64,000 nt of DNA, taken from contig OZ199840.1 of the NCBI GenBank assembly GCA_964304625.1, forward strand, positions 903,284 to 967,283, given 5' to 3'. Shown here piece after piece: positions 1-64,000 of the stretch. Numbering within the stretch: the first letter of the stretch is position 1; every line of letters begins with the position of its first letter. The notes beneath the pieces are model-generated. The model ran no database searches and was not told the origin of the DNA. It saw only the letters and a list, made by a program, of their open reading frames with translations. The translations under genes were made by a program, and so were the position numbers. Origin of the DNA: Kudoa neothunni. Lineage: Eukaryota > Animalia > Cnidaria.

Positions 1-1632
1 CTACCGATACTGAAACAATATATTAATTTATGTTATTTTAAATTTTATTTTTAAATGTGCATATCAATTTTATGATGTTAACTCATTATTTCATCAAGAT
101 AAGTAATTCCTCTCTGTCGTATATTTCTCCCGCATGTTTAAATATTTAAATGAATCTTTTGATGATATAAATTCTACCACTTGTTCATCTTCAGTTTCAA
201 AATTAGCAGATTCAACAATTAAAGGAGTTAGCTCGTCAAAGTGTTTTGATGTAAGCACAATGACTTTCTCTTGAATAATCTCGGTATTTCCAGCTGAGAA
301 CACTTTCTTGCAAAAATTAACATTTGATGAACGCTCGAATACATCAGCTGTAGGAAACCCCCGTTTTCTAAAATAATTAAACTCAACTTCTTTTGAAATA
401 TCACCGTCCAGAATTTTTTAATTAGGAACAATTTTTAAAGCGAATCTTTGGAGGATGTGTTCATATCACTACTAACTGCATCAATATGGCTTTTTATTAA
501 ATTATTTTTGTAATTTTATTTGAATCAGTACATTATTCCATGGTCTAATGGTTGCAAAACCTTAATTGATTTTTTTGTGAGGAACATAAGAGAGATATTA
601 GATAAATGAATTTATGCGACATGTGGCATTATTAAATAGTGGCGAAACTTTCTTGTACTTCGTTTTGAATACATTGTCAACGTTAGAAAGATATTTATTA
701 AATGTTTCCCTAATCATCCATTCTTGTCTGTTTAATTTGTATTTTACTAGAAATGTTTTAGAATTTTTAAAATAACGTGGTTTTTATGATTTCTAATCAC
801 AAGAGATTCAATGCAACCTCTAGGCGTAGATGCACGTAACAAAACAGTAACTATTTTTGGATTTGTTTCTCTCGACAAAACAGCATTAAAAATAATGAAC
901 TACTTTGTTTCTACTAAAATAATGCAGTTTCGTCATGGTTATAAATACAGTCATCGTTGTTACCTTTGATTTAGTCATTCGAATTAGATTACAAATTTTC
1001 TACAAAACTTAAATCAACACAAGCAGCGTCACCATGGGAAGTGATAATTTTAAATTAAATCATGGGTCATTACTACGTTTAGGTTTAATTCTTTTGTCAA
1101 TTGGTTTCTTTCATGTATGATATCATGAGTAGACAGTTCAATTTTTTATCTCAAATAATTCATCCAGTCATATACTAATGTATCGATTTCGTGATTTGTA
1201 CATTGTTTAAAATTTTTTCTCTCTGAAGAACCCAAGTCAGTTTAAGATAAAACTATATCTTTCTTCCTAATCAAGATGGTATCTGGAATAGTAATAGAAG
1301 GAGTTGAAATTTACTAAAAGTAATATGTTTGCACTCTTGTTTAGTATACATTAAAAAAATCAATAAATTTATATTTTAGTTTTATTATTTCCTCATTTTT
1401 AAGTTTTCCAGACATTATAAATGTAGAAAAAGGAATACCACTAAATCCGCCTAGAGTTGAAAAGTTACGGAAAATCGGTTAAGCGCTAATAATGTGAAAA
1501 CCCCCTAATAAATGTTTAATTTTTAAAATTTTCATTGAAATGTAAAAATAAAATCAAATAAATGATTTGAAATATTAAAACAATATTCTAATGGAAGAAA
1601 CTCCGAAGTTACCGAAAATCGGTTACATACTG
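1..1632 (-). mobile_element. Degenerate Tigger/pogo (CENP-B-type) DNA transposon; left end lies outside the window
   Basis: Broken minus-strand frames align with the transposase at 20994-22870 (VLQPLDHG-like, K(P/T)RYFKN-like motifs). The right end ...CCGAAAATCGGTTACATACTG at 1632 matches the family TIR CAGTAGG(T/G)AACCGATTTT. Confidence 0.8.
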
Positions 1633-3425
1633 TGTCATGTTTCATTATAATAAAAATACTTTGAGAATTTAAAAAAATATACCTTGATGACGTACGATTT
1701 TTTTAGTTTAAATTTTTTTTTTAAATTTTTTATTAGAAATTAAGAAATTATTCAATTTTTATTATTAAAATTCAGGAGCTTAATTTTTAAAAATGATTAT
1801 ATTAATTTTGTTTACATTGAAGTATGTGTAAAACATTGAAAAAAAAATTAAAACTATATTAATATTATTTTATAAATATTTTTATATGCAAAAATTTTCT
1901 AACAAACAAATCAGCAAAATATTCAACTAATTGTGAATATTTCAGAATGTAAACATGATATGTTAATTAAGGTTATTACATTGATCGGTACATATATAAT
2001 TAATTAAAACCAATAATTTATAGAAATAAAAATTTTTTCGTTTTTATGTTTTTTTACAACTACGTTTTTACGTTTATCAAATGCTATACTAAACACACAC
2101 GTATGAAATACTCCTATAAAGTAATAACTTCCTATAATCTTCCTTAAGTTATTTCCCTATTGAAATTAACTATTTATCGTAAATATGATGTTGATTAATT
2201 ATTAAAAAAACTGATCAGCTCAAAGAAAATTCTCAAATTATATTTTGAGAGCACACGGTTGTCATCTCGCTTTTAAAATATTAGTGCTTAAAACCTATAA
2301 AAACTTATTTAATTAAATTTAGTATTGTTAAATTTATGTTTATATGGTAATAAATATGAAATAGAACCGATTTATGAATGATTATCAAAACAAATTAGAG
2401 ATCAATTCAATGTTTATTGAAAAAACATGGAGATTACACGTGTATCCAACTGCGTTCGGATGAAAAATTCTCAAAATTTTTAAGTTATTATTTTGAGCTG
2501 AATTTTTTCTCTCTATATTCGTTTATATTATTATCTTGAATCGTGAAGAAAGAAATTCGAAAATACATGTGCAATAGGACTTTTGTTAGGTGCCGCATAC
2601 TTTACCATTACCCTATATTTTATTGACAGGCCTAAAGAATATTACCAACCCAATATGTTTTCTGTATTATTCAATGGTAAAATGCGTAAAGATTTATAAA
2701 AATGTAATAATAATTCTAAAGAGTCAATTTAAAGATATCTTGATACGTATATTTTGAAATGACACATTATTCTTCATTATATACTGGTTTTAAAAAACGA
2801 AATTCTATTGGTATCGATTTTAAGTATCGGTACCTTGTGGCGACTACCGAATATCGCTCCAAAGTTGCTATCAGGGCAACCCTATTTATAATGTTATAGA
2901 AGATAATAAAATTTATTATTTTTTTATAATTATTGAATAAAAACCTAAATTGACGAAAATGTTTGACAACGCGAAGATATAACTCGAAACCACCATATTA
3001 TTATTTTGCTTAAGTTTTATCGCATTATTAAATTTTTTAATAAAAATGATTAAAATGTAGAATAGTGGCCTTAATCCAAATCAGCGACACCGGACAAAAA
3101 CGAACCTGTTAAATATTTTATTATTGAGTATTTATCAGTGCCGAATCTTCAGCAGGGTAACTTTGGCAACATCTATTTGTCATCACAATAATAGTTGATG
3201 TAATCTATTATATGCTGAACTCCTAGCTCCTTGCGATTATTTTAACAGACTGTATCGCCAATTAAGCCGGTTCGAGTTAAGCATGCTTTATGTATTTTAA
3301 AATTTAAGTAGGAAACTTTAATTTTGATGGATTATTACAATATAACCTTAACGATTGTCTACTGTATCAATTACTTAATTATAAGAATAAAAATTTCATA
3401 TTTTATATAAACATTAGCTAATTAA

Positions 3426-6055
3426 CCCCCGAATACCTGGAGTGGACCGCGTTGGTTCACGAGATATAAAATTTTTAATATCTTTATACATACATTTTTA
3501 TAAACTTTTTATGCTGAAAGTATGCTTTATTATATTTTAAAATAATTGACCTGTAAGTTATGAACATTTTTGTAAAAATAAGTAAACAAAAAAAGTTACG
3601 TAAATACCGGAGATGGACCATTTCGATCCACGTGTAATTGTTAACGAAATTAATATTTTGTATTATAATTACATCATTCTAAATTTAATATTATATTTCA
3701 TAAGCAATATAAAATATTTATGACTAATTATTTGTTTGATCAAAAATTAAAATTGAATTTATTTTATGACAAGCTCGCGCACTCAATAAGGAATTTGCTT
3801 AAAAAATGAATTCTGGGGAAGAACATATTTTTTTAAAATAGGAAAAGAAAGTGCTGACGATGCAATATACATTGAAAGTGGCTCGATGGATTTGGATGAA
3901 ATAATTAACGATCCAGTCAACAATGACGACGATGATGATGCTTACGATAACGATGCGGGCATTGGAGATATGACTCATGTCCCTTTTGTTGTCTCTAAAG
4001 ATGGAGAAAAATGGCACAAAATCCCTAATAAAGTTGAATGCAGACCTACGACAGAAAATATTTATAATGTAAAAGCGACATTTACAAAAAAAGCTTTCTA
4101 GAATGGCCAAACTCCCATAAGGGCTTTTAATAATTTTATGACCTATAAAATTCTGGAAGAGATCAAATAATGTACAAACAAATTTATTGAACGAGAAAAA
4201 ACCAATGTCAACAAGATAAATATGGCCAAGCAGAAATTTTTTTTGGGAGCTATCCTATTAATTGACGTAATGAAATGCAAAAATGAAAACATCCGAGAAT
4301 TTTGTACTGAAAAATTTGGTTTTTCAATAATAATTGCAAAAATTACAAGAATATGCCTTGAAGATTTTTCAACTTGACTCAGATTTGACAAGAGAAGAAC
4401 CAGGGATAGAGAGGATAAACTTTTCCCCATTAGATATATAAATACAATGAGTTTATAAAGACGTGTAAAGAAAGTTACAACTCATCTCCCCAATTAACTG
4501 TGGATGAACAGCTTGTCACATTTAGAGGTCGTTTCCCATTCAAAATGTTCATTCCTTCTAAGCCTGGCAAGTATGGGATAAAAATTTGGACATTGTGTGA
4601 TGCAACAATCACACATCTATTCAATCCAAAGATATACATTAGCAGGGAGAACGGCGTTCTTGAAACCAGCCGAGGTGAAAATGTGGTAAACGATCTAATT
4701 ACACCTTATTTTAAAAAAAATTCGTAACGTTACCATTGACAATTTTTTTCCACATCGTCACTTGAGAAATATTCAATGTCTCAGAAAACAACAATTGTGG
4801 AAACCTTCGTAAAAATAAAAGATTTCTCATCCCTAAATTTCAGCCATCAAAGGGAATAACAAACGATGTGTAATTTCTATTTCAGAATAAATTTACCTTG
4901 GTAAAATACAATCTCAAGAATAATAAATCCGTGGTATTTTTTAGTTCCACACATCGAGGTTGAAATATTGATTCGGGTTCAAAATAACCAGAGGTCATGA
5001 ATTATTACAACCAAACTAAAGGAGGGTGGATATGCTTGACCAAATTGTCCGCTGTTATTCCACAAAAAGAGCCACTCGTTGTTGGCTGATAGCAATTTTC
5101 TTTAACATAATCGATATAGCCGCCTATAATGCCTATCTTTTGTATTTTTATCGAAATATGAAATTCAAGAATAATCATAAGAAACAAACCCAATGAAAGT
5201 TTTTAAAAATGTTAGCGGCAGAGTTGCTGGGAAACGATGATAAAAATTTTAAAACCAACCCAATAAAAAGGAACCTCCGTTTGGAAGAGGTGAATGCTAT
5301 ATTTGCCCAACTAACATGAAAAAAAGCAGGAGAATTTGTTCAGGTTGAAACAAATTAGTCTGCGAAAATCACATAATTGAAAATATAGAATGTTTTGTGT
5401 GTGACAAAAAATAAAATATATTTTATTATATATCAACTTTATTTCACCATATTTTTATCCGCACTTAAAATTTCTTTATTAAACTTGATTATATCTCAAA
5501 ATATATCATTTGTGTATTTTACCTATTTAGATTATAGACAAAACAAGTAGAATCAATGTCATTATAATGAGATTGTATAGATAGTTTAAACATGTATATT
5601 AGTTTTTTGTTGTAAAATATTAAATATTTTTGAAGTTAAATCATCGTTTACTCATAAACAAAAAAAATTGTTTATTATAATGGTTTTGTGCCAGTAAATC
5701 GAAACACCATCTAAATGAAACCACTAATTATAATCATAAAATAACAATTTTGAAAATGATAAATTAATTTAAATATAAAAATTATATGAACTAACTTTAT
5801 TTTGTTTCAATTTTACGATATCGATTTTATATAACTTGATATTTTCAAATTATTTTTGTATGCGCGCACCTAAAAAATTTGATTTTAATGTTTTAATTCA
5901 AATGTTTTTTTAACTTAAATCAAGCCATTTAATTTTTTTTATTTCCCTTTGTAGTTAAACAGTTCAAGTATAATTATGCTATGATCAAATTGCATACGAC
6001 CATAGTGGTTCTCTTCGGGCATTCGTGTAATTTTTTTTTGGCAGGTATTCTAGGG
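3426..6055 (+). mobile_element. piggyBac DNA transposon (PGBD4-like), inactivated
   Basis: TTAA on both sides. TIR CCCCCGAATACCTG vs CCCTAGAATACCTG (reverse complement). Motifs VDEQLVTFRGRFPFKMFIPSKPGKYGIKIW, NVTIDNFF, YNQTKGGVD and a Cys-rich C-terminus. Contains stops and frameshifts. Confidence 0.92.
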
Positions 6056-6849
6056 TTAACTGTAGCAAATGCATAACGTTAATATCAAAAATAATTTTTG
6101 TGGATGGAATTACGGCATTATCACCATTAAATGTTCAAACAAATATCACGATAATTTGATTTAAAAAATTTATGATTAATCCTCTAGCAAATTATAATCT
6201 TTTTTCGGTACATGCGACCATTATTCTGCATTTTAACCATGAAAGTACTATTAATCCTCGTACCCATGGTGGGGATAATCTTGACACTCACAAGTTTTAA
6301 TCGGTGTTTTATTGTAAACACATCCATGAAACAAAAAAAAGGTTTGCTTCTACTTTTGATTTATTTTTAAGTCTCATTTATTATAATAAATATAAAAATT
6401 TGTTATATATTTTCTTTATAGGTATTTTAAACTTCGTAACATTAAATACATGCTACCATTTTAGATGCCATTTTGAACCCCGTTTTTATCTTAAAAACTC
6501 CGGACAATACTTCAGCAATTTACATCGTGTCGTAAAAAATAAGCAATTATTATAACAGAATAATTACGAATGTTAAAATATACATAATAAACATAAAAAA
6601 TATAAAAACCCTTCTTATTCAAACATTTGACATAGATTGTGAATCAATGAATGCATGTTTATTCTAGAAATAGAAAAATTTCCAAATAATTATATAAAAC
6701 AATGTATAACATATATATGAGATTATGAAATATTTAAATTCCCTATTACAGCCTGACTATCATGACATCGATATTGAGCTTGATTTTAGTGGTAATACAA
6801 TTTAAAAACTTTTATCATAATAAGTGTCAACATTTAGTACGCATTCAAA

Positions 6850-7600
6850 GATTAACTGGTTTAGAAGTCATGCTAAAAAATTATATATGTACCTATAGAT
6901 TCATTTAACTAGAGACTGCAAAACATTAGTAATTTTGAATATCCAAAATTTTCCCATGGACAACCAACAGTCAATATATTTCATTAAGTCATCTTTTGTA
7001 ATCAGAAATTACTCGCAACGTATATTTTTCATGAATTTATTCTTATATTAAACAGTCCACTCTAACATTTCATTGTCAAGAGAATTTAAGAAAGTCAAAA
7101 GTGGAGTATCGAAATTTTTAAGACGTTATTTTTACATCTTATGTCATATAAATTATCCTCAGCCTCAGTTTGTCATAGAGTGCATTTCGTTTGTTCAGAT
7201 AATTTTTCTCCATCCTTCGATACCAGTGCGTGAATATTTTCTTCATGAAGATCAATTTTATCATTTTAATCATATTAATCTTATGTGAGGTTCTCAATTG
7301 TACAATCGCTAAATTAGGAATCAGCCTATTCTAAACAGTAGTCATATTCAGCATATTCAAGATTCAATGTACTACGTTTATGGCTAAAATGACAAGTATC
7401 TACATATTTTCCACTCGTTTATTTAAACAGTTTACAAATTATCTATAATAAAAAATCGTTTATTATATCTATTTCTATAAGCCATGCAAACAAAACTATG
7501 AATTTTTCCAAAAAGGCAAGGATCATAATGACTCCGTAGATTTCTCGCTTAAGCTTCCTTTCTTCGGTCCAACGTGAGTTAACTCTACTTATGGCACAAA
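6850..7600 (-). mobile_element. Ancient piggyBac transposase fossil (N-terminal part); boundaries approximate
   Basis: Minus-strand translation through stops gives VSKDGEKLSEQTK, TPLLTFLNSLDNEMLEWTV*YKN and ITKDDLMKYI, resembling the piggyBac N-terminal SKDG..W, TP..F...EML..IV..TN and DEL..YIG blocks. Confidence 0.55.
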
Positions 7601-7672
7601 TTTTTATTAATTGCATATGATTAAATAAATATATTCATAATTAAAAATATGTCTATTTTTCTGCTATATAAT

Positions 7673-9700
7673 TAGGGTTTGCAATTTTTGATTAAAATCG
7701 ATTTCCATTGATTTAAAACGTTGAATTTGAAAAAACGTGCAAGTTTTATATTTTTTTGATCGATAAAAGCTAATTTTGTTTAATTGAAACCCTTGAAAAT
7801 GAGAAGAAAACGTCGAGAGTCGACTGATTATTTAATTGATTGGAACGACTTGGAAGTTGCGGGAGACATGTTCTCATGCAAATATTGCGAGCTAGTCTTA
7901 CCCCTTTAAATAAAACAAAATACAAACACACGTTATATCGTAAAAACACGCGACTATGAAGATTAATGTGAAAAACACTATCCCCAACAAAGATATTTTG
8001 AACCGTGATAGATCCAACTCAAGCGAAATTGAAATGGACCTAATAAAGATTGTATTATTTGATGGTCTTCCATTCCAGGCTATCAATAAAGATAGTTCAT
8101 TAAGGAATTTTCGTTTTAAATACTGCCCAGCTTTACGATCATTACCCGATGGAAGAGTTCTTATCGATAAACATATTTCCCCGATATTTTTGAGGAGTAT
8201 GCAAGCGATTAAACTAGCAATGGTAGATGTTCGATACAGTTTGATAATTGACGAGTTGCCTGACTTTAATAATATACATGTTTTCAACACGTTGGCTAGT
8301 TATTACGATCACCAATAAAATAAAAGAATAATATTTATGTATGATTCACCCAGAATTTTAAATTGCAATTCTGTTATTGTTGCTAATCAATTATCAAACA
8401 TGCTGAAACGCTACGACTTGGTATGGGATAACGGTTTCGTTATTACTTCGGAATCAGCGTTATACATGAAAAAATTCATTAATAATTTGAAAGCAATGTG
8501 TTCACATATTGTTCGAATTCCATGCTTTTCTCATATTATCTATCTTGTTGTCCGAAAAGCTACAGACGAATATTTCTTGGATATTAAAAAATTCTGCACA
8601 AAGTTTTCATCTATTCTGTCCAATTATAATACAAAGAGAACATTCCTGATTCATCTCAAGAACAACAATTTGGAAGATGTCAAAGAAATTCTTCGTGTCA
8701 TGGAAATCCGTTGGTATAATTTTTACAATTGCTTAAAGCGAATAAAATAATATTACCCAGCTGTTGTCGATTTTCTAAATGAAATTAAACCTTTAGAATT
8801 CTGAAAACGTCTAAATGAAATTCTACTAATTAATTCTGAGAATATCAATGTCTTATTTCTCTCTGTCACTATGTTAATTGATGAACTTACGCCGCTGGTT
8901 GAATTTTCGAAACGTATTGAAACTAACGATAATTTTTGTTTTCCATGTATGTTCGACTGGATGAATAATAATTTTGGAATGAATAATAATTTTCTGAATG
9001 ATCACAAAGATAATCTTGGACTTCTTCCATTTGAAATTAGAACAAATCTTATCAATAAAATTGAATCTTTTCGCTGGAGCATCATCTAAGAAATCCACGA
9101 TTTAATATCAAATAGTATTAATGATTGCTTTCCATCAGCCACTTTCTCTAAAACAATCAAAAACATTGACCCAACAACGCCCTTATCAATTGACAATGGA
9201 CACATAGATTATCTTTGTTATTTAATAGAGGCTAAAGACGAAGTTATCCATAATGATGAATACAATTTCTTCTGTAAGGCACTTAATAATTCAAGTTAAC
9301 CTTTTATCACTACACACTTCTCGAAGGAAAAATCCAATATTTTCCTATTGCTGTGAAAACTTTCGTTGGATTTGTTGACAATAAACATTTCATCTATCAC
9401 CGTAGAACAAAGCTTTTCGAAACTAAATTATATATTTCGAAAAAAAATTATGAAACTCTCAAATGAACGCGTTTCAATGGTTTTGATGCTTCATTTTAAC
9501 GGTCCATCTCTATTTTAACAAGAGGTTACTCAACATAATTATTTTTACTCTAAAAAACTTTGTTTTTTTAGTCCCCCAAAAATCCAGATTTTTCTTTTAT
9601 TCTTAAAATATACGTGAACAAAGCCGATTTCGAGAAGAAAAATTTGATTGATAAAATCCGTCGAATAAAAAAAAATAAACGTCGAAATTTGTAAACCCTG
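7673..9700 (+). mobile_element. hAT DNA transposon, inactivated
   Basis: 8-bp TSD TATATAAT (7665-7672, 9701-9708). TIR (T/C)AGGGTTT(G/A)CAA. Motifs CKYC (BED-like finger), PCFSH (CxxH), IRWY and SSITVEQSFSKL (hAT dimerization region). Confidence 0.92.
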
Positions 9701-9818
9701 TATATAATCATAAAATAGATAATATGTATTAGCTTGAATTTGAATATAATATGTATTAATTAAATAAATATCAAATTAAAGTGTTATATTTTTAATTATC
9801 CTCATCGTCGAAATGAAT

Positions 9819-12759
9819 CTAATTTCTATTCTTCCAGTAACCAAAATAGAATCCTGCTCCAATAACAACAAGAGCTATTGGAACTACAGTAGCAATAATT
9901 CTATATATCAAAGTTAAACAAAACATATCTACTTATTATACATTGTATTTGTTGATCTAAACAAATTTAAAACTAATATTTACACATCGAAGTTACGTAG
10001 ATTTATTGGAGGTTTCACCTATTATTTAATTTAAAAAGTTGATATAAGTGGTCTTATTTTACCTTTATTAATTTTTTCAAGCCCAAATACATTACTTTGG
10101 TCACTATGGAATACTTCCAACTGATAATTACTTGTGTCTTCAACATCAGAAATGGAGAATCCCCTGCAAGGAGGAAACACATCGCAACCCTCACCAACTA
10201 CCATGCATTTCTTAACTATTTGGTTGGATGGGTCGTCCAAATTTATTAATTTCCATTTACACAAAGAAGTTTGATCCACATCTTTCGGTAAAGTCGTTTT
10301 CACATTTATAGTTGTATCTTCACGGGTAATTACAATTGTTATTTTTTTCGTGGGGTTCACATGTGGTGTAGCTGATGGATCTAAAATTAAATATTAATTA
10401 TTGAATTTAAATATAATATAATAAATTTTACTTTTGGGTATGTGTATTGTAGTTTCGGTCGATCTTCCAACAGCTGTCACTAAAACTCTGTACTCTTTGT
10501 CTGCTTCGTATACTTCACTAAATATGATACTACTACATGAGGGTGGTACTTCACAAGATGGGGTTGTAAGCTTATTAGTCGGCGTGACGTTTGTTGATGG
10601 TTGACCCGTTGATCTAGCAACTCCAGATTGTGAGAGAGTTGATTTCATATCAGATTTGGCAGTATTTCCTGTCGATTGTGGTGCTGGACATTCATACAAC
10701 ATATCATATGTTTCCCCATTCTTTACTTTTACTTTGTAATGGCATACAGCTTCGGCATAAGGTGAAGACAACGTGCCTACTATTTTAAAACCTTTTTCCA
10801 AAAATTGATTTTCTAGTTTGAGAGTTGACATTCCTTAACAATCATAATTTAAAGTTAGGTGAAACATGGGAAATTTAGTACTCGTCCTTATTTGAAAGAC
10901 TTTAGAACCGTGCTCTTTGTGTGCAACAACCTTTAGATCGTATTCTGTTCCCGGAATAAGTCCCACAATATGTTGAGTGTCTCTACAGAATCCTCTGCAT
11001 GGATAACTATCCGCACACATTGCACAAACGTATACATCCTTTCCACGGGGGCTGAGATAGTAAGCACATGTGATATCTGTATTCGCAGCAACTGTGCTAA
11101 CATCGAGAGCTTTAATGGAAAGATGGGTATCCCCCAAGGTTGTTGTTGCACCGGGGAAAATATTTTCAGCTGTTGCATCTATATATTATATTATATAAAT
11201 ATCATTTGATAATTAATATACTTGTTCTGAAGAATATATGCTCTTTAAAATCAGCGGGGACACCATGGTTACCACCTGCTGAAGCTGCTTTAATTTCAAG
11301 AGTATAAGGTTTTCCACTGACAAGTGAGGATATTTTTAGCGCTGAACCACAATCAGTGTTACATCCGTCACTGGCATTTTCACAAATAGCCTTTGTACCA
11401 TCCGTATCAGCCAACGATGGTTCATCGGCAGCATAATAACTTACAGTACACGAAGAAAATTGTGGGGTACCAGTTGGTTTGAATAAGCGTGTATCTAGTG
11501 TAACACCTGAGGCAGTGTACGACGATAATAATTCGGCGGGAGTTTCATCAGTAAGTTTTTCTGTAATAACTAAATAAATATTATTTGAAATATTTAACTT
11601 TCTTATAAACCAAATTTTTTTTTGTATGTATCCAAAGTATGTAGTTCCAATTTTTCCAATTTGGAAATGTCTAGTTTGTATCAATATTTCGACAACTGCT
11701 TTCGATGCATCGAAAATAAGTTCTACATTATTACATGGTGCATAGCAATCTTTATCTTCATTTTCACCACATTTGGATGTATAATCTTTTGTATCTCCAG
11801 TTTGAATTTGAGTGGATACGTCCTTTATACCAAATCGACAGATTTCAAACGGAAATTTATTTGTAAACTTAAGTAAATATTTAGTCTTCAGGTCATCATT
11901 ATTATATTTCACATAATATTGCGGAATGTAAACGTCAGTGTTCATCAAAGTATAATTATTTTGCAGTTTATAAAAGAATGATGGATAACCCACGCATTTC
12001 ATTTCATAATGTGGGATCATCAAATCAAAATCTACTTCATTATTATTATCATTTCCTGTAACACAATCGGCTGCAGCGGTTCCGTCAGCGTATTTTACAC
12101 CCTTATAGGAAATGGGGCATGCAACATTTGCACAAGTTATTGTTTTCAATTTCAGTTTACGTTGACTCGTTGATATTGTCACTTGTGGGTTTACTAGCAA
12201 ACCTATAAAAATATATAGATAATTTTTTAATATTCATCTAATTACGAATTTCTAGCCCAAAAATTGTTTTAGCTTTTGTTTGTTGAGAAGCAGTTTGAGC
12301 CCCATTCGCCACAAAAACTTTGATATATTTTGTCCTTGGGGAAAATTTATCATACGCAAGTGAATTAGTGCTTCCTGTGCAAACAATAACGCATTTATCA
12401 TTAACTAGTGCATTCCCATTTTTCAGGACACTGATTAATATCTTGATAAGTAACCTCAAACTCATTGAATTTTTTAATGTAACAATGGTTCGACTCGGAA
12501 AATTCACCTCCACTTAATGCAAAATGAACTTTCATTTTGTTATCATGTTGCACGATTTTTGTATGTGAGGGATTCTGTTTCAGCGGTTGGAGTTTCAGGT
12601 TGTCGTTGTTGTTGCTGTTGTTGATTAATTTGAGGTTGAGTTTGAGCTCCTTCTTGTGGAGTAGATTTCGCTATATTCGATTTAAATATTTACTAAATAG
12701 TAGGTATAGTTACAAATAATTGTAATAATTATTCCTAATAAAAAGAGGAACCCTTTCAT
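9819..12759 (-). CDS. Array copy 1: Cys-rich FN3-like multi-module type I membrane protein (10 exons); apparent +1 homopolymer frameshifts
   Basis: Exon-by-exon homology to intact copy 3 with conserved GT-AG sites. Signal MKGFLFLLGIIITII; TM IIATVVPIALVVIGAGFYFGYW followed by KNRN*. Extra A in runs near 12557 and 12421. Confidence 0.8.
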
Positions 12760-13492
12760 TTTGATTTAAATTATCAAAAACGGATATTAACGTTTGATTC
12801 ATAAAGAACAATACAATGAATGCATAGAAATTTAATAATACTCTCGTATCTATTATTAATATAATTTTACCAAATTGTTTATCCTAGGATTACATTTGCT
12901 ATTTATGTTAAATAAATATCGTTTATCAAAAATTATTAACAAAAATAAAAGAATTTATCTATGTTAATATAAAAGTCGCTTCAAAAATAATATTAATTTA
13001 AAAAATGATAAACGAATTAATTTGAATCAATCAAAAATCTATTTAAAATATTAAATAAATATTTTTATTTTCAATAAGTCCTCTAACCTATTAAAAAAAA
13101 TTCATAACATAGATTTTAATAATTTCTTTATAATTCAAACGGATTATTAATTTCAATTTAATTGTTGTCTATATGTTTCAACTCGTCAACCCAGTTTATA
13201 ACGATTTTTATGTCTATTCATATTGTTTCAGCGACTTCATTACTTTCCCTAATTGATGTTGTTATCTTACTTTTTCTCATAATATTTATTTATAAATTTT
13301 TTACTTATATTCCCTACGAAAATTCAAAATATAATTTTATTATTAAATTAGATAAAATATCTTCGCTATATCTCAAATTTATTTTTTAATTTTATTAAAT
13401 ACAATTTTTAATAACAACAAAATTAATATAGATTTTAAAATTAATTTATAAAAATTTAACATTTGCAGAGCATTTTCAAATTATTGGATTAA
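12760..13492 (-). promoter_or_regulatory. Conserved 5' flank of the array genes (putative 5'UTR/promoter); homologous to 19428-19720, 34410-34600 and 43578-44287
   Basis: The first ~125 nt upstream of the ATG read identically in copies 1 and 2 and nearly so in copy 4. Homology with the copy-4 flank ends at a TTAA (13489-13492 vs 44284-44287). Confidence 0.6.
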
Positions 13493-13719
13493 CCTCCTAA
13501 GTAAATGAAAAATTTACACCTTCCAAATAAAATGTGATATAAATTTACCTCATTTTTTTATCTTATAAAATTGTCCCAAATAAAATTACACATTGAATAA
13601 TAAAATATGAGGAGAATTCATTGTGAAAAGTTTGAATAAATGACCAATTATTAAAGTTATATTCTATATGTGTGTGCGCACGCATCAACGTTGTTACGCT
13701 TCGTTGAGGGATGGTTGTA

Positions 13720-15689
13720 GGAATTGGCTATTTACATGGATCCATTTAATACCCCCTCGGGATTGGCTATATGCTTGGATGGGAATATCTCCTAGAATAT
13801 GTGAGATATTAAAAATTTGATATAACGTTTACAATAGACTATATTTTCCCTAAAAAATTTTATAAAATTTTTCGAATGATTTTAAATGGAGAATTAATTC
13901 ATTAAAACCATACTTTGATCGTCTTTCATGTACCAGAATTGAACTTTTCTTGGGTTAATAACAGTATTCAAAGGGTTATTTACGATATTCAGTACAATTA
14001 ATTCAAATTATTCACCCAATCGTATATTACGAACTCGATTAAGGCGTGTGTACGAGACAATTTTTCACATTTAATTCCGGTGGCTAAAAATATTAGAAAA
14101 AAATGAGGTTGCCAATATACCCCTTATTTTTTTTAATGAAACGATCTTTTTACCGGTTGGTTGTTAATATCTTTTGAATGTTTAATTCTATGCTCTTTGG
14201 TTTGAAAACAATCTTAACAATTTGTTAAAATACTAACTTTATTAAATTTCATTGAGTAACATATTTTTTAAACATAAAATAAATCAATATTTTATTTGCA
14301 AAAAATTTTATTCAATTCTTGATAATTTTTTCGGAAACCTAATAATAGACGCCCTTCTCATTTTCCTCCTAATAATTGTTATTTTGTATACTTCCTCCAT
14401 AATAATATTAGATCAGTAAAGTGCCAGGAGAGTATAAATTGATGGAAAGTTTCGTTGTTACTTAGAGTATCATATGACTGTAAATATGTGGTAACCATTA
14501 CACGTTTTCTTTCAATTCTGATGGATTTCAGGTAACAGAATAACGATATGAAGAATTCTTGCAGAGTTGAAAATTTTTCGACAACATTTTCGATCTCTCA
14601 TTTGTCGATTCCAATCTATTATTTGTGAAATTTTTAAAATAATTTTCAGCATTACTTAGTAAACGATCCATTCACTAACGATAGATTTCTACCTTTAATC
14701 CAAATAAATATCGAAATTGTAAATTCCATACCCATATAATTATTGACATATGCGAACAACTTGATCGTTGCTAATACATAAACTGTTACATCTAAATTAT
14801 TCATAATATATCTCCATTTTTCTGAATTTATTCCATATTTTCCTATTTAATTTTCGCGTTTGAATATTTGACAGAAATGAAACTTACATATCAAAAGGGA
14901 GTAGATTCAAACGTCATCTTAAGGCACTTTCTGAGGCATTGTTATTTATCTGTTCTTATCTGCTCTTATTGTTCATATTTTTGTTTTTAGCCAAGGGGAA
15001 ACATCGACTAATTATTTTAATAGCCATTTGATCGAATCTTCAGATTCATCATACGATACATGCACTTGTTATCAGTCATGCTAAACGAATCTTGTAATGT
15101 TGTTATGAATAAAGATGCGCTAGACATAAATATAGATGCATCTAGCATATTTAATTTAAATGAAACGTGAGTTAAATAGTACAGTTTTCAAAAAGGGTAT
15201 TCGCGGAGATTCACATTTTGAAATTCCCCGCATAGACTCAACGTAACCAAATAGTTTAGCTTATAAAATTATTTTGCATAATAAGGAAATCTATGAATTT
15301 TACGATACAACTTAGATCAAACGAGAATTAATGCTCAATGTAAGACAATTATTAAAATTGTGAGATAATGCGAGGCATGCAGCCAATGCTCAGTTTGCAC
15401 AACGTCTAACTTGACGATAATCAATTTTATTGCAGGCAATACAACTTAATTCGTTAATATATTGTGTAGAAGAAATTAATAATGTTACCAAATCAAGAAA
15501 AGTACGATTATGGTACATAAAATATGGTTAAAATATGGTTTTAATGGGAAAATTCTCCATTTAAAATTATTAAAAACAATTTATAAAATTCGATAGGAAA
15601 AAATATAGCAAATTGTAAATTTGAAATAAAATTTTTAATATCTCACATATTCTAGGAGATATTCCCCATCCATGCAAATAGCCATTTCC
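13720..15689 (-). mobile_element. Mutator-like element (ZSWIM3-type MULE) with long TIRs, degenerate
   Basis: Imperfect TIRs of ~200 bp beginning GGAA(T/A)TGGCTATTT.CATGGAT, with a shared block GGAATATCTCCTAGAATATGTGAGATATTAAAAA. Minus-strand remnants FTNNRLESTNE...STLQEFF...SIRIER, ADKN and ICKFH. No TSD found. Confidence 0.75.
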
Positions 15690-16451
15690 AATTTATTTTG
15701 ATTTAGTGTTATCTTGTCCATCTAGAGTAAATAGCGCTGAGCGCCCTAGAGGGTCTACATTCATAGTTGTTGGTATTTCTATTAAGAGAAAAAAAATAAA
15801 AATTAATTATATATGTAAAATAACGATTCTCAGCGAAAATAAAAAATTTCCCTTGCGTTATTAATAGCCAAATAAATAGCAGCATGATAAAAATAATATA
15901 TTGTTATATAGCGAAAAGATAGGTTATTTAATATGTAGAATATTAGACTCGCAAAAATAAAAATATAACATTTTAGGGGTTATGTGAAGAATGCATTATT
16001 CATCATCTTAGGATTTATAGCGTTGCTTGAATCATGCGCTCCCCAGTAAATTTACATTAGTAATTTTTGACATTTCACTCTGCGTTATGCATATTACTCA
16101 TAATTAGGACAAATATAATTACATTTATAACTTAAACATTGCTAATAAACGATCTAAAAATAATTTTAAACCATTAAATTCATTACCATAAAATAAGATA
16201 ATTTGTTGTCTTGGATTTTTTTAGAATAGTTTAACTTTTTAGCGAAAAAATCATTTGTAATGAAAATGTAGTTGAAATTTTTATAAACATATTAGTTTAG
16301 GAATAATTTCCTCCCGTTGCAATAACCACTGCCAAAAATATTATAAAATAGATAATATGTATTAGCTTGAATTTGAATATAATATGTTTTAATTAAATAA
16401 ATATCAAAGTAACGTGTTATATTTTTAATAATCCTCATCATCGAAATGAAT

Positions 16452-19427
16452 CTAATTTCTATTCTTCCAGTAACCAAAATAGAATCCTGCTCCAATAACA
16501 ACAAGAGCTATTGGAACTACAGTAGCAATAATTCTAAATATCAAAGTTAAACAAAACATATCTACTTATTATACATTGTATTGGTTTGATCTAAACAAAT
16601 TTAAAACTAATATTTACACATCGAAGTTACGTAGATTTGTTGGAGGTTTCACCTATTATTTAATTTAAAAATTGATATAAGTAATCTTATTTTACCTTTA
16701 TTAATTTTTTCACTTCCAAATACATTACTTTGGACACTATGGAATACTTCCAACTGATAATTACTTGTGTCTTCAACATCAGAAATGGAGAATCCCCTGC
16801 AAGGAGGAAACACATCACAACCTTCACCGACTATCATGCATTTCTTAACTATTTGGTTGGATGGGTCGTCCAAATTTATTAATTTCCATTTACACAAAGA
16901 ATTTTGGTCTACATCATTCGGTAAAGTCGTTTTCACATTTATAGTTGTATCTTCACGGGTAATAACAATTGTTATTTTCTTTGTGGGGTCCACACGTGGT
17001 GTAGCTGATGGATCTGAAATTAAATATAATTTTTAATTATAGTTTTATTAATATTTAATTAAATTTTTGAGGTTAATATATAATAAATTTTACTTTTGGG
17101 TATGTCTATTGTAGTTTCGGAAGATCTTCCAACAGCTGTCACTAAAACTCTGTACTCTTTGTCTGCTTCGTATCCTTCAGTAAATATGATACTACTACAG
17201 GAAGGTGGTCCTTCACAAGATGGGATTGTAAGTTTATTAGTTGGTATTACTTTTTTTGATGGTTGACCTCTAGATCTAGACACCATAGGTTGTGAGAGAG
17301 TTGATTTCATATCAGATTCGGCAGTATTTCCTGTCGATTGTGGTGCTGGGCATTCATACAACATATCATATGTTTCCCCATTCTTTACTTTTACTTTGTA
17401 GTGGCATACAGCTTCGGCATAAGGTGAAGATAATGTGCCTACTACTTTAAAACCTTTTTCCAAAAATTGATTTTTTAGTGTGAGAGTTGACATTTCTTAA
17501 CAATCATAATTTAAAGTTAAATATTCGATGAAGTTTTATACCTGTCTTTATTTGATAAACTTTAGAACCGTAATCCTTGTGTGCTACAACCTTGAGATCG
17601 TAATCTGTTCCAGGAGTCAATCCCACAATATTTTGAGTGTCTCTACAGAATCCTCTGCATGGATAACTATCCACACACATTGCACACACGTATACATTCT
17701 TTCCGCGGGGGCTGAGGTAGTAAGCACATGTTATATCTGATATGCCAACCGCCGTGTTAACTTCGAGAGCTTTAATGGAAAGATGGGTATCCTTTATAGT
17801 TGTCTTTGCATCGGAGAATACATTTCCGGCGGTTGCATCTATATATTATGTTATATATAGACATTATTCTATTTTCAATAAACTCGTTCTGAAGAATATA
17901 TGTTCTTTAAAATTTTCTGGAACAACATGGCTACCAGCTGCTGAAGCTGATTTAATTACGAGAATATAAGGTTTCCCACCGGAAAGTTTAGATACAGCTA
18001 ACGCCGAAATACAGCCCGTGTCACAGTTGTTTGTGCCTTCTCCACAATTAGCCCCTGTACCTTCCCCACCAACCAAAGAAGGTTTATCGGCAGCATAATA
18101 ACTTACAGTACACGAAGAAAATTGTGGGGTAGTAGATGGTTTGAATAAGCGTGTATCTAGTGTAACACCGGAGGATGTGTACGCTGATAGTAATTCATCA
18201 TAAGTACCATCATTCTTTTTATCGTTAATAACTAAATACATATTATTTGATATATAAATATAAATTTTTTAAAAAACCGAATTTCTTTTGTATATATCCG
18301 AAATATGTAGCTTCACTTTTTTTATTTGAAAATGTCTGGTTTGTACCAATATTTCGACAACTGCTTTTGATGCTTCGAAATTAAGTTCCACATTATCACA
18401 TGGTGCGTAGCATTCTTTATCTGTGCCCCCACCACAATTTTGATGTGTAATCTTTTGTATCTCCAGATTGAATTTGAGTGGATACGTCCTTTATACCAAA
18501 TCGACAGATTTCAAACGGAAATTTATTAGTGAACTTAAGTAAATATTTCTTTTTCCCGTCATGATTATACTTCACATAATATTGTGGTATGTAAACGTCA
18601 GTGTTCATCAAGGTATAATTATTTTGAAGTTTATAAAAGAATGATGGATAACCCATGCATTTCATTTCATAATGCGGAATCAACAAATCAAATTCTACTT
18701 CACTATCATTTGCTGCGACACAACTAGTTCCGGCGGTTCCTGCAACGTATTTTACATCCTTATAGAAAATTGGGCAGTCAACATTTTTACAAGTTTTTGT
18801 GCTCAATTTCAATTTACGTTGACTCGTTATCGTCACTTGTGGGTTTACTAGCAAACCTATAAAAATATATATAAATGTGATATTCACATTATTTACGTAT
18901 GTCTAGCCCAAAAATTTTTGGGTTTGTAGTTTTTTGAGAAGCAGCTTCAGCCCCTTGGGTTGCAAAAATTTCAATATATTTTGTCCTTGGGGAGAATTTA
19001 TCATATGTGAGTTTATTATCAATTTTTTGTGCAGGTAATGACACATTTGTTGCCGCCATATGTACTGTCAGTTCCAGGGCACTCATTAATTTCTTGATAA
19101 GTATTTCCAGCGTCATTGGATTTTTTAATATAGCAATGATTCGAAGCAGTAAAACTACCACCACCCAATATTAAATGAACTTTCATATGGCCGCCATCCT
19201 TCACAATCTTATATGTAAGGGATTCTGGTTCACCTGGCTGAGCTTGACCTTGGTTTTGTGGTTGTGGTTGTTGTTGTTGCTGCTGCTGCTGTTGCAGTTG
19301 AATTGTAGTATGTGCTGCATCTTGGAGATTAATTTTCGCTACATCAGATCGGGTTATTTGTTCATTAATAAAAATAGTTACCAATATCTGAAAAAATAAT
19401 TCCTAATAAATAGAGAAATCCTTTCAT
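16452..19427 (-). CDS. Array copy 2: Cys-rich FN3-like type I membrane protein with poly-Q linker; apparent +1 homopolymer frameshifts
   Basis: Same 10-exon layout. MKGFLYLLGIIFSDI|AKINLQDAAHTTIQLQQQQQQQQQPQP; TM/tail exon encodes the same peptide. Frameshifts near 19025, 18437 and in the 15-nt microexon. Confidence 0.8.
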
Positions 19428-19937
19428 TTTGATTTAAATTATCAAAAACGGATATTAACGTTTGATTCATAAAGAACAATACAATGAATGCATAGAAATT
19501 TAATAATACTCTCGTATCTATTATTAATATAATTTTACCAAATTGTTTATCCTAAGATTATATTTCCTATTTATGTTAACTAAATATAGTTATCAAAAAT
19601 TATTAACAAAAATAAAAGGATTTATCTATGTTAGTATAAAAGTCGCGTCAAATATAATATTCATTTTAAAAAATGACGAACGAATTAATTTTGAATCAAT
19701 CAAATATTTATTTAAATTATTGCAATATTATTTTATTGTTTTCCCTTATAATCATTCAAATTATAAAGTTCGCTTAAATTAATACTCCCAATAAATTCGT
19801 TTCATCCATTTTTATACTCATTTTAAATAAAATTATTGATTTTTCTTAAATATGTTTTTTTCTTTTCATATTTAATCATCGAATTCAATTATTTGTTGTA
19901 ATTTATGTTTTTTTATTCTTTTTGTTCATCATAAATA

Positions 19938-20993
19938 CAGTAGGGAACCGATTTTTCCGTAATCCCCTTGGGACCACGGAAAAGTTACTGATAATATGTC
20001 AGTGACGTATTCAGTGTGCGCGCGCAGCTAAATAAAAAAATTTACTTTTTTAAAAGAAATTAATCCCATTTATACGATCGTCTACCGATACTGAAACAAT
20101 ATATTAATTTATGTTATTTTAAATTTTATTTTTAAATGTGCATATCAATTTTATGATGTTAACTCATTATTTCATCAAGATAAGTAATCTTCTCTGTCGT
20201 CTATTTCTCCCGCATGTTTAAATATTTAAATGAATCTTTTGATGATATAAATTCTACCACTTGTTCATCTTCAGTTTCAAAATTAGCAGATTCAACAATT
20301 AAAGGAGTTAGCTCGTCAAAGTGTTTTGATGTAAGCACAATGACTTTCTCTTGAATAATCTCGGTATTTCCAGCTGAGAACACTTTATTGAAAAAATTAA
20401 TATTTGATGAACGTTCGAATTTATCAGCTGTAGGAACCTCACATTTTCTAAAATAATTAAACACAACTTCCTTCGAAACACCGTCCAGGATTTTTTAATT
20501 AGGAACAATGTTTAAAGCGAATCATTGGAGGATGTATTTATATTACTGCTAACTGTAGCAATATGGCTTTTTATTAAATTATCTTTCTAATTTTATTTTA
20601 ATGAGAAAATGATTCCATGATCTTATGGTTGCAAAACGCTAGTTGATTTTTTTGTAAGGAATATATGAGAGATATTGGATAAATGAATTTATGCGTGACA
20701 AGTGGCATTATTAAGAAGTAGAAAAACTTTCTTGTACTTCATTTTGAATACATTGTCAACGTTAGAAAGATATTTATTAAATGTTTCCCTAATCATCCAT
20801 TCTTGTCTGTTTTGATTTGTATTTTACTAGAAATGTTTTAAAATTTTTTAAAACAACGTGTTTTTATGATTTCTAATCGCAAGAGATTCATTGCAACCTC
20901 TAGGCATAGATGCAAACCGCAAGGCAGTAACCATTTTTAGATTTTTATCTCTTGACAAAACAGCATTTAAAATAATGGACCATTTTGTTTCTA
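19938..20993 (-). mobile_element. Older Tigger/pogo element, truncated by a younger copy of the same family
   Basis: TA|CAGTAGGGAACCGATTTTTCCGTAATCCCC at 19938. 20082-20993 is homologous to 1-913. Confidence 0.8.
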
Positions 20994-22870
20994 CAGTAGG
21001 TAACCGATTTTCCGTAATCCCCTTGGGACCGATGAAAAGTTACTGAAAACACGTCAGTGACGTATTTTCCGTAATTTTGTGCGTGTGCGTGGAATAAAAA
21101 TTATAAGTATTTTAAGAAACTTTATATCATACCGTACATACTCACGTATTTTTATTGAAGAGATATGTTATTTTATTTGGAGTTTTATTTTTATATATGT
21201 ACTCTTCGTAATTTTGTGATCTATATTAATTAATTCCTCTAGACAATCAATTCAATTCCTCTCTCTTTTGTGTATTTTTTTAGCGTGTTTAAACATTTAA
21301 ATATATCTTTTGATGATATATATTCCACCACATCCTCATCTTCAGTTTCAGTATCACTACCATTTGAATTAGAAGATTCAACAATCGAAGGAGAAGGTTC
21401 GTCAAAGCTTTTTGATGTAGGCATGATGGTTTCCTCTTGGATCATTTCAGAAATTTCAGCTGAATGCTCACACTCATCAGCCACAGGAAACCCAGATTTT
21501 TTGAAGCAATTAAATACGGTATCCTTTGTAACATTATTCCACGATTTTTCAATTAAAAACATGGATTGAAGTAAATCTGGCGGAGATGGATTTATACCTC
21601 TGCGAGCTGCAACAATATGGCTTTCTATCAAATTATTTTTGTAGTTTGATTTAAATGAAAAAATTATGCCCTGGTCTAAAGGTTGCAAAACGCTAGTTGA
21701 ATTCTTTGGGAGGAATATAAGTGAGATATTCGACAGTTGAATTTCCGGGTAGCAAGTTTGCATTATCGAGAAAAAGCAAAACTTTTTTGTTCTTCGTTTT
21801 AAACGAATTACTCAAATTAACAAGATATTTCTTAAATATCTCTCCCGTCATCCAAGCCCTCTTATTTGACTCATATTTTACTGGAAATGTTTTAACATTC
21901 TTAAAACAACGGGGGTTTTTGTAGTGTCCTATAACAAGAAGTTCAATGCGATCTCCAGGCATAAAAGCACAAAGCAAAACGGTGATTCTTTTTTTTAGAC
22001 TTTTTTTATCGGTTGGAATTTGTCTCTAGTGACGAAACATAGCTTTTTCCTTAAAAATATTAATACATAGGCATTTAAAGTGATATACCTCTCTGTTGCT
22101 GGTAAAACAGCGCAGTTTCGTCTAGATTGTAGATTGAGTCAACGTCATAACCTTTGACTAAGTTATTCAATTTTCTATAACACTTGATTCAACATAAGCA
22201 GCATCGCCATGGAAAGTAATATTTCTTAAATTAAATCGTGATTTAAAACCACGAAACCAACCATGGGTCACCGCAACGTTTATGTTAAATTCTTGTGCCA
22301 ATTGGTTCCTTTTATGTATGATATCGTGAGCAGATAATTCAAGTTTTTTGATCTCAAGGAATTCACCCAGTCATACACTAAATTATCGATATCGTTGTTT
22401 GAACCTTGCTTAAGATTTTTTCTCTTAGAAGAGGCTAAACCCGTTTCATACGATAAAACTATATCTTCCTTCTTGCTCAAGATGCTGTCAAGAGTAGAAA
22501 TGGAGGGAAGCTTAAATTTACTAACAGTAGTAGTTTTGGCACCTCTGTTAGGTAAACTTTCGAAGAACTTAATAATTTCATATTTTTCTTTGATAGTTTT
22601 TCTATTTTTAAGTTTACCAGGCATTATAGAAGTAAAAAACACGCGATGGGAAATTCGCTTATAGTCGAAAAGTTACGGAAAATCGGTTAAGTGCAAAAAA
22701 TAGGCAAAAAAACGGTTTTCCAATGTTCAATTTTTTTTATTTTTACAGATTATTCTTAAAAAATACAAATAAAATCAAATATATGGTTGAAAATATTTAA
22801 ATAATATTTTAAATGAAGAAATTCCGAAGTTACCGAAAATCGGTTACTATGGAGAACCGGTTACCTACTG
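20994..22870 (-). mobile_element. Tigger/pogo DNA transposon, near full length; transposase (ATG 22624 to ~21239) is frameshifted
   Basis: TA flanks. Perfect 13-bp TIR CAGTAGGTAACCG plus subterminal repeats. HTH region TIKEKYEII...ISTLDSIL; DDE_1 motifs IGHYKNPRCFKN, SNKRAWMTGEIF, VLLFLDNA and FLPKNSTSVLQPLDQGII. Confidence 0.93.
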
Positions 22871-23790
22871 TAATAAAAATACTTTTAGAATTTAAAAAAA
22901 TAGACCTTGATGTCGTACGATTTTTTTAGTTTAAAATTTTATTTTACAAAATTTTTTATTAGAAATTAAGAAATTATTCAATTTTTATTATTAAAATTCA
23001 GGAGCCTAATTTTTAAAAATGATTATATTAATTGTGTTTACATTGAATTATGTGTAAAACATTGAAAAAAAATTTAAACTATATTAATATTATTTTATAA
23101 ATATTTTTATATGCAAAAATTTTCTAACAAACAAATCAGCAAAATATTCAACTAATTGTGAATATTTCAGAATGTAAACATGATATGTTAATTAAGGTTA
23201 TTACATTGATCGGTACATATATAATTAATTAAAACCGATAATTTGTAGAAATAAAAATATTTTCGTTTTTATGTTTTTTTACAACTACGTTTTTAAGTTT
23301 TTCGAATTCTATACTAAACACACTTGTAAGAATTCCTCCAAAAAAGTAATAATTACCCATAATCTGCTTGAAATTATTTCCTTATTGAAATAAAATATTG
23401 ATCAAAAAATGATGTTAATTAATTATTAAAAAACTAATTAACTCAAAGAAAATTCTCAAAATATATTTGAGAGCATGCGGTTTTCTTCTCGTTTTTAAAC
23501 TATTAGTGTTTAAAACCTATAAAACCTTATTTAATTAAATTTAATATTGGAAAATTTGTGTTTTTATGGTAATAAATATAAAATAAAACCAATTAATGAA
23601 TGATTATCAAAACAAACTAGAGAACAATTCAATGTTTATTGGAAAAACATGGAGATTACACGTGTGTCCAACTGCTTTCGGATGAAAAATTCACAAAATT
23701 TTAAAGTCACTATCTTGAGTTGAATTTTTTTCTCTCCATATTCTTTTATTTTATTATCATGAATCGTGAAAAAAAAAAATCGAAAAAACA

Positions 23791-23956
23791 TGTATTTGCG
23801 CGAGGAAACAATCAATTTTAAAGAATACACAGCTAAGTTATTATAGTAAACGAAGCTAAGGTGATCACCCTGATTGTTATTGTCTAGGGGATTTCCGCCC
23901 AGTAATGTAGTGAGCTAGCGCGGAGCCCAGCCTCGGTTGATTGGGGGATTACTACA
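23791..23956. mobile_element. 166-bp insertion, solo-LTR-like
   Basis: Absent from the homologous site in copy A (~2565). TGTA...TACA ends. ACATGT is directly repeated at the junctions (23788-23793, 23956-23961), so the exact TSD is ambiguous. Confidence 0.55.
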
Positions 23957-24813
23957 CATGTGCAATAGGACTTTTGTTAGGTGCCGCATATTTTACCATT
24001 ACCCTACATTTTATTGACAGGCCAAATGAATATTACAAACCCAATATGTTTTCTGTATTATTCAATGGTAAAATGCGTAAAGATTTATAAAAATGTAATA
24101 ATAATTCTAAAGAGTCAATTTAAAGATATCTTGATACGTATATTTTGAAATGACACATTATTCTTCATTATATACTGGTTTTAAAAAACGAAATTCTATT
24201 GGTATCGATTTTAAGTATCGGTACCTTGTGGCGACTACCGAATATCGCTCCAAAGTTGCTATCAGGGCAACCCTATTTATAATGTTATAGAAGATAATAA
24301 AATTTATTATTTTTTTATAATTATTGAATAAAAACCTAAATTGACGAAAATGTTTGACAACGCGAAGATATAACTCGAAACCACCATATTATTATTTTGC
24401 TTAAGTTTTATCGCATTATTAAATTTTTTAATAAAAATGATTAAAATGTAGAATAGTGGCCTTAATCCAAATCAGCGACACCGGACAAAAACGAACCTGT
24501 TGAATATTTTATTATTGAGTATTTATCAGTGCCGAATCTTCAGCAGGGTAACTTTGGCAACATCTATTTGTCATCACAATAATAGTTGATGTAATCTATT
24601 ATATGCTGAACTCCTAGCTCCTTGCGATTATTTTAACAGACTGTATCGCCAATTAAGCCGGTTCGAATAAAGCATTATGTATTTTAATATTTAAGTCGGA
24701 AAACTCTGATTTTGATGAATTATTACAATATAACCGTAGTTATTGTCTACTGTATCAATTACTTATCTATAAGAATAAAAATTTCATATTTTATATAAAC
24801 ATTAGCTAATTAA

Positions 24814-27639
24814 CCCCCGAATACCTGGAGTGGACCGCGTTGGTCCACGAGATATAAAATTTTTAATATCTTTATACATACATTTTTATAAACTTTTTAT
24901 GCTGAAAGTATGCTTTATTATATTTTAAAATAATTGACCTGTAAGTTATGAACATTTTTGTAAAAATAAGTAAACAAAAAAAGTTACGTAAATACCGGAG
25001 ATGGACCATTTCGATCCACGTGTAATTGTTAACGAAATTAATATTTTGTATTATAATTACATCATTCTAAATTTAATATTATATTTCATAAGCAATATAA
25101 AATATTCTAAAACAATTTATGGTTAATCATTTGTTTGATCAAAAATTTTAATTGAATTTAGTTTATGACCAGCTCGCACGCTCAATAAGGAATTTGCTTA
25201 AAAAATGAATTCTGACAAAGAACATATTTTTTTGAAAGCGGGTAAGAAAGTGCTGACGATACAATATACGTTAAAAGGGGCTCGATGGATTTGGATGAAA
25301 TAATTAACGATCCAGTCAACAATGACAACGATGATGATGCATACGATAGCGATGCGGACATTGAAGATATGACCCATATCCCATTTGTTTTCTCCAAAGA
25401 TGGAGACAAATGGCACAAGACCCCGAATAAAGTTGAATGGAGATCTACTACAGAAAATATTTATAATGTAAAAGCGGCATTTACAAAAAAAGCTTTCTAG
25501 AATGGCCAAACTCCCATGAAAGCCTTTAATAATTTTATGACCTATAAAATGCTGGAAGAGATCCAATATTGTACCAACAAATTTATTGAACAATAAAAAA
25601 CCAATGTCAACAAGATAAATATGACTGAGTTAAAATTTTTTTTGGAGCTTTCCTATTAATTGGCGTAATGAAAGGTAAAAATGAAAACATCCGAGAATTT
25701 TTGACTGTAAAATAAGACTTTCAATTACTGATTGCAAAAATCGCAAGAGAATGCCTTGAAGATTTTTTAGCTTGTCTCAGATTCGACAAAGGAAGTACCA
25801 GGGATAGAGAGGATAAACTTTCCCCATCAGATATATAAATACGATGAGTTTATAAAGACGTGTAAAGAAAGTTACAACTCATCTCCCCAATTAACTGTGG
25901 ATGAACAGCTTGTCACATTTAGAGGTCGTTTCCCATTCAAAATGTTCATTCCTTCTAAGCCTGGCAAGTATGGGATAAAAATTTGGACATTGTGTGATGC
26001 AACAATCACACATCTATTCAATCCAAAGATATACATTAGCAGGGAGAACGGCGTTCTTGAAACCAGCCAAGATGAAAATGTGGTAAACGATTTAATTACA
26101 CCTTGTTTAAAAAAAATTCGTAACGTTACCATAAACAATTTTTTCCACATCGTCACTTTAGAAATATTCAATATCTCAGAAAACAACAATTGTGGAAACC
26201 TCCGTAAAAATAAAAGATTTCTCATCCCTAAATTTCAGCCATCAAAGGGAATAACAAACGATGTGAAATTTTTATTTCAGAATAAATTTACTGTTGGGGC
26301 TGACAGTTAGTCTTCGGCGTCAAAAATATAATGACACACATTATCTTGGTCGGTACCTATGTGTATTAATATACAGTTGGCGCTAACTATATAAACACCC
26401 TTATATTAGCCTCTATATTATTATTGTTATATTTGACCGATGATTCCTTGCCCTAACATTTACCTTGGTAAAATACAATCTCAAGAATAATAAATCCGTG
26501 GTATTTTTTAGTTCCACACATCGAGGTTGAAATATTGATTCGGGTTCAAAATAACCAGAGGTCATGAATTATTACAACCAAACTAAAGGAGGGTGGATAT
26601 GCTTGACCAAATTGTCCGCTGTTATTCCACAAAAAGAGCCACTCGTTGTTGGCTGATAGCAATTTTCTTTAACATAATCGATATAGCCGCCTATAATGCC
26701 TATCTTTTGTATTTTTATCGAAATATGAAATTCAAGAATAATCATAAGAAACAAACCCAATGAAAGTTTTTAAAAATGTTAGCGGCAGAGTTGCTGGGAA
26801 ACGATGATAAAAATTTTAAAACCAACCCAATAAAAAGGAACCTCCGTTTGGAAGAGGTGAATGCTATATTTGCCCAACTAACATGAAAAAAAGCAGGAGA
26901 ATTTGTTCAAGTTGAAACAAATTAACCTGCAAAAATCACAGAATTGAAAACATAGAATGCGATGTATGTGACAACAAATAAAATATATTGAATTATTTAT
27001 CTACTTTATTTCATCATATTTTTATCCGAAATTAAGTTTTTTTTATTAAATTTGATTATATCCGCAAAATATATCATATTTGTGTATTTTACCTATTTAG
27101 ATTATAGACAAAACAAGTAGAATCAATGTCATTATAATGAGATTGTATAGATAGTTTAAACATGTGTACCAGTTTCATATTGTAAAATATTAAATTATTT
27201 TTTATTTTTCAAGCTTAATTATCGCTTTTACTCATAAACAAAAAAAATTGTTTATTATAATTGTTTTGTGCCAATAAATCATAAAACACCATCTAAATTA
27301 AACCGCTAATTACAATCATAAAATAACAATTTTGAAAATGATACGATTATTCTAAATATAGAAATTCTATGAACTAACTTTATTTTGTTTCAATATTACG
27401 ATATCGATTTTATATAGGTTGATATTTGCAAATTATTTTTGTATGCGCGCACCTAAAAAATTTTATTTTAATGTTTTAATTCAAATGTTTTTTTTTAACT
27501 TAAACCAAGCTATTTAATTTTCTTATTTATCTTTATAGTTAAATAGTTTAAATTATAATTATGCTATGATTAAATTTCATAGGACCATAGCGGTCCTCTT
27601 CAGGCATTCGTGTAACTTTTTTTTTGCAGGTTTTCGAGG
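24814..27639 (+). mobile_element. piggyBac DNA transposon (duplicate of 3426-6055), inactivated
   Basis: TTAA flanks, same TIR and catalytic motifs, and the same premature stop after FTKKAF. Carries a nested solo LTR. Confidence 0.92.
26292..26458. mobile_element. Solo LTR (167 bp) nested in the piggyBac transposase
   Basis: TGTTGGGGC...GCCCTAACA ends (TG..CA, short inverted repeat). 5-bp TSD TTTAC. Empty site present in copy A (~4892). Confidence 0.8.
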
Positions 27640-28429
27640 TTAAACTGTAGCAAATGCATAACGTTAATATCAAAAATAATTTTTGTGGATGGAATTACGG
27701 CATTATCACCATTAAATGTTCAAACAAATATCACGATAATTTGATTTAAAAAATTTATGCTTAATCTCCTAACAAATTATAATCTTTTTTTGGAAAATGC
27801 GGCCATTATTCTGCATTTTAACCATGAAAGTACTATTAATCCTCGTACCCATGGTGGGGATAATCTTGACACTCACAAGTTTTGATCGGTGTTTTATTGT
27901 AAACACATCCATGAAACAAAAAAAAGGTTTGCTTCTACTTTTGATTTATTTTTAAGTCTCATTTATTATAATAAATATAAAAATTTGTTATATATTTTCT
28001 TTATAGGTATTTTAAACTTCGTAACATTAAATACATGCTACCATTTTAGATGCCATTTTGAACCCCGTTTTTATCTTAAAAACTCCGGACAATACTTCAG
28101 CAATTTACATCGTGTCGTAAAAAATAAGCAATTATTATAACAGAATAATTACGAATGTTAAAATATACATAATAAACATAAAAAATATAAAAACCTTTCT
28201 TATTCAAACATTTGACAAAGATTGTGAATAAATGAATGCATGTTTATTCTAGAAATAAAAAAATTTCCAAATAATTATTTTAAATAACGTATAATATATA
28301 TGGGATTATGAAATATTTAAATCCCCTATTAAAGCCTGACTATCATAACATCGATATTGAGATTGATTTTAGTAATAATACAATTTAAACAGTTTTATCA
28401 TAAGAAGTGTCAACATTTAGTACGCATTC

Positions 28430-29190
28430 AAAGATTAACTGGTTTAGAAGTCATGCTAAAAAATTATATATGTACCCATAGATTCATTTAACTTGAGACT
28501 AAAAAACATTAGTAATTTCTTATATCCAAATTTTTTCCATGGACAACCAACAGTCAATATATTTCATTAAGTCATCCTTTGTAATCAGAAATTACTCGCA
28601 ACGTATATTTTTCATGAATTTATTCTTATATTAAACAGTCCACTCTAACATTTCATTGTCAAGAGAATTTAAGAAAGTCAAAAGTGGAGTATCGAAATTT
28701 TTAAGACGTTATTTTTACATCTTATGTCATATAAATTATCCTCAGCCTCAGTTTGTCATAGAGTGCATTTCGTTTGTTCAGATAATTTTTCTCCATCCTT
28801 CGATACCAGTGCGTGAATATTTTCTTCATGAAGATCAATTTTATCATTTTAATCATATTAATCTTATGTGAGGTTCTCAATTGTACAATCGCTAAATTAG
28901 GAATCAGCCTATTCTAAACAGTAGTCATATTCAGCATATTCAAGATTCAATGTACTACGTTTATGGCTAAAATGACAAGTATCTACATATTTTCCACTCG
29001 TTTATTTAAACAGTTTACAAATTATCTATAATAAAAAATCGTTTATTATATCTATTTCTATAAGCCATGCAAACAAAACTATGAATTTTTCCAAAAAGGC
29101 AAGGATCATAATGACTCCGTAGATTTCTCGCTTAAGCTTCCTTTCTTCGGTCCAACGTGAGTTAACTCTACTTATGGCACAAATTTTTAT
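28430..29190 (-). mobile_element. Ancient piggyBac fossil (duplicate of 6850-7600)
   Basis: Near-identical to 6850-7600. Confidence 0.55.
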
Positions 29191-29255
29191 TAATTGCATA
29201 TGATTAAATAAATATATTCATAATTAAAAATATGTCTATTTTTCTGCTATATAAT

Positions 29256-31283
29256 TAGGGTTTGCAATTTTTGATTAAAATCGATTTCCATTGATTTAAA
29301 CCGTTGAATTTGAAAAAACGTGCAAGTTTTATATTTTTTTGATTGATAAAAGCTAATTTTGTTTAATTGAAACCCTTGAAAATGAGAAGAAAACGTCGAG
29401 AGTCGACTGATTATTTAATTGATTGGAACGACTTGGAAGTTGCGGGAGACATGTTCTCATACAAATATTGCGAGCTAGTCTTACCCCTTTAAATAAAACA
29501 AAATACAAACACACGTTATATCGTAAAAACACGCGACTATGAAGATTAATGTGAAAAACACTATCCCCAACAAAGATATTTTGAACCGTGATAGATCCAA
29601 CTCAAGCGAAATTGAAATGGACCTAATAAAGATTGTATTATTTGATGGTCTTCCATTCCAGGCTATCAATAAAGATAGTTCATTAAGGAATTTTCGTTTT
29701 AAATACTGCCCAGCTTTACGATCATTACCCGATGGAAGAGTTCTTATCGATAAACATATTTCCCCGATATTTTTGAGGAGTATGCAAGCGATTAAACTAG
29801 CAATGGTAGATGTTCGATACAGTTTGATAATTGACGAGTTGCCTGACTTTAATAATATACATGTTTTCAACACGTTGGCTAGTTATTACGATCACCAATA
29901 AAATAAAAGAATAATATTTATGTATGATTCACCCAGAATTTTAAATTGCAATTCTGTTATTGTTGCTAATCAATTATCAAACATGCTGAAACGCTACGAC
30001 TTGGTATGGGATAACGGTTTCGTTATTACTTCGGAATCAGCGTTATACATGAAAAAATTCATTAATAATTTGAAAGCAATGTGTTCACATATTGTTCGAA
30101 TTCCATGCTTTTCTCATATTATCTATCTTGTTGTCCGAAAAGCTACAGACGAATATTTCTTGGATATTAAAAAATTCTGCACAAAGTTTTCATCTATTCT
30201 GTCCAATTATAATACAAAGAGAACATTCCTGATTCATCTCAAGAACAACAATTTGGAAGATGTCAAAGAAATTCTTCGTGTCATGGAAATCCGTTGGTAT
30301 AATTTTTACAATTGCTTAAAGCGAATAAAATAATATTACCCAGCTGTTGTCGATTTTCTAAATGAAATTAAACCTTTAGAATTCTGAAAACGTCTAAATG
30401 AAATTCTACTAATTAATTCTGAGAATATCAATGTCTTATTTCTCTCGGTCACTGTGTTAATTGATGAACTTACGCCGCTGGTTGAATTTTCGAAACGTAT
30501 TGAAACTAACGATAATTTTTGTTTTCCATGTATGTTCGACTGGATGAATAATAATTTTGGAATGAATAATAATTTTCTGAATGATCACAAAGATAATCTT
30601 GGACTTCTTCCATTTAAAATTAGAACAAATCTTATCAATAAAATTGAATCATTTCGCTGGAGCATCATCGAAGAAATCCACGATTTAATATCAAATAGTA
30701 TTAATGATTGCTTTCCATCAGCCACTTTCTCTAAAACAATCGAAAACATTGATCCAACAACGCCCTTATCAACTGACAATGGACATATTGATTATCTTTG
30801 TTATTTAATAGAGGCTAAAGACGAAGTTATCCATAATGATGAATACAATTTCTTCTGTAAGGCACGTAATAATTTAAGTTATCCCTTTATCACTACAGAC
30901 TTCTCGAAGGAAAAATCCAATATTTTCCTATTGCTGTGAAAACTTTCGTTGGATTTGTTGGCAATAAACACTTCATCTATCACCGTAGAACGAAGCTTTT
31001 CGAAACTAAATTATATATTTCGAAAAAAAATTATGAAACTCTCAAATGAACGCGTTTCAATGGTTTTGATGCTTCATTTTAACGGTCCATCTCTATTTTA
31101 ACAAGAGGTTACTCAACATAATTATTTTTACTTTAAAAAACTTTGTTTGTTTAGTCCCCCAAAAATCCAGATTTTTCTTTTATTCTTAAAATATACGTGA
31201 ACAAAGCCGATTTCGAGAAGAAAAATTTGATTGATAAAATCCGTCGAATAAAAAAAAATAAACGTCGAAATTTGTAAACCCTG
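29256..31283 (+). mobile_element. hAT DNA transposon (duplicate of 7673-9700), inactivated
   Basis: TSD TATATAAT at 29248-29255 and 31284-31291. Same TIRs. Motif TSSITVERSFSKL. Confidence 0.92.
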
Positions 31284-31401
31284 TATATAATCATAAAATA
31301 GATAATATGTATTAGCTTGAATTTGAATATAATATGTATTAATTAAATAAATATCAAATTAAAGTGTTATATTTTTAATAATCCTCATCATCGAAATGAA
31401 T

Positions 31402-34400
31402 CTAATTTCTATTCTTCCAGTAACCAAAATAGAATCCTGCTCCAATAACAACAAGAGCTATTGGAACTACAGTAGCAATAATTCTAAATATCAAAGTTAA
31501 ACAAGACATATCTACTTATTATACATTGTATTGGTTGATCTAAACAAATTTAAAACTAATATTTACACATCGAAGTTACGTAGATTTATTGGAGGTTTCA
31601 CCTATTATTTAATTTAAAAAGTTGATATAAGTGGTCTTATTTTACCTTTATTAATTTTTTCAAGCCCAAATACATTACTTTGGACACTATGGAATACTTC
31701 CAACTGATAATTACTTGTGTCTTCAACATCAGAAATGGAGAATCCCCTGCAAGGAGGAAACACATCGCAACCCTCACCAACTATCATGCATTGCTTAACT
31801 ATTTGGTTGGATGGGTCGTCCAAATTTATTAATTTCCATTTACACAAAGAAGTTTGATCCACATCTTTCGGTAAAGTCGTTTTCACATTTATGGTTGTAT
31901 CTTCACGGGTAATTACAATTGTTATTTTTTTCGTGGGGTTCACATGTGGTGTAGCTGATGGATCTGAAATTAAATATTAATTATTTAATTAAAATATAAT
32001 TTTTAATTATAGTTTTATTAATATTTAATTAAATTTTTGAGGTTAATGTATAATAAATTTTACTTTTGGGTATGTCTATTGTAGTTTCAGTAGATCTTCC
32101 AACAGCTGTCACTAAAACTCTGTACTCTTTGTCTGCTTCGTATACTTCACTAAATATGATACTACTACATGAGGGTGGTACTTCACAAGATGGGGTTGTA
32201 AGCTTATTAATCGGCGGCGTTACTTTTTTTGATGGTTGACCTGTTGATCTAGACACCATAGGTTGTGAGAGAGTTGATTTCATATCAGATTCGGCAGTAT
32301 TTCCTGTCGATTGTGGTGCTGGGCATTCATACAACATATCATATGTTTCCCCATTCTTTACTTTTACTTTGTAGTGGCATACAGCTTCGGCATAAGGTGA
32401 AGATAATGTGCCTACTACTTTAAAACCTTTTTCCAAAAATTGATTTTTTAGTGTGAGAGTTGACATTTCTTAACAATCATAATTTAAAGTTAAATATTCG
32501 ATGAAGTTTTATACCTGTCTTTATTTGATAAACTTTAGAACCGTAATCTTTGTGTGCTACAACCTTGAGATCGTAATCTGTTCCAGGAGTCAATCCCACA
32601 ATATTTTGAGTGTCTCTACAGAATCCTCTGCATGGATAACTATCCACACACATTGCACACACGTATACATTCTTTCCGCGGGGGCTGAGGTAGTAAGCAC
32701 ATGTTATATCTGATATGCCAACCGCCGTGTTAACTTCGAGAGCTTTAATGGAAAGATGGGTATCCCCTATGGTTGTCGTTGCATCGGGGAAAACATTTCC
32801 GGCTGTTGCATCTATATATTATGTTATATATAGACATTATTCTATTTTCAATAAACTCGTTCTGAAGAAAATGTGCTCTTTAAAATTAGCCTTAACACCA
32901 TGTCCATCATCTGCGTCCGCTTTAATTTCAAGAGTATAAGGTTTTCCACTGGCCAGTTGGGATACTGTTAATGTTGAAGTACACTGAGTGTCACAGTTGG
33001 TACTACCATTTCCACATTTCGCTTCTGTACCATCCACATTTTTCAAAGAGGGTTTATCCGCAGCATAATAACCTACAGTACATGAAGAGAATTTCGGAGA
33101 ATCGGTTGGATTAAATAAGCTTGCATTCAGCGTCACGCCCGTAGCTGTGTAAGCCGATAATAGTTTAGCATACGTACTATCTTCCTTTTTATCATCAATA
33201 ACTATATAAATCTTATTTGAAATATTTAACTTTCTTATAAACCAAATTTTTTTTGTATGTATCCAAAGTATGTAGTTTCACTTTTTTTTATTTGAAAATG
33301 TCTGGTTTGTATTAATATTTCGACAACTGCTTTTGACGTTTCGAAAGTGAGCTCCACATTATCACATGGTGCGTAGCAATCTTTATCTTTACCACCACAA
33401 TTCGATGTGTAATCTTTAGTTTCTCCAGATTGAATTATAGTGGATTCTTCCTTTATACCAAATCGACAGATTTCAAACGGAAATTTATTAGTAAACTTAA
33501 GTAGATATTTATTTTTCTCGTTATGATTATACTTCACATAATATTGTGGTATGTAAACGTCGGTATTCATCAAAGTATAATTATTTTGAAGTTTATAATA
33601 GAATGATGGATAACCCACGCATTTCATTTCATAATGTGGGATCATCAAATCAAAATCTACTTCATTATTATCGTTACTTGTAACACAATTAGCTCCGGCG
33701 GTTCCTGCAACGTATTGTACATCCTTATAGAAAATGGGGCAATCAACTTTCTTACAAGTTGTCGTACTCAACTTCAATTTACTTCCACTTGTTGTTATTG
33801 TAACTTGTGGGTTTATCAACAAATCTATAAATATATAGATATGTAATATACACATTAATTACGTATGTCTAGTCCAAAAATAGTTCCTCCTTTAGTTAGT
33901 TGAGAAGCAGTTTGAGCCAGATTCACCGTAAAAACTCCAATATATTTTGTTCTTGGGGATAATTTATCATAGGTGATTTTATTATCATTTTTTGTACAGG
34001 TAATGACGCACTTACCATTGACAATTGCGTTGCCAGTTCCAGGGCACTGATTAACATCTTGATAAGTAACCCCATTGTCATTGGATTTTTGGATATAGCA
34101 ATAGTTCGACTCGATAAAGTCACCGCCGCTCAATACTAAATGAACCTTCATACTGCGCTCATCTTCCACAATTTTATATGAGAGGGATTTTGGCGCAGCC
34201 GGCAGAAGTTGAAGTTGTTGTTGAGTTTGAGCTTTAGCTTGACCTTGAGCTTCAGTATGAGGTATTGTTTGTAGCTCAGTTTGAGTTTCAGACACTAATG
34301 AATCTTGTAAAGTTTTTTTTGCTATAATTGATTGAAATATACATTCAGTAATAGAAATGTTACAAATAAGTGTGAATATTATCCCTAATAAAAAGACAAA

Positions 34401-34409
34401 CCCCTTCAT
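31402..34409 (-). CDS. Array copy 3: intact 856-aa Cys-rich FN3-like multi-module type I membrane protein
   Basis: Exons 34409-34364, 34321-33863, 33824-33243, 33201-32857, 32811-32515, 32468-32064, 31963-31646, 31601-31580, 31539-31525, 31483-31402. All introns are GT-AG (38-46 nt, one of 100 nt). The total is 2571 nt with no internal stop. Signal peptide at the N-terminus; TM plus KNRN at the C-terminus. Confidence 0.88.
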
Positions 34410-35035
34410 TCTGATTTAAATTATCAAAAAGGGATATTAACGTTATATTCATAAAGAACAATACAATGAATGCATTGAAATTTAATAATACTTTCGTACC
34501 TTTTAATAGTGTAATTTTACTAACTTATTATCTTACGAATACGTTCCTTATTAACGTTGAATAAATATCGTTAACAAATAATAATTACCAAAAATAAAAA
34601 ATGTATCGTTATTATTTCAAAATTTAAATTAAAAATACCATTGATTTGAAACCAACGTCAGATTTTAATTTTGTATAAAAATGAAAATCTTATAAAAATA
34701 TTTAATAAATAATTTTATTTTCAAAAATTCCTCTATCATATTTCATAATAAATGCCTAAAATAATATTTTATTGATTTCCCTGTAATTTAAATGATTATA
34801 AAATTCAATTCAATTAAAATACCAATTACATTCGTTTTATTAAGTTTTATACATTATTCAAACATAATTATTGATTTTTAAATCAAATATATTTATATTA
34901 TTTCATCAACTTCATTATTTTTTCATATCTTGTGTTGCATTCATACTTTTTAATCAACAAATATAATTAAAACATTTATATACATTTCCTTAAATACTTT
35001 CAAAGTTATTCTATTTAATTTTTTCGGGATGGTAT

Positions 35036-36547
35036 GGCGAATTTTCGCCGGAATAAATATGTTACGCGCGCAGTTATGAGAGACAATAAATATGGCGGAA
35101 GATTTTGTTCCAGAATTTAAGTTACTTGAATCTAAAAGAAACTATTACATGCTTTCATACAAAAGTTATTTCTACTTAAAAGATTACAACAATGAGAAAT
35201 TTCAATATTTGTGATGTCAAATTCGAAAATGCCAAGAAAGATTAAGATCTTATCCCCTCAATAATATAAACAACATCGATGAATTACACTTCCACAACCA
35301 TATTATTAACGATGAGGATATAAAAATCAACTATTATACGACAAAATCAAAAATTTAGCCAAAACCAAAACAAACGTTTATCTAACATCAAAAATTTATA
35401 GTTTAGTTTCCATTGACGAAAATATTAACAATTTACCAATAATATCAGAAAAAACATTATAGAAAAATATTCAAAACGAAAGAAAAAGAGACAACATCGA
35501 TACCTCTCCAGTACCGGAAAATTACGATTATTGTTAACGTTGCGAAACGAACCATTAGTCTCTACAGATAACAACCGAATAATAATATTTTCAACAGAAA
35601 AAAATTTAATCCATTTAAGATCATCAAATTATTGGATGGTCGATAGAACATTCAGAGTGGCACCAAACAATTTTTACCAACTTTATGTCATTCATGGCTC
35701 AGTTTTCTACAAAATTTTCCCTCACGTCCAACAAAATACAACAAACATACGACAAAATAATTCAAATAATCAAAGAAAAAGGTAAGATGGAACTACCAAA
35801 CTATGTGATAATCGATTTTGAAATTGGAGCATATAATACTTATTTCTGCCTTTTTCATTTGGGATAAAGTGTATATAGAAAAATCCAAAAACTCGGCTTT
35901 TCTGAAGAGTATTAAAAAACGATGATTTAAACATTTTATTAAAAGTCTAACTTCGCTTGCATTTGTTCCCACTCATCATATCGAAGATGAATACATAAAA
36001 CTAAAAGAAAAATCAAACAAAATGGAATATGCAAATATACCAACATTCATTAATTATTTTGAAAAAAACTTTGTTTGCAATCCAAAATTCCAAATAAAAT
36101 CTTGGAATGCATATAATTAGAATATTTCAAAATGTTAAACTGACCTCGAATTCCGATGAAATATTTAACAGATATTTCTCCTCTAAATTTTTCCAACATC
36201 ATTCCGGAATTTTAACATTCATAAAAATGTTAAAAGAACAACAAAGTTTCACCGAAGAAGAAATAAGTTATCAATTATCACACCCAAACTCCAAAACATA
36301 TGTAAAAAAACCTGTGAAAAATATGAACAAATCAAATCAATATTTCAAAATAATCACCTTTTTATGACACATTTTACGTCGAAACTATCGCGCGTATATA
36401 TAATTGGCGTTTGGAATAATTATAAAAATATTATTATATTATCTCTATTGTTTTGTTATTACATCAGTGTCTTTTTGTATCAGTAGCAGCTGCTCCATTT
36501 AAAATTGACGCGGGGGAGCAGCGGATTAATTCCGGCGAAAGTTCGCC
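35036..36547 (+). mobile_element. Mutator-like element (FLYWCH + MULE transposase), degenerate
   Basis: TIR GGCGAA(T/C)TTTCGCCGGAAT(A/T)AAT. FLYWCH-like YL*CQIRKCQER...HNH from ATG 35092. Motifs IIIFSTEKNL..WMVDRTFRVAPNNFYQLYVIHG, IIDFEIGA, CLFHLG and LAFVP. Confidence 0.85.
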
Positions 36548-36705
36548 TTTCGATAATTCTACATAATTTCGCACTTTTTAAGTCTCATTACACATCATAG
36601 TATTATTGTTATTCTTATGACCCTATCACAATAAATTTATTTAAATGAAATATTCTCAACACCCGTACTCAAAAATGGGGTAATTTTCACGTTTGGTGGA
36701 TTTAA

Positions 36706-39034
36706 CCCATAGCGGTTTTCATATTTAAATCTTTAAAAAATTTAAACTGTAAATAGAGCACAATTATTAATGATAAAGCGTAAAATATTTCTTCTAGAAT
36801 CATTTGGGAAGTATGAAAATAATCCAAAATACTAAAGTGCCAAAAAGGGCATGATAAACCCACCGTCGTGCGTTTTTCTCATTATGTGTTCATGCGTTTG
36901 CGCCGAGGAAAAATATAATAATATATTAATAGAACGACAAAATATTACGACTTATGATAGATAATTGAACATTTGATATGCATGTAGTTTTTGCATTCCA
37001 GGCACAAATAGATAGTGTTTTTTTACAAACAACGCATTTGTATCTTTTTTTCAATGGGTTTGCGCTCATTGTTGGCCAATCACATAACAGAGCAGCGTGA
37101 ATATTTGCTAGATATGATCTTCTAGTAATTTTTTCAGTGCGGTCAGTTTGGATCATATTGTCTACAATACACCTAATATGAATCAACAATTTTACGTTTT
37201 ATTTATTCTTATAATTGAGCCATTAGCAGGAATTGACCGCTGCGATTGAGATAATATTTGTAAAGAAGGGCCAGTACCACTTTTTGGAACGAATTTTTAC
37301 TCTTTAACAGGATATATTATTGTCTGCGATGTCAACGCCTCCCATATGTTTGTTATACATATATGAGACATACGGCTGATCTATCGTCACATAGCACTTT
37401 CTTGTTTTACAATAACGCTTTGTATACTGGACTGATTCAACAGAAAGCGCATTGCTAAGAAAGGCAACTGGTTTTGTATCGTTTCAATAAACGCAATTTT
37501 TTTGGTTGAGCGGTCTTCGTACGACTCATAAAAACCCCTCGGTTTCTTCTCCATTACCTTAGGATCTGTTAAGGGGCATTTACATCTCTCTTCTACAATT
37601 CAGCTTTCAATTTATAAGAGCTAAAAAAATTATCGAAAAAAACATGAACGTCATTTCTTCCTTCATGTTCTTCAACAAATTTTAACACAACACTGCCACC
37701 CCCAAACCAAGACTTTTGCAATAAGATTCCTCCTTACCGGTGTACACGTTAAAACTGTAAATATAACCATCAGAAGATGCTAAAACCCATTGCTTAAAGC
37801 CAAAACGAACCGGTTTCCCTTTCATGTACATTTTGCAAGTATGATGGCCTGTGTATGGTATCATTTGATCGTCAACTTAAAAGTTATTATGGAAAAAAAC
37901 CAAATTTTTTAAGACTTTTATTCATTTTTTCAATTAATGGTCTTACTTTGAAAAGTTTTTCAGTTTTATCCAACTCTGAATTGTCGTTAAAATGTAGATA
38001 TTTTTTAATAATTTGAATCTACTGTATGACATTGACTTTTTCACAAGTTCAACGCCAGCGTCCAAAGCAGACTCCCAATACATATGCTGCTGGATAATTT
38101 ATTATATCCAGTTAATAATAAAATGCCGATGAAACATTTGAATTCCTTTATCGTCAAATGAAATTTATGGTCGATCTTTTGTTGAGCGTATAAATATGTT
38201 TCTTTAACGATATGCAATAACACGTTTTCGTCAAAAAATTCCAGAAAAACATTCATACGACTCATACATATTCGAATCATCATTATAGATAATATTTATA
38301 CTATGGGTTATCATATTTTCATTTATTGAGTTTGTCGACGAATTGCAACGTGGGATGATTTCTATGCCATCTGGCTCCGCCATTTTCAATGTTTTCATCT
38401 TGTTGTACGTTAATGAAAGTTTCTATTTCACCGCATATCTCAGGAACAGTTCCAATCTAAATGTTGTCGTAGTCTCTGTGGACGAACTCATCCTCTTCAT
38501 CGGTCAATGTATCCACATGATCTGGGGGTATGACCACAAAAACAATCGTATTTGGTAATTCATCGATATTTTCAATATTTTCGATAGCATCAACTAAGTT
38601 TCTGTACCTCATCTTAAAGCTTTTACCGGAGGTTAACAAAAAGATTAATTGAGAAATCGAACACCGGTGGTTTATCATGGCCTTTTCGGCACTGTTTTAT
38701 TTTGATAATTATTTGTAGCTCTCTTATATATTATGTTTAATTCTTTACTTACATTAAACTTCTGGTAATATATTACTATATTCTAAAAATATAATATTTT
38801 TAAATAACAGTTTAGTAGAATTCCCGTTCTATTTGTATGTTGTCACATTACAAGGGTAATATAGAACAGTATCTGGCACAATGTTAAATATATTTAATGA
38901 ATATTTTTTTTATATAATAAGAGTAATTATACATATGAATCATATATCCTAGAATTACATTATTAAACGAATTATTGTAAGGTATACAGTGGCGTGAAAA
39001 CTGTGCCGAAAAGGGAACGAAAAATCACTATGGG
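36706..39034 (-). mobile_element. piggyBac DNA transposon (PGBD2/3-like), inactivated
   Basis: TTAA flanks. TIR CCCATAG(C/T)G(G/A)TTTT. Motifs IPPDHVDTLTDEE, DDQMIPYTGHH..KMYMKGKPVRFGFKQW, FFDNFF, YNKHMGGVD, KKWYWP and a C-terminal Cys cluster. Confidence 0.92.
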
Positions 39035-39559
39035 TTAATCTATGTTTCTCTGTAAACACATCATAATGAATTAAGAGAAGTTTATCTAAAATTTATTTTT
39101 AAAACTACTTTATTTTAATAAATAATTAAAATTTGTAATATGTTATTTTATATCCACTTTATTTCTCGTAACATTGAAAATCACTATCCCCATGTGGAAA
39201 CCATTTCAACTCCCATTTTTTTTTAAACTATAAATAGTATTTAAGTCATTTACATCATGTGATAAAAAAGAATCTTAAATTATAATAAAGACTATTATTG
39301 CTAAAATATACTTAAAAAATATGGATAAAATATTTTTTATTCAAATAATTTATTTCAATTGTGAATCACTTAAAATATGCTTCTTTAGAAAGAGAAGAAT
39401 TTATGAATACTTATTTTAAATAATATTATAATCAGACGTGGTTTACAAATATTTTAAAATTTAAATTACGACTAGACTATTATCACATAGATGGTGTGAT
39501 CGACTCTAGCAATAAGGTGAATTACACAGTTGCACCACGAGATGTTTTAAAATTTAGCC

Positions 39560-40300
39560 TCACATTAAAGATGGACTGATTTAGATGTCATGTTTAAAAA
39601 TTATGTACGTACCTATAAATTCACTTAATTCGAACTTTCAAAACATCAATAATTTCATATATCCACATTTTTCCCACAAAAAATAACAATCAATATAATT
39701 CCTTATGTTGTCTTTTGTAAACGATTTATGTTCTTCTCGCTCATTTCTCATGCATTGATTGTGAAATACATATATAAAATCTAACATCTCATTGTCAAGT
39801 AAGTTTAAGAGAGCCAAAACTAGAGTGTGGCAATTTTTAATGTGTTATTTGTGCCGACGGTGTTATATTTGAAAATACTTTCCTTCAGTTTGTCTTCGAG
39901 TGCATTTTGGTTCCTCAGGCAATTTTTCTCCATCCTTTGATACCATCGTGTGAATATTTTCCATGCGATGATCAATTTTATTATCGAAATCATAATACTC
40001 CGACATAAGGTTTTCAATTGTACAGTCACTAATTTAGGAATCAAATTATTCAAAACGGTAATCGTATTCAGTGAATTCACAATCCATTGAACAACGTTTA
40101 TCACTAAAATGGACAGCATTATCTACATATTTTTATCCGTTAATTTAAACAGTTTACAAATTGTCTATAATAATGAAATTTTTTTTACTATATCTATAAT
40201 CCATGTATACAATAAACAATGAGTTATTCCAAAAAAACAAGAGACAATGATCATGTAAATTTTTTTTGGTCGGTCCTGCGTGAATTAACGGTACTAATAT
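39560..40300 (-). mobile_element. Ancient piggyBac fossil, diverged homolog of 6850-7600
   Basis: Alignable by eye to 6840-7600. Translates as MVSKDGEKLPEEPKCTRRQTE. Confidence 0.5.
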
Positions 40301-40574
40301 CAAGAATTTTTAAAGATGCACATTTATTAAATAAAAAACAAACATTTTTATATATGAAATTTTGAAAGTTATGTTTCTAAAAACTTTAGCATTTAGTAGC
40401 AATAAAGAAAGGTATACATTCTTAATTAAAAAATATATCTAATAATCTTCCTGCAAACAATCAATCGATAATAATTAAAATTTAATAGTATGAATATGAA
40501 TATAATATGTTTTAATTAAATAAATATCAAAGTAACGTGTTATATTTTTAATAATCCTCATCATCGAAATGAAT

Positions 40575-43500
40575 CTAATTTCTATTCTTCCAGTAACCAA
40601 AATAGAATCCTGCTCCAATAACAACAAGAGCTATTGGAACTACAGTAGCAATAATTCTAAAAATCAAAATTAAACAAGACACTACTACTTATTATACATT
40701 GTATTGGTTGATCTAAATAAATTTAAAACTAATATTTACACATCGAAGTTACGTAGATTTGTTGAGGTTTCACCTATTATTTAATTTAAAAAGTTGATAT
40801 ATGTGGTCTTATTTTACCTTTATTAATTTTTTCAAGCCCAAATACATTACTTTGGACACTATGGTATACTACCAACTGATAATTACTCGTGTCTTCAACA
40901 TCGGAAATAACGAATTCCCTACAGGGAGGAAATACATCACAACCTTCACCGACTATCATGCATTTCTTAACTATTTGGTTGGATGGGTCGTCCAAATTTA
41001 TTAATTTCCATTTACACAAAGAATTTGGTCTACATCATTCGGTAAAGTCGTTTTCACATTTATAGTTGTATCTTCACGGGTAATTACAATTGTTATTTTT
41101 TTCGTGGGGTTCACATGTGGTGTAGCCGATGGATCTGAAATTAAATATTAATTATTGAATTTAAATATAATTTTTAATCATAGTTTTATTAATATTTAAT
41201 TAAATTTTGAGGTTAATAATATAATAAATTTTACTTTTGGGTATGTGTATTGTAGTTTCAGTAGATCTTCCAACAGCTGTCACTAAAACTCTGTACTCTT
41301 TGTCTGCTTCGTATCCTTCAGTAAATATGATACTACTACAGGAAGGTGGTCCTTCACAAGATGGGATTGTAAGTTTATTAGTTGGTATTACTTTTTTTGA
41401 TGGTTGACCTCTAGATCTAGACACCATAGGTTGTGAGAGAGCTGGTTTGAGATCAGATTCGGCAGTATTTCCTGTCGATTGTGGTGCTGGGCATTCATAC
41501 AACATATCATATGTTCCCCCATTCTTTACTTTTACTTTGTAATGACATACAGCTTCGGCATAAGGTGAAGATAATGTGCCTACTACTTTAAAACCTTTTT
41601 CCAAAAATTGATTTTCTAATTTGAGAGTTGACATTTCTTAACAATTATAATTTAAAGTTAAATCAAAATGGGAAATTTAGTACTCGTCCTTATTTGATGG
41701 ACTTTAGAACCGTGCTCTTTGTGCGCAACAACCTTGAGATCGTAATCTGTTCCAGGAGCCAATCCCACAATATTTTGAGTGTCTCTACAGAATCCTCTGC
41801 ATGGATAACTATCCACACACATTGCACAAACATATACATCCTGTCCGCGAGGACTGAGGTAGTAAGCACATGTGATATCTGTATTCGCAGCATCTGTGTC
41901 AACTTCGAGAGCTTTAATGGAAAGATGGGTATCCCCCAAGGTTGTTGTTGCACCGGGGAAAATATTTTCAGCGGTTGCATCTATATATTATATATTTATT
42001 ATTGGATTTTTAAAATACTTGTTCTGAAGAATATATGCTCTTTAAAATTGTTTGGAACACCATTAGTAGCTGCGTTTGCAGGTGCTTTTATTACAATGAT
42101 ATATGGTTTTCCATTGTCAAGTGAGGATATTGTTAACGCTGAACCACAATCAGTGTTACATCCGCCACTGCCACCTCCACAGTTAGCCCTTGTACCTTCC
42201 GCATCAGCCAAAGAAGGTTCATCTGCAGAATAAATACTTACATTACATGAAGAGAATTTGGTGGTAGTAGATGGTTTGAATAAGCGTGTATCTAGTGTAA
42301 CACCCGTGGCTAAGTATGCCGATAGTAGTTTAGTGGGATTTCCCTCTGCATTTTTTTCATCAATAACCCTATATAAATCTTATTTGAAATATTTAACTTT
42401 CTTATAAACCAAATTTTTTTTGTATGTATCCAAAATATGTAGTTTCACTTTTTTCTATTTGAAAATGTCTGGTTTGTATCAGTATTTCGACAACTGCTTT
42501 TGACGTTTCAAATATAAGCTCCACATTATCACATGGTGCGTAGCAACCTTTATCTTCGCCTCCACCACAATTTGATTTATACTCACTAGAAGCACCACCT
42601 TGAATGGTAGTAGATTCTTGTCTTATACCAAATCGGCAGATTTCAAATGGAAATTTATTAGTGAACTTAAGTAAGTATTTATTTTTCTCGTTATGATTAT
42701 ACTTCACATAATATTGTGGTATGTAAACGTCGGTATTCATCAAAGTATAATTATTTTGAAGTTTATAATAGAATGATGGATATCCCACGCATTTCATTTT
42801 CATAATGTGGGATCATCAAATCAAATTCTACTTCATTATTATTAACACTTCCTGTAACACAATTAGCTCCGGCGGTTCCTGCAACGTATTGTACATCCTT
42901 ATAGAAAATGGGGCAATCAACTTTCTTACATGTTGTCGTACTCAACTTCAATTTACTTTCATTTGTTGATATTTTCACTTGTGGATTTACCAACAAACCT
43001 ATAAACTTATATAGAAAAATTTTTTAATTCACCTAATTACGAATTTCTAGCGCAAAAATTGTTTTAGCTTTTGTTTGTTCAGAAGCAACTTGAGCATTAT
43101 TTCCCATTAAAATTTCAACATATTTTGTCCTTGGGGAGAATTTATCGTATGTGAGTTTATTATCAATTTTTGTGCAGGTAATGACGCATTTTCCACTAAC
43201 CGGCGAATTGCCAGTTTCGGAGCATTGATCAATTTCTACATAATTTTCCCCATTGTCGTTTGACCTTTGGATATACAATAGTTGGAATCGGAAATTCACC
43301 TCCACTTAATGCTAAATGAACTTTCATTTTGTTGTCATGTTTCACAATCTTGTATGTGAGGGATTCTGGTTCAGCTTTCTTAACTTGAACATGATTTTCA
43401 GTTTGAGTTTGTTGTTGTGGCTGTTGAGGTGTAGATTGTTGCTTAGTTTGAGCTAGAATTTGGGTTGCTTCTTCTAGAGCGGTTTTCGCTATATTATATT

Positions 43501-43577
43501 GAAATATATGTTAACTATTAGAAATAATTACAAATAATTGTAATAATTATTCCTAATAAAAAGAGGAACCCTTTCAT
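40575..43577 (-). CDS. Array copy 4: Cys-rich FN3-like type I membrane protein; several apparent single-base indels
   Basis: Same 10-exon layout, signal peptide and TM/tail. Frameshifts near 43283, 42798, 41024 and in the 22-nt microexon. Confidence 0.78.
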
Positions 43578-44343
43578 TTTGATTTAAATTATCAAAAAAC
43601 GGATATTAACGTTTGATTCATAAAGAACAATACAATGAATGTATAGAAATTTAATAATACTGTCGTATCTATTATTAATATAATTTTACCAAATTGTTTA
43701 TCCTAGATTACATTTGCTATTAACATTGGATAAATATCCTTTATCAAAAACTACTAACAACAACAAAATATATCGATATTATTACAAAACTTAAAAATAT
43801 TATTAATTAAAAAACTTTTGAGCGTATTTAATTTTAAATTAATTAAAGATCCTTATTAAAAAATAAACAAATAATTTTAATTTTAATAATTTCTCTATCG
43901 TATATAAAAAAATTATTACCATAGACTTTAATAATTTCTTTATAATTCAAACAGATTATTAATTTCAACTTAATTATTGTCTTCATGTTTCAATCCATCA
44001 ACCCAAGTTATAACGATTTTTATGTCTATTCATATTATTTCAGCAACTCCATTACTTTCCCTAATTGACAGTGATATCTTCCTTTTTTTCATAATAATTA
44101 ATTATAAATTTTTCGCATATATTCCCCTACAAAAATTCAAAATAAAAATTTATTATTAAATTAGATAAAATATGTTCATTAAACTTCAAATTTAATTTTT
44201 TAATTTAACAAATAAAAATTAATATAGATTTTCAAATTAATTTAGAAAATTTAATTTTTGCAGAGCATTTTCAAATTGTTGGATTAAAGAGAAAAATACT
44301 CGTGTATATTAATATGACTTATAAAATATTCAACCACTATCTA

Positions 44344-46518
44344 TTATTGGAAAAGCAGTTTGACCACACTATCTACATCTAACTTTTTAATGTCTGAGTA
44401 GGTTGGCCGATTCCCACAAACATAATCGGTTTTCCGGAAGTGTACGTCATAGAAATAGCGGCTCCGACTTTGTCATCGATAGTGTCGAACTTGGTGAGAA
44501 CAATACCATCAATTAATGTGGATTATTGTTACAAGCATAATCTTTGAGTGAACTGTTGAATTTCTTTAATTGGTCAACTCCATCGTTACCAACTAACGCT
44601 TCGCCAACAAAGAGTACCAAATCGGGGGAGTTGATGTGTATCAACTATTAACAAATTTAGTCAAATGTTAAAAAAACGTTTTTAAATTAATCCGCAAATA
44701 TACTTTCGCCAACGATCGCATTAATGGTTCATTATCTTGCATTCGACCAGCAGTGTCAATTAAACAACATCTTGTTTAATTTTTTAGCTACAAAATAAAT
44801 TCAGATCATCAACCACTCTTATAGATTATAAGCATACCTTGAGAAATAGCCTCTTTAGCAACCATAGATGCATCTTTATTGTAACCTTTGTCATAGAGGG
44901 AGATAATCTGGTCAGTTTGCTGACCGTTTTTTCTCTCATTCACCGAAGTGGAGGAGATGATGTGATTAAGACGAGTCACATGAGTTCTGAGTTGTTCCAC
45001 AGCTCCGGATCGGAATGTATCACAGGCAGCTATCATAAGGTGGAAATTTTTGTTAACCACAAGGTAATGAGATATTTGGCGAGATTGGTGGATTTTCCAA
45101 CTCCGTTAACTCCACACATTACAATCACATAAGGACGTTGAAAATTTTTATTGACATTTTCAACCGCGGTCAACAAATCGAAATCGTTTGACGGAATAAG
45201 CACTTTTTGAATAGACTTCTACCATGGCACTTTTAACCGTGCTTTTCAACACTACAATAATTCATAGAAATTTTTAATAAATTTAAATCAACTGATTAAA
45301 TATACGCTCAAAGGTTCCTAATGTTTTCCCGATTAATTTATTTGTCACTGACACACAAATATTATCAGCAATATCGGAAGCAACATTTTTATCTGAATGA
45401 AATTATAATAGTAGAAGAGTGAATGAGAAAATTTCTCACCACAAAGATGATGTTTCATAGAAGTCATTATCGATTCGAGGTTGTCACTAGTGATTTGTCT
45501 GGCTCCAACAAGTCCTTTAAAATAGTCGAAAAATTTGGGTGAGCTGTTTTTGTTGTTGATTGGATTTTTTCGAAGTGATCGATTCATAGAGGGTCTTTGA
45601 CAATTCGGTCTATGTGGGAATAGTTAGTTTACTGAGGAGATTATAGTAAACCAGCAATTACACTACTCAACGTTTCAATTTCTTTTTTGGTTAAAACCCA
45701 AGTTTCTATCGGATGAACCAGATGAAGGTTTCTCATTACTGAAATCCAACGCATCCATCAACGACGAATCTTCCATATTTTTCGGTGAAAATTCATCATC
45801 CCAAACTCGAGCTGTTTTAGTTTTAGGTTTTTTGGAAGCTTTAGTATTACTTTTTCTATTTTCGAAATCAAAATGAATTCGACGCAATCTGAAAAATCTA
45901 CGTATTCTTAATGTGAGGTTTGGTTGGCGATTTGGTGTCGGGTGAATCACTTTTTTTATCTTCTGATACTTTCTGGATAGTAACTGGTTCAGGCTCTTTG
46001 TCGATTGTTTTTTTGGAGAGATTAGTTGGATCATTTTGTAATCGATACCTCAGGATAACATCGAAATCGTTGGAAAACTCCAAACTTTTCCATAAAAATA
46101 ATCGACATTTTCAGGATTGTATCCATAACTATCTAGTTTATTTTCGAATGCCTTATCAACATCGCTCAACAAATCTTTAACGTAGCAAAGACTGAATCCA
46201 CGATAATATCCTGCCTAAATACAATCTATGTATACACCAAAAATTATCAAATGAAAATTTTCTACCACATATATCACGTTCCACCGATTGTTTTACAAGA
46301 TATTCCATTTGAATATTTTCGTGGACATATTTTTGTGTACCCAAACGCTCCTAGAATAATAAAAAATTAAATATGTAGAGGAGAAATTCGGTAATTCAAC
46401 CTCCACGAAAACATCACACAAAAGTTTGTTGATAAAAGGAAGATGGTCGCGTTGTGTATTTTTGAATATACCACAAAATTAATCCCCCCTTAGTGAGAAT
46501 TGAGAAAAAATCTAGCAT
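44344..46518 (-). CDS. SRPRA: Signal recognition particle receptor subunit alpha (multi-exon)
   Basis: N-terminus [16 protein letters not shown]. GTPase motifs [57 protein letters not shown] and [27 protein letters not shown]. Several homopolymer indels. Confidence 0.95.
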
Positions 46519-47848
46519 TTTCTTCAGTTAAAAATATATGTTTATTAACACTAAGTTTCTGTTTTTTCCAATTGATCAACAAGATACAAAGATGCGATCG
46601 ATAAATCACACTGAGATTAGTCAGCAGGCTGCGGGCGCATGTTGCGCAGATATTAAAGATTACTGATAACCAGGCTATTTTTTTAGTCTCTCATGGTCAA
46701 AATTTGGCGTTTCTGTTGTTTGCATTTATAATATAATTGTTAATTTTAGCGTTTGTTCAAATATTTTTGTTTTTTAATTATCCTTTGAAAATAATTGTTG
46801 ATTAATTTAATTAAAGAAAATGACATTATGTACACATTTTAAACAAAAATTTTTAATTTATGAAAAGACTGATATTTGATTAAGCTTAATTGGATATTAT
46901 TAGATTGTAATATTTGAATATATGTACAATTAATTTTAAACTATTATATTTGAAAAATTCATTTATTATGTAAATTATAAAATATAATAATTGTTCTGAA
47001 GATTAATTATACTTAATCCGAATTAATTTATGAAGATTGATAATGATAAAATTTTTACGTTGAAATTAATATACGTATAGATATAAAATTTGTATAATAT
47101 TATAAAAGTATTTTGTGGCTCAGACTCGAGTCATAAAAACTCTGGAGTTGTTATAAATGGAACAATAAGTTAGCGCATGCTCATAAACCTAAATAAACAT
47201 TTTGCTGTTATAAATGGCAATATTCTTGTATTTTCTCAAAGTATTGTTTGTAATCAATAGAATTTAATTTCTTTTAGTAAATAGAATATTTATAAATTTT
47301 AATTGAATTGAATTGAATTAACAAGAAAGGAATTCTAAATGATTCGTTATGAGTAGAGTTATTTTTTTATTATTTGCAGAACAAATAAAACAAGTGGATA
47401 GTAGAAAATTCATGATGAGAATTTTTAAAACGTTTACGTATTAGAGTTAGATAAAATTACTTAGAGCATCTTTATCAGCAGGATAATTATGCAATATTTG
47501 TAAACATTATGTTATGATTAATTTTTAAAAATTCTGTTTCTAATTGGCTAAATTAAAATAATATTTAAATGTAATCTAATAATTGATTCCATTTACATTT
47601 GATAAAAATAATTTCATTCATTCATTGAGAAATTTTCAAATGTCATCGATAAAGAGTTGACAGAAATTTCTCATTATGTTTATTTTGATCTATATCTCTC
47701 AATCTATATAAAATAATGAATGTAATTTTAATAGATTTTTTAATATGGTAAATATTATGTTAAATTATTAATGAGCCTTTAGACTTTTATTGTTTATATT
47801 ATATGAATAAAATTTAGATAATACAGTAAGAAATTAAATTCACTTACT

Positions 47849-47872
47849 TGCGTGCGTGCGTGCGTGCGTGCG
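47849..47872. repeat. (TGCG)6 microsatellite
   Basis: Read directly from the sequence. Confidence 0.9.
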
Positions 47873-47999
47873 TAATTATTTCAGAAAAAATTGACATTTA
47901 ATATTGATTAAGTTGCGTTTAAAAAGGTCAGTTAACTATAAATTAATTTTTAACAGATAATTAAAACTCTATAAATGTATTAACCGCAAAAAACTATTT

Positions 48000-48560
48000 T
48001 TCAACGATCTATGAAATACTCCCATTGTTGCTATCGGTAGAATAAGGCAGTTTCGTCTACATTGTAAATAAAATTATCAGAGTATCTTTCAAAAAGATGT
48101 TCTGATTTGATTGGTCTACTATGAAATAGTTTCTGTCGCAGCATCAATTAATTAGTTAATAAAATTCGATTTTTAACCATTTTAAAATCAACGAAACCCT
48201 CTACAAGTTCTAAATCAAAATAGATCTTTTTCTTGGGATAATTAATTTCTCGTGATAATTATCGTTAGGACATTTTTTACAATGTTATTGCTTCGTGTCC
48301 ACTCATATACATCTTAATCAACTGAATTATATTGTCCTGCATGCAAATAATTTATGTTTTCAGATTCTAAAAACATTTCTAGGTTTTGCTTATTTTATTT
48401 TTCATTCCTAAGATGCTTTTACGAGTCGAGATAATAAATCTTTTAAAATTTGATGCAGTGACCATTTTTGAATTATTAGATGGAAGACTTATATAAAAAT
48501 TAGCAATATTGTACTTTTCGTTAAGAGATATAGTTTCTGGAAGTTTTCGACATTAAATAT
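48000..48560 (-). mobile_element. Tigger/pogo-like transposase fossil fragment; boundaries approximate
   Basis: Minus-strand FIYNVDETALFYR at ~48034-48075 matches the first catalytic motif of pogo/Tigger transposases. Confidence 0.55.
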
Positions 48561-50779
48561 TGACATAATTAAATAATGAAAAAGAAGTACCCCCCAAAAA
48601 ATGGGTGAAATTGGAAAATCACGTGACTTTTAGTTCTACTTTTTAACATTATTTCTGTAAAAATTTTGATTGAAATATTATAAGAAACATATTATATACT
48701 CAATGACTAATCAATATTCTGACTAAATAGGTTTTTAAATAGTGCGTGAAATTGGTTACTTATTGTATTTATAACGTTTAATCGTTATTACCTTAAAATA
48801 CCCATACCCATAGGTTTGTTTCATGATGTTATTCATACTAAATTAGGAACTTGCAAGTATTCCTTTAAGTTTATTTGGTAATTGTGTACTTTCTACATCA
48901 AAAATTCCTCATCATCACGTATGTTATTTTGTGTATTTTATACAATTCTATTTTTATGTCAAAAATAATACAGAACTATTCGTATCAAATTAAAGTATTT
49001 ATAATTAACTATCTATAGTTTTGGTGTTATTATCTAACGTTCGACTAATAGGTTTAATTAAGAAATAATCATTACTTGATTTTATTGGAGAATATTTCTT
49101 TTCCGATATTTCCATCTTATAAATTTTGTATTATATTTCATATTACTCATTGAAAAAATATAGTATTAATTAATAATTTTTCTGCAAAAAAACAATTTTA
49201 TTAACCACGTCCTCACTAAAATTAATTCGTATTTGAATACCGAATCTTCACCTTTTTTTTCAAATTATTTATTATTAATATTAATTGTCTCAATTATCGT
49301 AAAATCTAAATTTAATAAAAATTACTGAAATGTTTCGTTAATTTACGGAATGTAAACCTGTATACTTGAAGGCTGTAATGAATTATATTAAATACACTTT
49401 AATGAAAATAAATTATATTGTTTGATTTATTAGTTCTGGGTGTAAATTAGTAATATATTTTAGTTTTTATTTTCAATGAACATATAAAATATATGTTCAT
49501 TTATAGAAAGTTAATGGATTATATAAACTTTGTTTATTATAAATTAAAAAATTATTGTAATATTCAAATTATTTAATAAAATACTTAGCTTTTCATATAG
49601 TTGATTTACGTAGGTGTATTTGAAACCTTATGTAATTATGAAAATTAAAATATTAAATGAATCAACTAAAGACACACAATAAACCTCAAATGAGAATAAA
49701 AATAGAAAAATACTCTTGGATCACACAGATTTTGGAAACGACTGAGGTTATTGGCACAGTGTATTTTAATCCAAGAAACTCTTAATCGCAAGTTATATAC
49801 AGATGTAATCATTGTTGACCCATATGAGCGAAGCGTCGGGGAAGAAATAATTAAATATAATCAAAACAAATAACACCCGACTGTTATTTATTCTACAATT
49901 AGCTACCATTTAAAAATAAATAATTAATTTTAAAACTAAAATTTTTGATAATATCGAAAAACAAACTGTAAAGAATAAACAAAAATAGTTTCACGCATGC
50001 GTATTAAATAATCCGCTGAGAGTGAATGTGAGAAAAATCACTAAATCCACATATCGGAGAGATTTGTGTTAAGCAAATTAATGTAAATTTTTGAAATTCT
50101 TATATTTAAAATTCTCACAAATTTTCTAATTAACTTTACTATTTTTAGCCTATGAACAAAATTCACGCATGTATCTACTAAGAATGTGCAAAAGATTTGA
50201 TATCTTCTGAAATATCTGACGATGTCACATATTTCACACATTAAATATCATCCAGTGTGAACATTTAGGAAAACAACCTGCTTGTTATTTATCCACATAC
50301 GCTATAATAACAAACCCCTTTAATGCGCGAGTGTTCGATACGAGTGGTGTATGATAGAAATAATTCCATATTACAGCCACTAAGGTTAATATATCAAATT
50401 AATATGATATTAATTAGGCTTATGAAAATCTTTTTTTCAAAGATAATCAAATTAAAACCTTAACAAACAATATCTAAGTTTCATTTTTGCCAATTCGCTA
50501 ATCCTCAGTTCTCTTAAGTTAATCTCCTATTTTATAAATAAATAGATTTCTCTCCAATAAATGGATAATTCCAAAATTCCTTATTTTTCAAACAAACAAA
50601 CCAATGAAATAAACAAAAAAAATAGATAAATGAGATGAATGAGATGAATCAACCAGATAAAATACTCTATCGAGAAGAGATTGACAATCTGGCCAAGGAG
50701 TTGTGGCATATACGCAAGCACGCATTAGTACTATCTAAACAAAATCTTCAACACATAATCTCATTTTATATCAGCCAAA

Positions 50780-52615
50780 ATGGGGTCTAGAGAAATTGAT
50801 ATTTTTGTTGTAGGTTCATGCAATGTTGATCTAGTATCGTATGTTGTGAGAGTGGTCGAATAAGCATAAATTAACCTATTGATAGATACACCGATAGAAT
50901 GCCCAAACCAGGTGAAACTGTGACTGGAAATGGTTTTATGATGGCGAATGGAGGAAAAGGTGGAAACCAAGCTGCAATGGTGGGTCGATTAGGAGGAAAA
51001 GTTGCCATGTTGGCCAGAGTTGGAGATGATCACTTTGGGCTTGTGTACAAAGAAAGACTTCAAAACTATGGCGTGGATGTGGAATCGATTTTAGTGACCT
51101 CGGAGGTTCACACAGGAGTGGCCACAATCCTAGTATCGAAGTCGACTGGTGAAAATCAAATAGTATTGGCTGGTGGAGCCAACGATTTGTTGAGTGTGGA
51201 AGATTTGGATAGACTTATGCCTGAAATTGTTCCTCGATGCAAGATTGTGGTGGTTCAACTTGAGGTGAAACGTGAAGTTACCCTCCATGCATTGAAGTTA
51301 GCTAAGAAATATGGAGGTACTTCATTAAATATTATCGTCACCATTACTACTTGATGATGATTTCTATTTAGCGATAACCGTATTCAACACTGCTCCAGCA
51401 TTTCCTGATCTCGATCCGGAATTTTTTAACCACACTGACGTTATTTGTTTCAACCAATCAGAGGGAGAAATTCTCACCGGAATGTCAATAGACCATAATG
51501 ACACCATACAAAGTATGCGGATGATCAACAAAGTTCTCGATTTTGGTTGCAAGGCGGCCGTTTTCACTCAAGGAAAAAATGGTGCCGCCCTAATGTACGC
51601 GTCGAATCGGGAATTGCAATATCATTTGTGTAGTAGTCATCCGGTTAAGAAAGTTGTTGACACTACTGTAAGTATAAATAGATATTCCTCAATATTGGTT
51701 GTATTTGCCTGCCTTAATCTTTAATCTTTAATATGTGGTATTTGTTATCTTGTTAATTTTATATCAAGTTTTAAATGGAATTTTCTCTCAGAAAAATAAT
51801 AATTGGTTAGTTTAGAATTTAATTTCGACTTTAATTTTTCCACATTATTAATTTTTTTAATTAGACTTAATAAAGAATGATATTTATAATTCAATAAAAA
51901 ATATACCAAGATCAATTATCAATTTAATTAATTAAATTATTTATTTTTAATTTAATTAAATATTTAATTACATTAACACATTAAACTTATATTTTCATAA
52001 TATATTTGTTAACATTTTTGATATTAAAAACATTTATCGATATTATTTAATATTTTTGAAAATAAGTAATTATATAAAAAAGAACATAAATGGATTCTAT
52101 TTTATAATTTATATCTATACTATATATTAAACTGTAATTAAATATTGATCACTATGAAATCAAATAATTGATTAAAACCTCATTTCTATGCTAAATACCT
52201 AAATATGTTACGATTATAATATCAACAATAGATACAAACGTAATATTTTAACTAATTTATAATGCATTAAATTAAAAAAAATAACTAAGTTAAATAAATA
52301 AATGAATGAATGAAACAGAAATGTGATAATTAATTGAAATAAAAAAATTTTAATCCAATAGGCCAAATTTCGGTGATTTTTATTAAATTTTTTTGTGTAT
52401 AGGGAGCTGGAGATTGTTTGATTGGCTGTATGGTTTACTTCATGGCCCAAAATATTAATAATAAAAACCTTCCAATTGAAAAGATACTTACACCTTCGGT
52501 TGTACAAAAATCCACAAATATAGCCACATTGAGTGTACAAAAGATTGGCGCTCAATCTAGTTACCCTTCGTTCGAAGAGATTCCCCCTGAATATCTTACA
52601 TGCACCAACACCTGA
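50780..52615 (+). CDS. RBKS: Ribokinase (PfkB family), 4 exons
   Basis: Exons 50780-50838, 50886-51316, 51372-51668, 52403-52615. Motifs VVGSCNVDLV, PKPGETV, GGKGGNQA, VGDDHFG, NTAPA, NQSE and DTTGAGDC. Confidence 0.95.
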
Positions 52616-52729
52616 GAAAATACCACAAAATTTCAATAAAAACTTTTACTATACCTTGTGATTAAAATTGAGTCCATTTAATTCTGTCGTACTGTGTGCG
52701 AAAAAATTACGCGTGTGTGTGCGGGTGCC

Positions 52730-54018
52730 GAGGGGGTCCATTTGTGATCCCCTTATAAACCGGTCTTAACCGCCATCAATTGTTACGAAATTAACGTAAT
52801 GTTATTGAAAGACATTATAAGTATAAACAAAATCTAGTTCTCTCCCTCCGTTAATTTAAAATGCAGATACGAGGTCAAGATGAACTTATTGTAATAAAGT
52901 TGGCGCAAAAATTTCAGCACTAAAGGTTTCAAAGATGTCTAAAATTAAATAAAAATCTAATTTATTAGATTAGGTTAAAAAAAATAATTGACGATGATGA
53001 AACGCGGGCCAAACTAGGCGCTGTTCTGTAGAATTTATCGAACTTTTTGGGAGGTAGGAAATGCAGCCGCGCTTGCAGTTTACTTTAAGATTTCAGAGAA
53101 ATCGATGTTTGAAAGGCTCACATTGTTTTAATTTGTCCAAAAGTAAAATAAAAAAATTATAAAATATGCCCTGCTTAGTAATTTATTTATATTTTTAAAT
53201 GCTGTATTCCTTTTTGTTTTTATGAATTATTTTTTAATTTGTTTGCATATTTAAAAGTTAGTATGGTTACATTAAAGAGTTTTTTTTAAAATATTTTGAA
53301 ATCCATATTTGTATAACTGTCTGAACATACGTTTAACACTCCTATGCGAATAATTCGTATCACATATTGCCTTAATTACAATTATATACGCAATAAAAAT
53401 AATAATGGCCATTATTTCTGAGTATTTTTAAAATCTGTTGATAGATCCTACTGCTTATTTTAATAAATTTGCAATAGAATAATCATTTTCCAAATACTTT
53501 ATATTCCAGAAATTTATATTACATTGTATAAAAATTGTGGAATCCCCAGATGGTTCACAAGGATTCTAATAGTTAAATTGCATACGGCGAATCATGTAAT
53601 AATTTATTGCCGACAAACAGAGATCCTTTAGAAAAACAAGAGTCCACCAGTCAAGCGCGGTACGGATCAGTTCTCGCTAATCACCTATTAAGTAGAAATG
53701 TATATAAATATTACATATATATGGTTTTAAAATAAATTAAACAACATTTGTAAGTATAACGTGAACAAAATAAATTAATATGTATATAATGTACAATTTT
53801 TCTTGAGATTGTATGGGAATAAATGTTCAGATCATGAAATAAATATGATCTCCAAGACGTATTTTTTAAATTAGAAAACAAATTATAGTTTTAATAAAAC
53901 TCTTTAACCTTATATAGGCATTCCTGGAACAGTTAAGAAATCAAATGTTTACTTTCAGAGTAATACGAAAAATAATGAAATCGGGGTCCCTAATAGACCC
54001 CAATTTTGACAAGGAGGG
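52730..54018. mobile_element. Possible piggyBac-derived remnant; only the right end is clear
   Basis: ...GACAAGGAGGG|TTAA at 54018. GGGGTC-N-GA(T/C)CCCC hairpin motifs at ~52733 and ~53983. No matching left TIR or clear ORF. Confidence 0.3.
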
Positions 54019-55614
54019 TTAATTTATATAAATCAATTTTCTAATAAATACACATTATTTATCATTAAACAGAAAGTTTTGGGAAAGGTTTCGATTTGCT
54101 AACCATAAGTCGCTGGTGTTCACTGAGAATCGTTCCTTGTATATAGCCCTAATAACATAGAGAACAATAAATTATTTAAGAACAAATAAAACAGCGTATT
54201 GTTACGTTGTAGATAAGACTAGAGAGCATGCTCTCGAATCGAGGTCTAGATACTTTTTTGCCCTAAACACATATTATAATAAGTATCATAATATAATAAA
54301 TATCAATATAATAATAATAATTGTTATTTATATAATAAGTATCAGCCAGTTGCTTACATAAGACAGATTGTAGGCATTGTGAACAGTTTCGATACTGACG
54401 TTGTAGCTTTCACTGTATGCGAATCTGTTTAGGGGTTGTAATTAAATAGGAGAGACAACCGAAAAACCATTACACATATTTGAGTAGACTTCTAAAAACT
54501 AAAAATTCTACTCTCAGCAGCACCACATAGACGCCATGTTTCACAAAAAATTCCTATGAGTAAATTATGAGTAAACTTAATGTAAAAGATTGTCACTTTG
54601 TATTTTTCCATTGTGGAATGATACAATTTTAGATGACCGATCCTGATTTCGCATTAATTTAGATTCCACCAAAAATCTATGTACTTTACACTACGAGCCA
54701 GTGAAATAAAAGGCTCCAACGAATACTCATTGAGCACTGATTCCATCGGCAGTATTCCCTGAATAATTATCATTTTTAATAAACAGAACTAAAACCGGAT
54801 TACGACTATACCATCAACATATGTATGGGTATGAGATAGATAAGGATAAGTCTAGTGATAAAAAAATAAAATCTTAGAATTCTAACAACAGAAAAACCTT
54901 TTGTTAGTCGTATTTACATCGGGACACATGTTAAATGTTTCTTTCAACAAGTTGACCGCTAAAATTGATCAAAAAATTTATTAATCGATTATATACATAC
55001 CTGTTTCAATATCACCGGTAAACATCGCCTTCTTCCCCGCAAAAAAACTAATTTTAAGCATTCAAAAATTATAGTTGAACATTTGAGACCCTACTTAAAT
55101 GTATTAAGGTCATCTGGACGAAAAGTATCTCTCGATGGGTATCTCATCACCGAAAGTATTACAGGAGCACACAGTTGAATATTTGAGGTCTAAAAATCAT
55201 TTATCAACCTCAATTCTATTAACAATAAACTAAAAAGTTTCAAATTGTTATACTCGAAAATACAATCGAAGCAACATATTCACTGATGGCAACATTGCAA
55301 ATAATTTTTTTCCTGTGGCGCCATGACGACTATGGACATTTATAAGATCAGGTAATAAAAAATAGATTTTTAATATCTAATTATTACGTATCTGACAATG
55401 TGAGACGATAAAGATCCGTTATTGATTCTATGTATTTCTGACTGGTTGGATGAACAACACGAAAGTCACCATGTTTTTTCCCACAACTGTCTGACTATCT
55501 CACACAATTACCAATGTTGATACTAACCTTGCAACAGATTTGGTCACTTACGGCTAACGAAATCCTTTGTAGTTCTGAAAGGAGAATTTGCAACCACGGA
55601 TACAACCTATATTC

Positions 55615-55635
55615 ATATATATATATATATATATA
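55615..55635. repeat. (AT)10 microsatellite
   Basis: Read directly from the sequence. Confidence 0.85.
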
Positions 55636-58575
55636 GTGGATATACAACTCTGTTAAAATATCAAAATCTCACCAATCCGATTGATCCAACATCTTTAAAA
55701 ATTTTATGAAATCACTAAATAATTAAAATAGTAATAATAATATATTCAATAATAATAATAATAATTACGTTATATGCGTAACATAATATTGAAACAATAG
55801 TGGGAATAACTCAAAAACATTGGGATTGCTTCTATGGGTGAATATGGTGACGGTCAATTGTCTAGCTCTGGATTTAAGAAATCAACTCGATTAGACTTTA
55901 TCGTCCAAATATTAGAGTTCGTACGATAAATTATTGATAACAACATTTGCAAATGATTCCAAGAGAGAAGAGTTGGACTTTGAGTGGCCTGGTTGGTTAG
56001 ATTTCTCACTTTCACTATCATCGATGAGAGTGTTGAAGATTGTTGGAAGAATTATTTTCTTTATGTTTAGGGTGAATATTTCAATATTCTTTGAGTGGTT
56101 ATTTAAATTTTTGAGGGTTTTAAAGAAGCCGTTACCTTGGCAACCAATTCAACGAGGGACGCGTCGGTTGAATTCTGGGAAAAATCCAATTGAATTGGAT
56201 CAACGTTGACCAAAGTTCTTAATAATGACATATTTTCCTAAATTTGATATGAAAAATTATTTGGGAGTTAATCCTTAATGAATACAGCAAATGCAATTCC
56301 ATTCCTAATATTCCAACATTCCACTAACTATATAACCAATCATAGATTATTTATGAATGGAGAATTTTAGAAAGAGCAAAGCTCACATCCACAATCCATT
56401 CATTTGTGGTTTTCAATCGCATAGCAAATGTTAAATCAGATATCGATTATCAATAATGGTAGGAATCTTACACAACGCGCTTGCGCACGAAAATGTAATA
56501 ATCACATTGGATATTTTACCGCTACAAATTTTTAATAGCCTTTTCAGTTGGTTATAAATATTATTGAATGAATATTAAGTGGATTTTTTTGATTTTAGCA
56601 TTTATATATAAAAATAAAATTATTATTTATTTTAATATTTATTGGATTTTAGGAGTTTCCAATGTTCGATTTTGTTCTAAGGGTACAAAATGTTTGTTCA
56701 AATTAACTCTAATTCAACACTAAATGATTAACTTTGTTTCTATCGTTTTCTCAAAAGAAATTATAAACGGGCTTATTTTAAATGAGAAAAATAGATCTAA
56801 TAGAATTACAAGACAAAATGTAAATAAATTGATAATGAATTAAATATTTTGATTATTTTATTGTCTTTTTCGGGCTATAATTAAGTTGGAACGATAAAAT
56901 TTATTAGATCAAGATATGCATGAATTATAATTTATAGATGAACTAAATATTGGATAATTTTGTGCAAAATTTCAAATGCTAATACGCGGCGTATGTGCGG
57001 AATTTGTGGATTGTTTATTTTTTTAGTTATAATTAGAAGTAGTAATTGACACTCTATATAAATTTCAGTTGGCATTAGTTTTAACTATATGTAATTATTT
57101 CTTAGCTCTAAAAACGAAGTAGCGGGCCAGGAATAATTAAATATAGTAGATTCGAAAAAATTAAATTTCTAGTCGACTTGTAAGTAAGAATTGCTCAGAT
57201 TAAAATTTCCTATTGCTTAGTTATGCGCGACGCGTCGTTCAGGAGTAAATTTTACCGTGCCAATAGCCTCTGCCTAATAAATTATAAAATTAAATATGAA
57301 CAAGAATCTGGTGATTTAATCTTAAATGCAATGTTTTAATTTATATAATTTTTGAGTGAAAATGGATTTTAATTTGGAGTACAAAATTTTCTAAAGAATT
57401 TATTTTGTAAGCTAGTTAAAATTTAAGTCATACCTTCATTATAGTGTACTTGAAAAAATATATATACAAAAATTTTTAAAAATTCATCTTATTTTAAAAT
57501 ATTTAGTTGTTTGTTATTATTTCCATTAAGTAGTGAATATTTTATTATATATTAATTGGTACCATTTTAGATTTTAGACGTATTTATGAATAAAATTATA
57601 ATTTTTCTTTTATGTACTAATAAATAGAAAATCTTGATCTAGAAATGTAAATTAATTTTCGATAGAATTCATCAAATGACCATTGTTTACTAGACTTATT
57701 TCAGTTTCGATTGCGTACAATCTTTTCATTATATCAGAGTATGAGTCTCGGACCCCCATCAATTACCTCCCGGCATTGATTCGATCAGGTAGCTCCACTC
57801 CAAATCAACTCTTCCTCAATTTAGGGTGAGCCTAATTAAATGGAACTCAGCTCGTTATTGATTTTATAGTCAATCCGAATAGTTTCTTTATTTATGAATA
57901 TTAGTCTCTCCGTGGGTTGGAATTTATTGAAGCATGCTTCGATCATTTCACTTAGATAAATTCGAAAGTTTTTATTTAAGTATAATAACTTTTTTAAAAC
58001 AAAAGAGAAAGTTTGGGCAAAAAATATTCTTCTTCTAATAGATATTATTAATAAATATTAATAGACATTATAGATAGTAATAGATTTTAAGGAAATACGT
58101 TTATTTTAATAATTATCTTCATTATGTTAGCTCAAATATATAATAATCAGTTTAACTTAATATTAATTGATTATTTCTATTAACTTTATAATATAACTTT
58201 TGATTTTTATACGGATAAAATTTGTCATTTTATTCAATTTGTTGTGGTAATATTTACTTGAATATAATAATATATAAAATTTTCGTATTTATTTAGGTTA
58301 TAATAGTAAAATATTCAACAATCGATTTGTTTTAAAAAAATTTAATTGGTTAATAAATATAATTATTTTAATATTAAATACAAAAATACAACTCATAAAC
58401 CTCATTTTGATAAGAATAGATGAATTATTATCTTGGAATATAAATTCTTAATTTATATAATGCAGCATTATACAAATTACAACAAGCCAAAGGAATAATC
58501 AACACCTCGGTAGAATCATTTGTATGATATCTAAAAATAATGAATTTATAAATCAAAATGCATCATTTTTTTCAA

Positions 58576-59825
58576 TTAAAGGTCATATTCTCTTTCCAAA
58601 ATTTCCGCATTAATAACTTTTGAAGATTTTTTTCTTTCTTTACAATTGGCAAACAATGTTTGACCATAAAAAATTATACACCCTAAACCCACAGCAGCCA
58701 CACCGATATAATAGTAGTTTGAAATCTAACAAATGATTTAAACAATTATAAATATTTATATTTACATTATTATAGTAAAACATTGTGTATATTATTGAGC
58801 CGATGTCTGCAATTAGAAAAGAAATATGAAAAGTTGGGGTAGAAATATGTTTAATTAGAAACGGCGCAACAAGGTTATATATCAGAAGAGAACAACTAAA
58901 TCCAATAGCCAGCAATACTAAATCAATATAAGCATAAATCATTTGTTAAGCGAATAAACTTGATTTAATGTTCCAATCGATAGTGATTAATTCCTTTTCC
59001 TCCAGAAATCCTCTATTTAAAGAGAATTTAGAACAAAATCCAGATAAAATTCCGAGAAAAATCTACCCTTGTATGCAAGTTATTGCGGATGCAAATAAAC
59101 CATGAAAAAACAAGAATTCTCCATAGCTAGATTCTTGGATTGAACTTTCTATAATCAATTCGGAAATTCCAGAGCAAGTACAAGCCAACAATACAAATAA
59201 GTCTCCAAACAAAGGATGGTTACCTGTGGAACAAAAAGATAGAATTACTACCAATTATTAGATTGAAGAACGATACCTTTTCGAAATTCGGATATGCCAG
59301 TTTGGACGTCAAAAAAAAGAATACCACCAACACCACAAATAATAAGAAACGTTCCGATATAATGTAATGGTTTGTATTTTATCTCAAAAACGATAATAGA
59401 CGTAATCATAATTATTGGAACTATAGATAAATCCAAAAGCTAAAAGATATTACCTAAAATCATATACAACAAGCTACCTGAATACTAGCAGGAAAAGTAT
59501 ACTGGAAAGCAAAGGTAACCAAAAAATTTGCTTCCACCTCAAACAGCGAAAAAAAAAAGTATTTCCACCAATTTTGCTTGATGGATTTTTTGGAGAAATT
59601 GTTTCTCTTCATACATGAGTAAATGGACAATATAATAAATAGCAGAAGGTAGGTGGGAAACGTTTGCAAAGTTGGAATTTCAAATTTGTGAATTTCTACC
59701 AGTTGATCCAAACAGTATATACGCACAAATACCACCCCCGATAATAAATGAGCAACTATTACTAATACCAACTTTAAATGCTGTTTTATCCATTGATGAC
59801 AGCGACACTGGGAGTGACCCCTCAT
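58576..59825 (-). CDS. SLC35F1/F2-like drug/metabolite transporter family member, divergent paralog (6 exons)
   Basis: IPTLQTFPTYLLL, NWWKYFFFSLFEVEANFLVTFAFQYT..SIQ|LLD..IVP and PLFGDLFVL. Ends ...EREYDL*. Intron positions match 62489-63742. Start codon uncertain. Confidence 0.88.
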
Positions 59826-61683
59826 TAGCGATCCCTTATTATAAACTAGTCACTGTGATATAATTAAAGCATTTAATATTCGATATTGTTTTCAAGATAA
59901 ATCTCATTGGTATATTATATACAGTAAAATCTTCTCTCCAACTACAGTTAGTTCTTGCTATATTATTATGATTATTCAACAATATCAAGATATTTCAACC
60001 AATTCCTTTTATATTTTTATTTTTATATGGTTAATTACATGTGTATACAGTACCTCTCTTTTTCATTCATTCATTCGTAAATTAAACTTACATTTCAGCT
60101 TAAGTTTAACTCATTATTTTTTTTTCAAATGGAACACAATAATTAATATAAAATATGCATTATATTTATTAACTTTAATATTTTTATAACGATTAATAAA
60201 AGTTTTGAAAATTTTGAAGTTCAAATAGTTATATTCGATGTCGCATTCTCAATATATATTTATATCAACGAGATGATGTTAAAAATAAATCATTTTAATA
60301 TTCCTTCGATTTATTCCTCTAATATTTGTAGCACAATTTGTTCCTAATATTATGCGTGTCACGTGATCACATACGTCTTATCATAACTCTAATAATAAAA
60401 ACAATATGATTCAAGTTTATCATTGATATATTCATAAATATAATATTCTTAATATTTAAAATAATAATTCAAAAACTGTTGTATCTTACTTCGTTAAAAA
60501 TTACGAAATGCGATGAGTTTAATAGTAGGTTGATAAAATTAATCCCCTACTTTATACAATAATCTCATTAATTTAATAATATTCATTTTCAAATTTTTAC
60601 AATCTTTTCAATCGCCATATCTTGCATAAAACCGATATTATATTCTAACATATTTTTATACATAAAATCAAATAAATTACGCTAATTATCGATTGGATTA
60701 ATATGAATATCTTATCTGTTTCGAAATCTAACAAAAATTCCTACTAATTTTGAGACTTATTATCTCTATTCGTATTCTATCGAAAGTAAGTTTAATCTGA
60801 TTTTTAATGAAAATTGTTCGAAACAAGTATTAAGACGTTGTCGTACCATTAATATTCAGGTAACGGCAGAATTAATTTCAGTAATAATTTTTTTATTGTT
60901 TCTTATCAACATATTATAATCATGATAATGTAAAAAATTATATTATTTCAAATATACTATTAAACTTTTGTATTTAATAAATTTGTCGTTTTAATAATAA
61001 TAATAATAATAATGATTTATTAACATAATTATCAAATATTCGCGAGCAGAATTTTGACTTGCACATAATAACGTAAATCTTTTTATATGACCAATTTTCG
61101 ATTTAGAGTCTTTTCGTCACAAACCTACACCTACCTTATGTCCATCATAATTAATTTCAGATTACATTACTCATTTAGTTTAAAATTTTAATATTATATA
61201 TGAAACTAAATATTTATCTTCGTTATTAGAGATTATTTTATTATTTAGAATATCCGCCGGTCAAATTTTTTAAATAAAGTTTTGTCTGCGCGTGCGCGAC
61301 AGAAGTTTTGTATTTAGTTTTGTTTTTCGAATCGAAAAGATATTATGTGATAAATTCATGGAATGATTATTTTATTTACTGCAATCTATATCCATGATAT
61401 ATAATTTGAGTAGTCGGGTAAACATGCCTTTTCTTTGTACATATGCGCTGAGTCATGCCAATTATCTTTATATTTATATGTTGATAATAATTCAAAATCA
61501 TGTTTTAAAATTAATATTTTACTCATTTATCTTGCTAATCCTTTATAAATCATGGATTAGATGTACATGTTATAAATTATTTTGAATAATATTAAAATTT
61601 CGAAATCCAATTAACTTTACATATTAGAAATATGCAAATAAAAATCTGTATACGTCTAAGTTTGTATCTAATTTTCAAATGTA

Positions 61684-62121
61684 GAGTGCAACCTCGAAGT
61701 TCGACCAAAAATTTGGAGTCAGAAACACGTTTAATTCCCAACACGTATAGAAGGGATATTCAGAATGAATCCAGTTGGAGCAAAATTAGAGAACAGAACT
61801 TCTAGAACTAGAAGAAGAGTCGCTGAAACAAATTGTGCAATCGTCATCGAAAAAGAAGTCTTTATAATTTATCCTATGACAACCAAAAAATATTTATCCT
61901 ATATTTCATTTTCATTTTCATTTTTATTATTATTATTATATTTAATATTATTTTATAAACACAAGTTGTGCATGTTTTTTCATAAGTAAGAATAAAAATA
62001 GTCATTTATTTGAGCGCGATAATGGATAAAACTAATTTTCATTATTTTGCATGGGAAAAAATTAATCGAAGTTCGGACACATTTTTGGAATGGATTATCG
62101 TCCAAGTCCGAGATTTCATTC
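61684..62121. mobile_element. Possible decayed Tc1/mariner-pogo-type MITE
   Basis: TA flanks. Ends GAGTGCAACCTCGAAGTTCGACC vs GAATGAAATCTCGGACTTGGACG (reverse complement) match at 16 of 23 positions. Confidence 0.35.
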
Positions 62122-62488
62122 TATAATTAAATTATATCTCAATTATACAATGTTTTAATTTTTAAAAATGACAAAAAAATCTTTTTGATAATAGAAATAT
62201 TGAATATAATATATATAAATAATATATTTAGCGCTAAAATCGGCTCAGATGACAATATAAAGAATGAAAAATTTAGACTACTTAGACACCATAATGACTT
62301 AATTAAATATGAAATACTCAGAATTATAGAATGTTAGTTACACAAATTAATAATGAAAAATAAGAAATATATAAATGTAGAAACGTGGTAATAAAAGTAT
62401 TATACAATTATTGGCGAATAAAAAATAACACAAATTATTGACAATTACAGACTAAATACATTTTTTTACTATTTATTCACAAAACCAA

Positions 62489-63742
62489 TCATATATTTTG
62501 CTGGACGTTTATGGGGTTATTCAAATTATTTTCTTTCGATTGGCTGGGTCTTTTTTTGTGTTCCATATAAAGCGTTTGTGCGTTATAGACGATACAACCA
62601 GCAGTCACGATAATCGCGCCAATAGCATAAAGACCAGTCAACTACACACAAAATTTACATAAGATATATTAAAAATATGGTGACATACATTCTCATAACG
62701 GATAGCATTATAGATAATCGTGTATATATCAGCGGACACCAGGGAAATATTTAAACCTGATGCACTAATATGTTTGATCACGAAAGGTACAAGTAAATAA
62801 AACACTATAAGCGCGAAACTGAATAAGCAGATAAAAATTTCTAAAAAAAATATTTAAAATAATTCAATAATTTATAATAATTAACTGGCATCAGTTTTCC
62901 ACTCAATATTAATTAAGTTGTTAAACTCTAGAGAGCCCCTAAATTAAAAAATCGGTATATTTTCATAATGACAATCAGTCGCCAAAGTTACCCTTGTATA
63001 GCAACAATTACGCTAGCAAACAAAGCCTGGAAAAATATTATTTCTCCAATACCATTGTTATCGACCAATCTTTCTGTTAACACATTGGATACCGCGTAAC
63101 AAACACATGCACCGAACACCAATAGATCGCCAACTAGGGGATTCTCACCTTTGTCAAAAATAAACATTCTATAAATAAAGTAAAAACAATTGGAGTTACC
63201 ATTTCTAAACTTGGATATATCGGCTCTAGTATCAATAATAACCAGCGAAACTGCTCCAACAACTGTAAGCGCTGCCCCAAGGTACTGCATCAATTGATAT
63301 TTGGTTTTTATAAAAATAATCGATAACACCATAACGATGGGGATAATAGTGGCATCTAATAGCTTAAAAAATATGTAGATGTGTGGCGGGCCGCAGTAGC
63401 TACCTGGATACTAGCTGGAGAGGTGTATTGGAATGCTTTAATCATTAAGAAATTAGCTTCCACATCAAATAACGCATATAAAAAATATTTCCACCAGTTT
63501 TTCTTCACAGATATCCATTTAATTGTTTCTTTGTTCACACAAGAATATACAGAAAATATTATAAATAACACTAGATAGGTAGGCAACGTTTGTAGTGTAG
63601 GAATCTTCACTTTGAATTCTTCCACAAGCTGATCGTTACAATACGTGCACAAAAATATTAATAAGGATAACAATTGGCCAACCAATGAAAATATCAGTTT
63701 CAAATGGTTATTCATCCAGCATTTTAGTTTGTCAACATCCAT
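62489..63742 (-). CDS. SLC35F1/F2-like transporter (6 exons)
   Basis: NWWKYFLYALFDVEANFLMIKAFQYTSPASIQ|LLDATIIPIVM and NPLVGDLLVFGACVCYAVSNV. GT-AG introns splice in frame to ...VQQNI*. Confidence 0.92.
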
Positions 63743-64000
63743 CTTCTCACCAAACTTAAGCGATTAATCCCCAACTAAACTAATCCACAGAATTGAAGCA
63801 AATGTCACTTATGGAATAGTATCCATACAGCTAATCAATGGTTATCGAAATTATTTTCGACACTAACACACTATAATCTAATTATAGTCCCATTGTAAAA
63901 CATCAATGAATTAAACCTTATATATATATATATTATAAATTGCTGATTATGTGTATCAGGAGGATATTTTTAAAATTGTTATAATCACTGATTTTAACTT

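What the first reader, a model, noticed from the sequence alone, without database searches (positions are those of the whole stretch)
9819..43577. Tandem array of an unrecognised variable cell-surface protein family
Seen: four head-to-tail 10-exon paralogs that the ORF track shows only as fragments. Copy 3 splices to 856 aa with a signal peptide, Q-rich linker, ~7 Cys-containing modules, a TM helix and a 4-residue tail (KNRN) with no room for a signalling domain. Established: clustered, variable, modular ectodomains are typical of recognition or host-exposed antigen loci (e.g. Hydractinia Alr genes, taeniid EG95/45W FN3 antigens). Inference: this is a lineage-specific variant surface antigen, adhesion or allorecognition system. 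I do not recognise the family and claim analogy only, not homology.
Basis: partly seen in the sequence, partly recalled or inferred. Interest (0 to 1): 0.88.

Follow-up and report, generated by a model that had tools for sequence, protein, structure and literature searches.

The report
Kudoa FN3 surface-protein gene array
The window holds one intact gene and three decayed copies from a family of several hundred undescribed membrane proteins, each built from seven fibronectin-III-like modules, in a fish-muscle parasite that is almost certainly the myxozoan Kudoa neothunni; the copies swap segments with one another, as variable surface coats of other parasites do.

Summary
Four head-to-tail copies of a 10-exon gene lie on the minus strand at 9819-43577. 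Copy 3 (31402-34409) splices through GT..AG introns of 38-100 nt into 856 codons. They encode a signal peptide, a Q-rich linker, seven 4-Cys beta-sandwich modules, an S/T stalk on two micro-exons, a TM helix and the tail KNRN.

Copies 1, 2 and 4 each carry 3-6 frame-breaking 1-nt indels, so they are probably pseudogenes.

The modules are not of an unknown fold. Exon 5 models as a clear FN3 domain, and exon 3 as two Ig/FN3-like sandwiches. No Pfam family reaches its cut-off.

The genome matches the published Kudoa neothunni assembly (a myxozoan cnidarian that parasitises tuna muscle). The family has at least 150 members and about 450 candidate loci, on all three chromosomes. No annotated homologue or paper was found, only exon fragments in four other public samples.

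Paralogues are under purifying selection overall (dN/dS 0.2-0.4). Values near 1 are confined to loops of the distal modules. The copies are patchwork mosaics made by gene conversion.

My best reading is a variable type-I surface coat or adhesin family at the host-parasite interface. Expression and surface location are untested.

The scan flagged this same family in many other windows of this genome.

The parts
31402..34409 (-). Copy 3: the intact 10-exon gene (856 codons). Exons: E1 34409-34364, E2 34321-33863, E3 33824-33243, E4 33201-32857, E5 32811-32515, E6 32468-32064, E7 31963-31646, E8 31601-31580, E9 31539-31525, E10 31483-31402.
   Evidence: GT donor and AG acceptor at all nine introns, no internal stop, 2571 nt. 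The same model is intact in five neighbouring paralogues.
34364..34409 (-). Exon 1 of copy 3: signal-peptide exon of 46 nt that ends in phase 1.
   Evidence: Mean hydropathy 2.27. Three of five distant paralogues (L021, L022, L024) show an M-K/Q-plus-hydrophobic start ending at the same GTAA donor after 46 nt; none was found by the same rule in L023 and L025.
33863..34321 (-). Exon 2 of copy 3: Q/T/P-rich linker of variable length plus membrane-distal module 1 (4 Cys). It is the most divergent exon.
   Evidence: Identity to the other copies is 0.73. dN is 0.27 and dS 0.69, against 0.19 for the 5' flank. Weak NDNF-FN3 Pfam hit, E 0.003.
33243..33824 (-). Exon 3 of copy 3: 193-residue double module with 8 Cys (modules 2 and 3).
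   Evidence: AF2 pLDDT 81, all beta. Residues 1-79 form an Ig-like sandwich and 80-193 are FN3-like, Z 6-7.7. Foldseek hits tandem FN3/Ig receptor ectodomains. 150 genomic matches at E<=3e-50.
32857..33201 (-). Exon 4 of copy 3: module 4 (4 Cys), the second variable module.
   Evidence: Identity 0.71-0.73 between window copies. pN/pS is 0.9-1.1 in codons 51-75 and around 91. A conversion tract links copy 2 and L078 here.
32515..32811 (-). Exon 5 of copy 3: module 5, FN3 fold, four family-wide invariant Cys plus one subfamily Cys.
   Evidence: AF2 pLDDT 84.6 with seven strands. Foldseek TM 0.55-0.68 to fibronectin, monobody, Dscam, NCAM and Eph FN3 domains. The profile hits titin and fibronectin FN3 in the PDB.
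31646..32468 (-). Exons 6 and 7 of copy 3: membrane-proximal modules 6 and 7 (4 Cys each). Exon 6 carries an S/T/P-rich insert. Both are highly conserved.
   Evidence: Identity 0.94-0.99 between copies. dN is 0.058.
31402..31601 (-). Exons 8 (22 nt), 9 (15 nt) and 10 of copy 3: S/T/N stalk on two micro-exons, a TM helix, the tail KNRN and the stop.
   Evidence: In five distant paralogues the micro-exons keep GT/AG and differ in length only by multiples of 3 (22, 28 or 19 nt; 15 or 18 nt). Tails there are KKKN, KMNKE, NKNKD, KNKG and KKKN.
9819..12759 (-). Copy 1: all 10 exons present. Three +1 insertions in A-runs (12560 and 12423 in exon 2, 11623 at the end of exon 3). Exons 4-10 are open. 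Probably a pseudogene.
16452..19427 (-). Copy 2: pseudogene with four 1-nt indels (19022, 18438, 18324, 16587). It is a mosaic of L075-like, L078-like and copy-3-like tracts.
40575..43577 (-). Copy 4: pseudogene with five 1-nt indels (43292, 43276, 42800, 41024, 40765) and an exon 4 acceptor changed from AG to GG.

Best explanation
The locus is the downstream end of a ten-gene head-to-tail array (G000 C3, about 857-947 kb). The array belongs to a very large, lineage-specific gene family of a myxozoan parasite, almost certainly Kudoa neothunni. Each gene encodes a type-I membrane glycoprotein: a cleavable signal peptide, a low-complexity Q/T/P tip, seven beta-sandwich modules of FN3/Ig type, a short S/T stalk, one TM helix and a 4-5 residue basic tail. 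Six of the seven modules share one 4-Cys spacing, which implies two disulfides per module. That much is shown or follows directly from the sequence. The tail is too short to signal, so the protein must act through its ectodomain. The family diversifies by tandem duplication and by segmental gene conversion in tracts of 100-1300 nt. Symmetric phase-1 module exons and conserved flanks make such exchange easy. Frame-broken copies such as copies 1, 2 and 4 take part in the exchange. Variation is concentrated in loops of the membrane-distal modules (exons 2 and 4, part of exon 3), while the membrane-proximal modules and the TM segment are kept nearly constant. Inference: the proteins form a variable coat or adhesin layer on the parasite surface at the host interface. 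They would serve immune evasion by repertoire variation and/or variable host binding, and the pseudogenes would act as a sequence reservoir. I put the architecture and family claims at about 0.9. The score below is for the functional reading.
For: Gene model: 10 exons, GT..AG at every intron, 856 codons. The same model is intact in L073, L074, L075, L076 and L078, and the micro-exons are conserved in distant paralogues. Signal peptide, TM helix, tail and Cys pattern. Fold: exon 5 is FN3 and exon 3 is two sandwiches. Family size: 413 and 459 first-look candidates, 150 scored per search, all at E<=3e-17 and E<=3e-50 respectively, on all three chromosomes; 141 of 150 exon-3 matches have no stop. 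Function retained: dN/dS 0.20-0.42 in every exon among the six intact genes. Variability pattern: dN is 0.27 and 0.21 in exons 2 and 4 against 0.058 in exons 6 and 7. pN/pS is about 1 only in loop windows. Exon 2 dS of 0.69 exceeds the 5' flank (0.19) and introns 1-2 (0.28-0.36). Mosaicism: the nearest neighbour changes from segment to segment. Copy 2 is 93-99% identical to L078 only from the end of exon 3 through exon 4, and >=99% identical to L075 from exon 6 into the 3' flank. Parasite identity: three chromosomes of 17.15, 12.04 and 11.05 Mb plus an 18.2-kb mitochondrial contig, 40.26 Mb in all, and (TAAACC)n at a single chromosome end. These match PMC12239612: 40.2 Mb, N50 12.0 Mb, three chromosomes, circular mitochondrial genome, that telomere motif at one end, 49-nt introns. 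Context: antigenic variation has been observed in myxozoans but its molecular basis is described as unknown (10.64898/2026.02.11.705288).
Against: Whole-exon dN/dS is below 1 everywhere, and the windows near 1 are not statistically tested, so diversifying selection is not shown. Kudoa plasmodia grow inside muscle fibres (my own knowledge), where antibody pressure on a surface coat is not obvious. The C-terminal hydrophobic segment could be a GPI-anchor signal rather than a TM helix. Three of the four copies here are broken. The assembly came from roughly 7x HiFi coverage, so a few homopolymer indels, such as the A9 run at 11623, could be errors.
Confidence: 0.5

Rival explanations
1. The proteins are adhesion or recognition molecules for the parasite's own cell-cell interactions (cell-in-cell stages, sporogony) or for fixed host-tissue tropism. 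On this reading, family size and mosaicism come from neutral duplication and gene conversion, not from immune pressure.
For: Multi-FN3 type-I proteins are typical metazoan adhesion molecules, and the fold matches include NCAM, contactin, Dscam, DCC and Eph. Purifying selection dominates. Kudoa is largely intracellular in muscle (my own knowledge).
Against: Hundreds of paralogues is far more than any known adhesion code needs in an animal with about 5,300 predicted genes. Variation is concentrated in distal loops. There is no cytoplasmic domain to link to the cytoskeleton.
Confidence: 0.27
2. It is an allorecognition or kin-discrimination system, as in colonial cnidarians, that governs fusion or competition between co-infecting plasmodia.
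For: The organism is a cnidarian.
Against: Alr proteins use Ig-like domains and signalling tails, whereas these use FN3 modules and a 4-residue tail. Nothing shows allelic polymorphism as opposed to paralogue diversity. About 450 loci dispersed over three chromosomes do not resemble a single histocompatibility complex.
Confidence: 0.08
3. The proteins are decoy receptors that bind host cytokines or other host ligands. This is suggested by the resemblance of the exon 3 model to the two-FN3 cytokine-receptor homology module.
For: The top Foldseek hits for exon 3 are IL-7R alpha, the common gamma chain, TSLPR and IL-4R ectodomains. The first sandwich has four Cys.
Against: TM-scores are only about 0.3 with rmsd above 11 A, which any tandem sandwich would give. 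VIA Z is below 8. There is no WSXWS motif, and exon 3 contains no Trp at all. No sequence hit in the PDB.
Confidence: 0.04
4. It is not a working gene family: decaying repeated DNA, an element-borne passenger ORF, or an assembly artefact.
For: Three of the four copies here, and 5 of 11 in the local group, are frame-broken. Transposon remnants lie between the copies. The published annotation reports 45.6% repeats.
Against: dN/dS is 0.2-0.4. All splice sites and exon phases are preserved across paralogues down to 46% identity. 141 of 150 exon-3 matches have no stop. The copies differ too much to be haplotigs. The family also occurs in four other public samples.
Confidence: 0.04

Closest known systems
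Fibronectin type III domain proteins (Pfam fn3 PF00041; metazoan multi-FN3 type-I membrane proteins such as NCAM, contactin, Dscam, DCC)
   Same: Seven-strand sandwich fold for exon 5 (TM 0.55-0.68). The F-strand 'L-x-P-x-T-x-Y-x-x-x-V' motif is recognised by profile searches. One module per symmetric phase-1 exon. Type-I topology.
   Different: No module reaches the Pfam cut-off. Each module has four Cys, whereas classical FN3 has none. There are no Ig domains and no cytoplasmic domain. The family has hundreds of paralogues in arrays.
Taeniid oncosphere antigens EG95 / 45W / TSOL18
   Same: Parasite surface or secreted proteins with a signal peptide, an FN3 module and a C-terminal hydrophobic segment, encoded by small multigene families. 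They are host-exposed antigens.
   Different: They have one (or two) FN3 modules against seven, and a handful of genes against hundreds. Sequence relationship was not tested here, so this is analogy only.
Giardia/Spironucleus variant-specific surface proteins, and the 18 VSP-like genes reported in the myxozoan Sphaerospora molnari (bioRxiv 10.64898/2026.02.11.705288)
   Same: Type-I proteins with a variable ectodomain, one TM helix and a basic tail of a few residues. Large families in fish or vertebrate parasites.
   Different: VSPs contain more than 5-10% Cys with many CXXC motifs and a conserved tail motif. Here Cys is 3.4%, in FN3 modules, and the tail is a loose K/N/R mix.
Protozoan and fungal variant-antigen families that evolve by segmental gene conversion with pseudogene donors (Trypanosoma brucei VSG, Pneumocystis MSG, Plasmodium var)
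   Same: Hundreds of paralogues in arrays, interspersed pseudogenes, patchwork mosaics, a variable distal part and a conserved proximal part.
   Different: The folds are unrelated. The organism is an animal. No expression site, switching or monoallelic expression has been shown. The arrays are spread along the chromosomes rather than strictly subtelomeric.
Hydractinia allorecognition complex (Alr1/Alr2 and Alr-like genes)
   Same: A cnidarian genome with clustered, variable single-pass membrane proteins that have modular beta-sandwich ectodomains.
   Different: Alr proteins have Ig-like domains and signalling tails and sit in one complex. Here there are FN3 modules, no tail, and many clusters on all chromosomes.

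Membership tests
FN3 domain (Pfam fn3 PF00041 / E-set sandwiches) | Sequence match above the curated Pfam score | tested here: not met
   Best scores: fn3 14.8 bits (cut-off 25), FN3_DSCAM-DSCAML_C 19.4 (cut-off 39), NDNF 18.1 (cut-off 27.3).
FN3 domain (Pfam fn3 PF00041 / E-set sandwiches) | Seven-strand FN3 sandwich fold | tested here: met
   The exon 5 model has pLDDT 84.6 and seven strands. Foldseek probability is 1.0 and TM 0.55-0.68 to many FN3 domains. The second half of exon 3 scores Z 6.2-6.9 to FN3 modules.
FN3 domain (Pfam fn3 PF00041 / E-set sandwiches) | Profile-level sequence similarity to bona fide FN3 repeats | tested here: met
   The exon 5 profile hits multi-FN3 proteins at E down to 5e-40, but only over profile positions about 63-100. 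Titin scores E 2e-4 and fibronectin 6e-3 in the PDB.
Class I cytokine receptor homology module | WSXWS motif in the second FN3 domain | tested here: not met
   Exon 3 contains no Trp.
Class I cytokine receptor homology module | Two FN3 domains superposable as a unit | tested here: inconclusive
   These receptors are the top Foldseek hits, but TM is about 0.3 and rmsd 11-13 A.
Giardia-type VSP | Cys-rich (>5-10%) ectodomain with many CXXC motifs | tested here: not met
   29 Cys in 847 residues, 3.4%, in groups of four per module.
Giardia-type VSP | Conserved C-terminal tail motif | tested here: not met
   The tails are KNRN, KKKN, KMNKE, NKNKD and KNKG: short and basic, with no fixed motif.
Hydractinia Alr | Ig-like (V-set-like) ectodomains and a cytoplasmic tail with signalling motifs | tested here: not met
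   FN3 fold and a 4-residue tail.
Variant-antigen multigene family (functional class) | Large paralogue repertoire with pseudogenes | tested here: met
   At least 150 scored matches and about 450 candidates. 5 of 11 local copies are frame-broken.
Variant-antigen multigene family (functional class) | Segmental gene conversion that produces mosaics | tested here: met
   The nearest neighbour switches from segment to segment, with sharply bounded tracts of 93-100% identity.
Variant-antigen multigene family (functional class) | Surface exposure and switching or mutually exclusive expression | not testable with these tools
The published study found very few parasite RNA reads.
Taeniid EG95/45W antigens | Sequence homology of the FN3 module | not tested
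   No reference sequence was obtainable through a tool, so only the architecture can be compared.

The most novel reading that the evidence does not exclude
Kudoa, an animal, runs a protozoan-style antigenic-variation system built from FN3 modules. About 450 genes and pseudogenes would be recombined by segmental gene conversion, with one or a few expressed per plasmodium, so that the parasite's surface changes in the face of fish adaptive immunity. This would be the first such system described in a metazoan parasite and the missing molecular basis for the antigenic variation seen in myxozoans.
Probability: 0.25. Interest if true: 0.9.

Novelty: new variant of a known kind. Interest (0 to 1): 0.7.

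Why it matters
Myxozoans cause major losses in fisheries and aquaculture; Kudoa causes post-mortem softening of muscle. How they persist in immunocompetent fish is an open question. Recent papers state that antigenic variation has been observed but that its molecular basis is unknown.

A family of about 450 genes would occupy roughly 3% of a 40-Mb genome (my estimate at about 3 kb per gene). It went unmentioned in the genome paper, possibly because it was masked as repeats or missed by protein-hint annotation. It encodes proteins with all the sequence hallmarks of a variable surface layer.

This gives the field concrete candidates for expression, localisation and serology experiments. The conserved exon 6-7 modules are possible diagnostic or vaccine targets.

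It is also a clean example of how symmetric phase-1 exons and tiny introns allow module-scale gene conversion in an animal genome.

Tried and rejected
- All searches were exon by exon, by reference.
- Word-based search with exon 3 found nothing in the 106-338 aa range. Full-length relatives are outside that length range, so the blank means little.
- The ESM Atlas gave no usable hit for exon 3.
- JGI metagenome contigs held no relative of exon 3.
- The exon 3 profile had no PDB sequence hit.
- Nematode hypothesis (three chromosomes, AT-rich, short introns): dropped. There is no cuticle-collagen N domain, although that search had no positive control. There are only three nuclear-receptor DBD hits, and the genome fits the Kudoa paper.
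- Mitochondrial contig: no Rfam hit and no tRNA by standard ARAGORN. The 14 calls in mitochondrial mode are of doubtful quality. This gave no direct taxonomic information.
- Family-wide promoter motif: the 5' flanks of distant paralogues do not align convincingly. Only close copies share the flank.
- Sample accessions of the relatives were not found in any paper.
- The weak PDB hit to Plasmodium CSS (E 0.0019, 21 bits) was judged too weak and compositionally suspect to use.
- Long library hits of 800-870 aa (P0036, P0037, P0043 and others) turned out to be ordinary multi-FN3 proteins of high-GC-type composition that lack this family's Cys pattern and architecture, not family members.
Full report
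**1. What is in the sequence**

The window is AT-rich, at 23-35% GC. Repeat finding gives four direct copies of about 3.2 kb, starting near 9.7, 16.3, 31.3 and 40.5 kb. All the long protein-like open segments in them lie on the minus strand.

For copy 3 I placed every exon boundary on the sequence. There are ten exons: 46, 459, 582, 345, 297, 405, 318, 22, 15 and 82 nt. Every intron begins with GT and ends with AG, and the introns are 38-100 nt long. Introns 1-7 are phase 1 and introns 8-9 are phase 2.

The finding's limits are the last base of copy 1's stop codon (9819) and the first base of copy 4's ATG (43577).

Everything below was done exon by exon, by reference.

**2. Is the gene model real?**

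The model therefore rests on comparison.

- When seven neighbouring paralogues were aligned with the four copies, five of them (L073, L074, L075, L076, L078) are intact under exactly the same ten-exon model. Their splice dinucleotides are kept, and their exon lengths differ only by multiples of three.
- The two micro-exons are the least obvious part of the model. They recur in five distant paralogues from other chromosomes (46-68% identical in exon 3). They have different sequence but GT/AG borders, lengths of 22, 28 or 19 nt and 15 or 18 nt, and S/T/N/K-rich coding.
- Those distant genes have the same order of modules and end in a TM helix plus KKKN, KMNKE, NKNKD, KNKG or KKKN.
- Three of them (L021, L022, L024) also show a 46-nt first exon that begins M-K/Q followed by hydrophobic residues and ends at the same GTAA donor. 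The same search rule found no such start in L023 and L025.

**3. State of the four copies**

Only copy 3 is intact. After setting aside in-frame length changes in the Q-rich linker, the lesions are as follows.

| Copy | Frame-breaking changes relative to copy 3 |
|---|---|
| 1 | three +1 insertions in A-runs: 12560, 12423, 11623 |
| 2 | four 1-nt indels: 19022, 18438, 18324, 16587 |
| 4 | five 1-nt indels (43292, 43276, 42800, 41024, 40765) and an AG>GG acceptor at exon 4 |

Most lesions sit in runs of five bases or fewer, or outside homopolymers. The published assembly quality is QV 48.5, so most are probably real. The assembly did come from roughly 7x HiFi coverage, so a few could be errors, for example the A9 run at 11623. 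In the wider local group, 5 of 11 copies are broken.

**4. The protein**

Exon 1 is a 15-residue hydrophobic start (mean hydropathy 2.27). Exon 10 has a 22-23 residue hydrophobic helix followed by KNRN. Between them lie a Q/T/P-rich linker of variable length and 29 Cys.

The Cys are arranged as four per module with nearly the same spacing (about 18-23, 6-12 and 4-6 residues). This holds in exons 2, 4, 5 and 7, in the second half of exon 3, and in exon 6, where an insert interrupts the pattern. The first half of exon 3 has its own four.

Pfam finds nothing above threshold, only weak FN3-type hits. Structure prediction used alignments of paralogues.

- Exon 5 folds as a seven-strand sandwich (pLDDT 84.6). 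It matches FN3 domains of fibronectin, monobodies, Dscam, NCAM, contactin and Eph receptors at TM 0.55-0.68.
- Exon 3 folds as two sandwiches (pLDDT 81). The first is an Ig-like accessory-domain type and the second is FN3-like, at Z 6-7.7.
- Foldseek's best matches for the exon 3 pair are two-domain cytokine-receptor and basigin ectodomains. TM is only about 0.3, and exon 3 has no Trp and so no WSXWS motif. I read this as a generic tandem sandwich.

**5. The organism**

G000 has 40,260,978 bases in four contigs of 17.15, 12.04 and 11.05 Mb plus 18,219 bp. It has nuclear-receptor DNA-binding domains, so it is an animal, but only three of them.

The 18-kb contig looks like a fast-evolving mitochondrial genome. 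It has 44% GC and no standard tRNA or Rfam hit.

The Kudoa neothunni assembly of Weber, Paulini and Blaxter (PMC12239612) is described as follows:
- 40.2 Mb, with a scaffold N50 of 12.0 Mb
- three chromosome-scale scaffolds and a circular mitochondrial genome
- 30.4% GC and 49-nt median introns
- a (TAAACC)n telomere at one chromosome end only

I find that repeat at exactly one place, the right end of C2. I therefore take the genome to be K. neothunni or that same assembly. This is an inference from matching statistics, not a sequence identification.

**6. The family**

Searching the genome with exon 5 gave 413 first-look candidates and exon 3 gave 459. All 150 scored matches in each search were strong: E<=3e-17 for exon 5, and E<=3e-50 for exon 3 with 141 of 150 free of stops. 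They lie in many clusters on all three chromosomes.

At about 3 kb per gene this is roughly 3% of the genome, by my arithmetic. The four window copies are the end of a ten-gene minus-strand array that runs from about 857 to 947 kb on C3.

A profile of exon 5 was run against 1.84 billion representative proteins. Full-length module matches came only from short unnamed ORFs. Those traced lie on AT-rich genomic contigs of four public samples: ERZ795007, ERZ28624939, SRR31175926 and SRR33849685. Where the contigs are long enough they show the same exon 4-5-6-7 order.

All long hits inspected were ordinary multi-FN3 proteins. They matched only the F-strand motif.

No annotated homologue turned up, and no paper in the searchable library links Kudoa or myxozoans with an FN3 family. 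The genome paper does not use the words 'gene family' or 'surface'.

**7. How the copies evolve**

Nei-Gojobori estimates among the six intact local genes:

| Exon | dN | dS | dN/dS |
|---|---|---|---|
| 2 | 0.27 | 0.69 | 0.39 |
| 3 | 0.111 | 0.398 | 0.28 |
| 4 | 0.21 | 0.49 | 0.42 |
| 5 | 0.097 | 0.280 | 0.35 |
| 6 | 0.058 | 0.155 | 0.37 |
| 7 | 0.058 | 0.284 | 0.20 |

The genes are therefore under purifying selection overall. Exon 2's synonymous divergence is far higher than that of the adjacent 5' flank (0.19) or introns 1-2 (0.28-0.36), which confirms another first-reader note.

Fifteen-codon windows reach pN/pS of about 1 only in the linker, at the end of exon 2 (codons 131-150), in exon 4 (codons 51-75 and around 91), and in a few low-divergence windows. 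Framework strands sit at 0.05-0.3. This is a pattern, not a test.

The nearest relative of each copy changes from segment to segment.
- Copy 2 is 75-85% identical to L078 everywhere except a tract of about 450 nt from the end of exon 3 through exon 4, where identity is 93-99%.
- Copy 2 is at least 99% identical to L075 from exon 6 into the 3' flank, with further short patches in exons 2, 4 and 5.
- L078 lies about 140 kb away, and copy 2 is a pseudogene. Conversion therefore acts over distance and involves broken copies.

**8. Reading**

Shown or directly implied:
- a very large, lineage-restricted family of type-I membrane proteins
- seven disulfide-bearing FN3/Ig-like modules and no signalling tail
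- a variable distal end and a conserved proximal end
- evolution by duplication and segmental conversion
- a vertebrate parasite as the host genome

Inferred: a variable surface coat or adhesin at the host interface.

The rivals are listed with odds in their own section: self-adhesion, allorecognition, decoy receptor, or junk. The main weaknesses are the lack of any expression or localisation data, and the mostly intracellular habitat of Kudoa plasmodia.

**9. Relation to earlier scan notes**

First-stage notes describe the same family in many other windows of this genome. I tested the following claims and they hold:
- FN3-like modules on symmetric phase-1 exons
- exon 2 more divergent than its flank
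- a variable tip and an invariant base
- segmental mosaics

The notes are unchecked reports by readers like the one who wrote this finding, and I did not use them as evidence.

Noticed in passing
window 20201-22642 (minus strand): Remnants of a pogo/Tigger-type DNA transposon lie between copies 2 and 3. Two overlapping ORFs (21239-21763 and 21693-21977) match DDE_1 at E 3e-15 and 4e-16. A partial older duplicate sits at 20484-20703, 76% identical to 21538-21757.
   Followed up: partly
window 25897-26310 (+): An ORF matches the piggyBac-type transposase domain DDE_Tnp_1_7 at E 6e-14. It is a second transposon remnant in the 15-kb gap between copies 2 and 3.
   Followed up: partly
window 9366-9518 and 30949-31101 (+): A hAT-family C-terminal dimerisation ORF (E 1.6e-4 for the second; the first by similarity of its 50-aa ORF) lies just downstream of copies 1 and 3. 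It sits inside a 3' flank shared at 96-98% (9000-9299 against 30583-30882). The duplicated unit therefore extends beyond the gene.
   Followed up: partly
window 11202-12200 (minus strand): In copy 1 the extra A at 11623 puts exon 3, the 41-nt intron 3 and exon 4 into one 332-codon open frame. An intron-retaining transcript would stay in frame there. This may be chance.
   Followed up: no
window 50899-51354 (+): An exon of a pfkB-family sugar kinase (ribokinase-like), PF00294 at E 2e-20. It is an ordinary housekeeping gene downstream of the array.
   Followed up: no
window 58640-63742 (minus strand): Several hydrophobic ORFs look like multi-pass transporter exons. Another first-reader note calls them a tandem expansion of SLC35F transporters. 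I did not examine them.
   Followed up: no
G000:C4:1-18219 (L026, L072): The presumed mitochondrial contig has 44% GC against about 28% for the nuclear DNA. It gives no Rfam hit in its first 10 kb and no tRNA with standard ARAGORN, and its protein genes are very divergent; cox1 and cob are my reading of ORFs at 2629-4005 and 7805-8830.
   Followed up: partly
G000:C2:12039536-12040069: A (TAAACC)n telomere-type repeat is found at only one of the six chromosome ends. This matches the published description of the K. neothunni assembly.
   Followed up: yes
G000:C1:10296485-10306767: The only three nuclear-receptor zf-C4 hits in the genome lie in one 10-kb cluster, and two of them have identical scores. 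This is an extremely reduced and locally duplicated nuclear-receptor set.
   Followed up: no
window 32516-32809 (exon 5 profile A1): There is a weak PDB sequence hit to the Plasmodium 'cysteine-rich small secreted protein CSS' (E 0.0019, 21 bits). It is probably compositional. I note it only because CSS is itself a disulfide-bearing sandwich protein of a parasite surface complex (that description is from my own knowledge, not from a tool result).
   Followed up: no
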